Part shown: positions 1 to 64,000 of the stretch, piece by piece
Layout of the letters: every line of letters starts with the position of its first letter
Position numbering within the stretch: position 1 is the stretch's first letter
From: an uncultured Verrucomicrobiae bacterium
GTDB taxonomy: Bacteria; Verrucomicrobiota; Verrucomicrobiia; Chthoniobacterales; UBA10450
Assembly (NCBI GenBank): GCA_963726745.1
Contig: CAVSDR010000004.1
Span: forward strand, 32,001 to 96,000
Reading direction: 5' to 3'
Length of the DNA: 64,000 nucleotides
The notes under the pieces: model-generated
Databases searched by the model: none
What the model was told of the DNA's origin: nothing
The model's input: the letters and a program-made list of their open reading frames with translations, nothing else
Program-made: the position numbers and the translations under genes

Positions 1-1077
1 CTCGAGCGCGAGCTGCGCCGCGATCTCGCCGATGACCGAGGCAAACTTGAAGCCGTGCCCGGAGAAGCCGCCGCAAAGAATCACATCCGGATGTTCCGGG
101 TGGCGATCGACCACGAAATGCTCGTCGTCGGTTAACGAGTACATGCAAACCTTGGCCGCGAGCAGGCGTCCGGCCGCGCCCGGCATCCAGCTTTCCATCG
201 CGGCGACCAGCGGCGCGATGTCGCGCGCCTCGTCGATCTCGCGGTCGAGCTCCGGCGCGGAAGTGACCGTGCCGGCGCCGTGGAAGGCGGCCTTCACCCC
301 TTCGCCGAAATCGGGGAAGCCGTAGAGCGGCGCCGGGAAGTGGTCGCGCGTGACCAGGAACGAAGGAAAACCGGGAGCCGCGTAGCCTCCCTGCGTCGGC
401 TGGAACCACGCCTGCACCATGCGTTCCACCCGCAGCCGCACGCCGAGCGCGGCCAGCGTCTCGCGCACCCACGGCCCGAGCGCGAGCACCAGCCGGCGCG
501 CCGTGACCGTCTCGCCGTTAGCCAGCGAGATGGCGAAACCGACGCCGCGCGCTTCCCAGCGAGTGAGCGCGGTTGCAAAACGCAACTCCGCGCCCGCGCG
601 TCGCGCGACCCCGAGCTGCGCCGCGATCGCCCGCTCCGGTTGCAAGACGCCGCCATCCGTCTCCCAAAGCGCGACCTCTCCCGGCGCCAAGCGCAGGGTG
701 GGAAAGCGCTTCCGCAATTCCTCCCGGCCTAACGAGTCCACCGCCAGGCCGTGCTCCTGCGCTGCCCGCAGGGTGCCGCGAATGATCTCGCTCCCTTCCG
801 CGCCGATCGTGAGCAGCCCGGTGAGCCGGAGCAATTCCTCGCCACTCGCGTGCTCGAGCTCGCGCCAGAGCTCGTAGGCTCGCAAGACCAGCGGCACGTA
901 GGCGGCATCTTCGAAATACGCTTTCCGGATCATCCGGCTGCGTCCGCTGGAGGAGCCGAGCTCGTGACCTTCGGCGAATTGCTCCAGGCCGAGGACGCGC
1001 GCGCCCCGCCGGGCACACTGCGCGGCAATGGCACTCCCCATTCCGCCCAATCCGATCACGGCCACGTCAAATTCCAT
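1..1077 (-). CDS. solA: N-methyl-L-tryptophan oxidase / monomeric sarcosine oxidase (3' end runs off window)
   Basis: Manual translation, not in ORF track: MEFDVAVIGLGGMGSAIAAQCARRGARVLGLEQF..GSSSGRSRMIRKAYFED; C-terminal GFSGHGFKFASVIGE motif near base 1-70. Confidence 0.9.
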   Translation of the reverse strand, partial: MEFDVAVIGLGGMGSAIAAQCARRGARVLGLEQFAEGHELGSSSGRSRMIRKAYFEDAAYVPLVLRAYELWRELEHASGEELLRLTGLLTIGAEGSEIIRGTLRAAQEHGLAVDSLGREELRKRFPTLRLAPGEVALWETDGGVLQPERAIAAQLGVARRAGAELRFATALTRWEARGVGFAISLANGETVTARRLVLALGPWVRETLAALGVRLRVERMVQAWFQPTQGGYAAPGFPSFLVTRDHFPAPLYGFPDFGEGVKAAFHGAGTVTSAPELDREIDEARDIAPLVAAMESWMPGAAGRLLAAKVCMYSLTDDEHFVVDRHPEHPDVILCGGFSGHGFKFASVIGEIAAQLALE

Positions 1078-1089
1078 CGCTTGCAGAAC

Positions 1090-1939
1090 ATGACGCTTTC
1101 CGCAGAAAGACAAATTGGGCAAGCTCCCGCCGTGCAATCGCCTCCCGCACCCTGGCTCGTCTTCATCGGCCGCATCGGCTTTCTCGCGCAAGGCCTGGTC
1201 TACGTTTGCATGGGACTCTTCTCGGCCACGGCCGCGCTCGAAGGGGCCAGCCGCGCGACCGGCTCGCGCGATCTCCTGCAAACGATCGTGCGCCAGCCGT
1301 TCGGTCGCGTTCTCCTGCTTGTGCTCATCGGCGGGCTCTGCTGCTACGTCGTCTGGCGGGTTTTAGCCGCGCTCCTGGATGTCGCGAACGACGGCCGCGA
1401 TGCCAAGGGCCTGGCTCTGCGCGCGCGCTCCTTTGTTGTCGCGCTGATCTATGCCGGCCTCGCTTTTGCCGGCATTAAGACGCTCGTCGGCACGGGCGGG
1501 AAATCCGGCGGCGGCGACCAGGCGGCGCGCGACGTGGACCGCGACCGCGCTGGCCTCTCCGTTTGGGAAAACGCTGGTTGTTCTCATCGGCGCGGGCGTG
1601 GCCGTGGCTGGGATCGGGCAAGGTTATCGCGCTTTCCGGCAAAAATTTGCGGAGCAACTCGACCTCGGCGAGCTCGACAAGACCGCGCGCACCTGGGTGC
1701 TGCGGGTTTGTTCCTTCGGGCTGGCCGCGCGCGGCCTGGTCTTCCTGCTCGCTGGCGGATTTCTCGTGGCCGCCGGCTTGCATTCGAATCCCTCGAAAGC
1801 GCGTGGCCTGCCCGGCGCCTTGAGTTCGCTGCACGCGCAGCCGTTGGGCCGCTGGCTCTTCGCCTTCACCGCGGTGGGCCTGGCGGCATACGGCGTGTTT
1901 GCCTGCGTGAAAGCGCGCTACGGGAAAATCGCGCAATGA
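1090..1939 (+). CDS. DUF1206 family membrane protein, split by a +1 frameshift near 1534
   Basis: GRIGFLAQGLVY..QPFGRVLL repeat in first frame, continues as WTATALASPFGK..GLAARGLVF..QPLGRWL in ORF 1451..1939. Confidence 0.8.
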
Positions 1940-2601
1940 CCGCGCCGGCGCGCTTCCTCGACCTGAGCCACACGGTCGAACACGGGATGGTGACCTACCA
2001 AGGTCTGCCCGCGCCGGTGATTTGCGATTGGCTTAGCCGCGAAGCTTCGCGCAGCCGCTACGCGCCCGGGACCGAGTTCCAGATTGGCAAGATCGAGATG
2101 GTGGCGAACACCGGCACTTACATCGATAGCCCATTCCATCGTTATGCCGATGGGATCGATCTCGCGGAGCTGCCGCTCGAGTCGCTGGCTAATTTGCCCT
2201 GCCTGGTCGTGCGCGCGACGGAGCGCGAAAGCCGCGCGGTGAAAATGCTGCCTAACGAGTTGGATTGCCGCGGCGCTGCGGTCCTCTTCCACACCGGCTG
2301 GGCCAAACACTGGCGCACCGAGCGCTACTTCGCGGGGCATCCGCATTTGACCGCGGAATTAGCCGACGATCTGGTCGCGCGCGGCGCGGCGCTCGTGGGG
2401 ATCGATTCCTTTAACATCGACTCGACCGACGACGGCACGCGCCCGGTCCACTCCATCCTGCTCGCGGCCGGCATCCCGATCGTGGAGCACCTCCGCGGCC
2501 TGGAGCAACTACCCGATGCGGGCGCGCGGTTCTACGCGGTGCCGGTGAAGGTCAAAGGCATGGGCACTTTCCCGGTGCGCGCCTTTGCCCGGCTCGCTTG
2601 A
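1936..2601 (+). CDS. Cyclase family protein (kynurenine formamidase-like)
   Basis: DLSHTV, NTGTYIDSPFH, GIDSFNID, H..LL..GIPIVEHL motifs; ATGA overlap with upstream stop. Confidence 0.85.
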   Translation: MTAPARFLDLSHTVEHGMVTYQGLPAPVICDWLSREASRSRYAPGTEFQIGKIEMVANTGTYIDSPFHRYADGIDLAELPLESLANLPCLVVRATERESRAVKMLPNELDCRGAAVLFHTGWAKHWRTERYFAGHPHLTAELADDLVARGAALVGIDSFNIDSTDDGTRPVHSILLAAGIPIVEHLRGLEQLPDAGARFYAVPVKVKGMGTFPVRAFARLA

Positions 2602-2603
2602 AA

Positions 2604-2635
2604 GAAAGGCGCGGGAGCGAACCCCCGCGCCTTTC
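2604..2635. terminator. Probable bidirectional intrinsic terminator
   Basis: 12-bp stem GAAAGGCGCGGG / CCCGCGCCTTTC between convergent genes. Confidence 0.6.
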
Positions 2636-2658
2636 CGCTGCAACCAACAACTTGTTGG

Positions 2659-3003
2659 CTAAAATTCGAGCTCGAGGTCTTCCTCGCAGAAGTCGAAGGC
2701 CTTCGCCTCCGATTCTTCGCCGTCGGCAAACTCCGCCTTGAAGAACCATTTGCAGCCGCTGTCGTTCGTCTTCTTGTCCCAGTTTAAGGTCACCGTCTTG
2801 CCGGCGGGGATGCCCGCGCCGATGTCGAAAGCGCCGTAGGACTTGCCGTCTTCCGAGGCCATCAGCTTGGTGATTTTGTCCTTCGTGCTGTTATGCACCT
2901 TGAACGAGAACTGATCGTCCGCCGCGGCCAACTGGCGCACTGGGGTCATCAGGGTGGCGAAAGCGAGCGCGGCGAGCGCCGCCAACTTTAGGTATTTTTT
3001 CAT
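2659..3003 (-). CDS. Small secreted hypothetical protein (two Cys, beta-rich)
   Basis: Signal peptide MKKYLKLAALAALAFA; coding-like composition. Confidence 0.75.
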   Translation of the reverse strand: MKKYLKLAALAALAFATLMTPVRQLAAADDQFSFKVHNSTKDKITKLMASEDGKSYGAFDIGAGIPAGKTVTLNWDKKTNDSGCKWFFKAEFADGEESEAKAFDFCEEDLELEF

Positions 3004-3043
3004 TGGGGCTCGAAATAGCAGTTGATGTGCCGAAGGTAAAGCG

Positions 3044-3610
3044 ATGCCTACGCAAGCCGAAAGCGCCCTCGCCCTGCTGCACGAATGGGTCCAGGCGGAG
3101 AGTCTCCGCCGCCACTGCTACGCGGTCGCCGATGCCATGCGGCACTTCGCAAATCTGCGCGGCGCCGATGCCGATCTCTGGGAAGCCGTCGGCCTCTTGC
3201 ACGATCTGGATTACGAGCGCCATCCCACCGTCGAGGAGCATCCTTTTGTCGGCGTCGCCTTTCTCCGCCAGGAAGGCTGGAGCGAGGAAGTCTGCCGCGC
3301 GATTCTCGCGCATGCCGACTACGCCAACAGCCCGCGCACGACGCCGCTGGAGAAAACGCTCTACGCAGTCGACGAGTTGAGCGGCTTCGTGACCGCAGTC
3401 GCGCGGGTGCGCCCGACAAAAAACATCCGCGACGTCGACGTGGCCGCGGTGAAGCGAAAGATGAAGGACAAGGCCTTCGCGCGAGCGGTCAACCGGGAAG
3501 ACATCCTCCGCGGCGCCGCGGAACTCGAGCAACCGCTCGAGGAAGTGATCGCGCACGTCATCCAGGCGCTTCAGGCCGATGCCGCGCGGCTGGGGCTGGC
3601 GGGCACCTAG
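3044..3610 (+). CDS. HD/HDIG domain metal-dependent phosphohydrolase
   Basis: RRHC..GLLHDLDYE..H..ILAH..AVDELSGF motifs. Confidence 0.9.
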   Translation: MPTQAESALALLHEWVQAESLRRHCYAVADAMRHFANLRGADADLWEAVGLLHDLDYERHPTVEEHPFVGVAFLRQEGWSEEVCRAILAHADYANSPRTTPLEKTLYAVDELSGFVTAVARVRPTKNIRDVDVAAVKRKMKDKAFARAVNREDILRGAAELEQPLEEVIAHVIQALQADAARLGLAGT

Positions 3611-3644
3611 GGCGCGCCCGCCAGTGCCCACCAGAAGTCGCCGG

Positions 3645-4106
3645 CTAATCTTTGTCGGTCTCTTTCTCCTTGGCGTCGTCCTTGTCGTCGTCGTCCTCGC
3701 CGGCGCCCTTGCCTTCGATCTTAAACTTCCCGGTCGTCGCCAGCTTCTCGCCTTGGTAGATCTCCACGCGGTACTGGCCCACCGGCCAGCCTTTGGTCGG
3801 CTTGGTGAGCGAGAAGGCGCCAAAGAAATTGTCCTTGTCCGCGGTCAACGAGGCTTCGTCGATCTTGGTGCCCTTCGGCGCGGCGTCGCCCACGTCGTCG
3901 GCAATCCAGACGCCCTTCAGGACGTCGCCTTTTTTGGTCCCGGTGCTTCGGAAAAAGGCGTAGATCTTCGGCACGTCTGCGGAAAATTCATCCGTTGGCT
4001 TGGTTTCCTGGTCCTTGGCGAAAGCGACCTCCACTTTGGCATCCCCCGCGCGCGCGATCGAGAGACCGAAGGCGGCGCACAACACTAGAGCAAACATGCG
4101 TTTCAT
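3645..4106 (-). CDS. Secreted hypothetical protein with acidic C-terminal tail
   Basis: Signal peptide MKRMFALVLCAAFGLSIARA; GWPVGQYRVEIY Ig-like strand; EDDDDKDD tail. Confidence 0.75.
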   Translation of the reverse strand: MKRMFALVLCAAFGLSIARAGDAKVEVAFAKDQETKPTDEFSADVPKIYAFFRSTGTKKGDVLKGVWIADDVGDAAPKGTKIDEASLTADKDNFFGAFSLTKPTKGWPVGQYRVEIYQGEKLATTGKFKIEGKGAGEDDDDKDDAKEKETDKD

Positions 4107-4206
4107 GCGCGCGAGCTTGCCTAGCGTTCGCTCCGCGTCAAACCAGCGCGCGCCGGGCACGGGAAATCTGCCGCGGTGGTATGCAACTTTCTCTCCGAAG
4201 GGAGGT

Positions 4207-4560
4207 ATGCGGGTTTTGATCGCAGAGGATAACCACGAGGTCGCCGGGGCGCTCTCGGAGCTGGTTGGCGCGGCGCAGCACGAAGTCGTGGAAATCGCCG
4301 CCTCCGGTCTCCGGGCAATGAGCGCCTACGAGCGGCTCCGGCCGGACGTAGTCATGATGGATTACATGATGTCCGGGCTGAACGGCGCCACTGCCTGCCG
4401 CAACATCATGGCGAAACATCCGGCCGCCCGCGTGGTCCTCGTGTCCGCCGCGCTCCAACCGCATGATCTCTCGCGGATGGACTGCGGCGCGCGCGCGATC
4501 CTGCGCAAGCCGGTCGACTTGCTCGAGGTGCAGCGCGTCCTCGCAGAAGTTGCTGCCTAA
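4207..4560 (+). CDS. Single-domain response regulator (receiver)
   Basis: VLIAED, PDVVMMD, VSA, ILRKP receiver motifs; GGAGG just upstream. Confidence 0.9.
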   Translation: MRVLIAEDNHEVAGALSELVGAAQHEVVEIAASGLRAMSAYERLRPDVVMMDYMMSGLNGATACRNIMAKHPAARVVLVSAALQPHDLSRMDCGARAILRKPVDLLEVQRVLAEVAA

Positions 4561-4573
4561 CGAACGCCGCCGC

Positions 4574-4999
4574 TCAGTCTTTCACCTTCAAGAGCAGCAC
4601 CGGCACGTCGACCCGGTGCCGCACCTTGTCCGCGGTGCTCCCGTAGATCACGTCGCCGATGAAACCATGCCCATGCGTGGTCATGGCGATCAGGCTGACC
4701 TGCGCCGATTCCGCGAGCTTGATGATCTCGCTCGCCGGATCACCCATCGCCAGGACCGAGCTGGCCTCGAAGCCTTCGCTCCGCAGCTCGCCCTCGATGC
4801 GCGCGAGATACTCACGATCGCTCCGGATCTCCTCGCTCTCCTGCAACCGCAGTTGCTCGAAGTTCCGCGCGGCCCAGCCATCGGCCACGTGCACCAGGAT
4901 CAGTTTCGAATGCGCCATCCGCGCGAGCAGCCGGATGTGCTCCAGGATGGTGCGATCGGTCGCGCGGTTTTCCAAGGGGACAAGAATCGTGGAATACAT
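4574..4999 (-). CDS. Universal stress protein
   Basis: MYSTILVPLE..LIAMTTHGHG..YGSTADKV..VPVLL; AGGAG upstream of ATG 4999. Confidence 0.9.
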   Translation of the reverse strand: MYSTILVPLENRATDRTILEHIRLLARMAHSKLILVHVADGWAARNFEQLRLQESEEIRSDREYLARIEGELRSEGFEASSVLAMGDPASEIIKLAESAQVSLIAMTTHGHGFIGDVIYGSTADKVRHRVDVPVLLLKVKD

Positions 5000-5010
5000 C
5001 GGGGGGTCTC

Positions 5011-6372
5011 CTAGCTGATCCATTCACGGACGGTTTGCACCAGCAACCAGGCGTTCAGCGCGGCGATCACCAGGGCGATGATCCACGCCAGTCCCTTGAC
5101 GATCACGCCATTCGCAAACTCGCCCATCTTCAACTTGTCGTTAGTAAACATGACCAGCGGGAAAACTGCGAAGCTCAACTGCAAACTCAGGATCACCTGG
5201 CTCAGGACCAGCAGGTCGGTCGTGCCGCGCTCCCCGTAGATCGCGGTCACGATCACCGCCGGCACGATCGCAATCCCGCGCGTGATCAAGCGCCGCAGCC
5301 ACGGGCGCATGCGGATGTTAAGAAATCCTTCCATCACGATCTGGCCCGCGAGCGTCCCGGTGAGGGTGGAGTTTTGGCCGGAAGCGAGGAGAGCGAGCGC
5401 GAACAGGGTGCTCGCTCCGGTCACCCCAAGAAGTGGCGTGAGGAGTTGATAGGCTTCCTGGATTTCGGCGACGTCGTTCCGCCCGCGCGTGTAAAAAGTG
5501 GCCGCGGAGACGATCAAGATCGCGGCGTTGATGAAGAGCGCGAACATCAGCGCGAGCGTGGAATCGATCGTGGCGAATTTGATCGCCTCGCGTTTTCCCG
5601 GCGCGTTCAGCGCGTAGCGCCGCGTCTGCACGATCGAGGAATGCAGGTAGAGATTATGCGGCATGACGGTCGCGCCGAGGATGCCGATGGCGATGTAGAG
5701 CATCCCCGGATCGAGCACGATTTCCTTCGTGGGGATGAACCCCTTCGCAATCCCGAACAAGTCCGGCCGCGAGGCAATCAGCTCCCAGGCGAAGCAGCCG
5801 CCGATGACCGCGATGAGCGTGATGACCAGCGCCTCGATGTAGCGGAAGCCCTTATTCTGCAGGAACAGGACCACGAAGACATCGAGTGCGGTAATGCAGA
5901 CACCGTAGATCACGGGAATGCCAAAAAGGAGATAGAGCGCAATCGCCGAGCCGATGATTTCCGCGAGGTCGCAGGCCGCGATCGCGAGCTCGCAGATGAC
6001 CCAGAGGAAAAACGAAACCGGCCGGCTGTAGTGATCGCGGCAGGCCTGCGCGAGGTCGCGCCCGGTCACGATCCCGAGCTTGAGCGAAAGCGCCTGGAGC
6101 AGGATCGCCATCAGGTTGGAGATCATGATCACCGAGAGGAGCGCGTAGTTGTATTTCGAACCGCCCGCGAGATCGGTCGCCCAGTTGCCCGGGTCCATGT
6201 AACCGACCGCGACCAGGAAACCGGGCCCGGCAAAGGCCAGGAGCTTGCGGAAGAAGCTCGCGCCCGAGGGCACCAACATACTCCGGTGCACCTCGGAAAG
6301 GCTGGCCCGCACCGGCTGGGTGCGGAAACCCGCGGAGGTGTGAGCCTCCTCGGGCTCCTCGGAGTTAGACAT
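5011..6372 (-). CDS. mntH: Nramp-family Mn2+/Fe2+ transporter
   Basis: [34 protein letters not shown] signature motifs. Confidence 0.97.
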
Positions 6373-6380
6373 GGCTAACT
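6363..6380. promoter_or_regulatory. Candidate MntR/DtxR-family operator overlapping the mntH start codon
   Basis: 18-bp near-perfect palindrome AGTTAGACATGGCTAACT between divergent mntH and mntR; perfect TTGACA on minus strand at 6408-6403. Confidence 0.65.
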
Positions 6381-6465
6381 TTGTTGTCGTTGGGCAGAAA
6401 AGTGTCAACGGCAAAACTTTATCCGTTTGACCGAGGCCCGCCTTTGTCGAAACATCGGCAAGCCC

Positions 6466-6900
6466 ATGCCCGCCCGCGCCCAGTCTGCCGCTCGCAATTC
6501 CACTGCGGTGGAGGATTACCTCGAGCGCATCCTTGAGCTGATCAATTCCAAGGGCTACGCCCGCGTGGTCGACATCGCCTCCAGCCTCAAGATTTCCCAG
6601 GCGAGCGTGAGCAACATGGTCCAGCGGCTCGATGGCGAAGGCCTCTTGAAATACGAAAAGTATCGCGGCCTCGTCCTGACTACTGCCGGCGAAACGCTCG
6701 CGCGCAACATCGCCCGCCGGCACGAGTTGCTGGCTGATTTTCTCCAGCTCCTCGGGCTCGACGAGCGCGTGATCGAACACGACGTCGAGGGCATGGAGCA
6801 CCACATCAGCCCGCCCACGCTCCGCGCGATCGAGGCTTTGACTGCCCTCCTCCGGCGCCGCCCGGCGCTGCTTGCGCAGCTCGCGAAGTCGATCGCCTAG
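6466..6900 (+). CDS. mntR: DtxR/MntR family metal-dependent repressor
   Basis: [43 protein letters not shown]; divergent from mntH. Confidence 0.92.
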
Positions 6901-6914
6901 CCGCTCCGCGTCGC

Positions 6915-8303
6915 ATGCAACCGCTCGTGCTGGCGATCGATCTCGGAAGCTCCTCGGTGCGCACGGCGCTCTTCCGTGCGAACGGCGCGCGCCTCCTCCC
7001 GAGCAGCGCCAGCCGCTCCTACGCCATCCGCTATTCCGCCGATGGCGCGGCCGAGCTCGATCCCCTCATCCTCCTACGCGCCGCCCGCGCCTGCTTCCGC
7101 GAGACGGCGTCGAAAGCGCCGCCTAACGAGAGCATCGAGCTCATCTCCGGCTCCGGTTTTTGGCACAGCCTGCTCGGTTTGGACAAAGCCGGGCAGCCGC
7201 TCACTCCGGTCTACACCTGGGCCGATGCGCGCGCAGCGCCCGATGCCGCGCGGCTGCGCGAGGAATTCTCCGAACGAGAAATCCAGCAGCGCACCGGCTG
7301 CATGCTCCGCGCTCCTTTCTGGCCGGCGAAGCTCCGCTGGCTCCGCCGCACCGAGCCCGCGGTCTTTCGCCGCGTGGCTGTTTGGATTTCACCCGCGAGC
7401 TGGATTTTCCGGGAGCTCTTCGGCGTGCTCGCGACGAGCGCTTCCATGGCCAGCGGCACCGGTCTCTACCAGCTCGCGACCGGGCAGTGGGATGCCGACT
7501 TCTGCCACGCCTGCGACGTGGACCCGGTCCAGCTCGGACCGATCGCGGCGAGCTTCGATATCTTCAACGCCCGCGTCTTCACCACGATCGGCGACGGCGC
7601 CGCGAGCAATCTCGGCTCGGGCGCGAACGGCGCGGGCAGGCTGGCGATCAACGTCGGCACAAGCGCGGCCGCGCGCTTGATCCTGCCACGCTCCGCGCGC
7701 GTCCCGCGTGGCCTGTTCAAGTTCGTAGTCGATCAGCAGCGTGTGGTCGTCGGCGGCGCGATCAGCAACGCGGGGAATTTGCGGAAGTGGAGCCTGCGGG
7801 AGTTGCGGCTCGCGCAAGACCCGCCGCTCGACCGCGCGGCCGCGGCCCACGATGCGCTCACGGTTTTGCCGTTCTGGGTCGAGGAGCGCGCGCCCACCTG
7901 GCCGGGCGAAATGCGCGGCGCCCTCGTCGGCTTGACTGCGGTCACTTCCGCGACTGACATCCTCCGCGCGCTCACCACGAGCGTCTTTTACCGGCTGGGC
8001 GCGATCGTCGATGCGCTTGCGCGCAAGTTCGGCGAGCCAGGGGAAATCATCGTTTCGGGCGGCATCCTGCAATCACCCGAGGCGCTGGCAATTTTAGCCG
8101 ACACTTTGGGCCGCGACCTGCGCCGCTGCCGGGAAATGGAAAGCTCGCTCCGCGGCGCCGCCGTGCGCGCGCTGGAGCAATCCGGCGCCGCGGTGAAGGC
8201 GCTGCCCGCGGGTCGCCTGGTGAAACACCGGCCTTCTCTCAGCGAACGGCACCGTGCCCGCCGCGCGGAACAGGAAGCGCTCGAGCGGCGCCTCGCTCGT
8301 TAG
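6915..8303 (+). CDS. FGGY-family carbohydrate kinase (gluconokinase-like)
   Basis: [41 protein letters not shown] motifs. Confidence 0.85.
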
Positions 8304-9715
8304 GCCGCGGCGTCGCTTTGCGCTTTTTCCTGCGCCTGCGCTTCGCTGCTTAGCTTTTGAAAATGCAGTTCCTCGACCCGGCGGCCGTCGGTCTTGGTAA
8401 TCGTGACCAGGTAGTTTTCGATCCGCACCTGCTCGCCGTGCTTCGGCAGATGCCCCAGCAAATGCGTCACGTAACCGCCGATCGTGCTCACGTCCGAGCT
8501 CTCGAGCGTGAGGTCGGCCATATCCTGCAGTTCATACAGCCCGACCGCCCCTTCGAGGGTGAATTCGTTCTCGTTGATCGCGCGAAACTCCGCCTTCTCG
8601 GCATCGAACTCGTCCTGGATGTCGCCGACTAATTCCTCGAGCACGTTCTCCAGCGTGACCATGCCGACGGTGCCGCCGTATTCATCCACCACGACCGCGA
8701 GATGCGCGTGCTTCGTGAGGAAAAGATTGAGCAACTTCTCGAGCTGCATCATCTCCGGGACGTTCAAGACGTCGCGACGGATCGCCATCAAATCCGGCTG
8801 CGGGTGGCGCATCATCGGCACCAGCTCCTTGATGTGGATCAGGCCAATGGTGTTGTCGAGATGGCCGCGGCAAAGCGGGAAACGCGTGTGCCGCGACTCG
8901 AGCGCCTTGCGCACGTTATCCTCGAAGCTCTCCTCGAGATCGAGCGACACCACTTCGCCGCGCGGCGTCATGATATCGCGGACGACGCGACGGCGCATGT
9001 CGAGCGCGTTCACCAGAATGTCACGCCCGAGCGTGGAGACTTCCGCGGAGCCTTCGCTTTCCTCGAGGATCAAGCGCAGCTCTTCTTCGCTGTGCGCGAG
9101 CTCGCCCTCGGCCGCCGGTTCCAGGCGCAGGATCGAGCGCAGGACCCAATTAGACGACGCATTCAGAAACCAGATCGCCGGCCGGAAAATCGTGTAGAAG
9201 AACCGCAGCGGCGCACTCACCCAAAGAGTTGTCGGGAGCGGCTTGCGAATCGCGAGAATTTTCGGTGCCTGTTCGCCGATCACGATATGCAGGAAGGTGA
9301 TCAGCGAGAAAGCGATCGCGAACGAAACCGAGGTGATGATCGTGACCGAGGTAATGCCAACAAGAGCGAAGGCAGGCTGAAGGATCTGCGCCAGGAATGG
9401 CTCACCCAGCCAACCGAGCCCGAGGCTGGCGAGCGTGATCCCGAGCTGGCAGGCGGACAAATAGGCATCGAGATGGGAAGTGACGTGCTGCCCGGCGAGC
9501 GCGCGTTTGTTTCCCTCGGCTGCGAGCATCTCGAGCTGGCTCGTGCGGATCTTCACGAGCGCGAACTCCGAGGCCACGAAGAAGCCGTTCAGGAAAACCA
9601 ACAGCCCGATAATGCCCAGCTTCGCGAAAATGGCACCGGGCGATTCCCAGTGCTGCGCCAGCTCCGCGGCCGCGAGGGGCCACGAAGATTCAAAAACCAA
9701 AAATGAAATGCTCAT
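8300..9715 (-). CDS. Hemolysin/CNNM (CorC-like) family: DUF21 + CBS pair + CorC_HlyC
   Basis: [50 protein letters not shown]. Confidence 0.92.
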
Positions 9716-9766
9716 CGCGCGGATGCCCTCCCTGGCATCCGGAACCTAACGTCTGCGGGCTCGGGA

Positions 9767-10036
9767 CTACCAGCTCGACTTTGTCACCCCGGGGATGAGC
9801 CCGGCGGAAGCGAGCTCACGGAAAGTGAGACGCGAAATTTTGAAGCGGCGAATAAAGGCGCGCCGGCGACCGCTCACTTCGCAGCGGTTGACTACGCGGG
9901 TGGGGCTGGCGTTACGCGGCAACTGCGAGAGCGCGGCATAGTCTTTCTTTGCCTTTAGCTCGGCACGCAGCGCGGCATACTTTTTCACGGTTTCACGCTT
10001 GCGTTCGTTGCGGTTGATCCAGGAAGTCTTCGCCAT
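9767..10036 (-). CDS. rpsN: 30S ribosomal protein S14, zinc-independent type
   Basis: MAKTS..LPRNASPTR..NRC..SGR.R..RELA..GLIPGVTKSSW; only one Cys. Confidence 0.97.
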   Translation of the reverse strand: MAKTSWINRNERKRETVKKYAALRAELKAKKDYAALSQLPRNASPTRVVNRCEVSGRRRAFIRRFKISRLTFRELASAGLIPGVTKSSW

Positions 10037-10051
10037 AAAAATTGAACGCGG

Positions 10052-10079
10052 AACCTATCGTCCGAAGCGGGCATTGCAA
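10052..10079 (-). promoter_or_regulatory. Possible sigma70 promoter of rpsN
   Basis: TTGCAA-N16-TAGGTT ending about 15 nt before the ATG. Confidence 0.35.
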
Positions 10080-10163
10080 GGGCTTTTTCGGGCGAATCTC
10101 GTTAGGGCCGCAGGCCCGCGCGCACCGCATCCAACGCCCCCGCCGCGCGCGATGCAGTTCTAC

Positions 10164-10961
10164 ATGCTTCCGCTTCATTCCGCCACTTTTCCCGCGACCG
10201 CCGCTGAATTGAAAGCGCTGCTTAATCGGAGCGTGCAGGAGCTTTTCGAGGGCGCCCCGGATGCCGTCGCGGTCGAGGACCTGGCCTACCCGGAACTGCG
10301 CGCGCTCACTCTTACGCTCGACGGCGCCAGCCTGCGGCCCAATCCGCCGCGCCCGCCGGCGCTCGCCGGTGCCACCTCCCCCGCCCTCACCGCGGAGAGC
10401 CTGCAGCTTGCGGCCGCGCCGCTTCGCCTCGGGCCGGTGGGGTTGCAGGTGCGCCTCGCGGCCGAGGACGTGGCGCTCCACCAAGGACGCGATGCGGCCG
10501 GCGAGATCATGCTCGTCCTCCAGAGCGCGAAAAACGGCACCGTGGAAATCAGCGCCCCCGCGACCGAGGTCGAGCAGGCGATCGCCGCGCTCGCGAAAGC
10601 GGAAGCTGGCAAGCACGGCGTCACTATTGAGGAAGTGAAGCTGCACGCACGCAGCCGCGACGAACGCAGCGTGGATGCGGAAGTGCAGGTCCTGGCGCGG
10701 AAACTTTTCTTTCGCACGACCGTGCGCATCCGGGCGCGCCTGGAATTAGACGACGACTTGAACGCGCGACTTTCCGAAGTGTCCTGCGAGGGCGAGGGCG
10801 CGATTGGCTCGGTCGCTTGCGGTGTGCTCGAGCCGCATGTGCGCAAGCTCGACGGCCGCGTTTTCCCGTTAATGGCGCTGCCTCTCGGCGAAATAAAACT
10901 GCGCGAGGTGCGGTTGGCCGCAGGCGACCAACTCCGCGTCTCCGCGGAATTCGGCGCCTAA
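10164..10961 (+). CDS. Hypothetical protein
   Basis: Long ORF with typical GC3-rich codons filling the gap between rpsN and the permease array; no motif recognised; start uncertain. Confidence 0.7.
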   Translation: MLPLHSATFPATAAELKALLNRSVQELFEGAPDAVAVEDLAYPELRALTLTLDGASLRPNPPRPPALAGATSPALTAESLQLAAAPLRLGPVGLQVRLAAEDVALHQGRDAAGEIMLVLQSAKNGTVEISAPATEVEQAIAALAKAEAGKHGVTIEEVKLHARSRDERSVDAEVQVLARKLFFRTTVRIRARLELDDDLNARLSEVSCEGEGAIGSVACGVLEPHVRKLDGRVFPLMALPLGEIKLREVRLAAGDQLRVSAEFGA

Positions 10962-10963
10962 GC

Positions 10964-13435
10964 TCACTCCTCGCGCAGCGCAACCATCGGATCCACCCGA
11001 GTCGCCCGCCGCGCTGGAAAAAAACAGGCGAGAAACGCGACTGCACTGAGCGCGACCATGGCCGTGGCGAGCGCGAGCAAATCGACGGCGCCCACGCCGT
11101 AGAGCACGCTCGCGAGCGCGCGACCGGTAGCCAAAGCGCCGGCTAAACCGAGCGCCAGGCCGATCGTGATGAGCACCGCGCCCTGGCCCAGGACCAGCCG
11201 GAAGACATCGCCGCGCGCGGCACCGAGCGCCAGGCGAATGCCGAGCTCGCGCGTCCGCTGGGTCACGCTCAAGGCCATCACGCCGTAGAGGCCTACGCTC
11301 GCGAGAAGCAGCGCCAGCCCGGCGAAGGATGCCAGCAGCGTCATCGTCAGGCGACGCGTCGCCAGGCTATTGGCGATGTTTTCCTCCATCGTGGCCACGT
11401 TCCCGATCGGCTGCTGCGGATCGAGCGCCTGCACTTCGCGCCGGATCGCCGGGAGCAGCGCGTGCGGATCGCCGCCCGCCACGCGCACCAGGAGGACGTT
11501 GCTCTCGTTAGGATTCTGCGAGGCCGGGAGATACAGGTGCACGAAATTCAACGCCTCCACGTTCTCTTCCCCGGGCGCTTCGTTCCGCGTTCGCGGGACC
11601 ACGCCCACGATGGTCAAGGGCGGCACGGTTTCCTCCGGATTCTGCGACGGTGGCCGCTGGTTGTCGTCCAGTTGCTGCCCGATCGGATCGCGCCCGGGGA
11701 AATAACGCTGCGCAAACGTCTCGTCGATGATCACCGTGCGCGGGCCGTCCGGCGTCTCTTCCGGGCCAAAGTTCCGGCCGCGCAGGATCGGCATCTTGAG
11801 CACGCGAAAATAATCCGGCGAGATGATGTTGATCTCGGCGGACGGTTCCTGGCCCGGCTCGGGCTTGGGCGTGCCGACGATGTGGAAATTGCTGTCCCAC
11901 TCGTTCTCGTCGAAGGGAATATTGACCCCAACCGCGGCCGCTTCCACGCCCGGCAAGGCGCGCACTCGCTCGAGCAACCGCTCGTAGAATTGCCGGATCT
12001 TGGCCTCGGAATCGAAGCGCGCCTGCGGGAGCGCGAGGGAAGTAGTCAGCACATTGTGCGGATCGAAATGGAGCGGCGCGCTTTGCGCACGCCAGAAGCT
12101 TTTCAAGGTGAGCCCAGCGCCGGCGAGGAGCACCACCGCGAGCGCCACCTGCGCGATCACGAGAAAAGAGCGCGCGCGTTGCCGGGCCGCGCCGCCACTG
12201 CCGCCGCGCGTCCCGGCTTCGTGGAGCACGATCGCGAGCGACGCCGTGCGCGAGATCCGCCACGCCGGCCAAATCCCCGCGAGCATGCCGGCCCCCAACG
12301 CCATCGCCGCAGTGAAAAGGAGCACGACGCCATCGATCTGCGTTTCCCGGAAACGAGGCACGCGTCCCGGGCTGAGCGCGATGATCCCGTCGAGCGACCA
12401 GATCGCAAGGAGCACGCCCGCGGCTCCGCCGAAGAGCGCCAGGAGCGTGCTCTCCGCGAGCAATTGCCGCGCGAGCCGCCAGCGACTCGCACCGAGGGCA
12501 GTGCGAATGGCGAGTTCCTTGGCCCGGGCGACCGCGCGGGCGAGCTGCAGATTGGCCACGTTTGCGCAAGCGATCAGAAGCACGCAGGCCACCGCGGCCT
12601 CGATCAAGCGCAGGCTTTTGCGGTATTCCCCCACCGAAGCCTGGAGCAAGGTCACCACGTCGATGCGCCGGCCGCTGTTGGTCTTTGGATATTGCCGTTC
12701 CAGCGCGACCGCGATCGTGTCCAAGTCCGCCCGGACCTGTGCCAGCGAGACTTCTGCGCGCACGCGCCCGAGGCCGCTGAAGCCCGGATGATTTCCCCGT
12801 TCGGCGACGGTCGGCTCCTTCCGGAGATCGCCCAAGGGCACGAAGACCTGCGCGAGACGCGGATATTTCACCGCCTGCGGAAGCACGCCCACGATCTCGC
12901 GCCCGACGCCGTCGACGATCACGACCTGGCCGAGCACTTTCGGTGAACCGCCGAAACGCGCGCGCCACAATTCTTCACCGAGCACGATCACCGGCGCTGC
13001 CCCGATGGTGTCGTCGGCCTCCGCGAGGTCGCGGCCGAGGACCGGCCGCACGCCGAGAATGCTGCCAAAATTTGCGGTCACGCGCGCGCCGTTGACGCGT
13101 TGCGGCCCGTTCGCGCCGCCGGGGAGCGAGAGATTAAACGGCTCGCGCCGGACGAGCGCGAGATCTGTCAGGGTGCGCTGGCCCGCGCGCCAGTCCATGT
13201 AATTCGGATAACTCACGGACCCGAACGGGAACGTCGCGGTCGTCTCGCGCAACACCACCAGACGATCCGCGTCGGGGTAAGGGAGCGGCCGCAGGAGAAC
13301 CGCGTGGATCACGCTGAAGATGGCGGTATTGGCGCCAATCCCGAGGGCCAGGGCAAAAATCGCGATCAAGGTAAAGGCCGGCGATTTAGCCAGCATTCTC
13401 AGGGCGTAACGGAAGTCAGTAAGGATGGAGTTCAT
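10964..13435 (-). CDS. ADOP-type duplicated MacB/FtsX ABC permease (copy 6 of operon)
   Basis: [54 protein letters not shown]. Confidence 0.93.
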   Translation of the reverse strand: MNSILTDFRYALRMLAKSPAFTLIAIFALALGIGANTAIFSVIHAVLLRPLPYPDADRLVVLRETTATFPFGSVSYPNYMDWRAGQRTLTDLALVRREPFNLSLPGGANGPQRVNGARVTANFGSILGVRPVLGRDLAEADDTIGAAPVIVLGEELWRARFGGSPKVLGQVVIVDGVGREIVGVLPQAVKYPRLAQVFVPLGDLRKEPTVAERGNHPGFSGLGRVRAEVSLAQVRADLDTIAVALERQYPKTNSGRRIDVVTLLQASVGEYRKSLRLIEAAVACVLLIACANVANLQLARAVARAKELAIRTALGASRWRLARQLLAESTLLALFGGAAGVLLAIWSLDGIIALSPGRVPRFRETQIDGVVLLFTAAMALGAGMLAGIWPAWRISRTASLAIVLHEAGTRGGSGGAARQRARSFLVIAQVALAVVLLAGAGLTLKSFWRAQSAPLHFDPHNVLTTSLALPQARFDSEAKIRQFYERLLERVRALPGVEAAAVGVNIPFDENEWDSNFHIVGTPKPEPGQEPSAEINIISPDYFRVLKMPILRGRNFGPEETPDGPRTVIIDETFAQRYFPGRDPIGQQLDDNQRPPSQNPEETVPPLTIVGVVPRTRNEAPGEENVEALNFVHLYLPASQNPNESNVLLVRVAGGDPHALLPAIRREVQALDPQQPIGNVATMEENIANSLATRRLTMTLLASFAGLALLLASVGLYGVMALSVTQRTRELGIRLALGAARGDVFRLVLGQGAVLITIGLALGLAGALATGRALASVLYGVGAVDLLALATAMVALSAVAFLACFFPARRATRVDPMVALREE

Positions 13436-15852
13436 TCAGTGCGGAGGGCTTCGCTGGGTTGGATTTGGGTCGCGCGGCGGGCCGCGCACCCGCTGGTCGC
13501 GAGTGCGGCCAGCAACAAAAGAAAACTGGCGGCGCCGTAACTCCAGGGATCGCCTAACGAGACGCCAAACAACGAGGCCCGCAGGACGCGAGCCACGCCG
13601 GCGGCCCCGGCCAGGCCGAGCACCAGGCCGACGAAGACCGCGCGCATCCCCTGCCCCATTAACATCCCCACGACCTGCGCGCGCGTGGCCCCGAGAGCCA
13701 TCCGGATCCCGATCTCGCGCGTTCGCTGAGAGATACCGTGCGCCATTGTTCCATAGAGGCCGGCCGCGGCCAGAGTGAGCGCGACGAGCGAGAAAAAGCC
13801 GAGCAACCAGGCGCGCAGCCGCGCCTGCCAGACCGAGTCGGCAACTTCTTTGCCTAACGAGACAAAATTAAAGACGCCGACATCGGGCGCGATCGCAGCC
13901 AGTTCGCGCTGCACCGCGGGCGCGAGGCTCAGCGGGTCGACACCCGTTCGCGCGCGCACCAGGAAATGCGTCTGCTTCCAGGCGAGTTGCAGGCTCGGCT
14001 TGTAAAGATCGGGACCGGCGGCGCGTTCCAGCGCCTGGTGCCGCACGTCACCGACCACGCCCACGACCGTCATCCAATCAGGGCTCGGTCCGCCGGGCCG
14101 TCCGAGCTGCAAGCGTTTGCCAACGGCGTCGGCGTCCGGCCAAAGCGATTGCGCGAGGCGTTCGCTGATCACGCAGACGTGCGGTGCATCGAGCTTGTCG
14201 CGTTCATCGAAGACGCGGCCGCGCCGCACCGGGATGCGCAGCGCGCGGAAGTAATCCGGGCTGACCGTTTGAAAATTCGCCAGCGGATTGCGCGCTTGTT
14301 CGTCAGGTGATTGGCCATCAGCGGTGAAGTCGACGCGGTTCCAAGGACGCTGCGCGACAAAGGGTGGGCTGTTATTCGCCGCGGCCGCTTCCACGCCCGG
14401 CAACTGCGCGAGGTGCGCCAGAAGCTTCGCGAAACGATCAATTCGCGTCTGCGCGTTCTCCGTTTCGCGATAGGTCGGGTTGACCTCCATCAGCAAAACC
14501 TGGCGCGCGTCGAAGCCGGGATTGACCTCGTCGAGCTTCATCACGCTGCGCAGGACCAGACTTGCGCCGACCAGGAGAATCATCGAGACCGCGATCTGCG
14601 CGGCCATGAGCAGCTCGCGTGTCCGGCCGCCGGCGCCGGCGTGACCGCCGCCAGTCGCCTTTAAAGTTTCGGCAATGTCGACCTGCGTCGCGCGCCACGC
14701 GGGCAGCGAGCCGGCGGCGAGCGCCGCGAGGCAGGAAATCGCAACCGTGAAGGCGAGCACGGCCGGGTTCACGTCGATCGTGACCCAGAACGGCAGCTCG
14801 ACCGGAATGGCGCGCGCGAGGAATTCCACCAGCCAAAACGCGAGCACGATGCCGAGCGCACTGCCCGCAAGCGCCAGGACCGCGCTCTCGGTCAGAAGTT
14901 GCCTAACGAGTCGCAGGCGGCTCGCGCCCAGGGCCGCGCGCACGGAAAACTCCCGCTGCCGCGCAACAGCGCGCGCCAGCAGAAGCTGGCTGACATTGGC
15001 GCAGGCAATCAGCAGGACCCCGCCGCAAGCCGCGAGCAGGAAGACGAGCGACGAGCGCACATTGCCGACCGTCTGCTCGCGCAGACTAACGACTGCCGCG
15101 CCGACGTCCTTGTTCGTGTCCGCATGCTCGCCTCGCAAGCGTTCGGCGATCAGATTCATCTCCGCCTGTGCTTCCGGAATGCTCACGCCGGGCCGAAGGC
15201 GCGCGATCGCCTGGTCGATCCGCCAGGAACGGTCCGTGCCCTGATTGAAAAACGCGGCCATCGGCACCCAGAGGTCGCTTTGCAGCGGGAAACGAAAGCC
15301 CGCCGGCATCACGCCGACGATCGTGCGCGGGGTCCCGTCTAACGAGACTTCGCGCCCGACGATCGCGCGGTCGCCGCCGAAAGAGCGTTGCCAAAGGCGA
15401 TGGCTGATGAGGAGGACGCGCGGCGCATTCGGCGCGTCATCCGCCGCGGTCAGGTTGCGCCCGAGCAGCGGCTCGACGCCGAGGAGGCTGAAGAGGTTCG
15501 CGGTCGTGAAGGTCGTCTTGAGGGTCTCGGTGCTGCCGCCGGCGGATTGCAGGTTGCCGTTCCAGCGCAGATTGAAAAAGGCCGCGTCGCTGAAACTGCG
15601 CGCCTGCTCCTTCCAGTCCTTGAAGTCGAGATAACCGACCCCGAGATCGCTTCCGGAACGCAGATTGCGCGATTGCAGACTAACGAGTGCTTCTGGTTGC
15701 GCGTAGGGCAGTGGCCGGAGGAGAAATCCGTAGACCACGCCGAAGATCGCGGTCGTGGCGCCGATGCCGAGCGCGAGCGCGAGGATCGCCACCAAGGTCA
15801 CCCCGGGTTTCTTGAAGAGCTGGCGAAAGGCGAAGCGGAGGTCGTGCATCAT
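13432..15852 (-). CDS. ADOP-type duplicated MacB/FtsX ABC permease (copy 5)
   Basis: Same family motifs; ATGA coupling to neighbours. Confidence 0.93.
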
Positions 15853-18266
15853 TCAGCGCGCAAAGTTTCCATCGGGTTGACCCGCGCCGCGCGGCGCGCC
15901 GGAATCCAGCAGGCCGCGGCCGCGGCGCAGACCAGAACCAGAGTGACCGCGCCATAAATCAGCGGATCGTTCGCGCTCACGCCGAAGAGCACGCTGCGAA
16001 TCGCGCGGGACAAGGCGATCGCTCCGGCGAAACCGAGGAGCAGACCGAAGCCGAGCAAGCGCATGCCCTGCCGCAGCATCATCATGCGAATCTGCGCCGG
16101 TTGCGCGCCGAGGGCGAGGCGCACGCCGATTTCGCGCAAGCGCCGCAGGCCATTGAAGGCCATGACTCCATAGAGGCCCACGACCGCGAGCGTGAGCGCG
16201 AGCGCGGCGAAACAGACGAGCAGAAAACTGAGCAGCCGCGGCGTGGCCCACGTTTCCTCCACCCGCTCCTGCATCGTGCGGAACTCGAAGGCAGGTTGCG
16301 CGGGATCGAGCGAGGCCACGATTTCGCGCACCGGTTTCTCGAACGATTTCGGAGCCAGCGCAGTGCGGAGCAAAACGACGAGGCCGGTATTCGGTTGCTG
16401 CGCCATCGGGAGATAGGCCTGCGGCAAGACGGTCACTTCCTCGAAGCCGTAGACTTTCAGGTGCGGGACGATGCCGACGATGGTCCAAAATTCACGAGTG
16501 CCGTCTTTGCCGGTCAACATGCGGATGCGTTTCCCGAGCGCGTCCTGTCCGGGGAAATAGCGCTCCGCCATCAGTTGATCCACGATCATGACCAGCGGCG
16601 CATCCTTCGTGTCCGTTGCGGCAAACGGCCGGCCGCGGAGCAGCGGCGTCTTGAGCGCCTGGAAATATCCGGGCGTGACCACGTTCATTTCCGCCGAGGG
16701 CATCTGCCCGGGCGCTGGCTCCGGCGCGCCTTCGGGGACGAAGGAAGTTTGCCAGCCCGTCATCAACGGCGGCGTCGAGGCGAGCGCGACCTGTTCCACT
16801 CCGGGCAGCGCAGCGATCTTGTCGACTAAAGTCGTGGCAAAATTCAGCACCTTCCTGTCGTCCTCATACGCCGGCTGCGGCAGATCGACGCGCGCCGAAA
16901 GCAGGAGCTGCGGATCAAACCCGAGTCCGAGCGACTTGGCATTGGCGAAACTCTTCAAGACCAAACCCGCAGTGCTCAAAAGCACGAGCGTCAGCGCCAC
17001 CTCTGCGATCACGAGGAGATCACGCGAGCGCCGCGCGCCCGGCGCATCCGAGCTGCCGCGGCCGCCGGCTTTGAGCGCGAGTTGAATATCCGCGCGCGAA
17101 GTGTGCCAGGCCGGCCAGAGACCAAAGAGGACGCTGGTCAAAAGCGTGAGCGCCAGGCTGAAGAAAAGGACCCAGCCGCCTAACGGAATGTCTTGAAAGC
17201 GCGGCACGCCCGGCGGCGCCAGCGCGACCAGCAGATCGCGGCCCCACGCGGCCAGGCAAAGTCCGAGCGCGCCGCCGACGAGCGCGAGGACAAAGCTCTC
17301 GATGAGCAACTGACGAATGATTTGCCAGCGCGACGCGCCAACCGCCGCGCGCACGGCAAACTCACGCGCGCGGGCCGCGCCGCGGGCCGCGAGCAGATTG
17401 GCCAGGTTGGCGCAGGCGATGAGCAAAACGAGCGCAACCGCGCCTAACAAGAGCTGAAGACTGGCGCGATAATCGCCCACCTGGTTCTCCAGCAGCGGCG
17501 TCACGGTCACGCTCACGCCGGCATTGGAATCAGGATATTGTTTGGAGAGCCGCGCGGCGATTTGCTTGAGGTCGTTCAGCGCGCGCTCCTGCGTGACCCC
17601 CTCCTTCAACCGTCCCCAGGCGAAGAGGCCCGGATGATTGTCGCGCGTCTGCCAATTCGGACTCGCCGTCCGTCGCATGATGGGGAACCACACCTCCACC
17701 GTGCGCGGCGAAAACATCTGCGGCGGCATCACGCCGATGATGGTGTACGGCTGATTGCCGAAATTGACCACGCGCCCGAGCACGTTCGGATCGCGCGCAA
17801 AAACGCGCTGCCAAAGTCGATCGCTGATCACCGCGAGAAATCCGCCGCCGACCGTGTCTTCTTCCTCGGTGAAGACGCGGCCGAGTTGCGGCTCGAGCCC
17901 GATGACCTTGAAGAAATTAGCCGTCACGATGGCGCCGCTGACCTGCTCCGGTGCGCGCCCTTGCAATCCGCTCAGTCCGAACGATTCGCGCCGCGAGATC
18001 GCGAGTTCAGAGAAGCTGGTGTTGTCGCGTTTCCAATCGACGTAGTCCGGATACGAAACGGAGATCTGCGGCTGGTTCGAATCGCTTTCGGTCACGATCA
18101 TGAGCCGGTCCGCTTCCGGATAAGGCAACGGCCGGAGCAACACCGCGTAGATCACGCTGAAGATGGCGGTGTTCGCGCCGATGCCGAGGGCGAGCGTGAG
18201 CACGGCCACGATGGTGAAGCCGGGTGATTTCCGGAGTTGGCGAAAAGCGTAGCGGAGGTCGTTCAT
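15849..18266 (-). CDS. ADOP-type duplicated MacB/FtsX ABC permease (copy 4)
   Basis: [18 protein letters not shown] start at 18266; full family motifs. Confidence 0.93.
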
Positions 18267-18291
18267 AGGAGTATTAATCTCTGATTGAAAT

Positions 18292-20704
18292 TCATTCTGC
18301 GCGCAGCGCGACGATCGGGTCGACTCGGGCAGCACGGCGCGCGGGCAACCAACTGGCGACGAGCGCAGCGAATGCGAGCAGCGCACTCACGCCCGCATAC
18401 ATTGCGGGATCGGTCGCCTGCACCTGGAAGAGAAGTCCGGTGAGCAGGCGGGAAGTCGCAAGCGCCCCGGCTATCCCGAGCGCCAGGCCGATGAGGAGAA
18501 GCTTCATCCCCTGCCCCACGACGAGCGCGCGGATATCACTGCGCTGCGCGCCGACTGCGAGGCGAATCCCGATTTCGCGCGAGCGACGGACAACGCTGTA
18601 AGCCAGCACGCCGGCGAGGCCGATCGTCGAAAGCAAAAGCGCGAGCCCCGCGAAGATAACCAGGAGCAGACTGAGGAAGCGCGAGCCGGCCAGCGTCTCC
18701 TGCACGCGCGCCGTCATCGGACGCACGTCATAGACCGGCTGCGCGGGATCGATCGCGGCGACGGCGGCGCAGACCGATCGCTCGAGCGCGGCCGGGTTGC
18801 CGGGCGTGCGGAGGAGCAGGACGAAATTCGTCCGCTCCACCTGCGCCTGCGAAAAATAAACGATCGGGAGCGAGCTGATCTGATCAAACCCGCGCAGCTT
18901 CATCCGCGCGACCACACCGATGATTTCAAACATGCGCCCGCTGCCGCTGTCATCCGGATCGATCCGCAAGCGGCGACCGATCGGATTCTCTCCGGGAAAG
19001 AACTTATCGGCGACGGATTGATCGACGATGACGACAGGTGGCGACGTGCCGGAATCGCGTCCATCAAAGACGCGCCCGCGCTGAAGCGTGCCTTGGAGCG
19101 TGACGAAGTAATCGCCGCGCACGATCTCGGTGTCGGCGGAGATTTCCTGGCCGGGCGGCGGCTCCGGCGCGCCTTCCGGCAGAATATTCGTCTGCCAACC
19201 GGCGAGCATCGGCGGGTTCGAGCTGAGCGCGGCATTCTCAACTCCGGGAAGTGCGCGCACGCGCTCGAGCAGCCGATCGGAAAATTGCACGACCTTTTCC
19301 TTGGTCGAGTAGACGCGAAACGGCAGGTCGAGCCGGGCGGTGAGCAATCCTTCCGGTTGGAAGCCTAACGAGAGCGCCTGGGCGCGCGCAAAACTCTTCA
19401 GCACTAAACCGGCAGCGCAAAGAAGCACGAGCGTGAGGGCGATTTCACCGATCACGAGCCAGTCGCGTGCGCGCCGCGAGGCAGGCGAGTCGGCGCTGCC
19501 GCGCGCGCCGGCATTCAAAGCCAACTGCGCATCAGTGCGCGCCGCGACACGGGCCGGCCAGAGGCCGAAGAGGAAGTTGGTGCAGAGCGCCAGGCCGAGC
19601 GTGAAAAGCAGCACCGGCGCGTCGAGACTGACGGAATCCAGCCGCGGAATACCCGCAGGACTGAGGGCGATGATCGCGTCGCGTCATCCAGAAGGCGATC
19701 AACAACCCGCCGGCGCTTCCGAGAAGGGCGAGGAGCAAACTTTCGCAAAGCAATTGCCTAACGAGCTGTCCGCGGCTCGCACCGAGCGCGGTGCGCACGG
19801 CAAATTCCCGGGCGCGCGCGGCGCCGCGCACCGCGAGCAGGTTGGCCAGATTGGCGCAGGCGATGAGCAGGACCAATCCGACCGCGGCCAGGAGCAGGAA
19901 AAGATTTTCGCGATAAGGCCCGACCTGATTTTCCAGGAGCGAGGTCACCGCGACGCCGACGTTCGTGTTCGTCTCGGGATATTTTTTCTCGAGCACCGTC
20001 GCGAGCGTGCGCATCTGCGCGCGGGCCTGCTCGAGCGTGACGCCGTTTTTCAAGCGACCAAAGGCGTAGAGGCCGGGATGATTTTCACGATTCCAACCCT
20101 CCGGCACGCGACGCATGAGCGGCACCCACACATCCGCTCCGCTTGGAAGCGACATCTGCGGCGGCATCACGCCGACCACTTCGAAGAGCTGGTTGTGCAG
20201 ATTGATCGAACGGCCGACGACATCGGGCGCGCGCTGAAAGGCGCGTTCCCACAGCGCGTCACTGAGCACGACCAGCGCCGGTCCGCCGCGCCGATCTTCC
20301 GCTTCGGTGAAGACGCGGCCGAGGCGCGGCGACGATCCGATGACGGAGAAAAAATTAGCCGACACGAACGCGCCCGAGACGCGCTCGGCCTCGCGACCCG
20401 CGATGCCGCTCAAGTTAAAAGACTCGCGCCGGCTAACGGCGAGATTTTCGAAGACCTTGTTGTCGCGCTGCCAATCGAGAAAATCGAACCACGAAATCGA
20501 GATCACCGGTTGCGCGGCATCCGACTCGGTCAGGTAAACGATGCGCTCCGCATGCGGAAACGGCAGCGGCCGCAGGAGGACCGCGTTGATCACGCTGAAG
20601 ATGGCGGTGTTCGCGCCAATCCCGAGCGCGAGCGTGAGAACCGCAACCAACGTAAAGCCGGGCGATTTGCGCAGTTGCCGAAAAGCGAAGCGGAGGTCGT
20701 TCAC
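18292..20704 (-). CDS. ADOP-type ABC permease (copy 3), split by a +1 frameshift near 19684
   Basis: ORFs 19532..20704 and 18292..19614 join as ..[32 protein letters not shown].. if one base is removed. Confidence 0.88.
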
Positions 20705-21597
20705 GGCTGCTCGGCGGGTGGAGTTGGGACCGGTTCCGCCAGGGCGGCGGTCGGCTCGAGATAAATTTGGCCATGCGGCGCGTCGAAGGTGACGATGAAA
20801 CGGCGCAAAATTTCCATCCCGACAGATGGCGGCGCGCCGCCCGGACCCCAGACACGTTTGATCACGAAAGGTCCAATTTTCACCGAGGTGAAGACGCCGG
20901 AGTAGGCTTTGAAGTTCTCTCCCAGTCCGCCGCCGAGCGTGCTCGTGCGCACTTCTTCCGATTGCCTAACGACTTCATCGTTCACAGAGGATTCCGAGCC
21001 GGTGTCGATCCGCAGCTTGTGCGTCACCTTTTTTCCGGCGGGCACTTCGAGTTCCGCCTCGAGGAAAAGCCGACCGTTCTCCACGGAGAGAGGAATCGCG
21101 GCGCCGGAGCCGGTGTATTGGAAAGTGGCGGGATCGAAGACGCTGAAGCGCGCTGCCACCGGATCCATGCGGACGACGAACTTCTCGAACAGCTCCGCGC
21201 CGACCAATCCGCGGACGTTTTTCGGAATGGGAACGTTGCTCAGGTCGATGACCCAAGGCTCCGGCAGCTCGACCTTGAAGCCGTGCAAGCTCATCGTCTG
21301 CGGCGCGGTGATGGACTTGGCCACGGAACCTTTGCCCGTCCCGGTGACGGCGGTGGAGCTTTCCACTTTGAGTCCGAGCTCGTGCGCAAATTTGGGATCC
21401 AAGATGCTGTGCGGAGCACCGGTATCGACGAGAAAGAGCGCGGGCTCGGCGTCGTTGATGCGCGCTTCGACGAGCAGGAGCTGGCCATCGCGGCGGAAGG
21501 GAAATTCCGCCAACGGCTTCGACGGTTCCGCCCGGGTGAACGACGCGCCCGCAAGCGCCGTTATCACCAGCACAAAAGCAAAGCGGAGAGCGTTCAT
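20701..21597 (-). CDS. Secreted two-domain retropepsin-like aspartyl protease
   Basis: Signal peptide; FLVDTGA and LRIDTGS catalytic motifs; GLVG and SVG.E.L flap motifs. Confidence 0.85.
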
Positions 21598-21600
21598 CAA

Positions 21601-24042
21601 TTAATCCGCGCGGAGCGCCAGCATGGGATCGACTTGCGCGGCGCGGCGCGCGGGGATGAGGCAGGCCACGAGCGAGACGAAGCTCATAACCAGTGCGGTT
21701 CCGAGGAGCGTAGCGACGGGCAACGCTGGCACATCGAAGAGAACACTCTGCATCGCCCTTCCCGCCATCCACGCGCCGATCAATCCGAGGATGGTTCCGG
21801 CCGCGAGCAGGCGTAGACCTAACGAGAGGAATTGCGTGCCGACCTGTTTCCTTTGCGCACCCAGGGCCATGCGAATGCCGATTTCGCGTCGGCGTTGGGC
21901 GACGGCGTAACTGAGCACGCCGTAGGTTCCAATCGCCGCGAGCAGGAGCGCGACGCCGGCGAAGATTCCCGCAAGCAGTGCGGGCGAGCGCCGCGCGATC
22001 AGGCTGTCGGCCACGCGGGTTTCCATCGACTGGATATCGTCGATCGCCAGACGCGGATCAGTCGCGCGCACCAGACGACGCAGCGTCGCGGCAAACGCTT
22101 CCGGACGCTGGCTGGTGCGCACGACGACAAAGACGTTGGCGGCGTCGCGATCGATGAAAGGGAAATACACTGCACCCTGCCCCTGCGGTTCTGTGAGCTC
22201 CGCTTGTTTTACCGTGCCGACGACGCCGACAATGGTGGATAGTTTTGCCTTGTCGGAATCGCTGCCTTGGAACACGCGTTGACCGAGCGCGTCGCCGTGG
22301 GGCCAGTAACGCCGGGCGAAGTCTTCGTCCACCACACAGACCCGCTCCCCGCGGCGCGAATCCTCTGAGTTGAGGAACCGTCCTTCGCGCAACGGAATGC
22401 CGAGGGCACTGAAGTAATCGCCGGCGACGCCGTAGGAATAATGGCCGTGCAAGGATTCACCCGGCTGCGGCACATATCCTTTTGGTGTGACGGCGGCTTT
22501 TCCATTATCTCCGCTCAGCGGCACGTTCGTAATCGTCCCGGCCGCGGTGACTCCCGGTTGCTGGCCGATGGCGTCCAGCAAGCTATCGAGCACGGCCACG
22601 CGTTGGGGTGATTCAGCCGGATAGGCTCCCCACGGGAGGGTGAACTGGCCGGTGAGCACGTGATCGGCGCGAAAGCCGGGCGACACGGCCATCGCCTTTT
22701 TCAGGCTCAACCCGAGCAACGCCGCGCCGGCGAGCAAAACAAAAGCGAGCGCGATCTGTGCGATGATGAAGCCGTGGCGAAGACGCTGCGCGGCGCGGCT
22801 AACCGTGCCCGTGCGCGATTCCGATTGGAGTGCATTCGCCAGATGACTGTGCAGGTTGAACCAGGCGATCGGCAGCGCGATTACGACTCCGAGAAGAATG
22901 GCGCCGGCCAAGCCGATCACCGCGAGCCAGCCATCGAACACAATGTGTGCCCCTAACGGCAACCGATCCGCGCCGAGAACTTCGAGCAGGCCCATTCCCC
23001 ACGCCCCCACCGCCAGACCGAGGACTCCGCCGATCACGGTGAGGAGAACGGTCTCCACCATCACTTGCTGCACGACCTGCCTCCGGCTCGCGCCCAGCGA
23101 TTGGCGGATAGTCATTTCTTTCGCGCGCCCGCTCGCGCGGATGAGCAACAGGTTCACGAGGTTGACCGCGCCGATGAGCAGGAGGAACAACACGCCAGCC
23201 TGCATCAACCAGAGGGTCGGACGAATCGAGCGCACGTGATCCGCATGAAGTGAAACCACCGGCGAACGGAAGCCGGCCTCAGCCATTGCTTTCGCGTCAG
23301 GATTATCTTTCTCGACCGCGGCATTGTGCGCATCGATTTGGGATTGCGCCTGATCGATCGTCGCACCCGGTTTCAAGCGCGCGATCATGTGCGTCCCGCC
23401 GCCGCCGGAATGGCGCTGCTTCGGACCGCGTTGAGACAACTCGGAGGTGAGCGGTAGGAAAAGTCTCACTTCCGAGGAGAGGAAGCGAAAATCAGGAGGC
23501 AAGACGCCCACAATCTTTCTGGGCACTCCGTTCACCTGGATTTCCCGACCGAGAATTTTAGGGTCGGAATCGAGACGCTGGCGCCAATAGGCGTCAGTCA
23601 AAATGGCCTGGCGCATGTCCACCATCGCCGTCACGTCTGTGTCGTTGAAGCCCCGGCCCATCACCGGGCTGACGCCGAGCGTCGCGAAAAACTCCGGCGT
23701 GATCCGCATGACCTGCACCTGCTCGGTCGAACCTGCTTCGCCGACGAGTTCACTGTTGTCACGATAGATGGACAGGCTGGAGAAGGCCGGGATGTGGCCG
23801 CGCCGCTCGTAATAATTAGTGATCGACGAGCCATCGTTCTCGACGCCGGCTTTCGGGTAGGTGTTGTAGATCGTGACCAGGCGATCGGATTGCGGGAACG
23901 GAAGCGGCCGGAGCAGGATGGAATTGATGACCGCGAAGATGGCCAGGTTCGCGCCGAGGCAGAGCGCAATCGTGGCCAACGCGGTGAGGGTAAAAATGGG
24001 CGACTTGCGCAATTGGCGGAGGGCGAAGCGCAGGTCGTTCAT
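21601..24042 (-). CDS. ADOP-type ABC permease (copy 2, divergent subfamily)
   Basis: Family motifs with variants (ALCLGANLAIFA, LLIGAVNLVNLL). Confidence 0.92.
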   Translation of the reverse strand: MNDLRFALRQLRKSPIFTLTALATIALCLGANLAIFAVINSILLRPLPFPQSDRLVTIYNTYPKAGVENDGSSITNYYERRGHIPAFSSLSIYRDNSELVGEAGSTEQVQVMRITPEFFATLGVSPVMGRGFNDTDVTAMVDMRQAILTDAYWRQRLDSDPKILGREIQVNGVPRKIVGVLPPDFRFLSSEVRLFLPLTSELSQRGPKQRHSGGGGTHMIARLKPGATIDQAQSQIDAHNAAVEKDNPDAKAMAEAGFRSPVVSLHADHVRSIRPTLWLMQAGVLFLLLIGAVNLVNLLLIRASGRAKEMTIRQSLGASRRQVVQQVMVETVLLTVIGGVLGLAVGAWGMGLLEVLGADRLPLGAHIVFDGWLAVIGLAGAILLGVVIALPIAWFNLHSHLANALQSESRTGTVSRAAQRLRHGFIIAQIALAFVLLAGAALLGLSLKKAMAVSPGFRADHVLTGQFTLPWGAYPAESPQRVAVLDSLLDAIGQQPGVTAAGTITNVPLSGDNGKAAVTPKGYVPQPGESLHGHYSYGVAGDYFSALGIPLREGRFLNSEDSRRGERVCVVDEDFARRYWPHGDALGQRVFQGSDSDKAKLSTIVGVVGTVKQAELTEPQGQGAVYFPFIDRDAANVFVVVRTSQRPEAFAATLRRLVRATDPRLAIDDIQSMETRVADSLIARRSPALLAGIFAGVALLLAAIGTYGVLSYAVAQRRREIGIRMALGAQRKQVGTQFLSLGLRLLAAGTILGLIGAWMAGRAMQSVLFDVPALPVATLLGTALVMSFVSLVACLIPARRAAQVDPMLALRAD

Positions 24043-24044
24043 GA

Positions 24045-26504
24045 TTACTCCATGCGCAGAGCGATGATGGGATCGACCCGGGCGGCGCGGCGCGCAGGCA
24101 ACCAGGAGGCAATGAGGGCCACCAGCGAAACCAAGAGAACGATTCCGATGAAGGTGAAGGGATCGAAGGCGCCGACGCCAAAGAGCAGGCTGCTGAGCAG
24201 GCGAGTCGCGGCGAAAGCGCAGGCTAAACCGATCGCAAGGCTGATGGCCACGAGCGTCATAGCCTGTCCGACGATGAGGCGGAAGATGGAGCCCTGCTCG
24301 GCCCCAAGAGCCATGCGGATGCCGATTTCGTTCGTCCGCTGCGCGACCGAATAAGCGAGCACGCCGTAGATGCCAATGGCGGTCAGGAGTAGGGCGACGC
24401 CGGCAAAAATCGAGAGCAGCAGCGCATTGAAGCGGGGCCGCGCGAGGGTGCGGGCGAGGTATTCATTGAAGACACGCACCCGCGTGAGCGGAATGTTGTG
24501 ATCGAGCGCGGCGACTTCCGCGCGCACCGCAGCGAGGAGCGTGGCGGGATCGGAAACGCTGGTGCGCAGAACGAGCGTGGGCGAGCCGACCGGGATCTGC
24601 GTTTGCGGCAGATACATTTCCGGGGTGTCGGCGCGGTTCAAAGACTGGTGCTTCACGTTCCCGACCACGCCGACGATTTCGCGCATGGCGGGCTGGTCGT
24701 TGCCCGAGCTAAAGCCGGGCCGGATGCGCTTCCCAATCACGTCCTGGCCGGGGAAGAATTTCTGCGCGAAGCGCTCGTTTACGATCGCCACCGGCGCGGA
24801 ATCGAGCCGATCGCGCTCATTGAAGACGCGGCCCTGTCGCAAGGGAATCCCCATGGTGGCGAAGTAGTCGCTTCCGGCCAGTCGCGCCGGCGCATCCGCC
24901 TGCTGGCCCTCGGGCAAGGGGCGCTCCTCGATATCGAAGGAGGTGACCATGTTGCTGCCACTGAGCGGCAGCGGCAGGATCGTGCTGGCCGCCTCGACGC
25001 CGGGGAGCGCGCGCAGGCGCGGCATGAGCTGGTCGAAGAATGCATTCACGTTTTCGTTCTTGGGATAGGCGATCTCTGGCAATCCGATGCGTGCCGTCAG
25101 GAGATGGCCGGGGCGCATTCCGGGGTCGACCCGGCCCAGACGCGCAAAGCTTTGAATGAGCAGGCCGGCGCAAATCAAGAGCACGAGAGCAAGGGCCACC
25201 TCGGCCATCACGAGCGCGTTGCGCAGCCGGCCTTTTCGTTCGCCGCCGCCGCCCGCGCGCGAGCCGGATTTCAGCGAGGTGTTCAGGTCGACGCGCGAAG
25301 CCTGCCAGGCAGGCACGAGGCCGAAGAGCACCCCGGTTATCAGCGAAACGAGAAGGGTAAAGCCGAGGACCGCGCCATCCAGCCGGATATTGCCGACGCG
25401 CGGGATATTCTGCGGGATGGCGGCCACGAGGGCCTCGGTGCCCCACAGCGCAAGCAGTAATCCCAGCACGCCGCCAAGGCCTGCGAGCAGGATGCTTTCC
25501 GTGAGCAGCTGCCGCACGAGCCGGCTGCGGCTTGCTCCCAAGGCGGCACGCAGGGCGATCTCTTTCCCACGCACAGAAGCGCGCGCCAGGAGGAGGTTAG
25601 CGACGTTGGCATTGGCAATGAGAAGAACACAAAGGACGGCACCAAAAAGGACGTAGAGCGCCGTCCGCACATCTCCGACGAGGTCGTCGCGTAGCGGCTT
25701 CATCTTGACTCCGAAATACGAATTGGTATCCGGGTATTGCCGCTCGAGCGCGGCGGCGATCGCGTCCAGGTCGGCTTGCGCCTGTGCCATCGTCACGCCC
25801 GGTTGCAAACGCGCGACGCCGTTCGCGCTGTGGTTTCCGCGCTGTTCCGTATTCGGCTTCGAGCCCTCAGACGTCATCGCTTCCTCGGCGATGGTCACAT
25901 AAACGTCGATCGACTCGCTTTGGATGGGAAATTGAAAGCCGGCCGGCAGGACGCCGATGACCGTGAAGTTGCGCCGGTCCATCTGCAGGATCTGCCCAAG
26001 GATCTCGGGATTGCCGGCAAATTGCTGTTTCCAAAAGGCGTGGCTGAGGATCACTTTCAGCCCTCCCGGGCCGCCCCCAGCCTGCTCATCGACGCGGTGA
26101 AAAGCGCGCCCAAGGATGGGCTTGATCCCGAGAACGTCGAAGAACTCGCCGCTCACGACTTCGCCCCGAACACTTTTCGCTTCCTGATTCGTCGCCAGCG
26201 CCAATCCGCGGTCCCGGTAAAGCGCGATTCCGGCGAGCGCGCGGTTCTGCTCGCGAAAATCGAAAAAATCCGGGTAGGAAAACGAAGAAAGATCCACCGC
26301 GGACTTCTGCCGTGTGTCCGTCATGCCCACTGCGACGAGCGCCTCGGGTTGCGGAAAAGGCAGCGGCTTCAGGAGAACCGCGTCGACCACACTGAAGATG
26401 GCGGTGTTGGCGCCAATGCCGAGGGCAAGCGTTAGGATGGCGACGAAGGTGAAGCCAGGATTCTTGAGCAACTGCCGAATGCCATAGCGGATGTCGGTAA
26501 GCAT
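24045..26504 (-). CDS. ADOP-type ABC permease (copy 1, first gene of operon)
   Basis: Full family motifs. Confidence 0.93.
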   Translation of the reverse strand: MLTDIRYGIRQLLKNPGFTFVAILTLALGIGANTAIFSVVDAVLLKPLPFPQPEALVAVGMTDTRQKSAVDLSSFSYPDFFDFREQNRALAGIALYRDRGLALATNQEAKSVRGEVVSGEFFDVLGIKPILGRAFHRVDEQAGGGPGGLKVILSHAFWKQQFAGNPEILGQILQMDRRNFTVIGVLPAGFQFPIQSESIDVYVTIAEEAMTSEGSKPNTEQRGNHSANGVARLQPGVTMAQAQADLDAIAAALERQYPDTNSYFGVKMKPLRDDLVGDVRTALYVLFGAVLCVLLIANANVANLLLARASVRGKEIALRAALGASRSRLVRQLLTESILLAGLGGVLGLLLALWGTEALVAAIPQNIPRVGNIRLDGAVLGFTLLVSLITGVLFGLVPAWQASRVDLNTSLKSGSRAGGGGERKGRLRNALVMAEVALALVLLICAGLLIQSFARLGRVDPGMRPGHLLTARIGLPEIAYPKNENVNAFFDQLMPRLRALPGVEAASTILPLPLSGSNMVTSFDIEERPLPEGQQADAPARLAGSDYFATMGIPLRQGRVFNERDRLDSAPVAIVNERFAQKFFPGQDVIGKRIRPGFSSGNDQPAMREIVGVVGNVKHQSLNRADTPEMYLPQTQIPVGSPTLVLRTSVSDPATLLAAVRAEVAALDHNIPLTRVRVFNEYLARTLARPRFNALLLSIFAGVALLLTAIGIYGVLAYSVAQRTNEIGIRMALGAEQGSIFRLIVGQAMTLVAISLAIGLACAFAATRLLSSLLFGVGAFDPFTFIGIVLLVSLVALIASWLPARRAARVDPIIALRME

Positions 26505-26584
26505 GAGGGTCTAGTCAGGAGGTTCAACAGGGCACAATCAGAGTCTTCTCATGGCAGCTGACTTTGCCGTTAAGGCCAAGGCTT

Positions 26585-26600
26585 TGCAGGCCTCGTGCCA
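26585..26600 (-). promoter_or_regulatory. Sigma54 (-24/-12) promoter of the ADOP operon
   Basis: TGGCACGAGGCCTGCA (GG-N10-GC) about 80 nt upstream of ATG 26504; AT-rich tract and palindrome TCCCGCCATCGGGA further upstream. Confidence 0.7.
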
Positions 26601-26794
26601 TCGTCAAAACCGAGTTCTAAATAACTTGCAGAGAGCCATTTAAGTATATCGTCGAAATCCCAGCTCGTCGCTTCGTTTCCCGCCATCGGGATTCAGTCGT
26701 CCCGTATCCGAATTTCTGATTCCCGATCAAGTCCTCCAACTCCAACCCCGTCCAAGCACTCTTGCCGCAGTTCCTATCGGGGCCGCACCGGTAC

Positions 26795-26830
26795 AAAAAA
26801 AACCGGGCGGGGAATTGCTTCCCCGCCCGG
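26795..26830 (-). terminator. Rho-independent terminator of the PEP-CTERM gene
   Basis: 12-bp stem CCGGGCGGGGAA/TTCCCCGCCCGG followed by T8 on the minus strand. Confidence 0.92.
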
Positions 26831-26856
26831 CAGATTCGATTTCGTGAAGTGTTGGC

Positions 26857-27435
26857 TTAGGCCTTGGCGAGCTTGCGGCGGAGACCTTCGACCGCAATCA
26901 AGCCGACGCCAAGGAGCACAAGGGCGGTGCCGCCTTCAGGAGTCGCAGCGGTGCTCGCCGCGAAGCTAAAGGTCGCGCTTCCGCCGCCACCACCCGTAGG
27001 GATGGTGAAGCTCCAGGTTCCGGGCGTATCGGTGAAGCCGGCCTTCTTGATGACGCCGATACCAGTGACGTTAAGAAACGTGCTGTTCTGCATCACCACC
27101 GAAGAGGAGATCAGGTTGAAGGTGAAGCCGCCCACCGCGGTCGTCCAGAACGGGGTAATAGGCACCACCGTGTTGAAGTTCCAAGGAGCGGTAAACGTCA
27201 CTGCACTGCCTTGAGTGGCCGCGGTGAAGTCGCCCGTATTACCGAAACCAACCACCGGGCTAAGCCAGGCGGTCACTTTGGTCGCGGTTGCGAGGTTGCT
27301 GTTATCCAAGGTCACGCCGCCGCTGAAATTAATTTCACCGGTGATCGGGACAGCCTGCACGCTGGTTTGGAAGGCGGTGCAGGCGAGAAGAGCGACCGCG
27401 AGAGCGGCCATCAGAGTTTTAGTGGGATTTTTCAT
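26857..27435 (-). CDS. PEP-CTERM / VPDSG-CTERM-like exosortase substrate, Thr/Ser/Gly-rich surface protein
   Basis: Signal peptide MKNPTKTLMAALAVALLA; C-terminus TPEGGTALVLLGVGLIAVEGLRRKLAKA (motif + TM + basic tail). Confidence 0.88.
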   Translation of the reverse strand: MKNPTKTLMAALAVALLACTAFQTSVQAVPITGEINFSGGVTLDNSNLATATKVTAWLSPVVGFGNTGDFTAATQGSAVTFTAPWNFNTVVPITPFWTTAVGGFTFNLISSSVVMQNSTFLNVTGIGVIKKAGFTDTPGTWSFTIPTGGGGGSATFSFAASTAATPEGGTALVLLGVGLIAVEGLRRKLAKA

Positions 27436-27508
27436 AGCTTGTTTGGTTGTATGTTCACGAACCGAACCTTGTTTCTGCGGGGACTCGGTTACAGTCATGT
27501 TCCCAAAT

Positions 27509-27524
27509 AGCAGAGGGGATGCCA
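27509..27524 (-). promoter_or_regulatory. Sigma54 promoter of the PEP-CTERM gene
   Basis: TGGCATCCCCTCTGCT (GG-N10-GC); candidate enhancer CGTAAAACTTTCCGACG at 27613-27629, about 90 bp upstream. Confidence 0.7.
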
Positions 27525-27676
27525 ACGTGGCGGAGTGAAACATTAAGTCTCTCATTAGCAGCAGTTTAACCGTTTAAAATTCTTTTCGCTCTTACGGCAA
27601 CCAGAGAGCATTCGTAAAACTTTCCGACGTTCTCGTCCTATCAGCCTTGTGGCGCCGTTGCGAGCCGCGCTTCCAT

Positions 27677-28783
27677 TTATCTCCGGGAGAGCCGCACAAA
27701 TAGCCAAAGCCCGAGTCCCACAAACAGCACATTGGGGATCCAGACCAAAAGTTCCGGATGCATCGCCGGCTTCGCCCGAAGCGTGTCGGCCGCGATCACG
27801 AACAAAAAGTAGGCAAACGCAACGACCAGGCTGATCAGGAAACCCATAGAGGTCTCCCGCCGATGGGCCGTGATCCCAAGCGGCACGGCCATCAGCGCGA
27901 AGGCCACACAGGAAAATGGGAAGGAGAATCGCTTGCTGATTTCGGTGCGACTGGCACTGGCTGCGCCTTGATCGCCGCTCCGGAGTTGCTCGATTAATTG
28001 CTCGAGCGACAAAGTCGACCGGCTGGTTCGGCGTTTCTCTTTCAAATATAGCTCCTCGAGGCTGATCGGCAGCGTGCCTTCCTCCATATTGATCCCGTCC
28101 TTGATCTTCCGCAGGTCAAACGGGTCGCGCTCGTCGCGCTGCTGGTAACGCGCGTCGTAGAGGTGCATCAAGAGGCGCTGATTCGGCAAGTCCGCCTCCA
28201 GGGTGCCAGTGCGGGCGTGCGTAACCCGGATGGGCATGGCGTCGACGTTCATCTCGAAGACGATGATGTTCTCGAGCTTGTTCCCCTCCTTTTTCCCAAC
28301 GTAAATTTTCCGGCCCGGGAACTGGTCGATCACCTGGTCGCTCCCGAAAAGAGCCATCGGGTTGCGCGTCGCCAGGTTGAAGATCGTGCTGCGTAATTTT
28401 AGCTGCGCCGCGGGGGCCACGACCACGTTCAACCAGAGCGAAATACCGGTGCAGACGGCCGCGATCACACCCAGAGAAACGCACAGCCGCGGAATGCTCA
28501 CCCCGGTCGCCCGGAGCGCGACCAACTCGTTCTCGGCCGAGAGTCGTCCGAAGACCAGCAGGATCGCGGTCAGCAGTCCCCACGGAATCGTAAAGATGAG
28601 CGAAAACGGCAGCACATACGCGATGAACGTCACCAAATACTCCATCGGCACGTCGTGGTTCACCAGCAGCGGCAACAACCGCCGGAAGATGTTTCCCACC
28701 ACGAGCACCAGGCTGAGCACCGCGACGGCGAAGAGCAGGTTCACAATGAGCTCCCGGCTCATGTATCGATCGATCAGCTTCAC
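27677..28783 (-). CDS. lptF: LptF/LptG family LPS export permease
   Basis: IDRYM.RE, TIPWGLL.A.LL.FGRLSAENELVALRATGVS, R..FPF..AL.AVPLG, WIPN. Confidence 0.85.
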   Translation of the reverse strand: MKLIDRYMSRELIVNLLFAVAVLSLVLVVGNIFRRLLPLLVNHDVPMEYLVTFIAYVLPFSLIFTIPWGLLTAILLVFGRLSAENELVALRATGVSIPRLCVSLGVIAAVCTGISLWLNVVVAPAAQLKLRSTIFNLATRNPMALFGSDQVIDQFPGRKIYVGKKEGNKLENIIVFEMNVDAMPIRVTHARTGTLEADLPNQRLLMHLYDARYQQRDERDPFDLRKIKDGINMEEGTLPISLEELYLKEKRRTSRSTLSLEQLIEQLRSGDQGAASASRTEISKRFSFPFSCVAFALMAVPLGITAHRRETSMGFLISLVVAFAYFLFVIAADTLRAKPAMHPELLVWIPNVLFVGLGLWLFVRLSRR

Positions 28784-28837
28784 GCGCCGTCACCTCTCCA
28801 CGCGAAGTCTAGCGGCGACAAATGCAAAACGTGCATA

Positions 28838-29389
28838 CTAATGCCGGCGGCCTTTCGCAGGGGCCGGCGTGGGCGAAGAGGGAGCCGTGGGGGAAGGCGT
28901 CGCTGCCGGCGTAGGCGTGGGCGGCGGCTGCCAGGTCCAGTTGATCGCGTCGATCAGCCAAAGCACGCCCGGATGCGAGATCTGCAATTCGAGAAAGCCC
29001 GGCCCGGTGGGCGTGGCTACCTCCGCGACGAAGCGCCCGGTCGGCTCGCTGAACTGGCTGACGAAATTAACCTGCCCTTTCACCCGGAAGTCCGGCCGCG
29101 CCGGGCCCGGCTCGCGGATGCTCTCCAGCAAGCGCATTCGCCAGGACGGCGGGTAGAGCACCTGGGCCCGCGGCGAAAGGTGAAAGCCGAGAAAGTGCGC
29201 ATCCTGCTGGAGCACGATTCGACGCGTGGCCTCCTCGGCAAAGGCGCGGCCTTCCTGCTCGCGTTGCGCCCGATGCTTTTTTAAATACCACCAGCCGCCA
29301 CCGAGCACGGCCAGCACCACTAGGAGGAGGATGATCACCGAGCCGCCTTCGCCGCGAAAACCGCTCGCCGCCTGCCGAGGTCGACGCAT
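28838..29389 (-). CDS. Single-pass membrane hypothetical protein with Pro/Thr-rich tail
   Basis: Basic leader, one TM (VIILLLVVLAVLGGGWWYL), PTPTPAATPSPT tail; start uncertain. Confidence 0.65.
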   Translation of the reverse strand: MRRPRQAASGFRGEGGSVIILLLVVLAVLGGGWWYLKKHRAQREQEGRAFAEEATRRIVLQQDAHFLGFHLSPRAQVLYPPSWRMRLLESIREPGPARPDFRVKGQVNFVSQFSEPTGRFVAEVATPTGPGFLELQISHPGVLWLIDAINWTWQPPPTPTPAATPSPTAPSSPTPAPAKGRRH

Positions 29390-29471
29390 GCGGGAACGAG
29401 CACACCAGCTTCGCCGCTCGTTAGCCAGCCGCATTTTGCTTCGGGCGCTTCTTTGCTACCTTCCTCGCGGA

Positions 29472-30758
29472 ATGTCGGAAACGCTTTACGATGTCGCGAT
29501 CATTGGCGGCGGCCCTGCCGGGAGCACCGCCGCGGCTTTGCTTGCGCAATACGGTCGCCGCGTCGTGGTGCTCGAGCGCGAGCGATTCCCCCGCTTCCAC
29601 ATCGGCGAATCGCTCCTGCCCTTCAGCATGAAGGCGTTCACCCGTCTGGGCCTGCACGAGAAATTCCGGCGTGCTGGTTTCATCGAGAAATTTGGCGGCG
29701 AGATCCTCGGTGCCTGCAGCCAGGAAGGCGAAGGAGTAAAGTTCTACTTCGAGGATGGTTTTCGCGCCCAAACGGATCGTTCTTATCAAGTCACGCGCGC
29801 CGAGTTCGATAAAGTACTGCTGGATCACGCCGCCGAACTCGGTGCGGAAGTGCGCGAGGAAAGCACGGTCGCGGCGATCGATTTCGGCGCCGAGGAAGTG
29901 CGGTTGACCGTGAACCAAACTGAGACCGTCCGCGCGCGTTACCTGATCGACGCCAGCGGTCGAAATTCCCTCGTCGGCGCGAAGTTCAAGCTCAAGAAAA
30001 GCTACCCGCAGCTGCAGAAAATCTCCCTCTTCGCGCACTACGAAGGCGTGGTCCGCGATGCCGGCCGCGATGGCACCCTCACCCGCATGGTCCGCGCGAG
30101 CGATCGCTGGTTTTGGATGATCCCGCTCAAGGACGGCCGCACCAGCATCGGCGTCGTTTTGGATGCAGCCGTCTATAAGCGCAGTGGCCAAAGCCCGGAG
30201 GCATTCCTCACCGAGGCGGTGGCGGCGCAGCCCCTCCTGGCCGATCGCATGGAGGCGGCGCATCGCGTCGGGCCGGTGAGCACCGCGGCCGATTTTTCGT
30301 ATCGCAACGACCGCCTCACTGGCGACCGCTGGATGCTTGCGGGCGATGCCGCGGGCTTCATCGATCCGGTCTTCAGCAGCGGCGTTTTCCTGGCTATTCT
30401 CGGCGGCGAACAGGCGGCCGATGCGCTCCACATCGTGCTGTCTAAACCGGCGCGCCGCCGCCGGCTTTTCGCGCGCTACGCGCGCACCCTGCACCGCGCG
30501 ATGGATGTTTACCTGCGCTTCGTCGAAGCGTGGTATTCGAAGGAATTCATCGAGGTTTTCCTCAACCCGCAGGACGTCCTGCAAATCCCCCCCGCCGTCA
30601 ACGCCGTCCTCGGCGGCAACGCCGGCACCAGTTGGCCGATCCGCTGGCGCATGGAAATCTTCTATCTGCTTGTGCGCCTTCAGAAATACTTCCCGCTCTC
30701 GCCCCGCCGCACCCTCGTGCCCGCCGCGCGCCGCGAGCGCGCACTCGCCGCCGCCTGA
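29472..30758 (+). CDS. Flavin-dependent halogenase-like NAD(P)/FAD oxidoreductase
   Basis: GGGPAG, FPRFHIGESLLP, GFIEKFGG, WFWMIP, GDAAGFIDPVFSSGV. Confidence 0.85.
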   Translation: MSETLYDVAIIGGGPAGSTAAALLAQYGRRVVVLERERFPRFHIGESLLPFSMKAFTRLGLHEKFRRAGFIEKFGGEILGACSQEGEGVKFYFEDGFRAQTDRSYQVTRAEFDKVLLDHAAELGAEVREESTVAAIDFGAEEVRLTVNQTETVRARYLIDASGRNSLVGAKFKLKKSYPQLQKISLFAHYEGVVRDAGRDGTLTRMVRASDRWFWMIPLKDGRTSIGVVLDAAVYKRSGQSPEAFLTEAVAAQPLLADRMEAAHRVGPVSTAADFSYRNDRLTGDRWMLAGDAAGFIDPVFSSGVFLAILGGEQAADALHIVLSKPARRRRLFARYARTLHRAMDVYLRFVEAWYSKEFIEVFLNPQDVLQIPPAVNAVLGGNAGTSWPIRWRMEIFYLLVRLQKYFPLSPRRTLVPAARRERALAAA

Positions 30759-30762
30759 TCCT

Positions 30763-31170
30763 ATGCGTCTCTTTTGCCTCCTGCTCGTCGTCCTCGGCCT
30801 AACGAGTTGCGCCGTCACTTCCAGCCATCAGTTCGCGGCGCCCGGCGCGCAGTGGCAGACCCGCGCCGGCCAGCTCGCTTATCGCAGCCCCAAGATCTCG
30901 CTCATCGGCGACGTGCTCGTGCGTTTCTCCGCTGCCGGCGACATGGAGCTGCGCTTCAGTAAAGCCCCCGGCCTCACGCTCATGACCATTCGGCAGGATG
31001 CGAATTTCGGCAGCGCCGAAGGTCCCCTCGCCCGCGGGAAATGGGCCGGCCCGCTCACGACCGCGCCACCACGTCTGCGCGGCTGGTTTGCGCTCCGCGA
31101 AAAAATCCTCGCCGGCCAGGCCGCGGTGCAACTTCAAAGCGGCGGCGAAAGCTTCAATCTCCGCTTTTGA
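30763..31170 (+). CDS. Small lipoprotein
   Basis: MRLFCLLLVVLGLTSC lipobox. Confidence 0.75.
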   Translation: MRLFCLLLVVLGLTSCAVTSSHQFAAPGAQWQTRAGQLAYRSPKISLIGDVLVRFSAAGDMELRFSKAPGLTLMTIRQDANFGSAEGPLARGKWAGPLTTAPPRLRGWFALREKILAGQAAVQLQSGGESFNLRF

Positions 31171-31218
31171 CCCCTGCGGCGGGAGACGCGAGCTTCGCGC
31201 CTTCGCCCCGCTTTTCGC

Positions 31219-33750
31219 ATGCCGCTTCACACAACCATCAGCCGACTCGTCACCGAACGACGCGGCCTGGTCTGGCTGGGCGTTCTCCTAATCATCGGCG
31301 CCTCGCTCTTCATCCTCGTCACCCGGATGAAGCTCGACACCGAGGTGCTCAATCTCCTTCCCTCCGGCTTCGAATCGGTCGAAGGCCTGAAGATTTACAA
31401 TCGGGACTTTGCGCAGGTGCGCGAGCTCACCTTCGCGCTTGTCGCGCGCCCGGAGGATGCCGACAAGCTCGAGGAATTCGCCCCGCAATTTGCCGACGCT
31501 TTGCGCGCCCAGCCTTGGTGCACCCGTGTGCTCGCGGGCGCGCCGATTGAAACGCCCGAAGGCATTCGCGACTTGCAGGCCATCGCCGTGCCGCTCCTGC
31601 TCAATCTTGAGCCGGGGGCCTTCAAGGAAACGATCGCGCTGCTGGAGCCGGTGAAGATCCAGGAGCGGCTCGCGCGCTTGCACCAGGAGATCGAGGCTGG
31701 ATCGCCGCGCCCGCAGTTTGAGCTCTCGTTAGACCCGCTCGGGGTGATCGCGCCCGCGCTCAAGCCTTTCGCGAGCAACGCCGCGATCGAGGAGGACCAG
31801 CCGCTCACCTCTCCCGATCGCACCATGCGCGTCTTCCTCACGGTCACGAATCAACCCACGATCAGCGCCTTCGATTGCCAGGCCTTGATGGAACAAGTGA
31901 ACGCCTTTCGCGCCCGCGCGAGCGAGGGCTGGGAAGGCGGCCCGCTCGAGATCCTGGTCACCGGCCGCTCCGCTTACGTCGCGGAGATTTCGCTCAGCAT
32001 GCGGCACGACATCATCATCACCGTCCTCTTCTCGATCATTCTCGTCGGCGGAGTTTTCTGGATCGGTTTCCGCCGCTGGCTGCCGCTCCTCGGGATGGGT
32101 TTTTCGCTCCTGCTTTGCTGCCTGGTCGCGCTCGCGGCTGGGCTGCTCATCTTCGGCGAGCTCAACATGGTCACGGTCGGCTTTTGCGCCATCCTCATCG
32201 GGCTCGGCGTCGATTTTGCCATCCTGATCTTCGGGCGTTACCAGCAGGCCCGCGACGACGGGCATGATCATCCCACCGCGGTCAGCGAAGCGATCCGCAA
32301 CCTCGGGCGCGCCATCTTCTTCGGCGCGCTCACCACCGCGGTTGGCTTCCTCGCATTGCTCTTAAGCAACAGTGGAGGCTTCACGCAACTCGGCGTGCTC
32401 ATCGCCATCGGCATCTTTTTAGCCGGCATCTTCATGATGACGGTTTTCTTCCTCTTCCTGCGCGCCAAAGCGCCCGCGCAAAAGCACGATTGGATCTTCA
32501 CCCTGGTGAAGCGCTACGTCCGCTGGACCGTGCGGCGGCCGGCGATCATGCTCAGCATTTCCGTGCCCGTGCTTCTGCTCCTGAGCGCGCTGGCCGTTTC
32601 CCCGCGGCCGCGCCTGATTTTCGATGCGAGCACGGAATCGATGGAGCCAAAGTCGAGCGCCGCCGGCTACGCCTTGCACACGATCATGGCGAAAATGCCC
32701 GCGCGCTGGGAGCCCGCCATCGGGATGGTGCGCGCGGACGATCCGCAGCAGCTCCATGATTACTGGCAGAAACTCTCCGCGCATTGGGCCGAGCTCCAGG
32801 CCGCCGGCAAGATCAAAGGCTTCTCCACGCCCGCCGCGCTCGCGCTTTCGCCGGCCCGCCTCGCGCAAAACCGCGCCGCGCTGCATTCGTTAGACTTCAA
32901 CCGCATCCGCCAGGCCCTCGAGACTTCCGTCGCTGCTGAAGGCTTCAGCCCGGAGACCTTTGCCAGCGGCTTCACCTTGCTCGAACAGCTCGAGCGCGTG
33001 GCGGAGCCCAGCGCCGCGGTGCCCGATTGGCGCAGCTTGCTGCCTAAATCTTCAAGCTGGTGGTTCCTGGTCGATCGCTACTTCGCGCACGACCCGCGCC
33101 TAACGACCGGTTTCGTGACCACCCACGAGCCAATCAAGACCCAGGCGCAAAAAGAAATGCTCCGGCAAGAACTCCCGGTCCCGGGCGTCCCACTCACTCT
33201 TTCCGGCTGGAGCTTTACCCTCACCGACCTCATCCCGTGGTCGCATCGCCAGCTGCTTTTAATCAGCGCGCTCATGGCCATCTTCGATGCCACCCTGCTG
33301 GCCTTGCTCTATCGCGACTGGCGGCTCTGGGCGATCCAGGTCGCCACCCTCGCGCTCGCCGTCGGCGCGATGATTGCCTCGATGAAGCTGCTCTCGATTC
33401 CGCTCAATTTGCTCAACGTTCTCGCCTTCCGCCTGGTCCTGGCAATCGGCGTCGACTACGGCATCTACGTCCTGCTCGTCTGGCAAAAAGCGCGCCAGTT
33501 GGAGCACGATGTCGCGGGGGTGGTTAAGCCGGTCATCCTCGCCGGGCTGACGGCGATCGTTGGCTTTGGCTCGTTAGGCCTGGCCAATAATCCCACCCTC
33601 GCCGGCCTCGGAGTCGCCTGCGCCATCGGCATTTTCTGGAGCCTCGCGGCCACGGTTTTCTTCACCCTGCCCGCAACCGCTGCGGCCGAACCGAAAGTCT
33701 GGCGCGAAGAAACCGTCACCCCGCCCGTCAAAGCCACACAGCATGTTTAG
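31219..33750 (+). CDS. MMPL/RND family lipid exporter
   Basis: Two TM blocks with GLGVDFAI and AIGVDYGI; GALTTAVGF. Confidence 0.9.
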   Translation: MPLHTTISRLVTERRGLVWLGVLLIIGASLFILVTRMKLDTEVLNLLPSGFESVEGLKIYNRDFAQVRELTFALVARPEDADKLEEFAPQFADALRAQPWCTRVLAGAPIETPEGIRDLQAIAVPLLLNLEPGAFKETIALLEPVKIQERLARLHQEIEAGSPRPQFELSLDPLGVIAPALKPFASNAAIEEDQPLTSPDRTMRVFLTVTNQPTISAFDCQALMEQVNAFRARASEGWEGGPLEILVTGRSAYVAEISLSMRHDIIITVLFSIILVGGVFWIGFRRWLPLLGMGFSLLLCCLVALAAGLLIFGELNMVTVGFCAILIGLGVDFAILIFGRYQQARDDGHDHPTAVSEAIRNLGRAIFFGALTTAVGFLALLLSNSGGFTQLGVLIAIGIFLAGIFMMTVFFLFLRAKAPAQKHDWIFTLVKRYVRWTVRRPAIMLSISVPVLLLLSALAVSPRPRLIFDASTESMEPKSSAAGYALHTIMAKMPARWEPAIGMVRADDPQQLHDYWQKLSAHWAELQAAGKIKGFSTPAALALSPARLAQNRAALHSLDFNRIRQALETSVAAEGFSPETFASGFTLLEQLERVAEPSAAVPDWRSLLPKSSSWWFLVDRYFAHDPRLTTGFVTTHEPIKTQAQKEMLRQELPVPGVPLTLSGWSFTLTDLIPWSHRQLLLISALMAIFDATLLALLYRDWRLWAIQVATLALAVGAMIASMKLLSIPLNLLNVLAFRLVLAIGVDYGIYVLLVWQKARQLEHDVAGVVKPVILAGLTAIVGFGSLGLANNPTLAGLGVACAIGIFWSLAATVFFTLPATAAAEPKVWREETVTPPVKATQHV

Positions 33751-34403
33751 AATTCTCCTTTGCCTTTCGCTTCTCCTCCCGTCGCTTCTGCGCGCCGAGG
33801 CGCTCGCGCCGAACGACCTCAAAACGCTCCTCGGCCGCATCCGCGAAAAACGCGCCGCTGCCCCGCAGGTGCAGGCCGATTTCGAGGAAGAGAAGACGCT
33901 TCGGATGATGAATAAGCCCGTGGTCAGCGCGGGCAAAGTTTGGTTCCAGGCGCCGAATAAATTTCGCCGCGAAGTGAAGGGCAACGCGCCCAGCATAACC
34001 GTGAGCGATGGCGCGCAGCTGTGGATTTTCTACCCGAAATTCCAAAGCGCGGAGCACTACTCGTTAGGCCGGCGCGGACCGCTGGATGCCGGGATCGCCG
34101 CGATCACGGCCGCGCTTAACCTTGAGGGCGTGGAGAATAATTACCATCTCGCCGGCGCGCGTGAAGGTGCTGGCTATGTCCTCGAATTAACGCCCAAGCA
34201 CCCTTCGATGAAGCGCATGCTCCAGCGTTTCAGTATTCACCTGAACGACGGTCTTCAGGTCGAGCGCACCGAGATGTTGCAGCCGAACGGCGACCGAATC
34301 GTGACCAAGTACACGCGGCGAATCGCGCGCGCCGATTCCGGCCGACACCTTCGAGTTCACTCCGCCGGCGGGCACGAATGTGACCACGCCACTCGGTCGT
34401 TAG
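33743..34403 (+). CDS. LolA-like lipoprotein/lipid carrier, +1 frameshift near 34315
   Basis: ADFEEEK..SAGKVWFQAPNKFRRE..VSDG..LWIFYP; typical LolA end IPADTFEFTPPAGTNV lies in the shifted frame ending TAG 34401-34403. Confidence 0.82.
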
Positions 34404-36412
34404 GGCGCCGGCGTCGCTTCCAGTTCGGCGGCGCGTTTCGCGTGTGCGTCCGCTTCCGCGGCCCGGCCGAGCTCCGGAAGGATGATGGCTAAATTCTTGT
34501 GCGCGGTCAGGTCATCCGGCCGCGTTTGCAGGAGCCGCTCGTATTCCGCGGCCGCTTCCTCGAGCCGCTCGCTCCGCAGATAGCAGAGCGCGAGGTTCAT
34601 CTGCGCCGCGGGAAAATCACGCTGGATGCGCAGGGCCGCCTGGTATTCCGGAATCGCTTCCGCGCAGCGCTCCATGAGCGAAAGCGCGGTCGCGAGATTG
34701 TAATGCGGCTGCGCTTTCTCGGGCGCGAGTTCCGTCGCGCGGCGCAGATAGGTCAGCGCTTCCTGCATCTGTCCCATCACCCCGAGCGTCTGCCCGACGG
34801 TGGCCTGCAACTCGGCGTTTTGGGGATCGAGCTCGAGCGCGCGCTTCCAATGTTCCATCGCCGCCGGCACATCGCGGCGGCGCGCGTAGATGTCGCCTAA
34901 CAACTGCTCCAGGCCGGCATCCCACGGTTCGAGCTGCGCCAGCTTGAGCAGGTGCGCGAGCGCTTCGTCCTCGCGCCCCATTTGCAGCAAGAGCGCAGTC
35001 AGATTCCGCTGCGCGCTGGCCGACTCGGGGTTGGCCGCGAGCGATTTTTCGTAATACGGCAGCGCAGCATACGGCTGCCCCATGCGCGCGAGCGCGTAGC
35101 CGAGGTGGTTGTTCGCCTCCGCGTCCTCTGGCTGGCTCGCGAGGGCCGCGCGGTATTCCGCAACCGCCTCCTCGACGGCGCCGCGCTGGTCGAGCAAGAG
35201 GCCCAGCTGCGCGTGAGCCAGCGCGCTCTGCGGATTGCGCGCCAGTGTCGTTCGCCAAAGCGTTTCCGCGTCGCGGAAGTCGGCGCTGTGCCGCCAGGTG
35301 ACCGCGCCTAACGAGCCCAGGAGCAGCACCGCGACCGCTGGCTGCAGCCACGCGGCTTTGCGCGCGGCAAACAGAGCGATGCCGGCCGCGAGCAGAGCCA
35401 GCGGGCCGATCGCCGCGAGGTATTGCGCGTGATCCGCCGGGGGAACGCCGAGCGCCGGCAACAAAGCCACGCCAAAGAAAAGCAGCGCGGCGGCCACGCT
35501 CCGGCCGGCGGAACGGACACTGATCCACGCGACCAAAACAGCCAGCAAGATGAGCGCGGGCCAAAGGTAAGCCAGCGGCACAGCCGGCCCCGCCGGGTAA
35601 TCGAAAACAAGCGGAAGCGGCCAGGCCAATTTCGCGAGCGACAAACAGAAGGCCCACGAAGCCTGCAGCAGATGCGCCCCGGGATTCGCCGTGAAAAACT
35701 CAAGCAACTGCGCGCTGCTGCGCCACCAGACGCTGGCCGCGGCGAGCAAAAAGAACGGCGCCAGCTGTGCCCAACGCGCCAGCGCCAGCGGCTTCCGTTT
35801 CAACCAGAGAGCCAGCAAAAAAATAGCCGGCAAGATGACGGCCGCGCCGGCGCTCAGCAGCGCGGCCACAAAGAAGACCAGCGCCGCGAGGTAGAACAAG
35901 GCCCGCGCACGCGTGTCTTTCTTGAAAAACCGCGCCCAGCTCCAGAGGGCCGCGAGCGCAAAAAACGTCATGAGCACACGGCCGAGTTGCGCGACCCACG
36001 CGACCGTTTCCACCTGCACCGGGTGAAGCGCGAAGAGCGCCGCCGCGAGCCACGCGCCGGGTATGCGCAGCAATCGGAGCAGCCGCCAAAGCAGGAGCGC
36101 GTTGAGCGCGTGCAAGCCGAGGTTAACCCAATGGTAGCCGGCAGGCTGGACGCTCCAGAGCATCCACTCGAGCCGATAAATGGAGTTCGTCAGCGGGAAA
36201 TAATCCGCCGGCCGCGCAAAGGAACTCCAGATTTGCCGCCAGCCTTCCGCCGCGCTCAGCAGCGGATTTGCGGTCACCCGCAGGTCATCCTGCCAGATGA
36301 AACCGGCGCGCCAAACTTGCTGGTAAACTCCGAGCGTGAGCGCGAGCAGCAAAAGCGCGAGGAGCCACTGCGCCAGCCGCGTCTCGCTGAAGTTCGTTTT
36401 CTCTTCTTCCAC
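34400..36412 (-). CDS. TMTC-like GT-C membrane glycosyltransferase with C-terminal TPR repeats
   Basis: FIWQDD, YH.VNL.LH, LFALHPVQVETVAW, about 8 TPRs. Confidence 0.85.
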   Translation of the reverse strand: MEEEKTNFSETRLAQWLLALLLLALTLGVYQQVWRAGFIWQDDLRVTANPLLSAAEGWRQIWSSFARPADYFPLTNSIYRLEWMLWSVQPAGYHWVNLGLHALNALLLWRLLRLLRIPGAWLAAALFALHPVQVETVAWVAQLGRVLMTFFALAALWSWARFFKKDTRARALFYLAALVFFVAALLSAGAAVILPAIFLLALWLKRKPLALARWAQLAPFFLLAAASVWWRSSAQLLEFFTANPGAHLLQASWAFCLSLAKLAWPLPLVFDYPAGPAVPLAYLWPALILLAVLVAWISVRSAGRSVAAALLFFGVALLPALGVPPADHAQYLAAIGPLALLAAGIALFAARKAAWLQPAVAVLLLGSLGAVTWRHSADFRDAETLWRTTLARNPQSALAHAQLGLLLDQRGAVEEAVAEYRAALASQPEDAEANNHLGYALARMGQPYAALPYYEKSLAANPESASAQRNLTALLLQMGREDEALAHLLKLAQLEPWDAGLEQLLGDIYARRRDVPAAMEHWKRALELDPQNAELQATVGQTLGVMGQMQEALTYLRRATELAPEKAQPHYNLATALSLMERCAEAIPEYQAALRIQRDFPAAQMNLALCYLRSERLEEAAAEYERLLQTRPDDLTAHKNLAIILPELGRAAEADAHAKRAAELEATPAP

Positions 36413-36494
36413 AGACCTGCCGAGTTTTCGCGGATTCGCCCGGAGCGCAACAGACTTGTTTCCCCGCGCGAGGCCGCTAGCGTCCCGGACCGCG

Positions 36495-39400
36495 ATGCCG
36501 ATCCGACCTGCTCCTCTCGCCGCCTGCGCGCTTCTTCTTTCCACTCTTTTCGGCTTCGGCCAAATCACCACCACCCCTCGCCAGGGCCTGCGCGAGAATG
36601 ATCCACGCGTCCACGCCCTAACGAATGCGCGTGTGGTCACCGCGCCCGGGAAAGTCATCGAAAAGGGCACCGTCCTGATCCGCGATGGCTTGATCGTCGA
36701 GGCCGGGCCGGCAGTGAAAATCCCACCGGAAGCGCGCGTCTGGGATCTTGCTGGCAAAACGATTTACCCGGGCTTCATCGATTCCTACAGCCGCCTCGGT
36801 TTGCCCGAGACGCTTCAGCCGGAACCCATCCGCCGCCCGGATTCGGACCCCGATAATCCGGACGCGAAGCCGAAGGAAATTCCGCGCGAAGGCGTGAAAG
36901 GGACGCACGCCTGGAACCCGCGGGTCACGCCGGAGCGGAACGCGTCCGAGTTTCTCCGCCCCGATAAGAAAGGCGCGCAGAAGTTGCGCGACCTTGGTTT
37001 TACCAGCGCGCTGGTGGTGCCCGCGCGGGGCGTTTTTCGCGGCGCGAGCACGCTGGTCGATCTCGACGACGCGGAAGTCAATGCGACCGTGGTCGCGCCG
37101 CAGGTGGCGCAGCACATCGCTTTCGAGATCGAGCGCCGGCGCGATGGCGGCGGCTACCCGAGCTCCCTCATGGGCTGCATCGCGCTCATCCGCCAGACCC
37201 TGCTCGATGCCGGCTGGTATGCGGCGGCGCAGGAGGCGTATCGGAAAAATCCCGGAGCGAGTGAGCGGCCGGAAAACAACGCCAGCCTCGCGGCCCTCAC
37301 TGAGTGGACGCAGCGGAAACAACCGGCGGTCTTCGAAGCGGAGGATGAACAGGACGCCCTCCGCGCCTTGAAAATAGCCGACGAGTTCAAGGTCAAACCG
37401 ATCCTGCTCGGCAACGGCTACGAATACCGGGTGCGGAACTCGTTAGGCAAAACACCCGTCATCCTCACGCTCGATTTCCCGAAGACGCCCGAGATCGAGA
37501 AGCCGGAGCTGGCGCTCGAGTATCAACTCGACGAGCTGCAGCATTGGGATCGTGCCGCGAGCAATCCCGCGCTCCTCGCCGCCGCCGGCCACCCGATCGC
37601 TTTCACCACTGCGAAGCTCGAGAAGCCGGAGAAGGAATTCTGGTCGCGCGTGCGGCTCGCGGTGCGCCGCGGCTTGAGCAAAGAGAATGCGCTCGCCGCG
37701 CTCACCAGCGCGCCGGCGGAGATGTTCGGCGTGTCCGATCGCCTGGGCACGATCGCGCCCGGTCGCCTGGCGAATCTCGTGGTCACGAGCGGCGATCTCT
37801 TTGCCGAGAATGATGCGCGCGTTCTCAGCACCTGGGTCGACGGACGCTGGTATGAGACCGAGCGCGCGAACGAGCGCGACCCGCGCGGCACGTGGAACGT
37901 CACCCTCGGCGACAAGTCTGTGCCACTGGTGATCGAAGGCGAACAGGACAAGCTCGAGGCCAAGCTGGCCGACCAGAAAGTTTCGTTCTTCACCAAGGAC
38001 GGCGCCGTCCTCCTGATCGCGCCGGCGAAGATTTTCGAGAAAGGCGACGGTTCCTTGCGCCTTTCCGGTCGGCTGGTAGACGACAAGATCGACGGCGCGG
38101 ATGAGCTTCCCTGGAGCGCGCAACGCACCGCCCAATATGCCGGCAAAAAGAAAGACGAGAAACCCTCGCCGCTCGACCAGCCGCTCGATTTTCCCGAGAC
38201 CTTCCCTGCCGGCGCCTACGGCCGAACCGCGCCGCCCGCACAGCCTGCGGTCTTCATCCATGGCGCGACCGTCTGGACCGTCGGCCCGCAGGGCACTTTG
38301 CAAAACGCCGACCTCCTGGTGAGCGGAGGGAAAATCACCGCGGTCGGCCCGGGCTTGAAAGCCCCCGCGGGCGCCACCGTGATCGAGGGCCAGGGCGTGC
38401 ACGTGACGCCGGGAATCATCGATTGCCATTCGCACACCGCGATCAGCCGTGGAGTGAATGAAGGAACGCACGCGGTCACCTGCGAAGTGCGCGTGGGCGA
38501 TGTGGTCGATGCGACCGACATTGCGATTTACCGCGAGCTCGCCGGCGGGACGACGACGGCGAATTTGCTCCACGGCTCGGCCAACCCGATTGGCGGCCAG
38601 AACCAAGTGGTCAAGTTCCGCTGGGGCGCGCTCCCGGAGGAGTTGAAATTCGAGGGCGCGATGCCGGGCGTGAAATTCGCCCTGGGCGAAAACGTGAAGC
38701 AATCGAACTGGGGCGAGCGGAACACCACTCGTTATCCGCAAACGCGCATGGGTGTGGAAGAGCTCATCCGCGACCGCTTCCGCGCGGCCCAGGAATACGA
38801 CGCGGAAGCGAAACGCAAAGGCCCCCTGCCCTTCCGCCGCGACCTGCAGCTCGAGGCGTTATCGGAAATCGTGAACAACAAGCGGCTCATTCATTGCCAT
38901 TCCTACCGGCAGGATGAAGTGCTCGCGCTCCTGCGCGTCACCGGCGAATTCAAGATCCAGGTCGGCACTCTCCAGCACATCCTCGAGGGCTACAAAGTAG
39001 CCGACGAGATCAAGGCCGCGGGTATCGGCGCCTCGACCTTTGCCGATTGGTGGGGCTACAAGGTCGAGGCCTTCGACGCCATCCCTTACAACGCCCCGAT
39101 GATGGTCAGCCGCGGCGTTTTGACGACGGTAAACTCCGACAGCCCCGACCTCGCGCGCCGGCTCAACACCGAGGCCGGGAAGTCGATGAAATATGGCGGC
39201 CTGCCCGCGGAGGAAGCGCTCAAGCTGGTCACGATCAACGCCGCCAAACAGCTCCGGATCGACGCGAAAGTCGGCTCGCTCGAGGTGGGCAAGGACGCAG
39301 ACTTTGTCCTCTGGAGTGACAATCCGCTGTCTAATTACGCGCACGCCAACCAGACCTGGATCGAGGGCCGGAAATACTTCGATCGCGCGGAGGACCTCGA

Positions 39401-39614
39401 GTCGCGCAAAGCCTACGCCGCGCAGCGCGAGGCGCTGGTGCAAAAGGCGCTGGCGGAACGCGTGAAGGAAATCGGCAAACCGAAGGAGAACGGCGAGGAG
39501 AAAAAAGGCAGCGAAAAGACGCCGCCCCCTTCGCCGGAAGACTGGGAGCGCGCGCATGAACTCGTCGGCTCCTACGGCGACGGGAGCGATCGCTATTCCT
39601 GCCATCACGAATAA
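36495..39614 (+). CDS. Secreted double-domain amidohydrolase
   Basis: Signal peptide; second domain IDCHSH, VKFALGENVK, IHCHSY, LQHILEG, NSD. Confidence 0.88.
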   Translation: MPIRPAPLAACALLLSTLFGFGQITTTPRQGLRENDPRVHALTNARVVTAPGKVIEKGTVLIRDGLIVEAGPAVKIPPEARVWDLAGKTIYPGFIDSYSRLGLPETLQPEPIRRPDSDPDNPDAKPKEIPREGVKGTHAWNPRVTPERNASEFLRPDKKGAQKLRDLGFTSALVVPARGVFRGASTLVDLDDAEVNATVVAPQVAQHIAFEIERRRDGGGYPSSLMGCIALIRQTLLDAGWYAAAQEAYRKNPGASERPENNASLAALTEWTQRKQPAVFEAEDEQDALRALKIADEFKVKPILLGNGYEYRVRNSLGKTPVILTLDFPKTPEIEKPELALEYQLDELQHWDRAASNPALLAAAGHPIAFTTAKLEKPEKEFWSRVRLAVRRGLSKENALAALTSAPAEMFGVSDRLGTIAPGRLANLVVTSGDLFAENDARVLSTWVDGRWYETERANERDPRGTWNVTLGDKSVPLVIEGEQDKLEAKLADQKVSFFTKDGAVLLIAPAKIFEKGDGSLRLSGRLVDDKIDGADELPWSAQRTAQYAGKKKDEKPSPLDQPLDFPETFPAGAYGRTAPPAQPAVFIHGATVWTVGPQGTLQNADLLVSGGKITAVGPGLKAPAGATVIEGQGVHVTPGIIDCHSHTAISRGVNEGTHAVTCEVRVGDVVDATDIAIYRELAGGTTTANLLHGSANPIGGQNQVVKFRWGALPEELKFEGAMPGVKFALGENVKQSNWGERNTTRYPQTRMGVEELIRDRFRAAQEYDAEAKRKGPLPFRRDLQLEALSEIVNNKRLIHCHSYRQDEVLALLRVTGEFKIQVGTLQHILEGYKVADEIKAAGIGASTFADWWGYKVEAFDAIPYNAPMMVSRGVLTTVNSDSPDLARRLNTEAGKSMKYGGLPAEEALKLVTINAAKQLRIDAKVGSLEVGKDADFVLWSDNPLSNYAHANQTWIEGRKYFDRAEDLESRKAYAAQREALVQKALAERVKEIGKPKENGEEKKGSEKTPPPSPEDWERAHELVGSYGDGSDRYSCHHE

Positions 39615-40912
39615 TGAAGCACTCGTTAGCCATCTTCCTGCTCGGTCTTTCGCTGGCGCGCGCCTCCACTCAGATTCCCGCGCCGCCGCAGACGCGCCCG
39701 ATCGCCCTTCGCGGCGCGACCCTCCATCCGGTGAGCGGCCCGGAGATCGCCGGCGGCACGCTTGTTTTCGAAAACGGCAAGATCACCGCGCTCGGCCCCG
39801 AGGCCGCGCCGCCGGCAAATGCCGAGGTCATCGATCTCGCCGGCAAACACGTTTACCCGGGCTTGATCAGCGCAAACACCGTCCTCGGCTTGACCGAGAT
39901 CGGCGCGGTCCGCTCGACCGCCGACTACGCGGAGGCAGGCAAAATTAACCCGAACGCGCGCGCCGCCACGAGCTTGAATCCAGACAGCGAATTGCTCCCG
40001 GTCACGCGCAGCAATGGCATCCTCACCGTGCTCTCGGTGCCCGAGGGCGGCCTCATCTCCGGGCTTTCCGCGGTAGTGCGCATGGATGGCTGGACGCCGG
40101 CGGAGTTGACCATCCGCGCGCCCGCGGCGCTCCACCTTCGCTGGCCGGAAATGCGGATCAATCGCGATCCGCGCGCGCCGAAAACCACCGACGATCAGCA
40201 AAAGGAAATCGACCAGGCAGTGCGCACGATCCGTGACGCTTTCGCGATTGCCCGTTCGTACTGGCAGGCGAAGAAAACCGCTGCACCGGATTTCAAGATC
40301 GACCAGCGCTGGGAAGCGATGCTGCCGGTCTTCGACGGGAAGTTACCGGTCTTTGTGCATGCCGACAGCGTCGCCGAAATCGAGTCCGCGCTCGCCTGGG
40401 CGCGGGACGCGCAGTTGAAGTTTACCCTCGTGGGCGGGCACGATGCCTGGCGGATGGCCGCGCAGCTCAAGGCCAGCGACATCCCGGTGATCGTGAGCAT
40501 GCCCACGGCGCTCCCGCCGCGGCGCGACGATCCCTACGACAGCCAATTCAGCAATGCCGCCGAATTGCAGAAAGCCGGCGTTCGATTCTGCATCGCCCGC
40601 ACCGGTCGCGAAAGCGAAGGCCCGCACGAGCGCAACATGCCCTACGAAGCCTCGATGTCGGCCGCCTATGGCTTGCCGAAGGACGAGGCGCTCAAGGCGG
40701 TCACGCTTTACCCCGCGCAGCTCCTTGGCGTGGCCGAGCAACTCGGCTCGCTCGAGGTCGGCAAGGCCGCGACCTTGATCGTGACCGATGGCGACCCGCT
40801 CGATTTCCCGACCAATGTCGAGGCGGCCTACATCGATGGCCGCCGGATCGATCTCGGCAATCGCCAAACGGAACTGCGCGACAAGTATCTCGAGAAATAT
40901 CGCCGGAACTAG
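39614..40912 (+). CDS. Secreted amidohydrolase-fold protein lacking HxH
   Basis: YPGLISANTVLGLTEI, GSLEVGKAATL; TAATG coupling to upstream gene. Confidence 0.85.
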   Translation: MKHSLAIFLLGLSLARASTQIPAPPQTRPIALRGATLHPVSGPEIAGGTLVFENGKITALGPEAAPPANAEVIDLAGKHVYPGLISANTVLGLTEIGAVRSTADYAEAGKINPNARAATSLNPDSELLPVTRSNGILTVLSVPEGGLISGLSAVVRMDGWTPAELTIRAPAALHLRWPEMRINRDPRAPKTTDDQQKEIDQAVRTIRDAFAIARSYWQAKKTAAPDFKIDQRWEAMLPVFDGKLPVFVHADSVAEIESALAWARDAQLKFTLVGGHDAWRMAAQLKASDIPVIVSMPTALPPRRDDPYDSQFSNAAELQKAGVRFCIARTGRESEGPHERNMPYEASMSAAYGLPKDEALKAVTLYPAQLLGVAEQLGSLEVGKAATLIVTDGDPLDFPTNVEAAYIDGRRIDLGNRQTELRDKYLEKYRRN

Positions 40913-40918
40913 GCCGCG

Positions 40919-41833
40919 TTACGCGCGGAAATAGCCGACAATCTCATCCGGCAGAAGCGGTGTCGCGCCATGATGGGAGGCCACGTAGGCGCCCAGGCGG
41001 CAGGCGTTTTCCAGCACTTCGCGCACATCCGTCCCGCGCGTCAGGCCGACCATCAAGCCCGCCATGAAAGCGTCGCCTGCGCCCACGGTGTCGCGCACCT
41101 CGACCTGTGGCGCGGGCGCGTTCACGAGCGTGCCGTTGTCCCACAAAGTGGCGCCCTCTTCCGCCCGGGTCACGCAGATCCGGGTTGCCCGGGTGGCTGC
41201 GGCGACCGCTTCGCAGGCACGCCCCACGGCCGCAGCGTCGCGCGGCGTCTCCGGTTGCAGCTTGCCGGTCTTGAGCCAATGGGCCAGCTGGCCGACCTCG
41301 CCGTCATTTAATTTTAAAACGCCGGCATGCTGCGCGAGCCGGATGACCAGATCGGGTTCGACGAAGGGCGGGCGCAGGTTGACGTCGAAAAACTTCAACG
41401 GTCCCGGGACCGCGAGAAGGCGCTCGAGTTGCTCGAGATTGTAGGGCGAACGGCAGGAAAGCGAACCGTAGATGAGCGCGCGCGCCTGCGCCACGGCCGC
41501 GAGAGCCGCCTCTGGCACACGAATTTCATCCCAGGCCGCCGGCTGGACCAGCTCGTACGTGGCGTTGCCGCTCGCATCGACCGTCACCAGGACGGTGCCA
41601 GTGGCCAGGCCGATGCGGGCGCGGGTGACGAAGGTGGTGTCCACGCCTTTGTCGAGGGCCACCTGCAGGATCTCGTCGCCTAACGAGTCGCGGCCGATGC
41701 AGGAGATGAGCGCGGAAGAAGCGCCCAGTTGTGCCAGGTGCGCGGTGACGTTGAAAGGCGCGCCGCCGGCGTGCCGCCCGGAGGGAAGGCAATCCCAGAG
41801 AATTTCGCCGAAGGCAAAGAAGTCGCACTGCAT
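40919..41833 (-). CDS. PfkB family fructokinase-like sugar kinase
   Basis: FGEILWD, GGAPFNV, FDVNLRPPF, DTVGAGDAF. Confidence 0.92.
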   Translation of the reverse strand: MQCDFFAFGEILWDCLPSGRHAGGAPFNVTAHLAQLGASSALISCIGRDSLGDEILQVALDKGVDTTFVTRARIGLATGTVLVTVDASGNATYELVQPAAWDEIRVPEAALAAVAQARALIYGSLSCRSPYNLEQLERLLAVPGPLKFFDVNLRPPFVEPDLVIRLAQHAGVLKLNDGEVGQLAHWLKTGKLQPETPRDAAAVGRACEAVAAATRATRICVTRAEEGATLWDNGTLVNAPAPQVEVRDTVGAGDAFMAGLMVGLTRGTDVREVLENACRLGAYVASHHGATPLLPDEIVGYFRA

Positions 41834-42408
41834 TACACGGGCTCCGGTTCATAAAGGAAGATCAGGTCCTGGTCCATGCCTTTGGGATCGCTCGAGCGCT
41901 CGAACACGAGCAAATCTTCGGTGCCGATGAGGCAATGCTCGATGCCCGGCCGGAAGTGAAAGCGCCTCCCAGGCTGGAGCACCTGGGCGGTTAACGCCCG
42001 ATCCTGCGCCTGGCGCCGCCAAAGGATAAGCCCGGCACCTTCGCGCACTTCGAGCTGCTCCTCCTTCTCCGCATGCATCTCCAGCGCGAGGTAGCCTGCA
42101 CGTTGCACGACGAGAAATTTCTCCACCTCTGGAGGCTCATGCCGAGTCACAACCACACCACCCCAACCGGTGCGAATGATCTGCGGGCCACCGCGTTCGA
42201 CCTCCGCCGCGCGCGCGGGAAAGTCCGCACCGACCGTCCCCAGGCCGTGCGGGAACTCGGTCTGCCAGAGCCGGCAAGCTTCGCGGCCGTAGCGATTGAA
42301 GGCTGCCCGGGAATCGATCGGCGAAAGGTGGCTGAGCTGCGCGGCCAAACCGGCGAAGCGCGGGTCCCGGGCCAGCTCCTCGTGGTCGATCGCGAAAACA
42401 GCCGGCAT
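41833..42408 (-). CDS. Cupin-fold protein, candidate sugar isomerase
   Basis: LALEMHAEKEEQLEV..G and RPGIEH cupin-type metal motifs; inside a sugar operon. Confidence 0.6.
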   Translation of the reverse strand: MPAVFAIDHEELARDPRFAGLAAQLSHLSPIDSRAAFNRYGREACRLWQTEFPHGLGTVGADFPARAAEVERGGPQIIRTGWGGVVVTRHEPPEVEKFLVVQRAGYLALEMHAEKEEQLEVREGAGLILWRRQAQDRALTAQVLQPGRRFHFRPGIEHCLIGTEDLLVFERSSDPKGMDQDLIFLYEPEPV

Positions 42409-42411
42409 CTT

Positions 42412-43795
42412 CTAGTGCCCGCCGGTGGTGGAGACGCCTTGCATGCCTTCCGCGCCGCTAAGCTTCGGCCAAAGAAAACCGTAAGCCGCCACGAAGGCGA
42501 AGCAAAACATCGGCACGATGAAGCCGCGGGAGAGATCATAATGATCCGCGACCGCGCCCATGACCTTCGGCAGGATGGCCCCGCCCATGATCGCCATGAC
42601 GATGAAGGAGGAGGCCTTCTTGGCCCTTTCCCCAAGCCCAAAAATTCCCAGCGCAAAAATAGTCGGAAACATGATCGACATGAAGAAGTAGGTTAGGAAA
42701 ACCGCCACCACCGAAATCCACCCGAGCTTCAGGAAGATCACACCGCAAAGAAGCACGCTCAGGAGCGAGTAGAACCCGAGGACGCGATGAGCCGCATACT
42801 TCTTCAGGATCGCGGAGCCGGTAAACCGGCCGACGAGAAAGCAGAGAAAACCTAACGAAGCCAGATTGGACGCGGATTTGTTGGTGAAACCCAGCAGGCC
42901 ATTGCCGTGAACCTCGAACCAGCCGGCAAAGCGGCTACCAGGTTCGTTCCAGGCCGCGGGAATCGCCGGCACCTGCGAGGTCATGTAGTTGATGAAGAAG
43001 CTAAAGATGCCCGCCTGCGCGGCGACATAAAGGAATTGCGCCAGCACCGCCATCCAGAAGTGCGGATGCGCCCAGATGGAATGCGAGACCGTCGTCTTGG
43101 GATCGTCCAGATGGTAATCGTCCTCCATCTTGACGTCGGGCATCCGGGCAAAGAAGAAGATCACCGCGAGCACGAGGACAATGCACGCCGATGGCGGCGT
43201 AGGGCACCCAGAGCATTTCCGCTCCCGTGCTTTGCCCGGAGGCATCCTTGGAATAGAAGAACATTCCGCCGGCAATCGGCCCGAGAAGCAGACCGATGCC
43301 ATTGGTCGACTGCGCGAGATTGATCCGGGTGGCGGCATATTGGATCGGCCCAAGCACGGTGGTGTAAGGGTTGGCGATCGTTTCCAGAAAGGTTAGCCCG
43401 GCAGCGATAATGCAGACACCGAGAAGGAAGGCCCAGAACTGCGCAATCTGGGTCGCGGGGATAAACCAAAAACCGCCCACCGCCACAATCAACAGCCCAG
43501 TGATAATCCCTCCCTTGTAACCGAGCTTGGTCGCCAGCCAACCAGCCGGCAGCGCCATGAGAAAGTAGCCTAAATAGTGCGCAAATTGTACCCAGGCCGA
43601 TTGTGCCAGAGTAAGGTGCAGCTCTTCCTGGAAGTGCTTATCCATCACATCGATCATTCCGTTGCAGAAACCCCAAAGGGCAAACAGCAGGATGAGAAGC
43701 GTGAAGACGAACAGGACGTTGCGCCCGTCCTCGAGGATAAACATGCCTCGCTTCGGGGCCAGGCTGGGATCAAGCGGAGTCGGGTGATGTTCCAT
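42412..43795 (-). CDS. FucP/GluP-family sugar:H+ symporter (MFS), +1 frameshift near 43184
   Basis: LFALWGF, FLETIANPY, RINLAQS.NG, FMSIMFPTIFALG, MAIMGGA. Confidence 0.88.
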
Positions 43796-43806
43796 AAGTT
43801 GGTTTT

Positions 43807-45159
43807 CTAAAAGGTGACTCCCATTTGCGCGCCAAGCACCACAGCGTTCGGAATCTCGCCGGTGCCGCCGGGATCGATAACGTATTGAATATCCGGTTGA
43901 AAGTAACTCCAGGCCGTGAGCTGTAAGCGATGTGCGAATTCCAGCACTTTCTCGGAATCAGCCAGCGCTCCGCCGGGACGGCGCACGCTGCGGGCATAAA
44001 CGCGGCTGATGTCGCCGTAGATAAAATGCAACATGGTGTGGTCTTTCTCCCGCGTCGGGAAAAGGCCGACGTAGTTTAAGCCGAGGTTTACCTGAAAAGG
44101 CACGATCGAGATCTTGGTTTGCGGGTAGTAACCGGAAGCAAGGAAAGCAACCAACCCTTGCTCACTCCCCGGTGTTTCCCCGTAAATCATCTGGTCGGCA
44201 TGCAGGTAGAATCCGTAAGAATGGTCCTCGAAGCCGCCGCCAAAGCGCTGGTAAAAATCCCACTGCGAAAACGTGACGCCAAAATGGTAATGCCCTGGCA
44301 AGCCGCGCAGAATCGGCGCGCCGCCTTTTGCGTCCGCGCCCCGGACTGGCTGCTTCCAAAACTGCGGTGCCCAGCCAAACTGGACGATCGCCGTGTAACC
44401 GTCGTCGGACCCGATGCTCCAGTTCAACCCATGGTCATTGTTGTTAAACATATCCCTCGAGGTCTGGTAGAAGCCGAACTTAAAGTTGAGCTCCGGCGAA
44501 GGGTCGTAAAACAGCGCCGCCGCCCAGACAGCGAAGGGATAAGCCGAGAAGCGGGTATTGAAGAGCACATTGCGGATGTCGCCGTTGATTCCGTTGTTCA
44601 AGGAATAGCCGTAGAAGGGCGAGGCATTAAAGTCATCCGAGGCGCCGAAGCGCCCCAGCTTCAAAGTGAATCGGTCGCCGGCCAGCTTCTGTTGAAGATA
44701 AACCTGGTAAAGGAAGGGGCGTTGCCCGCCGACCGACTGCTGCACCGAGTAGAGGCTGCCCACGTAGAGATTCGTTAGGTCGTCACCTTGCCGGTTAATC
44801 CCACTAACGACAAACAGGCCGCCCGGCCAGCCGGCCAACTTCGCGAGGTCGAATTTAAAACCGAGCCAGGCGTCGTCGACGTAGCTGGCGTGCTGGGGAT
44901 CGAACCCGCCGCGGACGTTGCCATTAAAGATACTGTTGTAAAAGCCGAAGACCTCGACCCCGGCGTTTAGCCAACGCGTGCGCGCGCCGCCCCAGTCGCC
45001 CGTCAGGTGATCGGCGGCGGTGAAACCACCGGGCTGGACCGCGGCTTCATCCCGGGCTTGCAAGATCGAGCGATCGGAGCGGGAAAGAGGGACCGCATCC
45101 TGCGCCTGCGCCGTGGCCAGGCAAACCCACCCACATAGGGCTGGCAGGAGGAGTTTCAT
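43807..45159 (-). CDS. OprB family carbohydrate-selective porin
   Basis: LTGDWGGART, QPDIQYVIDPGG, terminal GVTF. Confidence 0.9.
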   Translation of the reverse strand: MKLLLPALCGWVCLATAQAQDAVPLSRSDRSILQARDEAAVQPGGFTAADHLTGDWGGARTRWLNAGVEVFGFYNSIFNGNVRGGFDPQHASYVDDAWLGFKFDLAKLAGWPGGLFVVSGINRQGDDLTNLYVGSLYSVQQSVGGQRPFLYQVYLQQKLAGDRFTLKLGRFGASDDFNASPFYGYSLNNGINGDIRNVLFNTRFSAYPFAVWAAALFYDPSPELNFKFGFYQTSRDMFNNNDHGLNWSIGSDDGYTAIVQFGWAPQFWKQPVRGADAKGGAPILRGLPGHYHFGVTFSQWDFYQRFGGGFEDHSYGFYLHADQMIYGETPGSEQGLVAFLASGYYPQTKISIVPFQVNLGLNYVGLFPTREKDHTMLHFIYGDISRVYARSVRRPGGALADSEKVLEFAHRLQLTAWSYFQPDIQYVIDPGGTGEIPNAVVLGAQMGVTF

Positions 45160-45278
45160 CGGGGAGACGAGGTCCGTTGGCAGGATTAGCGAAGAAGCGC
45201 GGACAAGGCCAGCACGGTCTTTGCCGGCGGCGATTCTCTTGCAGCTTGTCGAGCGGCCGGATGCAAAGAGGTTACCCG

Positions 45279-45959
45279 ATGAAGTTCACTTACTACGGAC
45301 ACGCCTGCTTCGCAGTCCAGGCGGGCGGCCTGCATCTCTTGTTCGATCCTTTTGTTTCTCCAAACCCCCTCGCGAAGGAGATCGATGTCGCCAAAATAGC
45401 CGCCGATTTCATTCTCGTCTCACACGGGCACGGCGATCATGTGGCCGATGTGGTCGCGATCGCAGAACGCACCGGCGCGACCGTGATTGCGCCTTTTGAA
45501 GTGGGCGACTGGTTCGAGAAGAAAGGCGTGAAAAACGTCCAGGCGATGAACCATGGCGGAGCGGCGCAATTGCCCTTCGGCCGGGTGAAACTAACCAGCG
45601 CAATCCACAGCAGCTCTATGCCCGATGGTAGTTATGGCGGCGAGCCCGCGGGCTTTCTCGTCGAGTCGAACGACGGCAACTTCTACTACTCCGGCGACAC
45701 CGCGCTCACGCTCGACATGAAGCTCATCGCCGAGGCTACGGCCCTGCGGTTTGCCGTCCTGCCGATTGGCGACTTCTACACCATGGGCGTCGAGGATGCC
45801 CTGCGCGCGGCGGAGTTTGCCGGCGCGCCGAAAATCGTGGGCGTGCACTACGACACTTTTCCGCCCATCGAACTCGACCGCGAGAAAGCCCTGCGCCTGG
45901 CGAAGGCTGCGGGTCGCGACCTGCTGCTGCCGAAGATCGGCGAAACGATCGAAGTCTAG
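45279..45959 (+). CDS. Metallo-beta-lactamase-fold hydrolase (UPF0173-like)
   Basis: YYGHACF, SHGHGDH, HSSS, SGDT, LPIGD, HYDTFP. Confidence 0.92.
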   Translation: MKFTYYGHACFAVQAGGLHLLFDPFVSPNPLAKEIDVAKIAADFILVSHGHGDHVADVVAIAERTGATVIAPFEVGDWFEKKGVKNVQAMNHGGAAQLPFGRVKLTSAIHSSSMPDGSYGGEPAGFLVESNDGNFYYSGDTALTLDMKLIAEATALRFAVLPIGDFYTMGVEDALRAAEFAGAPKIVGVHYDTFPPIELDREKALRLAKAAGRDLLLPKIGETIEV

Positions 45960-46258
45960 TCGAATTTCCACCCGCGCTGTTTCGGCGGGCGCAGCTTGTA
46001 GCGCCCGCCGGCCAGGCGGCGGATACCATCGAAGACACCGTCGCAGCCATCGGCTTTCGTTTGGTAAACCAGCCGAAGAAGTTCCCCGAGCTTTCCTTCC
46101 GGGAAACCCTTGAGCGCGAACCAGGCGAGGTATTCCGCCGGCAGGTCGTAGATCGGCACGCCTTTGGGCGGGTAGTTTTTTGGACCGAACATCCCGAAGG
46201 GCATGTGATAACGGCTGATCTCGGCCAGCACGGCGGCGGCATCGGACTCGTGGCTCAT
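45956..46258 (-). CDS. DUF3820 family protein
   Basis: MPFG..G..IYDLPAEYLAWF..KGFPEGKLGELL. Confidence 0.8.
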   Translation of the reverse strand: MSHESDAAAVLAEISRYHMPFGMFGPKNYPPKGVPIYDLPAEYLAWFALKGFPEGKLGELLRLVYQTKADGCDGVFDGIRRLAGGRYKLRPPKQRGWKFD

Positions 46259-46266
46259 CTCGCTGC

Positions 46267-48540
46267 CTAACGAGGAATTCGTTCGCTCCGCAAAACCGGA
46301 CTGAGTTGCAAATAGACAGCCGCTTCACCGCCGGTGGCACCGCCGATCCCGAGGTAGAGCGGACCCACGATGGTATCGGCGCCTAGGAACAGCGCGCCGC
46401 CGTACTTCATGTGCGTGAAATCGAACTGGTCCAGCTCCGACCAAACCCGCCCGGCCTCAACCGAGAAGCCGGCGTAAATCCCGCCACCAAAAGCCGCCGG
46501 CAACTTTGCCAGCTCGCGGTAGTAGATCACTTCCGCGACCGCGGCGTTCTGGTCGAGCAAACCGCGGCGCGCATAGCCCGAAAGCTGGAACAAGCCGCCT
46601 AACGAGGAGCGATCGTAGTAAGGCAGGTCGTTCCTTTCGAGATTCAACCCCGCGACCACGCGCGGGATGATCGTGTTTCGGCCGAAGGCGATCGGCTTGT
46701 AGAACTCCGCATCCAGCCGGCTGTAGTTGGCCGAGGCGCCAAAAGCGCCGCGCGAAACCGTGCCGGTGGCGCTGCCGTAGTAGCCGCTCGCGGGGAAGTT
46801 CGCGCGGTCGAGCGTGTCAAAGGTCAGCCGGGCCCGGAGCTCGCCGCGGCCGCTCCAGCCTTCCGTCTCCGCCGGCAGGCCAAGGGTCCGGCCGATGTGA
46901 CTCCCGCCGCCGGTGTAGCCGAGCCGGAACTCGCCCACCTGCCCCAGGCGCAGCCCGGCATCGATCCCGCCGAGCGCGTTTTGCAGGCGGAAGCCGAGCC
47001 GCCGGTCCGAGGCGTCAAGGGCATTCAGAAATTCATTCGCATAAAGCACATTGGCCGCGAGGAAGAAGCGGCGCGATGGCTCCACTGGTTGATACCATTC
47101 CGAGTAAACCCGGGTGAGATCGCCGATGCTCAGGAAAGTCTCCCATTCCGCGCCTAACGAGTTCAAATCCGTGAGGCGGAACGACAGCAGCACGTCGGCA
47201 GCGGTCTCGCCGGCGGAGGTGTAGTTAAAGTCGAAGCCGAGGTTGAGGTAGTTTGGCCCGCGGCGTTTCGGTTTCGTCTCCAGGCGCAGGCCATAGACGC
47301 CATCGGCCTCGACTACGCGGAAGTCCACGATCTCGGAATGCCGCAAGGCGTCGCGGCCGAGGAGCTCTTTTTCCAACTGCCAGAGCTCAATCTTTTCGCC
47401 CGGCGCGAAGTGGATCGCGCGCTCCAGTTGCTGCCGCGTGACCCCATTCGCCCCCGGAATTTCCAGGAAGGAAATGCTCGTCCCCTCTCCGTGCGCGGTG
47501 CGTTGGGCGGCGAGATATTGCTGCCAATTTCCCGGGCCCACCGCCAGCGGGCGCAGTGCGGCCGCGTCGGTCATGGCTTGCTCGTAACCGATCGGGATGT
47601 TCGCGCTCGAGCCGGCAAAATCCGCCGAGCCCGCGCCCGGCAAACGCAGCCGCACGTAGACGTCGCGGCCGCGGAGGCTCTGCACCTGCGCGCGAGTTTC
47701 ACGCTGGATCAGGATGTCGAGCATTTGATTCGCGACCGCAATCGCGGAAGCGAGTTCCTCGGGCGACTTCTCGAGATCCGGCATGACGTCGACGGCAATG
47801 ATCACCTCCGCGCCCATGTCCCGCGCGGTCGCGATCGGCAGGTTCGCGGAAAGGCCGCCATCCACCAGCATGCGGCCGTCGATTTCATGCGGCGTGAACA
47901 CGCCGGGCACGGCCATGCTCGCGCGCATCGCATCCGCGAGGTCGCCACGGCCGAGGACCATTTTTTCGCCGGTTTGCAGGTCGGTCGCGATCGCGCGAAA
48001 GGGAATCGGCAGCCGGTCGAAATCGTGAATTTTGCGCACCGGCAGCGTCAGCTCGCGCAAATTAAGCAGCACTTTCTGCCCGGAGATAAATCCAGCCGGC
48101 AACTGCAAATCGCCGGAACGCGAAAGACCGATCTCGAGGTTCTGATTGATCGTCGCGTCGCGCTGTTTTTCGCGAAAGGAACGGCTCTCGCGCGGCGGCG
48201 AATCGGAGAGGAGATACCGCCAGTCCGCGTCGCGGAACCAACGCTCGATTTCCTCCGGCGACATCCCACTGGCATAAAGCCCACCCACGACTGCGCCCAT
48301 GCTCGTGCCGGAAATGTAGTCGATCGGAACGTGCAACTTTTCCAGCGCTTTGAGCACGCCGATGTGGGCCACGCCGCGCGCGCCACCGCCGCTCAAGACG
48401 AGACCGACCTTCGGGCGCCCGGTCCGCCGAGTAGCTGTCGGTTCGGCCGCATCCTGCGCCTGCAGAAAAAGAGGCAGCAAGATGAGCAAAGCTGCGCCGA
48501 GGCGAGCCGCGATTCCGAGAGTGTAGCTTCCCCGTTCGAT
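46267..48540 (-). CDS. Patatin-like phospholipase with C-terminal Omp85-type barrel (PlpD-like); start codon uncertain
   Basis: LSGGGARG, GTSMG, DGG catalytic motifs followed by a beta-barrel region. Confidence 0.88.
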   Translation of the reverse strand: MERGSYTLGIAARLGAALLILLPLFLQAQDAAEPTATRRTGRPKVGLVLSGGGARGVAHIGVLKALEKLHVPIDYISGTSMGAVVGGLYASGMSPEEIERWFRDADWRYLLSDSPPRESRSFREKQRDATINQNLEIGLSRSGDLQLPAGFISGQKVLLNLRELTLPVRKIHDFDRLPIPFRAIATDLQTGEKMVLGRGDLADAMRASMAVPGVFTPHEIDGRMLVDGGLSANLPIATARDMGAEVIIAVDVMPDLEKSPEELASAIAVANQMLDILIQRETRAQVQSLRGRDVYVRLRLPGAGSADFAGSSANIPIGYEQAMTDAAALRPLAVGPGNWQQYLAAQRTAHGEGTSISFLEIPGANGVTRQQLERAIHFAPGEKIELWQLEKELLGRDALRHSEIVDFRVVEADGVYGLRLETKPKRRGPNYLNLGFDFNYTSAGETAADVLLSFRLTDLNSLGAEWETFLSIGDLTRVYSEWYQPVEPSRRFFLAANVLYANEFLNALDASDRRLGFRLQNALGGIDAGLRLGQVGEFRLGYTGGGSHIGRTLGLPAETEGWSGRGELRARLTFDTLDRANFPASGYYGSATGTVSRGAFGASANYSRLDAEFYKPIAFGRNTIIPRVVAGLNLERNDLPYYDRSSLGGLFQLSGYARRGLLDQNAAVAEVIYYRELAKLPAAFGGGIYAGFSVEAGRVWSELDQFDFTHMKYGGALFLGADTIVGPLYLGIGGATGGEAAVYLQLSPVLRSERIPR

Positions 48541-48586
48541 GCGCGGACTATATCGCCGCGCGCATCGAAGGGGAAGCGCTCCGCTA

Positions 48587-51500
48587 CTACTTGGCCTTCG
48601 CAGGATTGCGGTCGGGATAAGCCGGGATCGGTGGAAGCTGGTAGTTCTTCGTCTTCCGCTCCTCCTGGATCTCCGCAATCGCGCGGTCGAGCTGCTGGTC
48701 CTCGCCCTTGAATTCGCGCGCCGGGTCGTTGTCGACCACGATGTCGGGCTCGACCCCGCGGCTCTCGATCACCCAGCTGCTCCCGTCTTTCGCATAGGGC
48801 GCAAACTCCGGCCGGAAGAGCTGCCCGCCATCGGCCAGCGGCAGCGGATTACGAATCCCGACGACGCCGCCCCAAGTGCGTTTCCCGATCAGTTTCCCGA
48901 GGCCCATGGTCTTGAAGCGATAAGGGAAGATGTCGCCGTCGGAAGCGGAGAACTCGTTGATCAAGGTCACCATCGGCCCGAGGAAAGTATTCGGCGGATT
49001 GGTTTGCGCAGTGCCGTTGCGCGACATCTCCACCATTACCAGCTGGCGGCGCAGTTTCTCGATGATCAACGGCGAAACGAAGCCACCGCCGTTCCCGCGC
49101 ACGTCGACGATCAACGCCTTCTTTTTCACCTGCGGAAAATACATCTTGGTGAACTGATTCAGGCCGGCCTGGCTCATGTCGGGGATGTGCAGGTAACCGA
49201 CCTCGCCGTTCGTTTTCTTGTTCACGTACTCGACGTTCCGCTGCACCCACGCGAGGTAATAAAGCCCGCTTTCATCGGCCGTCGGGACAACCACGACATC
49301 GCGCGCGCCATCCTCGGCCGGCTTGGAATTCACCCGCAAGGTGACCTGTTTGTCCGCCTGGCCGATGAGTGCCTCATAGATGTTGCCTAACGAGGAGACG
49401 GGAATGCCGTTAATCGCGAGGATGTAGTCGCCCGGCTTCACGTTCACGCCCACTTCAGTAAGCGGCGACCGCGTGTGCTTGTCCCAGTTCTCGCCCGGGA
49501 GGATGCGATCGATCCGGTAAGCTTTGCTCGCGGCGTCGCGCGAGAGTTCCGCGCCGAGCAGGCCGAGTTTGATTCGGGGAAGTTCCGGGCGTTCGCCGCC
49601 GGCGACGTAGGCGTGGCCGTTGTTCAACTCGCCGATGAGCTCACCAATCAGGTAGGTCAGGTCATTGCGGTGATTCACGAACGGCAGGAGCGCGGCGTAT
49701 TTGTCGCGCATTGCCGGCCAGTCGATCCCGTTCATGTTCGGCGCGTAGAAGAAGTCGCGCATTTGCCGCCAGGCTTCGAAATAGATCTGCCGCCACTGCG
49801 CGTGGCGATCGAGCATCATGTCGAGGCCCTTGAGCTTGAGCTTAAAGTCTTTCCCGGCCTTCTCGTCCTTCAGCTCCAGCTTGTCCTTCGGCAGGTCGAC
49901 GATCGCGTAATCGTCCTTCACTTTAACCAGCATTTTCTTCCCATCGGCGCTGATCTCGTAATTGTTCACATCGCCGAGCACGGTCTCTTTCCGATCTTCC
50001 AGACTGTAGACGCAGAGGTGCGCCTTGCGGCTGCCGGGACCGCCCTCTTCCTCATCACCGCTTTCGTCGGCGACCGTGCGGCGGAGATAAAAGACGCGAT
50101 CGCCGATCTTGCGGAGCTGTCCGTAGTCACCGCGCACGATGTCGAGCGCGATCAAACGCTGGCCAATGCCGTCGAGGTCCACCTTCACCACGACTGGCTT
50201 TTTCGGCTCCTTGGCGTCCTTCCCCTCGCCCTTCTTTTCGTCGCCTTTTTTCGCTTCGCCTTCGTCCTTCTTCTTCTCGGCCTTGCCGACCTCGTCGCTC
50301 TTCGGACCGAGCGGATTCTCCGTCTCCTTCGCCAGGGTCACGAGGTAGACGCGGCTCATGTCACGATAGAGCGCGGCGAAATCCTCCTGGCCAAAGAGCG
50401 GATCGAAATCGCGGCTCGAAGTGAGCAGGAGATACTTCCCGTCGTCGCTGAAAGTCGGGTCGCCGGCGGAATACCAGTTGTCCGTTACCGGCGTCGTCTT
50501 TTTGTCGGCTAACGAGTAGAGGTAAACCTTGTCGAAGTTGTTTTCCTCCGGGCGCGACCAGGCGATCCACTGGCTGTCGGGCGACCAATCATAACCGCGA
50601 ATTTCCCCGTTCGGGTCCTGGTCCACCTGCGTGATCGCCTTGCTCGCGAGATCCACAAAGCGCAACCGCTGCAGGCGATCGCTCCAGAGGAGCTTCTTCG
50701 AGTCGGGCGACCAGATCGGCTTGTAATAGTATGTGTCTGCACCGCTCGTGATCTGCTGCGGTTGGCCGCTGCCATCCTGCGCCCGCACGTAGAGTTCGTT
50801 CTCACCGGTCGCGTCCGAGTTGTAGGCAATCCACTTGCCGTCAGGCGACCAGGTGGCGTCGCGCTCATGCGCCTCCGAGGTGCGGGTGAGCGTGCGCGGC
50901 GAGCCGTCCTTCGCCGGGACAGTAAAGAGATTGCCGCGGCCAACCACGACCGCGCGCTCGCCATCGGGCGCGATCGCGACGGAGCCGATTTGCTTCGAGG
51001 CATCGACCATCGCGGTGCGGCCGGAAGCCAGGTCTTCCTTGATTTCGATCGGCACCGGCTGGGCCTGGCCGCTGGCGAGATCGTAACGCCAAATATAGCC
51101 GGCCTGCTCGAAGACAATCGCGTCCTTCCCGATCGACGGGAACTTGATGTCAAAATCCTTGAACTGCGTCAGCTGCTTCGTCTCCTTCGAGCCGAGATCG
51201 GTCACGAAGAGATTCATTCGGCCGTCGCGATCGGAGAGGTAGTAGATCTTGTTCTCCGGGCCCCACATCGGGCAAATGTCCTGCGCCTCGTTATTGGTCA
51301 GGTTCTCGGTCGTGCCGGTCTTGAAATCGAAGATCCAGATGTCGTCGGCCATCCCGCCGCGATACCCTTTCCAGGTGCGGAACTCGCGGAAGATGCGGTT
51401 GAAAGCCATCTTCGAATCGTCCGGCGAGAAGGAAAGAAAACCGCCGCGCGGGATCGGCATCGGCGTGGGCAGGTCGCCCTCCATCCCCACGGTAAAGAGG

Positions 51501-51958
51501 TCGCCGTTAAAGGAATTGAACGTCTTCATGCGCGAGCGAAAGGCCACCCGCGGCTTCGTGTTTTGCCAGCCGAGGACGATATTGTTCGGCCCCATGCGAT
51601 CGGAGATGTCGTCGCGCGCGAGCGTGGCCGTGGTCGTGAGCCGCTTCGGCTCGCCGCCGTCGCCCGGCATCACATAGACCTCGGTGTTGCCGTCGTATTG
51701 CGAAGTGAAAGCGAGCTGCGCCCCATCGGGCGAGAAGTGCGGGAAGGAAGTGTAGCCCGGGCCACTCGTTAGCCGGCGGGCCACGCCGCCCTCCTTCGGC
51801 ACAGTGTAGAGTTCACCCGCATAATCGAAGACGATCTGCGCGCCATTGGTCGTAGGGAAACGCAGCAGCCGGGTGGTTTTCGGTAATTCGGGCGACTGCG
51901 CGAAGGCGGAGACGGCGAGGAGCGGAAGGAGGAGGAAGAGGCGGGAGAGGAAACGCAT
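48587..51958 (-). CDS. Tricorn-like S41 protease (beta-propellers, PDZ)
   Basis: PD40-like WSPD repeats, GELNNGHAY, DVRGNGGG, SASDGDIF, GKRTWGG. Confidence 0.95.
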   Translation of the reverse strand: MRFLSRLFLLLPLLAVSAFAQSPELPKTTRLLRFPTTNGAQIVFDYAGELYTVPKEGGVARRLTSGPGYTSFPHFSPDGAQLAFTSQYDGNTEVYVMPGDGGEPKRLTTTATLARDDISDRMGPNNIVLGWQNTKPRVAFRSRMKTFNSFNGDLFTVGMEGDLPTPMPIPRGGFLSFSPDDSKMAFNRIFREFRTWKGYRGGMADDIWIFDFKTGTTENLTNNEAQDICPMWGPENKIYYLSDRDGRMNLFVTDLGSKETKQLTQFKDFDIKFPSIGKDAIVFEQAGYIWRYDLASGQAQPVPIEIKEDLASGRTAMVDASKQIGSVAIAPDGERAVVVGRGNLFTVPAKDGSPRTLTRTSEAHERDATWSPDGKWIAYNSDATGENELYVRAQDGSGQPQQITSGADTYYYKPIWSPDSKKLLWSDRLQRLRFVDLASKAITQVDQDPNGEIRGYDWSPDSQWIAWSRPEENNFDKVYLYSLADKKTTPVTDNWYSAGDPTFSDDGKYLLLTSSRDFDPLFGQEDFAALYRDMSRVYLVTLAKETENPLGPKSDEVGKAEKKKDEGEAKKGDEKKGEGKDAKEPKKPVVVKVDLDGIGQRLIALDIVRGDYGQLRKIGDRVFYLRRTVADESGDEEEGGPGSRKAHLCVYSLEDRKETVLGDVNNYEISADGKKMLVKVKDDYAIVDLPKDKLELKDEKAGKDFKLKLKGLDMMLDRHAQWRQIYFEAWRQMRDFFYAPNMNGIDWPAMRDKYAALLPFVNHRNDLTYLIGELIGELNNGHAYVAGGERPELPRIKLGLLGAELSRDAASKAYRIDRILPGENWDKHTRSPLTEVGVNVKPGDYILAINGIPVSSLGNIYEALIGQADKQVTLRVNSKPAEDGARDVVVVPTADESGLYYLAWVQRNVEYVNKKTNGEVGYLHIPDMSQAGLNQFTKMYFPQVKKKALIVDVRGNGGGFVSPLIIEKLRRQLVMVEMSRNGTAQTNPPNTFLGPMVTLINEFSASDGDIFPYRFKTMGLGKLIGKRTWGGVVGIRNPLPLADGGQLFRPEFAPYAKDGSSWVIESRGVEPDIVVDNDPAREFKGEDQQLDRAIAEIQEERKTKNYQLPPIPAYPDRNPAKAK

Positions 51959-51983
51959 AGAGGTTTGGGGTTCAGCTTAGACG

Positions 51984-53292
51984 TCAACCTGCCGGGCGGC
52001 GTTCAAGATTCGGCAGAAACGCCGTCAGCAGCCCGATCAGTGGCAGATAAGAACAGACATGGAAGACGTAGGGAATCCCGCGGTGATCCGCCAGCACCCC
52101 GAGCACGGCTGAGCCGATTCCGCCCATGCCGAAGGCGAGGCCAAAGAAGAGCCCGCTCATCAGGCCGACTTTTCCGGGAACCAGTTCCTGCGCAAAGACC
52201 AGGATGGCCGAGAAAGCAGACGACAAGATCACGCCGATGATCGCGCTGAGCACAGCCGCACCAGAACAGATTCGCGTAGGGCAAGGCGAGCGCGAATGGA
52301 GTCACGCCCAGGATAGACGCCCAGATGACCGCCTTTCGCCCGATGCGGTCGCCGATCGGGCCGCCGAGGAAAGTGCCCGCGGCGATCGCGGCCAGGAAGA
52401 TGAAGAGATGAAGCTGCGCACTCTTTACCGAGAGGCCAAACTTCTCCATCAGGAAGAAGGTGTAATAGCTCCCCATGCTCGCGAGGTAGAAATACTTCGA
52501 GAAGACCAGGACCACGAGAACGCCTAACGAGAAGAAAACCCGCCGGCGCGCGAGCGGCGTCGCCCGGAGCAAGTGGCTGCCTAATTTCCGGCCCTCGCGC
52601 CGGCTCTCGTCCAGCCGCCGGCGATACCAGCGCCCGACGCCCGAGAGCACGAGGATGCCCGTGAGCGCAAGGAGGGTGAACCAGATGATCGCCCCCTGCC
52701 CGCGGCTGACGACGATGAGCGCCGCGAGCAGCGGCCCGAGCGAGCTCCCGGCATTCCCGCCTACCTGGAAAAGCGATTGCGCAAAGCCGTGCTGCCCGCC
52801 GGAGCTCAAGTGCGCCACGCGCGACGCTTCCGGATGAAAGACCGACGAGCCGATCCCGACCAGCCCAACCGCGAGCAGGACCAGCGTCAAAGTGCTGCCT
52901 AACGAGAGCAAAACCAGCCCCACGAGGGTGAAGGTCATCCCGATGGCGAGCGAGTAAGGCTGCGGGTGTTTGTCGGTGAAGAGGCCGACGAACGGCTGCA
53001 AGAGCGAGGCCGTGAGCTGATTCGTTAGCGTAATCAGCCCAATGTGGCGGAAGTCGAGATTGAGCTCCGTCTTGAGGATTGGGTAGATCGCCGGGATCAG
53101 CGATTGCAGGGTGTCGTTCAGCAGGTGCGCGAAGCTGAGCGCGCCCAGCACCCCGAGGACAGGCGCGGCGGCTTTCGGCAAGGCGATGTGATCCTCGGCG
53201 CAAACTGGCGGGCCGCTCGGCGGCGCTTCGACTTCCCCTGGCACGCCCCGACCTTCCACCGCCCGCGCGCGCTCGTCGCGTGGATTCTCCAC
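51984..53292 (-). CDS. fsr: Fsr-type MFS efflux transporter, +1 frameshift near 52255
   Basis: HLLNDTLQSL, SSVFHPEASR, AQSLFQVGGN, GGPIGDRIGRK; tail SAFSAILVFAQELVPG in ORF 51984..52253. Confidence 0.88.
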
Positions 53293-53330
53293 GGTTGCAA
53301 AGCGAGCCTGCTTCGGAATGATTCCCCGCG

Positions 53331-55277
53331 ATGCGAGACGACAAGATCGAGGCGGCCTTGGCGGCCGGAAAATTACTGCCGGCGGCCGCGGAAAACCTGC
53401 GCGGGTTGCTCGCGGGCGCCCCGGATGATTTCTACGCGCGCGTGATCGGCGAGCTGGCGGATGGCGGGCATTGGAGCGAGCTAAACGACCGCTTTTACAA
53501 GAAGCTCGCCTTCGGGACCGGTGGTCTGCGCGGCCGGACCGTGGGCAAAGTCGTCACCGCCGTCGAGCGCGGCTCTGCGGCCCACGATGCACCGCCGGAG
53601 TTCCCCTGCGTGGGCACGAATGCGATGAACTTCTACAACGTGGCCCGCGCCACCCGCGGCCTGGTGGCTTACCTGCACGATTGGTTTGCGCAGGAAAAAC
53701 TCCCGGGCCGCCCGAAGCTGGTGATCGCGCACGACACGCGCTTTTTCTCGCGGGAGTTCACCGCGCTGGCGGCGAAAGTCGCGGCGGAGAATGGCGCCGA
53801 CGCTTTCATCTTCGACGGCCCGCGCTCGACCCCGGAGCTGTCGTTTGCCGTGCGCCATCTCCACGCGAGCGCCGGCATCGTGATCACCGCGAGCCACAAC
53901 CCGCCGCATGACAATGGCTACAAGGTTTACTTCGCCGACGGCGCGCAAGTGGTCGAGCCGCACGCCGGCGGAATCATCGCAAAAGTGAACCAGCCGTCAG
54001 CCGCGGAGTCGCCGCACGGCCACGGCGCGGTCACGACTTTAGGCAGCGAGATCGACGCAGCCTACATGCGGCGGTTGGAGACGTTGGTGCTCGATCCGGA
54101 GCTGGTCCGCGGCGCGAAAGACTTGCGGATCGTCTTCACCCCGATCCACGGGACCGGCGGCGTGATCATCAAGCCGATGCTCCAGCGGCTCGGCTTTCAG
54201 TTTGCAGTCGTTAGGCAGCAAGATGAGTTCGACGGCGCTTTCCCGACGGTGGCTTCGCCGAACCCGGAAAACGCCGAGGCGCTGAAGCTGGGCGTGGAGC
54301 AGGCGCAAGCCGACGGCGCCGACCTGGTGGTCGCGACCGACCCGGATTGCGACCGCATGGGCGTGGCCGTGCGCACCGCCGCCGGCGAGATGAAATTGCT
54401 CACCGGCAACCAGATCGGCTCGCTCATGGCCTACTACCGCGCGAAGACGCTTTTCGAGCAGGGCGTGCTCACGAAGGAAAACGCGAAGCGCGGAGTGATC
54501 ATCAAGACGTTCGTCACCACCGATCTGCAAAAAGCGATCGCCGAACACTACGGCCTGCGCTGCGTCGAGACGCTGACCGGCTTCAAGTATATCGGCGCGA
54601 AGCTCGGGAAATACGAGGCCGCGCTCCCGGCGGCGACGCGCGCAGAATACCGCTCGCTCTCGGAGGAAGAGACGCGGGCGCGCCGGCTGGCGGACTCCTC
54701 GCTTTACATCTTTGGCGGCGAGGAAAGCTACGGCTACAGCGGCGCGGATTTCGTGCGCGACAAGGATGGCAACGGCGCCACGATCATGTTTTGCGAAGTT
54801 GCGGCTTACGCGAAATCGAAGGGCCTAACGCTCGATGCCTTGCTTGATGAAGTTTTCGCGACCTTTGGATTCTTCGCGGAAAAAAACGGCGCCATGACCT
54901 TCGAAGGCGCGGAAGGCGCGGGGAAGATCAAGGCGCTGCTCGAGTCCTACGTGAGCGCGCCGCCGCCGGAGATGCTCGGGTCGGCGGTGGCCGCGGTGAA
55001 GAACTTCGAGCAGGAGACTTATCGCGACGTCGAGGGCGACGTGATCCCGAAGGAAAAGATGCTCATCTTCGAACTAGCCGACCAGACGCGCGTGGCCGTG
55101 CGCGGTTCCGGCACCGAACCGAAGATCAAGTATTACCTCTTCGCGCAGCGCCGGCCGGAAGACGGAGCGCGCTTGAGCGAGGAAGAACTCGCAAACGCGA
55201 AACACGACGTCACCGCACGCCTCGAGCAGCTTTGGTCGTGGCTGCAGGACGATGCCGCCGCGCGGATCGGCTCGTAG
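53331..55277 (+). CDS. pgm: Phosphoglucomutase/phosphomannomutase family
   Basis: FGTGGLRG, TASHNP, DPDCDR, GGEESYG, RGSGTEPKIK. Confidence 0.93.
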   Translation: MRDDKIEAALAAGKLLPAAAENLRGLLAGAPDDFYARVIGELADGGHWSELNDRFYKKLAFGTGGLRGRTVGKVVTAVERGSAAHDAPPEFPCVGTNAMNFYNVARATRGLVAYLHDWFAQEKLPGRPKLVIAHDTRFFSREFTALAAKVAAENGADAFIFDGPRSTPELSFAVRHLHASAGIVITASHNPPHDNGYKVYFADGAQVVEPHAGGIIAKVNQPSAAESPHGHGAVTTLGSEIDAAYMRRLETLVLDPELVRGAKDLRIVFTPIHGTGGVIIKPMLQRLGFQFAVVRQQDEFDGAFPTVASPNPENAEALKLGVEQAQADGADLVVATDPDCDRMGVAVRTAAGEMKLLTGNQIGSLMAYYRAKTLFEQGVLTKENAKRGVIIKTFVTTDLQKAIAEHYGLRCVETLTGFKYIGAKLGKYEAALPAATRAEYRSLSEEETRARRLADSSLYIFGGEESYGYSGADFVRDKDGNGATIMFCEVAAYAKSKGLTLDALLDEVFATFGFFAEKNGAMTFEGAEGAGKIKALLESYVSAPPPEMLGSAVAAVKNFEQETYRDVEGDVIPKEKMLIFELADQTRVAVRGSGTEPKIKYYLFAQRRPEDGARLSEEELANAKHDVTARLEQLWSWLQDDAAARIGS

Positions 55278-55312
55278 CTCGACAGCCGCCGTTTTCCCAC
55301 TGAAAGTCCGCG

Positions 55313-55630
55313 ATGCCTCGTGAGATTAAGTTAAGCGGCAGCGAGATCACTCTGCTGAAAGCGATCGGCCTGGGTGGTTCGCCGGTGCAGGGCAAGATCC
55401 TGATCGAGCGCACCGAGGACATGATCACCGCAGAATTTCTCGACACCCTCGATGGCCTGCTTTCCATCGGTTACGTCATGAGCAACAAGGTCAATGTGCG
55501 CAAAATGGAAGACGTCGAGCGCGCCTTCTTCCGGGTGAATCCGTCGTATGCGCGCGACTTGAAGGATGCGCTCAACCCCGCGGCCCGTCGCGACGCTGGC
55601 GGGCGCGCCCGGCGGCAGCGGAGAAGCTAA
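55313..55630 (+). CDS. Small hypothetical protein, possible winged-helix fold, basic tail
   Basis: Clean ORF between pgm and lnt with typical codon use. Confidence 0.7.
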   Translation: MPREIKLSGSEITLLKAIGLGGSPVQGKILIERTEDMITAEFLDTLDGLLSIGYVMSNKVNVRKMEDVERAFFRVNPSYARDLKDALNPAARRDAGGRARRQRRS

Positions 55631-55638
55631 CCCGCGCG

Positions 55639-57354
55639 GTGAATTCCCTGCACAGAGCGCTCCGGCTGTGGCCGTGGCTGGCGGCGATCACGAGTGGCGT
55701 TTTTCTGCGCCTTTGCTTCGCTCCGTTCGATCAGGCCTGGCTTTGCTGGGTCGCGCTCGCGCCGCTGCTCGCGGGCATTTGGTTTCCGGGTTACGAGGTC
55801 CGCCGACCTTGGCGGCGACATCTTCTGCTCGGCTATCTCACCGGGATCATTTTCTTTTGGTCGGTCTTCTCGTGGCTCACTACCGTGACCACGCCCGGCT
55901 GGATTCTCGTGGGTCTTTACATGGGAATTTACCCAGCGCTTTGGGCCTGGCTGGTCGGGCAATTGCGCCCGGTGCCCCGTCCGCCGACGCCGCTCACTGG
56001 GCTGGAAGCGGTCACGCGCAAGCTCGAGGAAAAACGGGCCGCGGAGCGGGGCCTGGTCCTGCCGCCGGCGACGCCGGTGGAATCAGAAGCCAGCCGATCG
56101 CCCTGGCTCAGCTCATTAAATAATATCCGCCTGGCGGCCTTGCTTTCCGCAGCCTGGGTCGCGCTCGAGTTCATCCGCTCGACGCTCTTTTCCGGCTGGG
56201 GCTGGAACAGTCTGGGAAGCGCGCTCCATGCGCAGTGGGCCATGATCCAGATCGCCGATCTCACCGGCGTGCCCGGCCTTTCCTTCCTCGTTTGCTTCAC
56301 CACCGTCATCCTGGTCGCCACCGTCCGGCGCTTCATCCTCGAGACCCAGGTGCGGCCGGTGAAGCCGCATTACGATTTCACCGTCACCATGGCGCTGCTT
56401 GTGGCCGTGATCGCCTACGGCGTGCGTTCGGTGCAACACCGCCGGCCGGTGGAAACGATCCGCGTCTCCGCCCTCCAGCCGGACATTCCGCGGGAGGATA
56501 AATTCAACCCGCAGACGGCGGATTCGGTTTTCGCCACCTACCGCCGCTTGAGCGAAATCGCGCTCCGTTCGCAACCGGACCTGCTCCTCTGGCCGGAGAG
56601 CTCGCTGCCCGGCCCGGCGCTGCAGGATGAGCAAAGCAACGCCTTCCTGATGGACTTCGCCGCGAAGGCGCAGGTCGACCTCTTGTTAGGCGCGATCGAC
56701 GTGAACGAAAAGGACGCCTTCAACGCCGCCCTCCTCGTCTCCGCGGGCGGCGAGCGCGTGCAACTCTACCGGAAAATCCACCTCGTCCCCTTCGGCGAAT
56801 ATGTTCCCGGCCGGAACACTATTCCGGGCATCGGCGCGATCGTCGGCAATCAGGTCCCGGAAGACTTCGGCTTTGGGCGCGAGTTCACCGTCTTCACCAC
56901 CGCGAAGGAAAACGTGCGCGTGGCGCCGTTGATTTGCTTCGAGGACACGATCGGCGAGCTCACCCGGCAGTTCGTTCGCCGCGGCGCGAACTTGCTGGCT
57001 AATGTGACCAACGACGGCTGGTTTCTCCAGTCCGCCGGCTCGCAACAGCACCTGGCGAACGCGGTTTTCCGTTGCGTGGAAACGCGATTGCCAATGGTTC
57101 GCTCGGCCAACACCGGCGTGACCACCTTCATCAACGAATTCGGCCGGCCGACGCAGACTTTGCGCGATGAACGCGGGAGCCAATTCACCCAGGGCGTCCT
57201 CACCGGCACAGTCGAGGTGCCGCTGGAATACGAGCCGACGTTTTACGTGCAACACGGCGAGCTTTTCGCACAGATTTGTCTCGCGCTCACGGCCGCACTT
57301 GGTGCTTTTCTTGGCCTGCGCGCGCTCCGGCGGCGCACTCCGAAGCATGACTGA
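55639..57354 (+). CDS. lnt: Apolipoprotein N-acyltransferase
   Basis: WPES, YRKIHLVPFGEY, ICFED, TNDGWF, RSANTG. Confidence 0.95.
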   Translation: MNSLHRALRLWPWLAAITSGVFLRLCFAPFDQAWLCWVALAPLLAGIWFPGYEVRRPWRRHLLLGYLTGIIFFWSVFSWLTTVTTPGWILVGLYMGIYPALWAWLVGQLRPVPRPPTPLTGLEAVTRKLEEKRAAERGLVLPPATPVESEASRSPWLSSLNNIRLAALLSAAWVALEFIRSTLFSGWGWNSLGSALHAQWAMIQIADLTGVPGLSFLVCFTTVILVATVRRFILETQVRPVKPHYDFTVTMALLVAVIAYGVRSVQHRRPVETIRVSALQPDIPREDKFNPQTADSVFATYRRLSEIALRSQPDLLLWPESSLPGPALQDEQSNAFLMDFAAKAQVDLLLGAIDVNEKDAFNAALLVSAGGERVQLYRKIHLVPFGEYVPGRNTIPGIGAIVGNQVPEDFGFGREFTVFTTAKENVRVAPLICFEDTIGELTRQFVRRGANLLANVTNDGWFLQSAGSQQHLANAVFRCVETRLPMVRSANTGVTTFINEFGRPTQTLRDERGSQFTQGVLTGTVEVPLEYEPTFYVQHGELFAQICLALTAALGAFLGLRALRRRTPKHD

Positions 57355-58276
57355 CGATCTCGCCATCTCCGTGCGCGACCTGCGCATGAACTACGGCCCG
57401 CTCGAGGCGGTCAAGGGGATCGACTTCGAGGTGCAAAGCGGCGAGGTCTTCGGCCTCCTCGGCCCGAATGGCGCTGGCAAAACCACCACCGTGGAAATCC
57501 TCGAGGGCCTGCGCCGCCGCACCGGCGGTGAAGTGCGCGTGCTCGGGCTGGACCCCGATCGCCAGAAGCAAAAACTCAAGGACCGCATCGGCGTGGCCCT
57601 GCAGGCGACAAGTTTAGCCGACAAGATCCGCGTGGGCGAAGCGGTGAAGCTCTTTGGTTCCTTCTACACCCGCACGGTCGATGGCGAGGCGCTTTTGAAA
57701 CGCCTTCAGCTTTGGGAAAAGCGGAACGCTTTCTACAGCTCGCTCTCCGGCGGACAACAACAGCGGCTGGCCCTCGTGCTCGCGTTGATCAACGACCCGC
57801 AACTTCTCTTCCTCGACGAGCCGACCACCGGCCTCGACCCGCAGGTGCGCCTGGAAATTCGCGACCTGATCGAGGAACTGCGCTCCGAGAAGCGCACCAT
57901 CCTCATGACCACGCACTACATCGAGGAAGCCGAGCGGCTCTGCGATCGCGTGGCCATTATCGACGCCGGCAAAATCATCGCCCTCGGCACGCCGCGCGAG
58001 TTGCAGGAGAAAAGCGCCACGCAATCCGGGATCGAAGCACGCCTCGATCGACCGGTCCCGGCTGGCCCGCTCCCGGAATTCGCCGAGAGCCTCCGCACTC
58101 TTCTGAGCGACGATCGCCGCAGCCTCACGATCAGCTCGAAACGGCCGGCAAAGACTTTGGTCGAGCTGGTGAAATGGATCGAAGCGCAGGGCCTCGAACT
58201 CGAAGACGTGCACTTGAAACGGCCTACGCTCGAGGATGTCTTTATCGAGCTGACCGGGAAGAAGCTCCGCGACTAA
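57347..58276 (+). CDS. ABC transporter ATP-binding protein (DrrA/NodI-like)
   Basis: GPNGAGKTT, LSGGQ, LDEPTTG, TTH. Confidence 0.95.
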   Translation: MTDDLAISVRDLRMNYGPLEAVKGIDFEVQSGEVFGLLGPNGAGKTTTVEILEGLRRRTGGEVRVLGLDPDRQKQKLKDRIGVALQATSLADKIRVGEAVKLFGSFYTRTVDGEALLKRLQLWEKRNAFYSSLSGGQQQRLALVLALINDPQLLFLDEPTTGLDPQVRLEIRDLIEELRSEKRTILMTTHYIEEAERLCDRVAIIDAGKIIALGTPRELQEKSATQSGIEARLDRPVPAGPLPEFAESLRTLLSDDRRSLTISSKRPAKTLVELVKWIEAQGLELEDVHLKRPTLEDVFIELTGKKLRD

Positions 58277-58283
58277 TGAACCG

Positions 58284-60482
58284 ATGAAAGCCTTCCTCGC
58301 CCTGATGCAGAACGATCTGCGCCTCGCGTTGCGCAATCGTGCGGTCGTCTTCTTCAATTACTTCTTTCCGCTAACCTTCTTTTTCATCTTCGCGCTCCTG
58401 CTCCAGGCCAACCAAGGCTCGGCGATCAATCGCGTGATCACGATCGCCCTCGGCTTTGGCATTCTCGGGAATGGCCTTTTTGGCGCCGGGATGCGCGCGG
58501 TCATGGATCGCGAGGCCAATGTCCTCCGGCGTTACAAGGTCACGCCGATCACCCCGGTCCCGCTGCTCGTGGCCTCGATGATCGTGGGCGCGCTGCTCTT
58601 CCTACCCACGGTGATCGTCACGCTGTTCCTGGCCCATCAGTTCTACGGGATGGAAGTGCCGCCTAATCTTGTCTCCTTCTTCCTTTTCGTCATCGTGGCC
58701 GCGATCGCCTTCCGCGCGCTGGGGTTGATCATCGCCGCGGTGGTCAATTCCTCCCAGGAAAGCAACCTCCTGATCCAGCCGATCTACATGGTCATGCTTT
58801 TCCTCAGCGGCATGACCATCCCGATCAGCATGTTCCCGGATTGGCTCCAGCGCGTGACCCAATTTGTCCCCGCGACTTACCTCATGAGCGGGATGGCCGG
58901 GATCATCCAGCGGCACGAAACGCTCCTGCAAAACTGGGCCGCAACCGCCGCGCTCCTCGTGACCGCGGTCATCGCTACTTTCATCGCGACGAAACTTTTC
59001 CGCTGGGAAAAGGGCGAGAAGCTCCGGCCCGCAGCCAAGCTCTGGGTGCTGGTCTCGCTGGTGCCGTTTCTTCTCCTCGGCGCCTACCAGTCATGGAGCA
59101 GCGAGAACCTCACCAAAACGAAAATCCTCGCGCGCGAAGTTCAGCGCGGCCGCTCCTGGCTCCTGCAGAACGGGCGCATTTTCGTGGGCGACGGCCGGGT
59201 GATCGAGTCCGGCTCCGTCCTGATCCGCCGCGGCAAGATCGCGCGGATTTTTGAAGGCCCGGCGCCGGAGGCGAAGGCGCTCAATGCCGAGCCGATCGAG
59301 GCCGCCGGCAAGACGATCCTGCCCGGCCTGATCGATGTGCATGTGCACCTTGGCGCGCCGGGCGGCTTCGTCGAGGACTGGTCAAAACACGACTCGAAGA
59401 AGGCGATCGAGCGTGAACTCGCTGCCTATCTTTTCTCCGGCGTGACCGCGGTGCGCAGCGCAGGCGACGCCACCGACACGTTGCTCGATGTGCGCACGCA
59501 TTTCGCCACCGGCGAGAAGCTGGGGACCGAGCTCTTCCTTTGCGGTCCGCTCTTCACCGCCAAGGACGGTCACGGGACGGAATACGGGAAGTTCATCCCG
59601 GAGAACTTCCGCGAAGGCTTCAACGCGCAATTCGTCCGCACGCCGCAAAGCGCGGCGGAAGCGCGCACGCAAGTCGACCAGCTCGCGCAGCAGGGCGTCG
59701 ATGCGATCAAGGGCGTCCTCGAGACTGGCTCGGCCTCGTATTCCTTCGTGCGCATGGACCTCACGATCCTGCGCGCCGTGGCCGACGCCGCGCACGCGCA
59801 CAATCTCCCCGTCTCCATCCACACCGGCGACGCCCAGGACGTGGCCGACGCCGTCGCCTTGGGCGCAAACTCGATCGAGCACGGCTCTTTCCGCGACGAA
59901 ATAGCCGACAACATCCTCGCCCAGATGAAGGAGAACGGCATCATGCTCGACCCGACGCTCTCGGTCGCGGAGGGGATGAAAGACTTCGCTGCGGGCAAGA
60001 CCGACCTGCTCAAGCGCTCGTTAGTCCAGCAGGTCACGCCGAAGGATTTGCTTGCCAGCACCGAGCGCGCGACGAGCGACCCCAAGACCGCCGAGATGCG
60101 CGAAAACCTCGCGAAGTATCCGATCTCGCTCGAGCAAGGCGCGCGCAACCTCGTCCGCGCGTGGCAGGCCGGGGTCACACTCGTGACCGGCTCGGACGCG
60201 GGGAACTCCTTCGTCTTCCACGGCCCGACGGTGCAGCGGGAGATCGAGCTCTGGGTGGCCGCCGGCATCCCGCCCGCGGTCGCGCTCCAGGCAGCCACCG
60301 CCAATGCCGCGCGCTTGCTGCGCGCCGAGGACCGCTTCGGCACCGTCGCGGAAGGGAAGGAAGCCAGCTTGCTGATGGTCGATGGCAACCCGCTCGAAGA
60401 CGTGCGTGCGCTCTCGGCCATTTCCACCGTTTTCTTCAAGGGCGAACGCGTCGGGCGCACCGAACTCTTGGAAGAAAAGTAA
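58284..60482 (+). CDS. ABC-2 permease fused to an amidohydrolase domain
   Basis: N-terminal ~270 aa ABC-2 TM domain; then PGLIDVHVH, AIKG, IHTG, IEHG, GSDAG. Confidence 0.85.
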   Translation: MKAFLALMQNDLRLALRNRAVVFFNYFFPLTFFFIFALLLQANQGSAINRVITIALGFGILGNGLFGAGMRAVMDREANVLRRYKVTPITPVPLLVASMIVGALLFLPTVIVTLFLAHQFYGMEVPPNLVSFFLFVIVAAIAFRALGLIIAAVVNSSQESNLLIQPIYMVMLFLSGMTIPISMFPDWLQRVTQFVPATYLMSGMAGIIQRHETLLQNWAATAALLVTAVIATFIATKLFRWEKGEKLRPAAKLWVLVSLVPFLLLGAYQSWSSENLTKTKILAREVQRGRSWLLQNGRIFVGDGRVIESGSVLIRRGKIARIFEGPAPEAKALNAEPIEAAGKTILPGLIDVHVHLGAPGGFVEDWSKHDSKKAIERELAAYLFSGVTAVRSAGDATDTLLDVRTHFATGEKLGTELFLCGPLFTAKDGHGTEYGKFIPENFREGFNAQFVRTPQSAAEARTQVDQLAQQGVDAIKGVLETGSASYSFVRMDLTILRAVADAAHAHNLPVSIHTGDAQDVADAVALGANSIEHGSFRDEIADNILAQMKENGIMLDPTLSVAEGMKDFAAGKTDLLKRSLVQQVTPKDLLASTERATSDPKTAEMRENLAKYPISLEQGARNLVRAWQAGVTLVTGSDAGNSFVFHGPTVQREIELWVAAGIPPAVALQAATANAARLLRAEDRFGTVAEGKEASLLMVDGNPLEDVRALSAISTVFFKGERVGRTELLEEK

Positions 60483-60522
60483 GCGCGGTTGACGCACCTG
60501 CGCCCCGGCCAGAAAGGGGAAG

Positions 60523-61626
60523 ATGCTTCGCGTCCTCCTGCTCCTGCTCGCCTTCCTGCCCTGCTCTGCCTGGGCCTACGGCCCGATTGGCCACCAGATC
60601 GTCGGCGCGATTGCCGATGAAAAATTAGCCGGCACCGAGGCCGGGAAGAAAGTCGCGCTTCTGCTCGACGGTTTCACGCTCGAGAAGGCGGCGGTGATTC
60701 CCGACGAGATCAAGGGCTGGGACAAGAAGGGCCCGGACGATCCGCAGATTTTCCATTACTCCTCGCGGCCGCGGATCGACGCCATGCTGGTGGAGTATTG
60801 GAAAGCCAACCCGCCGACGAAGGACACGAAGTCGCCCGTGCCTTCGCATCATTGGTATCACTACACCGACGTGCCGCTGATCAAGCCGCAGAAGTACGCC
60901 GACGGCCAGGCGGGGCGTTCGCCTTGGGACATCGTGCACGCTTCGCGCTATGCCATCGCGGTTCTCCAAGGCAAGGAGCCGGAGGAAAATCCGCGCAAGG
61001 TCACCAAGCCAATCGCAATCATCTTGCTGGCTCATTTTCTGGGCGACATCCATCAGCCGCTCCATGTGGGCGCGCAGTTTTTCGACGCCGCCGGCCAGCC
61101 GGCCGATCCCGAGACCGATCCGCACGCGCTCGAGGACCAAGGCGGGAACACGATCACCTTGAAGCACTCGCCCACGGCGGCGGCGCGGCTTGAGCATGTC
61201 GACTCGAAGCTGCACGGCTTTTGGGATAGCGGCACGGTGAACCTCCTCCTGCCCGACGCACCGAAAGCCATGCCGAAGGAAGAACGCCGCGCGACCACCG
61301 ATGCGGGCAAGAAAGCGCTCATCGACCAGATGGCGAAGACGGAACCGAAAGGTTGGAAGTTGCCGGCTAATCTCGCGCTGGTCGATTACCCGGAAGCCTG
61401 GGCCAACGAGATTCTGCCAGTCGCGCACGAGGCGCACACGCGTCTAAAATTCAGCGGCCTTCGCCGCGGCGACGATCCCGAGCAACCGGTGATCATCGGC
61501 CAGGCCGAGGGCACATCCGCAGCCGACAAGCTTTCCTACGAAGATTGGGCCGCCAAAGTCGTGCGCCAAGAGCTTCATCTCGCTGGCTGGCGGCTGGCCG
61601 ATCTCCTCGAACAAGCGCTCAAGTAA
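60523..61626 (+). CDS. Secreted S1/P1 nuclease
   Basis: AWA-YGPIGH, WYHYTD, HFLGDIHQPLH, LHGFWD, AG.RLA. Confidence 0.9.
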   Translation: MLRVLLLLLAFLPCSAWAYGPIGHQIVGAIADEKLAGTEAGKKVALLLDGFTLEKAAVIPDEIKGWDKKGPDDPQIFHYSSRPRIDAMLVEYWKANPPTKDTKSPVPSHHWYHYTDVPLIKPQKYADGQAGRSPWDIVHASRYAIAVLQGKEPEENPRKVTKPIAIILLAHFLGDIHQPLHVGAQFFDAAGQPADPETDPHALEDQGGNTITLKHSPTAAARLEHVDSKLHGFWDSGTVNLLLPDAPKAMPKEERRATTDAGKKALIDQMAKTEPKGWKLPANLALVDYPEAWANEILPVAHEAHTRLKFSGLRRGDDPEQPVIIGQAEGTSAADKLSYEDWAAKVVRQELHLAGWRLADLLEQALK

Positions 61627-61644
61627 GACGCGGCCGGTCGCGCG

Positions 61645-62367
61645 TCAGCGCAGCGTCTGTCGAAAATAGCCAGCAACTTCTTCCCGCACCCGAGCCTGCG
61701 CCGCCGCGGAAAAGCCGTGGCCTTCGCCGGGCACGAAATGCGTCGTGACCGTGGGCGCGTGCCGGCGCAAATACCGCTGCAGCGGCAAGGCGTATTTCTC
61801 GAATGGCACGCGACCATCCGCCATCCCGTGGATCATCAACCCTGGCGGCATGCTTCCGAGGCGTTTGGTCTCGTTATTCCACACCCCGCCGGCCTGCTCC
61901 GCGATCGCGCCCACGCGCGGATTTTCCGACGCAGCCGCCACGGCGAGAAACGCGCCTAACGAGTAACCATAGAGGCCGATGCGGGCGTGGTTCCCCTGCT
62001 CCTGCGCGATCCAGCGCAGGGAGTCGCGCACCGTCTCCAACCAGGTGTCGAAATTCTTCAAGAGACCGCGGTCGCCGAGGAAAAAGTGCGAGCCGGTGCG
62101 ATCGAAATAGTGCAGGAGGTAGACCGCGTTTCCCTCGGCCGCGAGCCGAAGCGCCATCCGCCGCATCTCCGGACCGTCGAAGAGCGTGCCGCCAGCGCCA
62201 TGCAGCACCAGGATCGTCCGGTGCGTCGCCGGTACGGCGGCGGGCGCAAAGTAGTCGGCCGTGATCGTGCGCCCGCCACTGACGAAGGATCGCGTCTCGG
62301 AAGCGCGGAGTGCGCCCGGAGCGAGGAGCGTAAGAATGATCAGCCAGGCCGGGCGCAGGAAAGTCAT
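61645..62367 (-). CDS. Dienelactone hydrolase-like alpha/beta hydrolase, secreted
   Basis: LHGAGG, GYSLG, HGMAD, GEGHGF. Confidence 0.85.
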   Translation of the reverse strand: MTFLRPAWLIILTLLAPGALRASETRSFVSGGRTITADYFAPAAVPATHRTILVLHGAGGTLFDGPEMRRMALRLAAEGNAVYLLHYFDRTGSHFFLGDRGLLKNFDTWLETVRDSLRWIAQEQGNHARIGLYGYSLGAFLAVAAASENPRVGAIAEQAGGVWNNETKRLGSMPPGLMIHGMADGRVPFEKYALPLQRYLRRHAPTVTTHFVPGEGHGFSAAAQARVREEVAGYFRQTLR

Positions 62368-62408
62368 GTCGGAGAGCGCTTCGCACCGGCCGCCCTGCGG
62401 GACGCGCT

Positions 62409-63329
62409 TTACTCGTCGGGATGAAGCTCGAATTGGCTCATCGCGCGGAACATTTGGTAGCGCTGCTTGATCTCGTCCTGCTGGAGCGTGCGCAGCCGGT
62501 CCATGCTGAAGGCCTCGACGTTGAAGCTCGCAAGCACGCTCCCGTAGATGAGCGCGCGGCGGAATTGCGCGAAGCTTAATTCGCCACCGGAAGCCGCGAG
62601 ATAGCCGGCGACGCCGCCGGCGAAAGTGTCGCCTGCGCCCGTAGGATCGTGGATGTCTTCCAGCGGATAGGCCCCGCAGCTGAAGAAATCGTCCTCGCTG
62701 AAAAGAAGCGCGCCATGTTCGCCTTTTTTGATCGCGACATATTTCGGCCCGGCTTTGAGAATGGCACGGCCGGCTTTGATCAGGCTCGTCTCCTTGGTCA
62801 TCTCGCGCGCTTCGCTGTCGTTCAGGATGAGCATGTCCACTCGCGGGAGGAGCGCATCGAGATCCGCGCGCGCAATGTTGATCCAAAGATCCATCGTGTC
62901 GGCCACGATGAAGCGCGGCTTCTCCATTTGATCGAGCACGTGGGACTGGAGCGCGGGCGCAATATTAGCCAGCAAGACGAAGTCGGTCTTCTTGTAGGCC
63001 GCCGGCAGATCGGGGCGGAAATGTTCGAAAACGTTCAGGTCGACCGAGCGGGTCTCGCGCGTGTTCATGTCCCAGGCGTATTCGCCCGACCAGCGGAAGG
63101 TTTTTCCCTCGGCGCGCTGCACCCCCGCGGTGTCGATCTTGCGTTCCTTCCAAAAGTTGAACTCGCTCTCCGGAAAATCACTTCCGACCACGCCGACGAG
63201 ATTCACTGGCGAAAAGAAGCTCGCCCCGAGGGCCGCGTAAGAAGCGGAGCCGCCGAGTTGGTCGGCATGTTCCTCCACGGGAGTTTTGACGGTGTCGAGC
63301 GCGATGGAACCAACGATGAGGACGGACAT
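62409..63329 (-). CDS. PfkB family sugar/nucleoside kinase
   Basis: VGSIALD, LGGSASY, DPTGAGDTFAGG. Confidence 0.92.
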   Translation of the reverse strand: MSVLIVGSIALDTVKTPVEEHADQLGGSASYAALGASFFSPVNLVGVVGSDFPESEFNFWKERKIDTAGVQRAEGKTFRWSGEYAWDMNTRETRSVDLNVFEHFRPDLPAAYKKTDFVLLANIAPALQSHVLDQMEKPRFIVADTMDLWINIARADLDALLPRVDMLILNDSEAREMTKETSLIKAGRAILKAGPKYVAIKKGEHGALLFSEDDFFSCGAYPLEDIHDPTGAGDTFAGGVAGYLAASGGELSFAQFRRALIYGSVLASFNVEAFSMDRLRTLQQDEIKQRYQMFRAMSQFELHPDE

Positions 63330-63330
63330 G

Positions 63331-63985
63331 CTATTGGGAATTTTCGGTTTGGGATTTTGGAATCGAGGAGCGCCCGGGCAGCGCGGGCATACTCTGCAAT
63401 GTCCGCGGCTTGCAGCAAGCCGGAGACAATGACCACGCGTTGCGCGCCCGCGGCCAGGACTTGCGGGAGATTCTCCAGCTTGATCCCGCCGATGCAGAAA
63501 ATCGGCAGACGCACGAGCTCGTGGACAGGGGTGATTTGTTCGAGCCCGATCGGCTCGTAGTCCGGTTTCGTCGGCGTGGCGAAGAGCGGACCGAAGCCGA
63601 TGTAATCCGCGCCTTCCTCCATCGCCTGGTGCGCCTGCGCCAGGCTGTGGGTGGAGCGGCCAACCAGACAAGCCGCACCCGCACGCCGGCGCGCTTCCGC
63701 GATCGAGAGATCGTCCTGCCCCACGTGCACGCCCTCGGCCCCGATCTCGCCGGCTATTTCCGGGTGATCGTTGATGATCAAGGGCACGCCGGCGTCGCGG
63801 GTGAGCTTGATTAATTCCGCAGCCTGCCGGCTAATTCCCGCCGCGCTCAGCTTCTTCGCGCGCAATTGGACCAGGTCGACGCCCCCGCGGAGCATCTCGC
63901 GCAGGACGTTCGACGTCTCGTTAGGCGAGACGTAGCCGAGATCGAGAATCCCGTAGAGCCGGGCCTCGCGCAGGCGCGCGCTCAC
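63331..63985 (-). CDS. thiE: Thiamine-phosphate synthase; true stop probably TAG at 63333-63331 after a +1 frameshift
   Basis: VQLRAK, IINDH, GVHVGQDD, GRSTH, GPLFATPTKP, IGGI. Confidence 0.92.
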
Positions 63986-64000
63986 TCGTGCAGGCGCGCC

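What the first reader, a model, noticed from the sequence alone, without database searches (positions are those of the whole stretch)
728..63925. Unrecognised highly iterated DNA word GCCTAACGAG written through the coding sequence (DUS/HIP1-like genome signal)
Seen: 26 exact CCTAACGAG/CTCGTTAGG by hand count, 23 of them extending to the 10-mer GCCTAACGAG, and 47 CTAACGA cores, about one per 1.4 kb. A simple base-composition estimate at 65% GC expects about 0.4 of the 9-mer and about 4 of the core on both strands. The 26 copies read as S-L-G (TCG TTA GG, 16x), P-N-E (4x), L-V-R (CTC GTT AGG, 2x), L-T-S (CTA ACG AG, 1x), Arg-stop (2x) and intergenic (1x). Several frames, both orientations relative to genes, and codons that are rare at this GC point to a signal acting on DNA rather than protein. 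Cores are 29 plus and 18 minus, less polar than Chi or KOPS usually are. Established analogues: Neisseria DUS (GCCGTCTGAA), Pasteurellaceae USS (AAGTGCGGT), cyanobacterial HIP1 (GCGATCGC); this word matches none of them. Inference: a lineage-specific self-DNA uptake signal, nucleoid/segregation protein site, or modification/repair-driven motif in Verrucomicrobiota.
Basis: partly seen in the sequence, partly recalled or inferred. Interest (0 to 1): 0.93.

Follow-up and report, generated by a model that had tools for sequence, protein, structure and literature searches.

The report
Genome-wide DNA word matching integron core
A whole family of soil Verrucomicrobia writes the short DNA word GCCTAACGA(G) hundreds to thousands of times through ordinary genes against their own codon habits, and the word is letter for letter the crossover core of these bacteria's own gene-cassette (integron) sites, which points to an unidentified protein that reads DNA genome-wide, most likely during DNA exchange.

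Summary
The window holds 23 GCCTAACGAG, 26 CCTAACGAG and 47 CTAACGA, against 0.14 and 2.8 expected for the 10-mer and the core. Genome-wide the 10-mer is the commonest of all 10-mers: 820 copies, about 130 times a Markov-3 estimate and about 70 times an amino-acid-preserving codon shuffle.

It lies on both strands and in all four stop-free frames, and it supplies the stop codon of 250 of 2455 genes. It shows no replichore polarity and is scarce in low-GC islands.

The word is enriched in all 34 genomes of the genus and in most of its family, and the 8-mer GCCTAACG is also enriched in Gemmatimonadaceae. This scan has already met that 8-mer in other genomes.

Sites persist at silent codon positions between distant word-rich species and have decayed in word-poor ones.

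New here: the word equals the attC and attI crossover core of this lineage's own integrons. Word density nevertheless does not follow integrase or attC content.

The best reading, held at moderate confidence, is a self-tag read during DNA acquisition, like DUS, USS or HIP1, and shared with gene cassettes. The reader protein is not identified.

The parts
727..736 (+). GCCTAACGAG, full 10-mer
   Evidence: antisense D-S-L-G in my gene call
2250..2259 (+). GCCTAACGAG
   Evidence: outside my gene calls
7121..7130 (+). GCCTAACGAG
   Evidence: sense P-N-E in an FGGY kinase gene
8296..8305 (-). GCCTAACGAG
   Evidence: straddles the ends of two convergent genes
13552..13561 (+). GCCTAACGAG
   Evidence: antisense S-L-G in a MacB/FtsX permease gene
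13852..13861 (+). GCCTAACGAG
   Evidence: antisense S-L-G, same gene
14901..14910 (+). GCCTAACGAG
   Evidence: antisense L-V-R, same gene
19363..19372 (+). GCCTAACGAG
19756..19765 (+). GCCTAACGAG
   Evidence: antisense L-V-R
30797..30806 (+). GCCTAACGAG
   Evidence: about 40 nt after the stop of the gene called at 29226-30758
33570..33579 (-). GCCTAACGAG
   Evidence: S-L-G in an MMPL transporter gene
34060..34069 (-). GCCTAACGAG
   Evidence: S-L-G in a LolA-like gene
35306..35315 (+). GCCTAACGAG
37439..37448 (-). GCCTAACGAG
   Evidence: S-L-G in an amidohydrolase gene
41678..41687 (+). GCCTAACGAG
   Evidence: antisense S-L-G in a PfkB kinase gene
46265..46274 (+). GCCTAACGAG
46597..46606 (+). 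GCCTAACGAG
47152..47161 (+). GCCTAACGAG
49385..49394 (+). GCCTAACGAG
   Evidence: antisense S-S-L-G in the tricorn-protease gene. The site is shared at the same codons by 7 of 23 genomes compared
52522..52531 (+). GCCTAACGAG
   Evidence: antisense S-L-G in an MFS transporter gene
52897..52906 (+). GCCTAACGAG
   Evidence: antisense S-L-G, same gene
61954..61963 (+). GCCTAACGAG
63917..63926 (-). GCCTAACGAG
4557..4563 (+). core CTAACGA only
5138..5144 (-). core CTAACGA only
10099..10105 (-). core, part of the 9-mer CCTAACGAG
11505..11511 (-). core, part of the 9-mer CCTAACGAG
15086..15092 (+). core CTAACGA only
15339..15345 (+). core CTAACGA only
15680..15686 (+). core CTAACGA only
20966..20972 (+). 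core CTAACGA only
21819..21825 (+). core, part of the 9-mer CCTAACGAG
29418..29424 (-). core CTAACGA only
31726..31732 (-). core CTAACGA only
32887..32893 (-). core CTAACGA only
33100..33106 (+). core CTAACGA only
34397..34403 (-). core CTAACGA only
36618..36624 (+). core CTAACGA only
39623..39629 (-). core CTAACGA only
42852..42858 (+). core CTAACGA only
44772..44778 (-). core CTAACGA only
44804..44810 (+). core CTAACGA only
50509..50515 (+). core CTAACGA only (tricorn-protease gene)
51766..51772 (-). core CTAACGA only (tricorn-protease gene, L-T-S site shared by 11 of 23 genomes)
53022..53028 (-). core CTAACGA only
54208..54214 (-). core CTAACGA only
60018..60024 (-). core CTAACGA only

Best explanation
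GCCTAACGA(G) is a self-tag written into double-stranded DNA. Its strict core is CTAAC-(G>A)-A; G and C are preferred in front and anything but T behind. A sequence-specific reader maintains it across a whole family of soil Chthoniobacterales.

The most likely mechanism is the one accepted for DUS and USS and now proposed for HIP1. DNA that carries the word is favoured when cells acquire DNA from their own kind, either at uptake or during processing of incoming DNA. Recombination then drives the word into every place that tolerates it: permissive codon triplets, stop codons and spacers.

The word is also the crossover core of the lineage's own integron attC and attI sites. Each gene cassette therefore carries one copy of the same tag.

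Shown here: the hyper-abundance; that the signal acts at the DNA level; the sharp specificity; the lack of strand or replichore polarity; the short-range spacing rule; the scarcity in low-GC islands; the distribution across genus, family and a second phylum; persistence at silent sites in word-rich species and decay in word-poor ones; the identity with attC and attI cores; and the presence of ComEC, DprA and type IV pilus-like genes.

For: (1) The signal acts on DNA. There are 585 copies in genes against 8.5 in synonymous-codon shuffles. 58% of S-L-G tripeptides use the word. The tripeptides S-L-G and P-N-E are themselves 1.6 and 2.4 times over-represented, as happens with USS.

(2) Specificity is sharp. 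One-letter variants at positions 3-7 are not enriched (0 to 2.3 times expectation). Positions 1, 2 and 10 and G8>A are tolerated.

(3) The strands are equal and there is no polarity. The 1.03 Mb contig C6 keeps one skew sign in 20 of 21 bins and carries 127 + and 124 - copies.

(4) Neighbouring sites avoid each other below about 400 bp in either orientation: 44 pairs lie closer than 100 bp where 116 are expected. One copy per fragment appears to suffice.

(5) Core density rises from 0.8 per 10 kb in windows below 59% GC to 7.7 at 65-67% GC. The largest word-free gaps are polysaccharide, exosortase and giant-surface-protein islands.

(6) Phylogeny. The word is enriched in 34 of 34 genus genomes. 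In the family, my hand division of the table gives 35 of 121 genomes at 10 times the reversed-word control or more, and 16 of 121 below 2 times. In a sample of 401 genomes of the phylum, only the family's G000 and G344 are strongly enriched.

(7) Maintenance. 34 of 75 G000 sites are kept at the same position in the distant word-rich G048, against 12% for control 7-mers. Where the amino acids are conserved the figures are 31 of 37 against 26%. In word-poor G002 and G003 retention equals the control (13 of 101 and 7 of 65), yet 13 of 23 and 7 of 12 of their own few sites coincide with G000 sites.

(8) ComEC and DprA are present, along with 10 PilB/PilT-type ATPases, 3 secretins, a PilC-like platform protein, a pilin and a weak ComEA-like HhH hit.

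(9) Five Gemmatimonadaceae genomes carry 3479 to 7821 GCCTAACG against 210 to 424 in the control, and show the same G and C preference in front of CTAAC.

(10) Literature. [quoted passage not shown] The abstract of PMC12614218 reports that chromosomal integrons recruit cassettes from DNA taken up by natural transformation.
Against: No uptake or transformation data exist for these uncultured bacteria, and no receptor was identified.

ComEC and DprA are also intact in the word-poor G002, G003 and G012. Loss of the core machinery therefore does not explain the decay.

G000 carries a second, unrelated-looking hyper-abundant word. A single uptake specificity does not predict that.

Two phyla sharing one 8-mer is unexpected for arbitrary uptake words.

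The identity with the integrase's own site makes integrase an obvious alternative reader.

Competence genes are widespread in bacteria, so their presence is only permissive. The stop-codon enrichment (250 of 2455 genes) is explained here only as cheap placement.
Confidence: 0.4

Rival explanations
1. The copies are secondary docking sites for the integron integrase (attI-like or 'attG' sites). IntI binds the double-stranded word and can insert cassettes there. Selection, or integrase activity itself, has multiplied the sites.
For: The word is the integrase's own site. 30 of 33 attC sites found next to intI genes of this genus carry CTAACGAG at the R'' end. 9 of the 12 putative attI sites read contain CTCG|TTAG. 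In a sister family (G028), 13 of 13 aligned attC sites start with GCCTAACG and 9 of 13 with the full 10-mer. Integrases insert cassettes at double-stranded genomic attG sites (bioRxiv 10.1101/2022.09.11.507474, passages read). In 96 genes the word at the stop lies in the orientation in which an inserted cassette would follow the restored TAG and be co-transcribed (inference).
Against: Word density does not follow the integron. IntI is over the cut-off in 15 of 34 genus genomes. These include word-poor G005 and G002 (gene split in G002) but not word-rich G000, G024, G001, G010 or G042. tblastn finds no IntI in G000. attC counts are 21 to 25 in word-poor G002, G003 and G005 against 17 in G000 (only 118 candidates per genome were scored). 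G028 has integrons that carry the 10-mer but only 14 copies in the whole genome. The genome-wide copies prefer GC in front of CTAAC where attC sites mostly have AT or AC. Known integrase reactions leave no solitary core behind. Most copies lie inside genes, where an insertion would be harmful. Only 15 of 2025 cores lie in the cassette array.
Confidence: 0.15
2. A methylation-linked word of the HIP1 kind. A conserved orphan DNA methyltransferase marks the word, and a methyl-dependent step (uptake, repair or restriction avoidance) favours marked DNA.
For: A beta-class N4/N6 methyltransferase (G000 C3:981068-982039) without a restriction partner is found in 116 of 121 family genomes but in only 9 of 401 genomes of the phylum sample, 3 of which belong to the family. 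[quoted passage not shown] The only tolerated core variant, G8>A (93 copies against 0 for C7>T), is what strand-specific deamination of a bottom-strand methyl-C would give; this is inference. A second word with a patchy distribution resembles the turnover seen in methylomes.
Against: The methyltransferase is also present in word-poor genomes (G096, G455, G483, G471, G002), and its target is unknown. The four homologues outside the family (55-59% identical) sit in genomes without the word. The C5 methylase of G000 is patchy, with orthologues in only 3 of 34 genomes. Very-short-patch-type repair can fix one letter but cannot build a 9-mer. I had no methylome data.
Confidence: 0.15
3. A binding site for an abundant nucleoid-associated or chromosome-organising protein. 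The integron borrows the site, for example to use the protein as an accessory factor.
For: The copies are orientation-free, spread over the whole genome and spaced at least about 400 bp apart. They are kept at silent sites. A second, 18-bp degenerate motif in the same genome also looks like a protein site.
Against: No known nucleoid protein needs thousands of exact 9-mers. No candidate gene was found. The scarcity in islands and the sharing with cassette ends are not predicted. Word-poor sister species appear to manage without the word.
Confidence: 0.12
4. A Chi-like stop or activation signal for a helicase-nuclease acting on DNA ends. It would mark self DNA and be copied by cassettes as mimicry.
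For: The density of one per 1.7 to 4 kb resembles that of Chi in E. coli (recalled). The word is a self-marker that is scarce in foreign DNA.
Against: There is no strand bias with replication direction, which is the hallmark of every known Chi. The 130-fold excess is far above Chi-type enrichment. I did not search for RecBCD or AddAB.
Confidence: 0.05
5. There is no reader. The word is a by-product of mutation or repair bias, or of dispersed mobile-element remnants.
For: None beyond the abundance itself.
Against: The flanks are unique and no longer repeat surrounds the word. One-letter variants are not enriched. The covariance model of attC finds nothing in the window (best E 0.54). Conservation at silent sites is 84% against 26%. 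Close relatives differ up to tenfold in density.
Confidence: 0.03

Closest known systems
DNA uptake sequences: DUS of Neisseriaceae (receptor: minor pilin ComP) and USS of Pasteurellaceae (minor pilin receptor predicted; search listing of PMC12616744 seen)
   Same: A non-palindromic 9-10-mer with hundreds to thousands of copies. Both strands are used equally. It is written into genes at the cost of codon and even amino-acid choice. It is shared by related species with differing strength and flanks (dialects) and is scarce in foreign DNA. Competence genes are present.
   Different: No uptake bias has been shown and no receptor is known. The phylum has no known uptake sequence. There are no inverted terminator pairs: adjacent orientations are random. 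The word is shared with an unrelated phylum and is identical to an integron recombination core. It supplies the stop codon of 10% of genes. A second abundant word sits in the same genome.
HIP1 (GCGATCGC) of cyanobacteria
   Same: Hyper-abundant, conserved in evolution and regularly spaced. It is now linked to transformation (abstract of PMC13756078). A conserved orphan methyltransferase exists in the family.
   Different: HIP1 is a palindrome with known methylases. Here the word is asymmetric, and no methylase has been tied to it.
Integron recombination sites: attC (R'' RYYYAAC / R' GTTRRRY), attI, and genomic attG sites
   Same: The letters are identical. 30 of 33 attC sites of the genus carry CTAACGAG, 9 of 12 attI sites carry CTCG|TTAG, and attC sites of a sister family start with the full 10-mer.
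   Different: The genome-wide copies have no second arm and no hairpin (no model hit in the window). They have no integrase nearby and sit inside ordinary genes. Their number does not follow integrase or attC content.
Chi and KOPS
   Same: Short asymmetric words spread over the chromosome at kilobase spacing.
   Different: The defining co-orientation with replication is absent.

Membership tests
DUS/USS-type uptake sequence | Short word far in excess of chance, on both strands equally | tested here: met
   820 copies against 2.5 to 6.1 expected; 445 + and 375 -
DUS/USS-type uptake sequence | Shared by related species, with dialects, and absent from more distant kin | tested here: met
   34 of 34 genus genomes. 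In the family, 35 of 121 genomes reach 10 times the control or more. Other families of the order have 0 to 14 copies. In the phylum sample only family genomes are strongly enriched
DUS/USS-type uptake sequence | Under-represented in recently acquired DNA | tested here: met
   Density is 0.8 per 10 kb in windows below 59% GC and 7.7 at 65-67% GC. The largest gaps are polysaccharide and surface-protein islands. That these islands are foreign DNA is inferred from GC content and gene content only
DUS/USS-type uptake sequence | Competence machinery (type IV pilus, ComEA, ComEC, DprA) | tested here: met
   ComEC, DprA, 10 T2SSE ATPases, 3 secretins, a PilC-like protein and a pilin are present. The ComEA-like hit is weak, at 29 bits. 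This is permissive only
DUS/USS-type uptake sequence | Word-dependent bias of DNA uptake or transformation | not testable with these tools
   Needs a cultured strain
DUS/USS-type uptake sequence | Dedicated receptor (ComP-like minor pilin) | not tested
   Pilin-like genes exist, but none was linked to the word
HIP1-type iterated palindrome | Palindromic word | tested here: not met
   The word is not its own reverse complement
HIP1-type iterated palindrome | Cognate methyltransferase that co-varies with the word | tested here: inconclusive
   The orphan N4/N6 methyltransferase is a signature gene of the family (116 of 121 against 9 of 401) but also occurs in word-poor genomes. Its target is unknown
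Chi / KOPS | Co-orientation with replication | tested here: not met
   127 + and 124 - on a 1.03 Mb contig of one skew sign. No switch occurs at the skew change on C2. The origin and terminus were not mapped
Integron attC site | R'' and R' cores joined by an imperfect hairpin of about 60-130 nt | tested here: not met
   The covariance model built from 13 attC sites finds none in the window (best E 0.54), while it finds 36 sites next to intI genes. Close inverted pairs are rare
Integron attC/attI site | Core sequence at the crossover | tested here: met
   CTAACGAG in 30 of 33 attC sites; CTCG|TTAG in 9 of 12 attI sites
Integron attC/attI site | Association with an integrase gene | tested here: not met
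   No IntI in G000. Word density is independent of IntI and attC counts
REP / MITE dispersed repeats | Longer conserved unit, intergenic, palindromic | tested here: not met
   There is no conservation outside 10 nt. By my gene calls, 581 of the 820 copies lie wholly inside called genes, 59 straddle a gene end and 180 lie outside the calls

The most novel reading that the evidence does not exclude
The word is an acquisition signal tuned to the integron crossover core. Under this reading these soil bacteria preferentially take up, or spare, DNA that carries the conserved end of gene cassettes. They thereby harvest cassettes from the environment, and by the same bias they have tagged their own chromosomes. 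Two unrelated soil phyla (a Chthoniobacterales family and the Gemmatimonadaceae) reached the same 8-mer because both aim at the same universal cassette end.
Probability: 0.2. Interest if true: 0.95.

Novelty: new variant of a known kind. Interest (0 to 1): 0.8.

Why it matters
Sequence-specific self-tags for DNA exchange are firmly known only from Neisseriaceae and Pasteurellaceae, with HIP1 of cyanobacteria a recent candidate.

Here a comparable tag runs through a whole family of abundant, uncultured soil Verrucomicrobia and, in a shorter dialect, through the Gemmatimonadaceae. Its letters are those that the integron integrase cuts.

If the tag governs DNA acquisition, it would link natural transformation and integron cassette capture mechanistically in soil, the main reservoir of gene cassettes. 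It would also explain why cassette ends are so conserved.

Practically, the word is a marker for native against acquired DNA in these genomes. It distorts codon, stop-codon and even protein statistics. It also offers a defined bait for finding its reader.

I found no description of it in four full-text searches: the 10-mer on either strand, 'uptake sequence' with Verrucomicrobia, and uptake-sequence reviews.

Tried and rejected
(1) Dialect shift in word-poor relatives. In 400 kb each of G002 and G003 the same 9-mer is still the top enriched 9-mer (21 and 27 copies against about 1 expected). The low counts therefore reflect loss of intensity, not a different word.

(2) Recent recombination imports around G000 sites. 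Sliding-window identity along the tricorn-protease gene shows no tract close to any word-rich genome; all values are about 0.65 to 0.91. The species are too diverged for this test.

(3) Integrase as the driver: no correlation.

(4) The C5 cytosine methylase next to the SAH hydrolase gene as reader: orthologues in only 3 of 34 genus genomes.

(5) Loss of ComEC or DprA as the cause of decay: both are present in G002, G003 and G012; ComEC appears split in G005.

(6) Word-derived stop codons as the cause of the odd stop usage: word-poor G002 and G003 show the same TAA/TAG-rich usage.

(7) Searching five Gemmatimonadaceae genomes with the attC model gave nothing. Only 150 of about 6000 candidates per genome were scored, so this is inconclusive.

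(8) The collection-wide triple-word scan. Its multi-hit loci turned out to be CRISPR arrays, tandem repeats or attC arrays. Only the single-hit loci mark word-rich genomes.

(9) An inverted-repeat scan beside one intI gene of G048 found no attC array by eye. The covariance model later found the sites.

(10) Not done: a search for RecBCD or AddAB, methylome data, read mapping, and an unbiased comparison of gene content between word-rich and word-poor genomes (caps on genome downloads and searches).

(11) My gene calls are a home-made ORF and codon-score caller (2455 genes, 80% coverage). Frame and 'intergenic' tallies inherit its gaps.

Full report
CHECK OF THE OBSERVATION

The window is G000:C4:32001-96000 of a 3.41 Mb assembly in 7 contigs with 63.6% GC. 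It holds 23 GCCTAACGAG (18 on +, 5 on -) where 100 shuffles gave a mean of 0.14. It holds 47 CTAACGA (29 on +, 18 on -) where 2.8 are expected, and 26 CCTAACGAG.

Genome-wide there are 820 copies of the 10-mer (445 +, 375 -) spread over all contigs. It is the commonest 10-mer. The 9-mer GCCTAACGA (1312 copies) is the second commonest 9-mer, and the core CTAACGA occurs 2025 times.

A Markov-3 model expects 6.1 copies, or 2.5 when the word is masked before the model is trained. The word heads the z-score ranking for every length from 7 to 10.

Thirty synonymous-codon shuffles that keep every protein gave 5.0 + 3.5 copies, against 216 + 369 observed. Codon-order shuffles gave 1.8 + 1.5.

ANATOMY

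The logo is G(87%) C(75%) CTAACGA G(64%). Nothing is conserved outside these letters apart from codon periodicity.

Single-letter variants at positions 3-7 are not enriched (0 to 2.3 times a masked Markov estimate). Positions 1, 2 and 10 are tolerant. The only tolerated change in the core is G8>A (93 copies), against 0 copies for C7>T.

Two of the six frames are closed by TAA or TAG. The other four are all used. For the 10-mer the tally is antisense x-S-L-G 318, sense P-N-E 115, sense L-T-S 97 and antisense L-V-R 51. A further 180 copies lie outside my gene calls and 59 straddle a gene end.

406 of 702 S-L-G tripeptides are written TCGTTAGGC, where codon usage predicts 3.9. S-L-G and P-N-E are themselves 1.6 and 2.4 times more frequent than amino-acid composition predicts. 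The word has therefore changed proteins as well as codons.

The word supplies the stop codon of 250 of 2455 called genes: 154 as C-TAA-CGA and 96 as TCGT-TAG. Core density is about ten times the background in the last 25 nt of genes and about four times in the first 25 nt after the stop. I read this as cheap placement. The TAA/TAG-rich stop usage is not caused by the word, because word-poor relatives show the same usage.

The genes concerned in the window are ordinary: MacB/FtsX permeases, Nramp, LptF/G, an MMPL transporter, tricorn protease, phosphoglucomutase, Lnt and kinases.

DISTRIBUTION ALONG THE GENOME

There is no replichore polarity. The 1.03 Mb contig C6 has a negative GC skew in 20 of 21 bins and carries 127 + and 124 - copies. 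On C2 the skew changes sign near 300 kb, yet the 9-mer counts stay even on both sides (55 + and 59 - before the change, 23 + and 21 - after it). The 18:5 bias in the window goes with local gene orientation; overall 369 of the 581 in-gene copies are antisense.

Neighbouring cores avoid each other. The hazard of meeting the next core is 0.2 per kb below 100 bp and reaches a plateau of about 0.75 per kb from 400 bp onward. This holds for pairs in the same and in opposite orientation: 24 + 20 pairs lie closer than 100 bp, where 116 are expected. Adjacent orientations are random, so there are no terminator-like inverted pairs.

Long word-free gaps are low in GC. They hold O-antigen/polysaccharide, exosortase, giant-surface-protein and similar flexible-genome genes. 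Density rises steadily with GC, from 0.8 to 7.7 cores per 10 kb, although the word itself is AT-richer than the genome.

WHO HAS IT

All 34 genomes of the genus are enriched for the 9-mer, at 43 to 709 copies per Mb against about 16 to 20 for the reversed word. Three of these genomes (G001, G008, G042) are unpublished and count only as rows in this table.

Ten genomes are rich, at 385 per Mb or more: G000, G001, G010, G013, G024, G042, G044, G047, G048 and G049. Four are poor, at 43 to 54 per Mb: G002, G003, G005 and G012.

In 400 kb each of G002 and G003 the same 9-mer is still the most enriched 9-mer. The difference is therefore one of intensity, not of dialect.

By gene identity, G000's nearest relatives are middling or poor in the word. 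Density therefore changes quickly.

In 121 genomes from 34 genera of the family, I divided the word counts by the control counts by hand. 35 genomes reach at least 10 times the control, with a maximum of 4336 copies in 3.2 Mb. 16 genomes stay below 2 times (G451 and G455 are unpublished).

Sixteen genomes from 15 other families of the order have 0 to 14 copies of the 10-mer.

In an even sample of 401 genomes of the phylum, GCCTAACG is strongly enriched only in G000 and G344, both of this family. Almost everywhere else it is about ten times rarer than the control.

Earlier notes of this scan had reported (C)GTTAGGC / GCCTAACG as hyper-abundant in Gemmatimonadaceae and in 'some soil Verrucomicrobia'. 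I tested that claim. A collection-wide scan for three words in a row returned 80 listed loci. Among them 14 loci from 9 Gemmatimonadaceae records and 8 from Chthoniobacterales or Verrucomicrobiae records were single hits. The multi-hit loci are CRISPR arrays, tandem repeats or attC arrays.

Five of those Gemmatimonadaceae genomes hold 3479 to 7821 copies against 210 to 424 for the control. Their logo, from 157 kb of two genomes, is GCCTAACG, with the same G and C preference in front and no A behind.

The two phyla therefore use dialects of one word.

EVOLUTION OF THE SITES

In the tricorn-protease gene all three G000 sites sit at codons where other genomes also carry the word. One L-T-S site is shared by 11 of 23 genomes. 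There the word is written with rare codons (CTA ACG AGT) while the flanking codons vary freely. One S-L-G site is shared by the seven word-rich genomes; the others have S/T-L-P or x-L-A at those codons.

I then compared orthologues found in 400 kb samples. 34 of 75 G000 sites are kept in the distant word-rich G048 (68% nucleotide identity), against 12% of control 7-mers. Where the amino acids are conserved the figures are 31 of 37 (84%) against 26%.

In word-poor G002 and G003 retention equals the control (13 of 101 and 7 of 65, against 14-15%), and the decayed sites differ mostly by 2 to 4 letters. Yet 13 of 23 and 7 of 12 of their own few sites coincide with G000 sites.

The sites are therefore old, or else recurrently re-created at the same permissive places. 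They are actively maintained in word-rich lineages, and that maintaining force has weakened in word-poor ones.

THE INTEGRON LINK

Following the lead from the earlier notes, I read the integrons of this lineage.

In 17 regions upstream of intI genes of the genus, 12 have GTTAG 108 to 241 nt from the gene start. 9 of those 12 read CTCG|TTAG, the reverse complement of CTAACGAG.

G028, from another family of the order, has cassette arrays whose attC sites start with GCCTAACG in 13 of 13 aligned sites and with the full 10-mer in 9 of 13. They end in GGTTAGGC.

A covariance model built from these 13 sites found 36 attC sites beside intI genes of the genus. Of the 33 distinct ones read, 30 carry CTAACGAG at the R'' end. 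The two letters in front are AT in 12, AC in 9, GC in 4 and GT in 4.

The strict part of the genome-wide word is thus exactly the conserved crossover region of the lineage's own attC and attI sites. These integrons are related to one another, so this counts as one or a few independent coincidences rather than thirty. Even so, an 8-letter match is unlikely by chance.

The window has no attC site (best E 0.54). G000 has one attC cluster without an integrase, at C6:736.3-744.9 kb, which holds 15 of the 2025 cores.

The integron is not the driver:
- IntI is over its cut-off in 15 of 34 genus genomes. These include word-poor G005 and G002 (gene split in G002) but not word-rich G000, G024, G001, G010 or G042.
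- tblastn with a genus IntI finds only Xer-like paralogues in G000.
- attC counts are 21 to 25 in word-poor G002, G003 and G005, 17 in G000 and 91 in G048 (only 118 candidates per genome were scored).
- G028 has the word in its cassettes and nowhere else.

OTHER CANDIDATE READERS

G000 has ComEC, DprA, ten PilB/PilT-type ATPases, three secretins, a PilC-like platform protein, a pilin and a weak ComEA-like hit. ComEC and DprA are also present in word-poor genomes.

Of its DNA methyltransferases, the C5 enzyme is patchy.

A beta-class N4/N6 enzyme without a restriction partner is a signature gene of the family. It is found in 116 of 121 family genomes and in 9 of 401 genomes of the phylum sample, three of which belong to the family. 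It also occurs in word-poor genomes. Its nearest solved relatives are orphan-type methyltransferases and CcrM. It is a lead, no more.

INTERPRETATION

A protein must read this word in double-stranded DNA, in either orientation, all over the chromosome. One copy per few hundred base pairs appears to be enough.

Four features point to the class of DUS, USS and (as now proposed) HIP1, which are self-tags that bias DNA acquisition and spread by recombination: family-wide inheritance with lineage-specific strengthening and decay, scarcity in acquired DNA, a footprint on the proteome, and permissive competence genes.

The identity with the integron core adds something new. Each cassette carries one copy of the tag. 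Published work shows that chromosomal integrons recruit cassettes from DNA taken in by transformation (abstract of PMC12614218) and that integrases also use double-stranded genomic sites (passages of bioRxiv 10.1101/2022.09.11.507474).

I put the acquisition-tag reading at about 0.4.

LITERATURE

The 10-mer on either strand appears in the library only in unrelated contexts, judging by the titles listed; I opened none of these papers. 'Uptake sequence' together with Verrucomicrobia gave three unrelated papers. The 7-mers occur in thousands of papers; among the listed ones I noted the DtxR iron-box work, where they form part of a palindrome (listing only). I found no description of a genome-wide word in these phyla. 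Supplements were not consulted.

VERDICT

The feature is real, strong and family-wide. It is a new dialect of a word that this scan has already met in Gemmatimonadaceae. It is now tied precisely to the lineage's own integron crossover sites and shown to be actively maintained. Its function is unproven.

Noticed in passing
G000 whole genome (for example C2:23546, C3:131522); not specific to the window: There is a second hyper-abundant word, an 18-bp degenerate motif S-A-W-N-K-Y-G-Y-Y-G-G-C-T-A-A-W-T-T. The anchor GGCTAAW has 1235 copies, and GCTGGCTAA has 459 to 479 copies against 11 to 16 expected. It lies in several reading frames and in spacers, equally on both strands. It shares the CTAA centre with the main word, and 98 hybrid sites read GYYGKCTAACGA (nearly all GYYGGCTAACGA). 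GYYGGCTAAW is enriched only in G000, G011 and G015 and is below the control in most other genus genomes.
   Followed up: partly
G000 C6:736330-744900 (outside the window); a solitary site at C4:150942: An integron cassette array of about 16 attC sites with no integrase gene in the assembly. It starts with a truncated attC. There is also one solitary attC elsewhere.
   Followed up: partly
L285-L287 (G028:C7:92500-97500, C21:52500-56421, C13:1-3000): A genome of another family of the order has homogeneous cassette arrays. Their roughly 103-nt attC sites begin with the exact 10-mer, and an attI junction with flanking direct repeats lies at L287:1445. The rest of that genome lacks the word.
   Followed up: yes
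G000 C3:981068-982039: An orphan beta-class N4/N6 DNA methyltransferase flanked by DUF1353 and HD-domain genes. It is present in 116 of 121 family genomes and in only 9 of 401 genomes of the phylum sample.
   Followed up: partly
L145, L151, L137 (public records found): A CRISPR repeat family of about 36 nt that contains GCCTAACG occurs in a Haliangium MAG, in cyanobacteria and in an unclassified MAG, with arrays of 20 to 44 repeats. L127 (an Acidobacteriota MAG) is an array of 270-bp cassettes with GCCTAACGGC...GTTAGGC attC sites.
   Followed up: no
G000 whole genome: Stop-codon usage is TAG 876, TGA 817 and TAA 761 among my 2455 gene calls. From general knowledge this is unusual for a 64% GC genome. 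Word-poor relatives share it.
   Followed up: partly
G000 C4:371200-372600 (outside the window): A disrupted type I HsdM gene, with N-terminal and catalytic pieces in separate frames, is followed by a truncated DarT-like ssDNA ADP-ribosyltransferase fragment.
   Followed up: no
window 10967-26504: Six tandem MacB/FtsX-type permease paralogues, one of them truncated, with a retropepsin-like aspartyl protease gene between them. Relatives carry many paralogous copies.
   Followed up: no
G000 C5:210977-215104 (L263): A 540-aa C5 cytosine methylase lies directly downstream of an S-adenosylhomocysteine hydrolase gene that reads as two ORFs in this assembly. Orthologues of the methylase occur only in G013 and, split, in G046.
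   Followed up: partly
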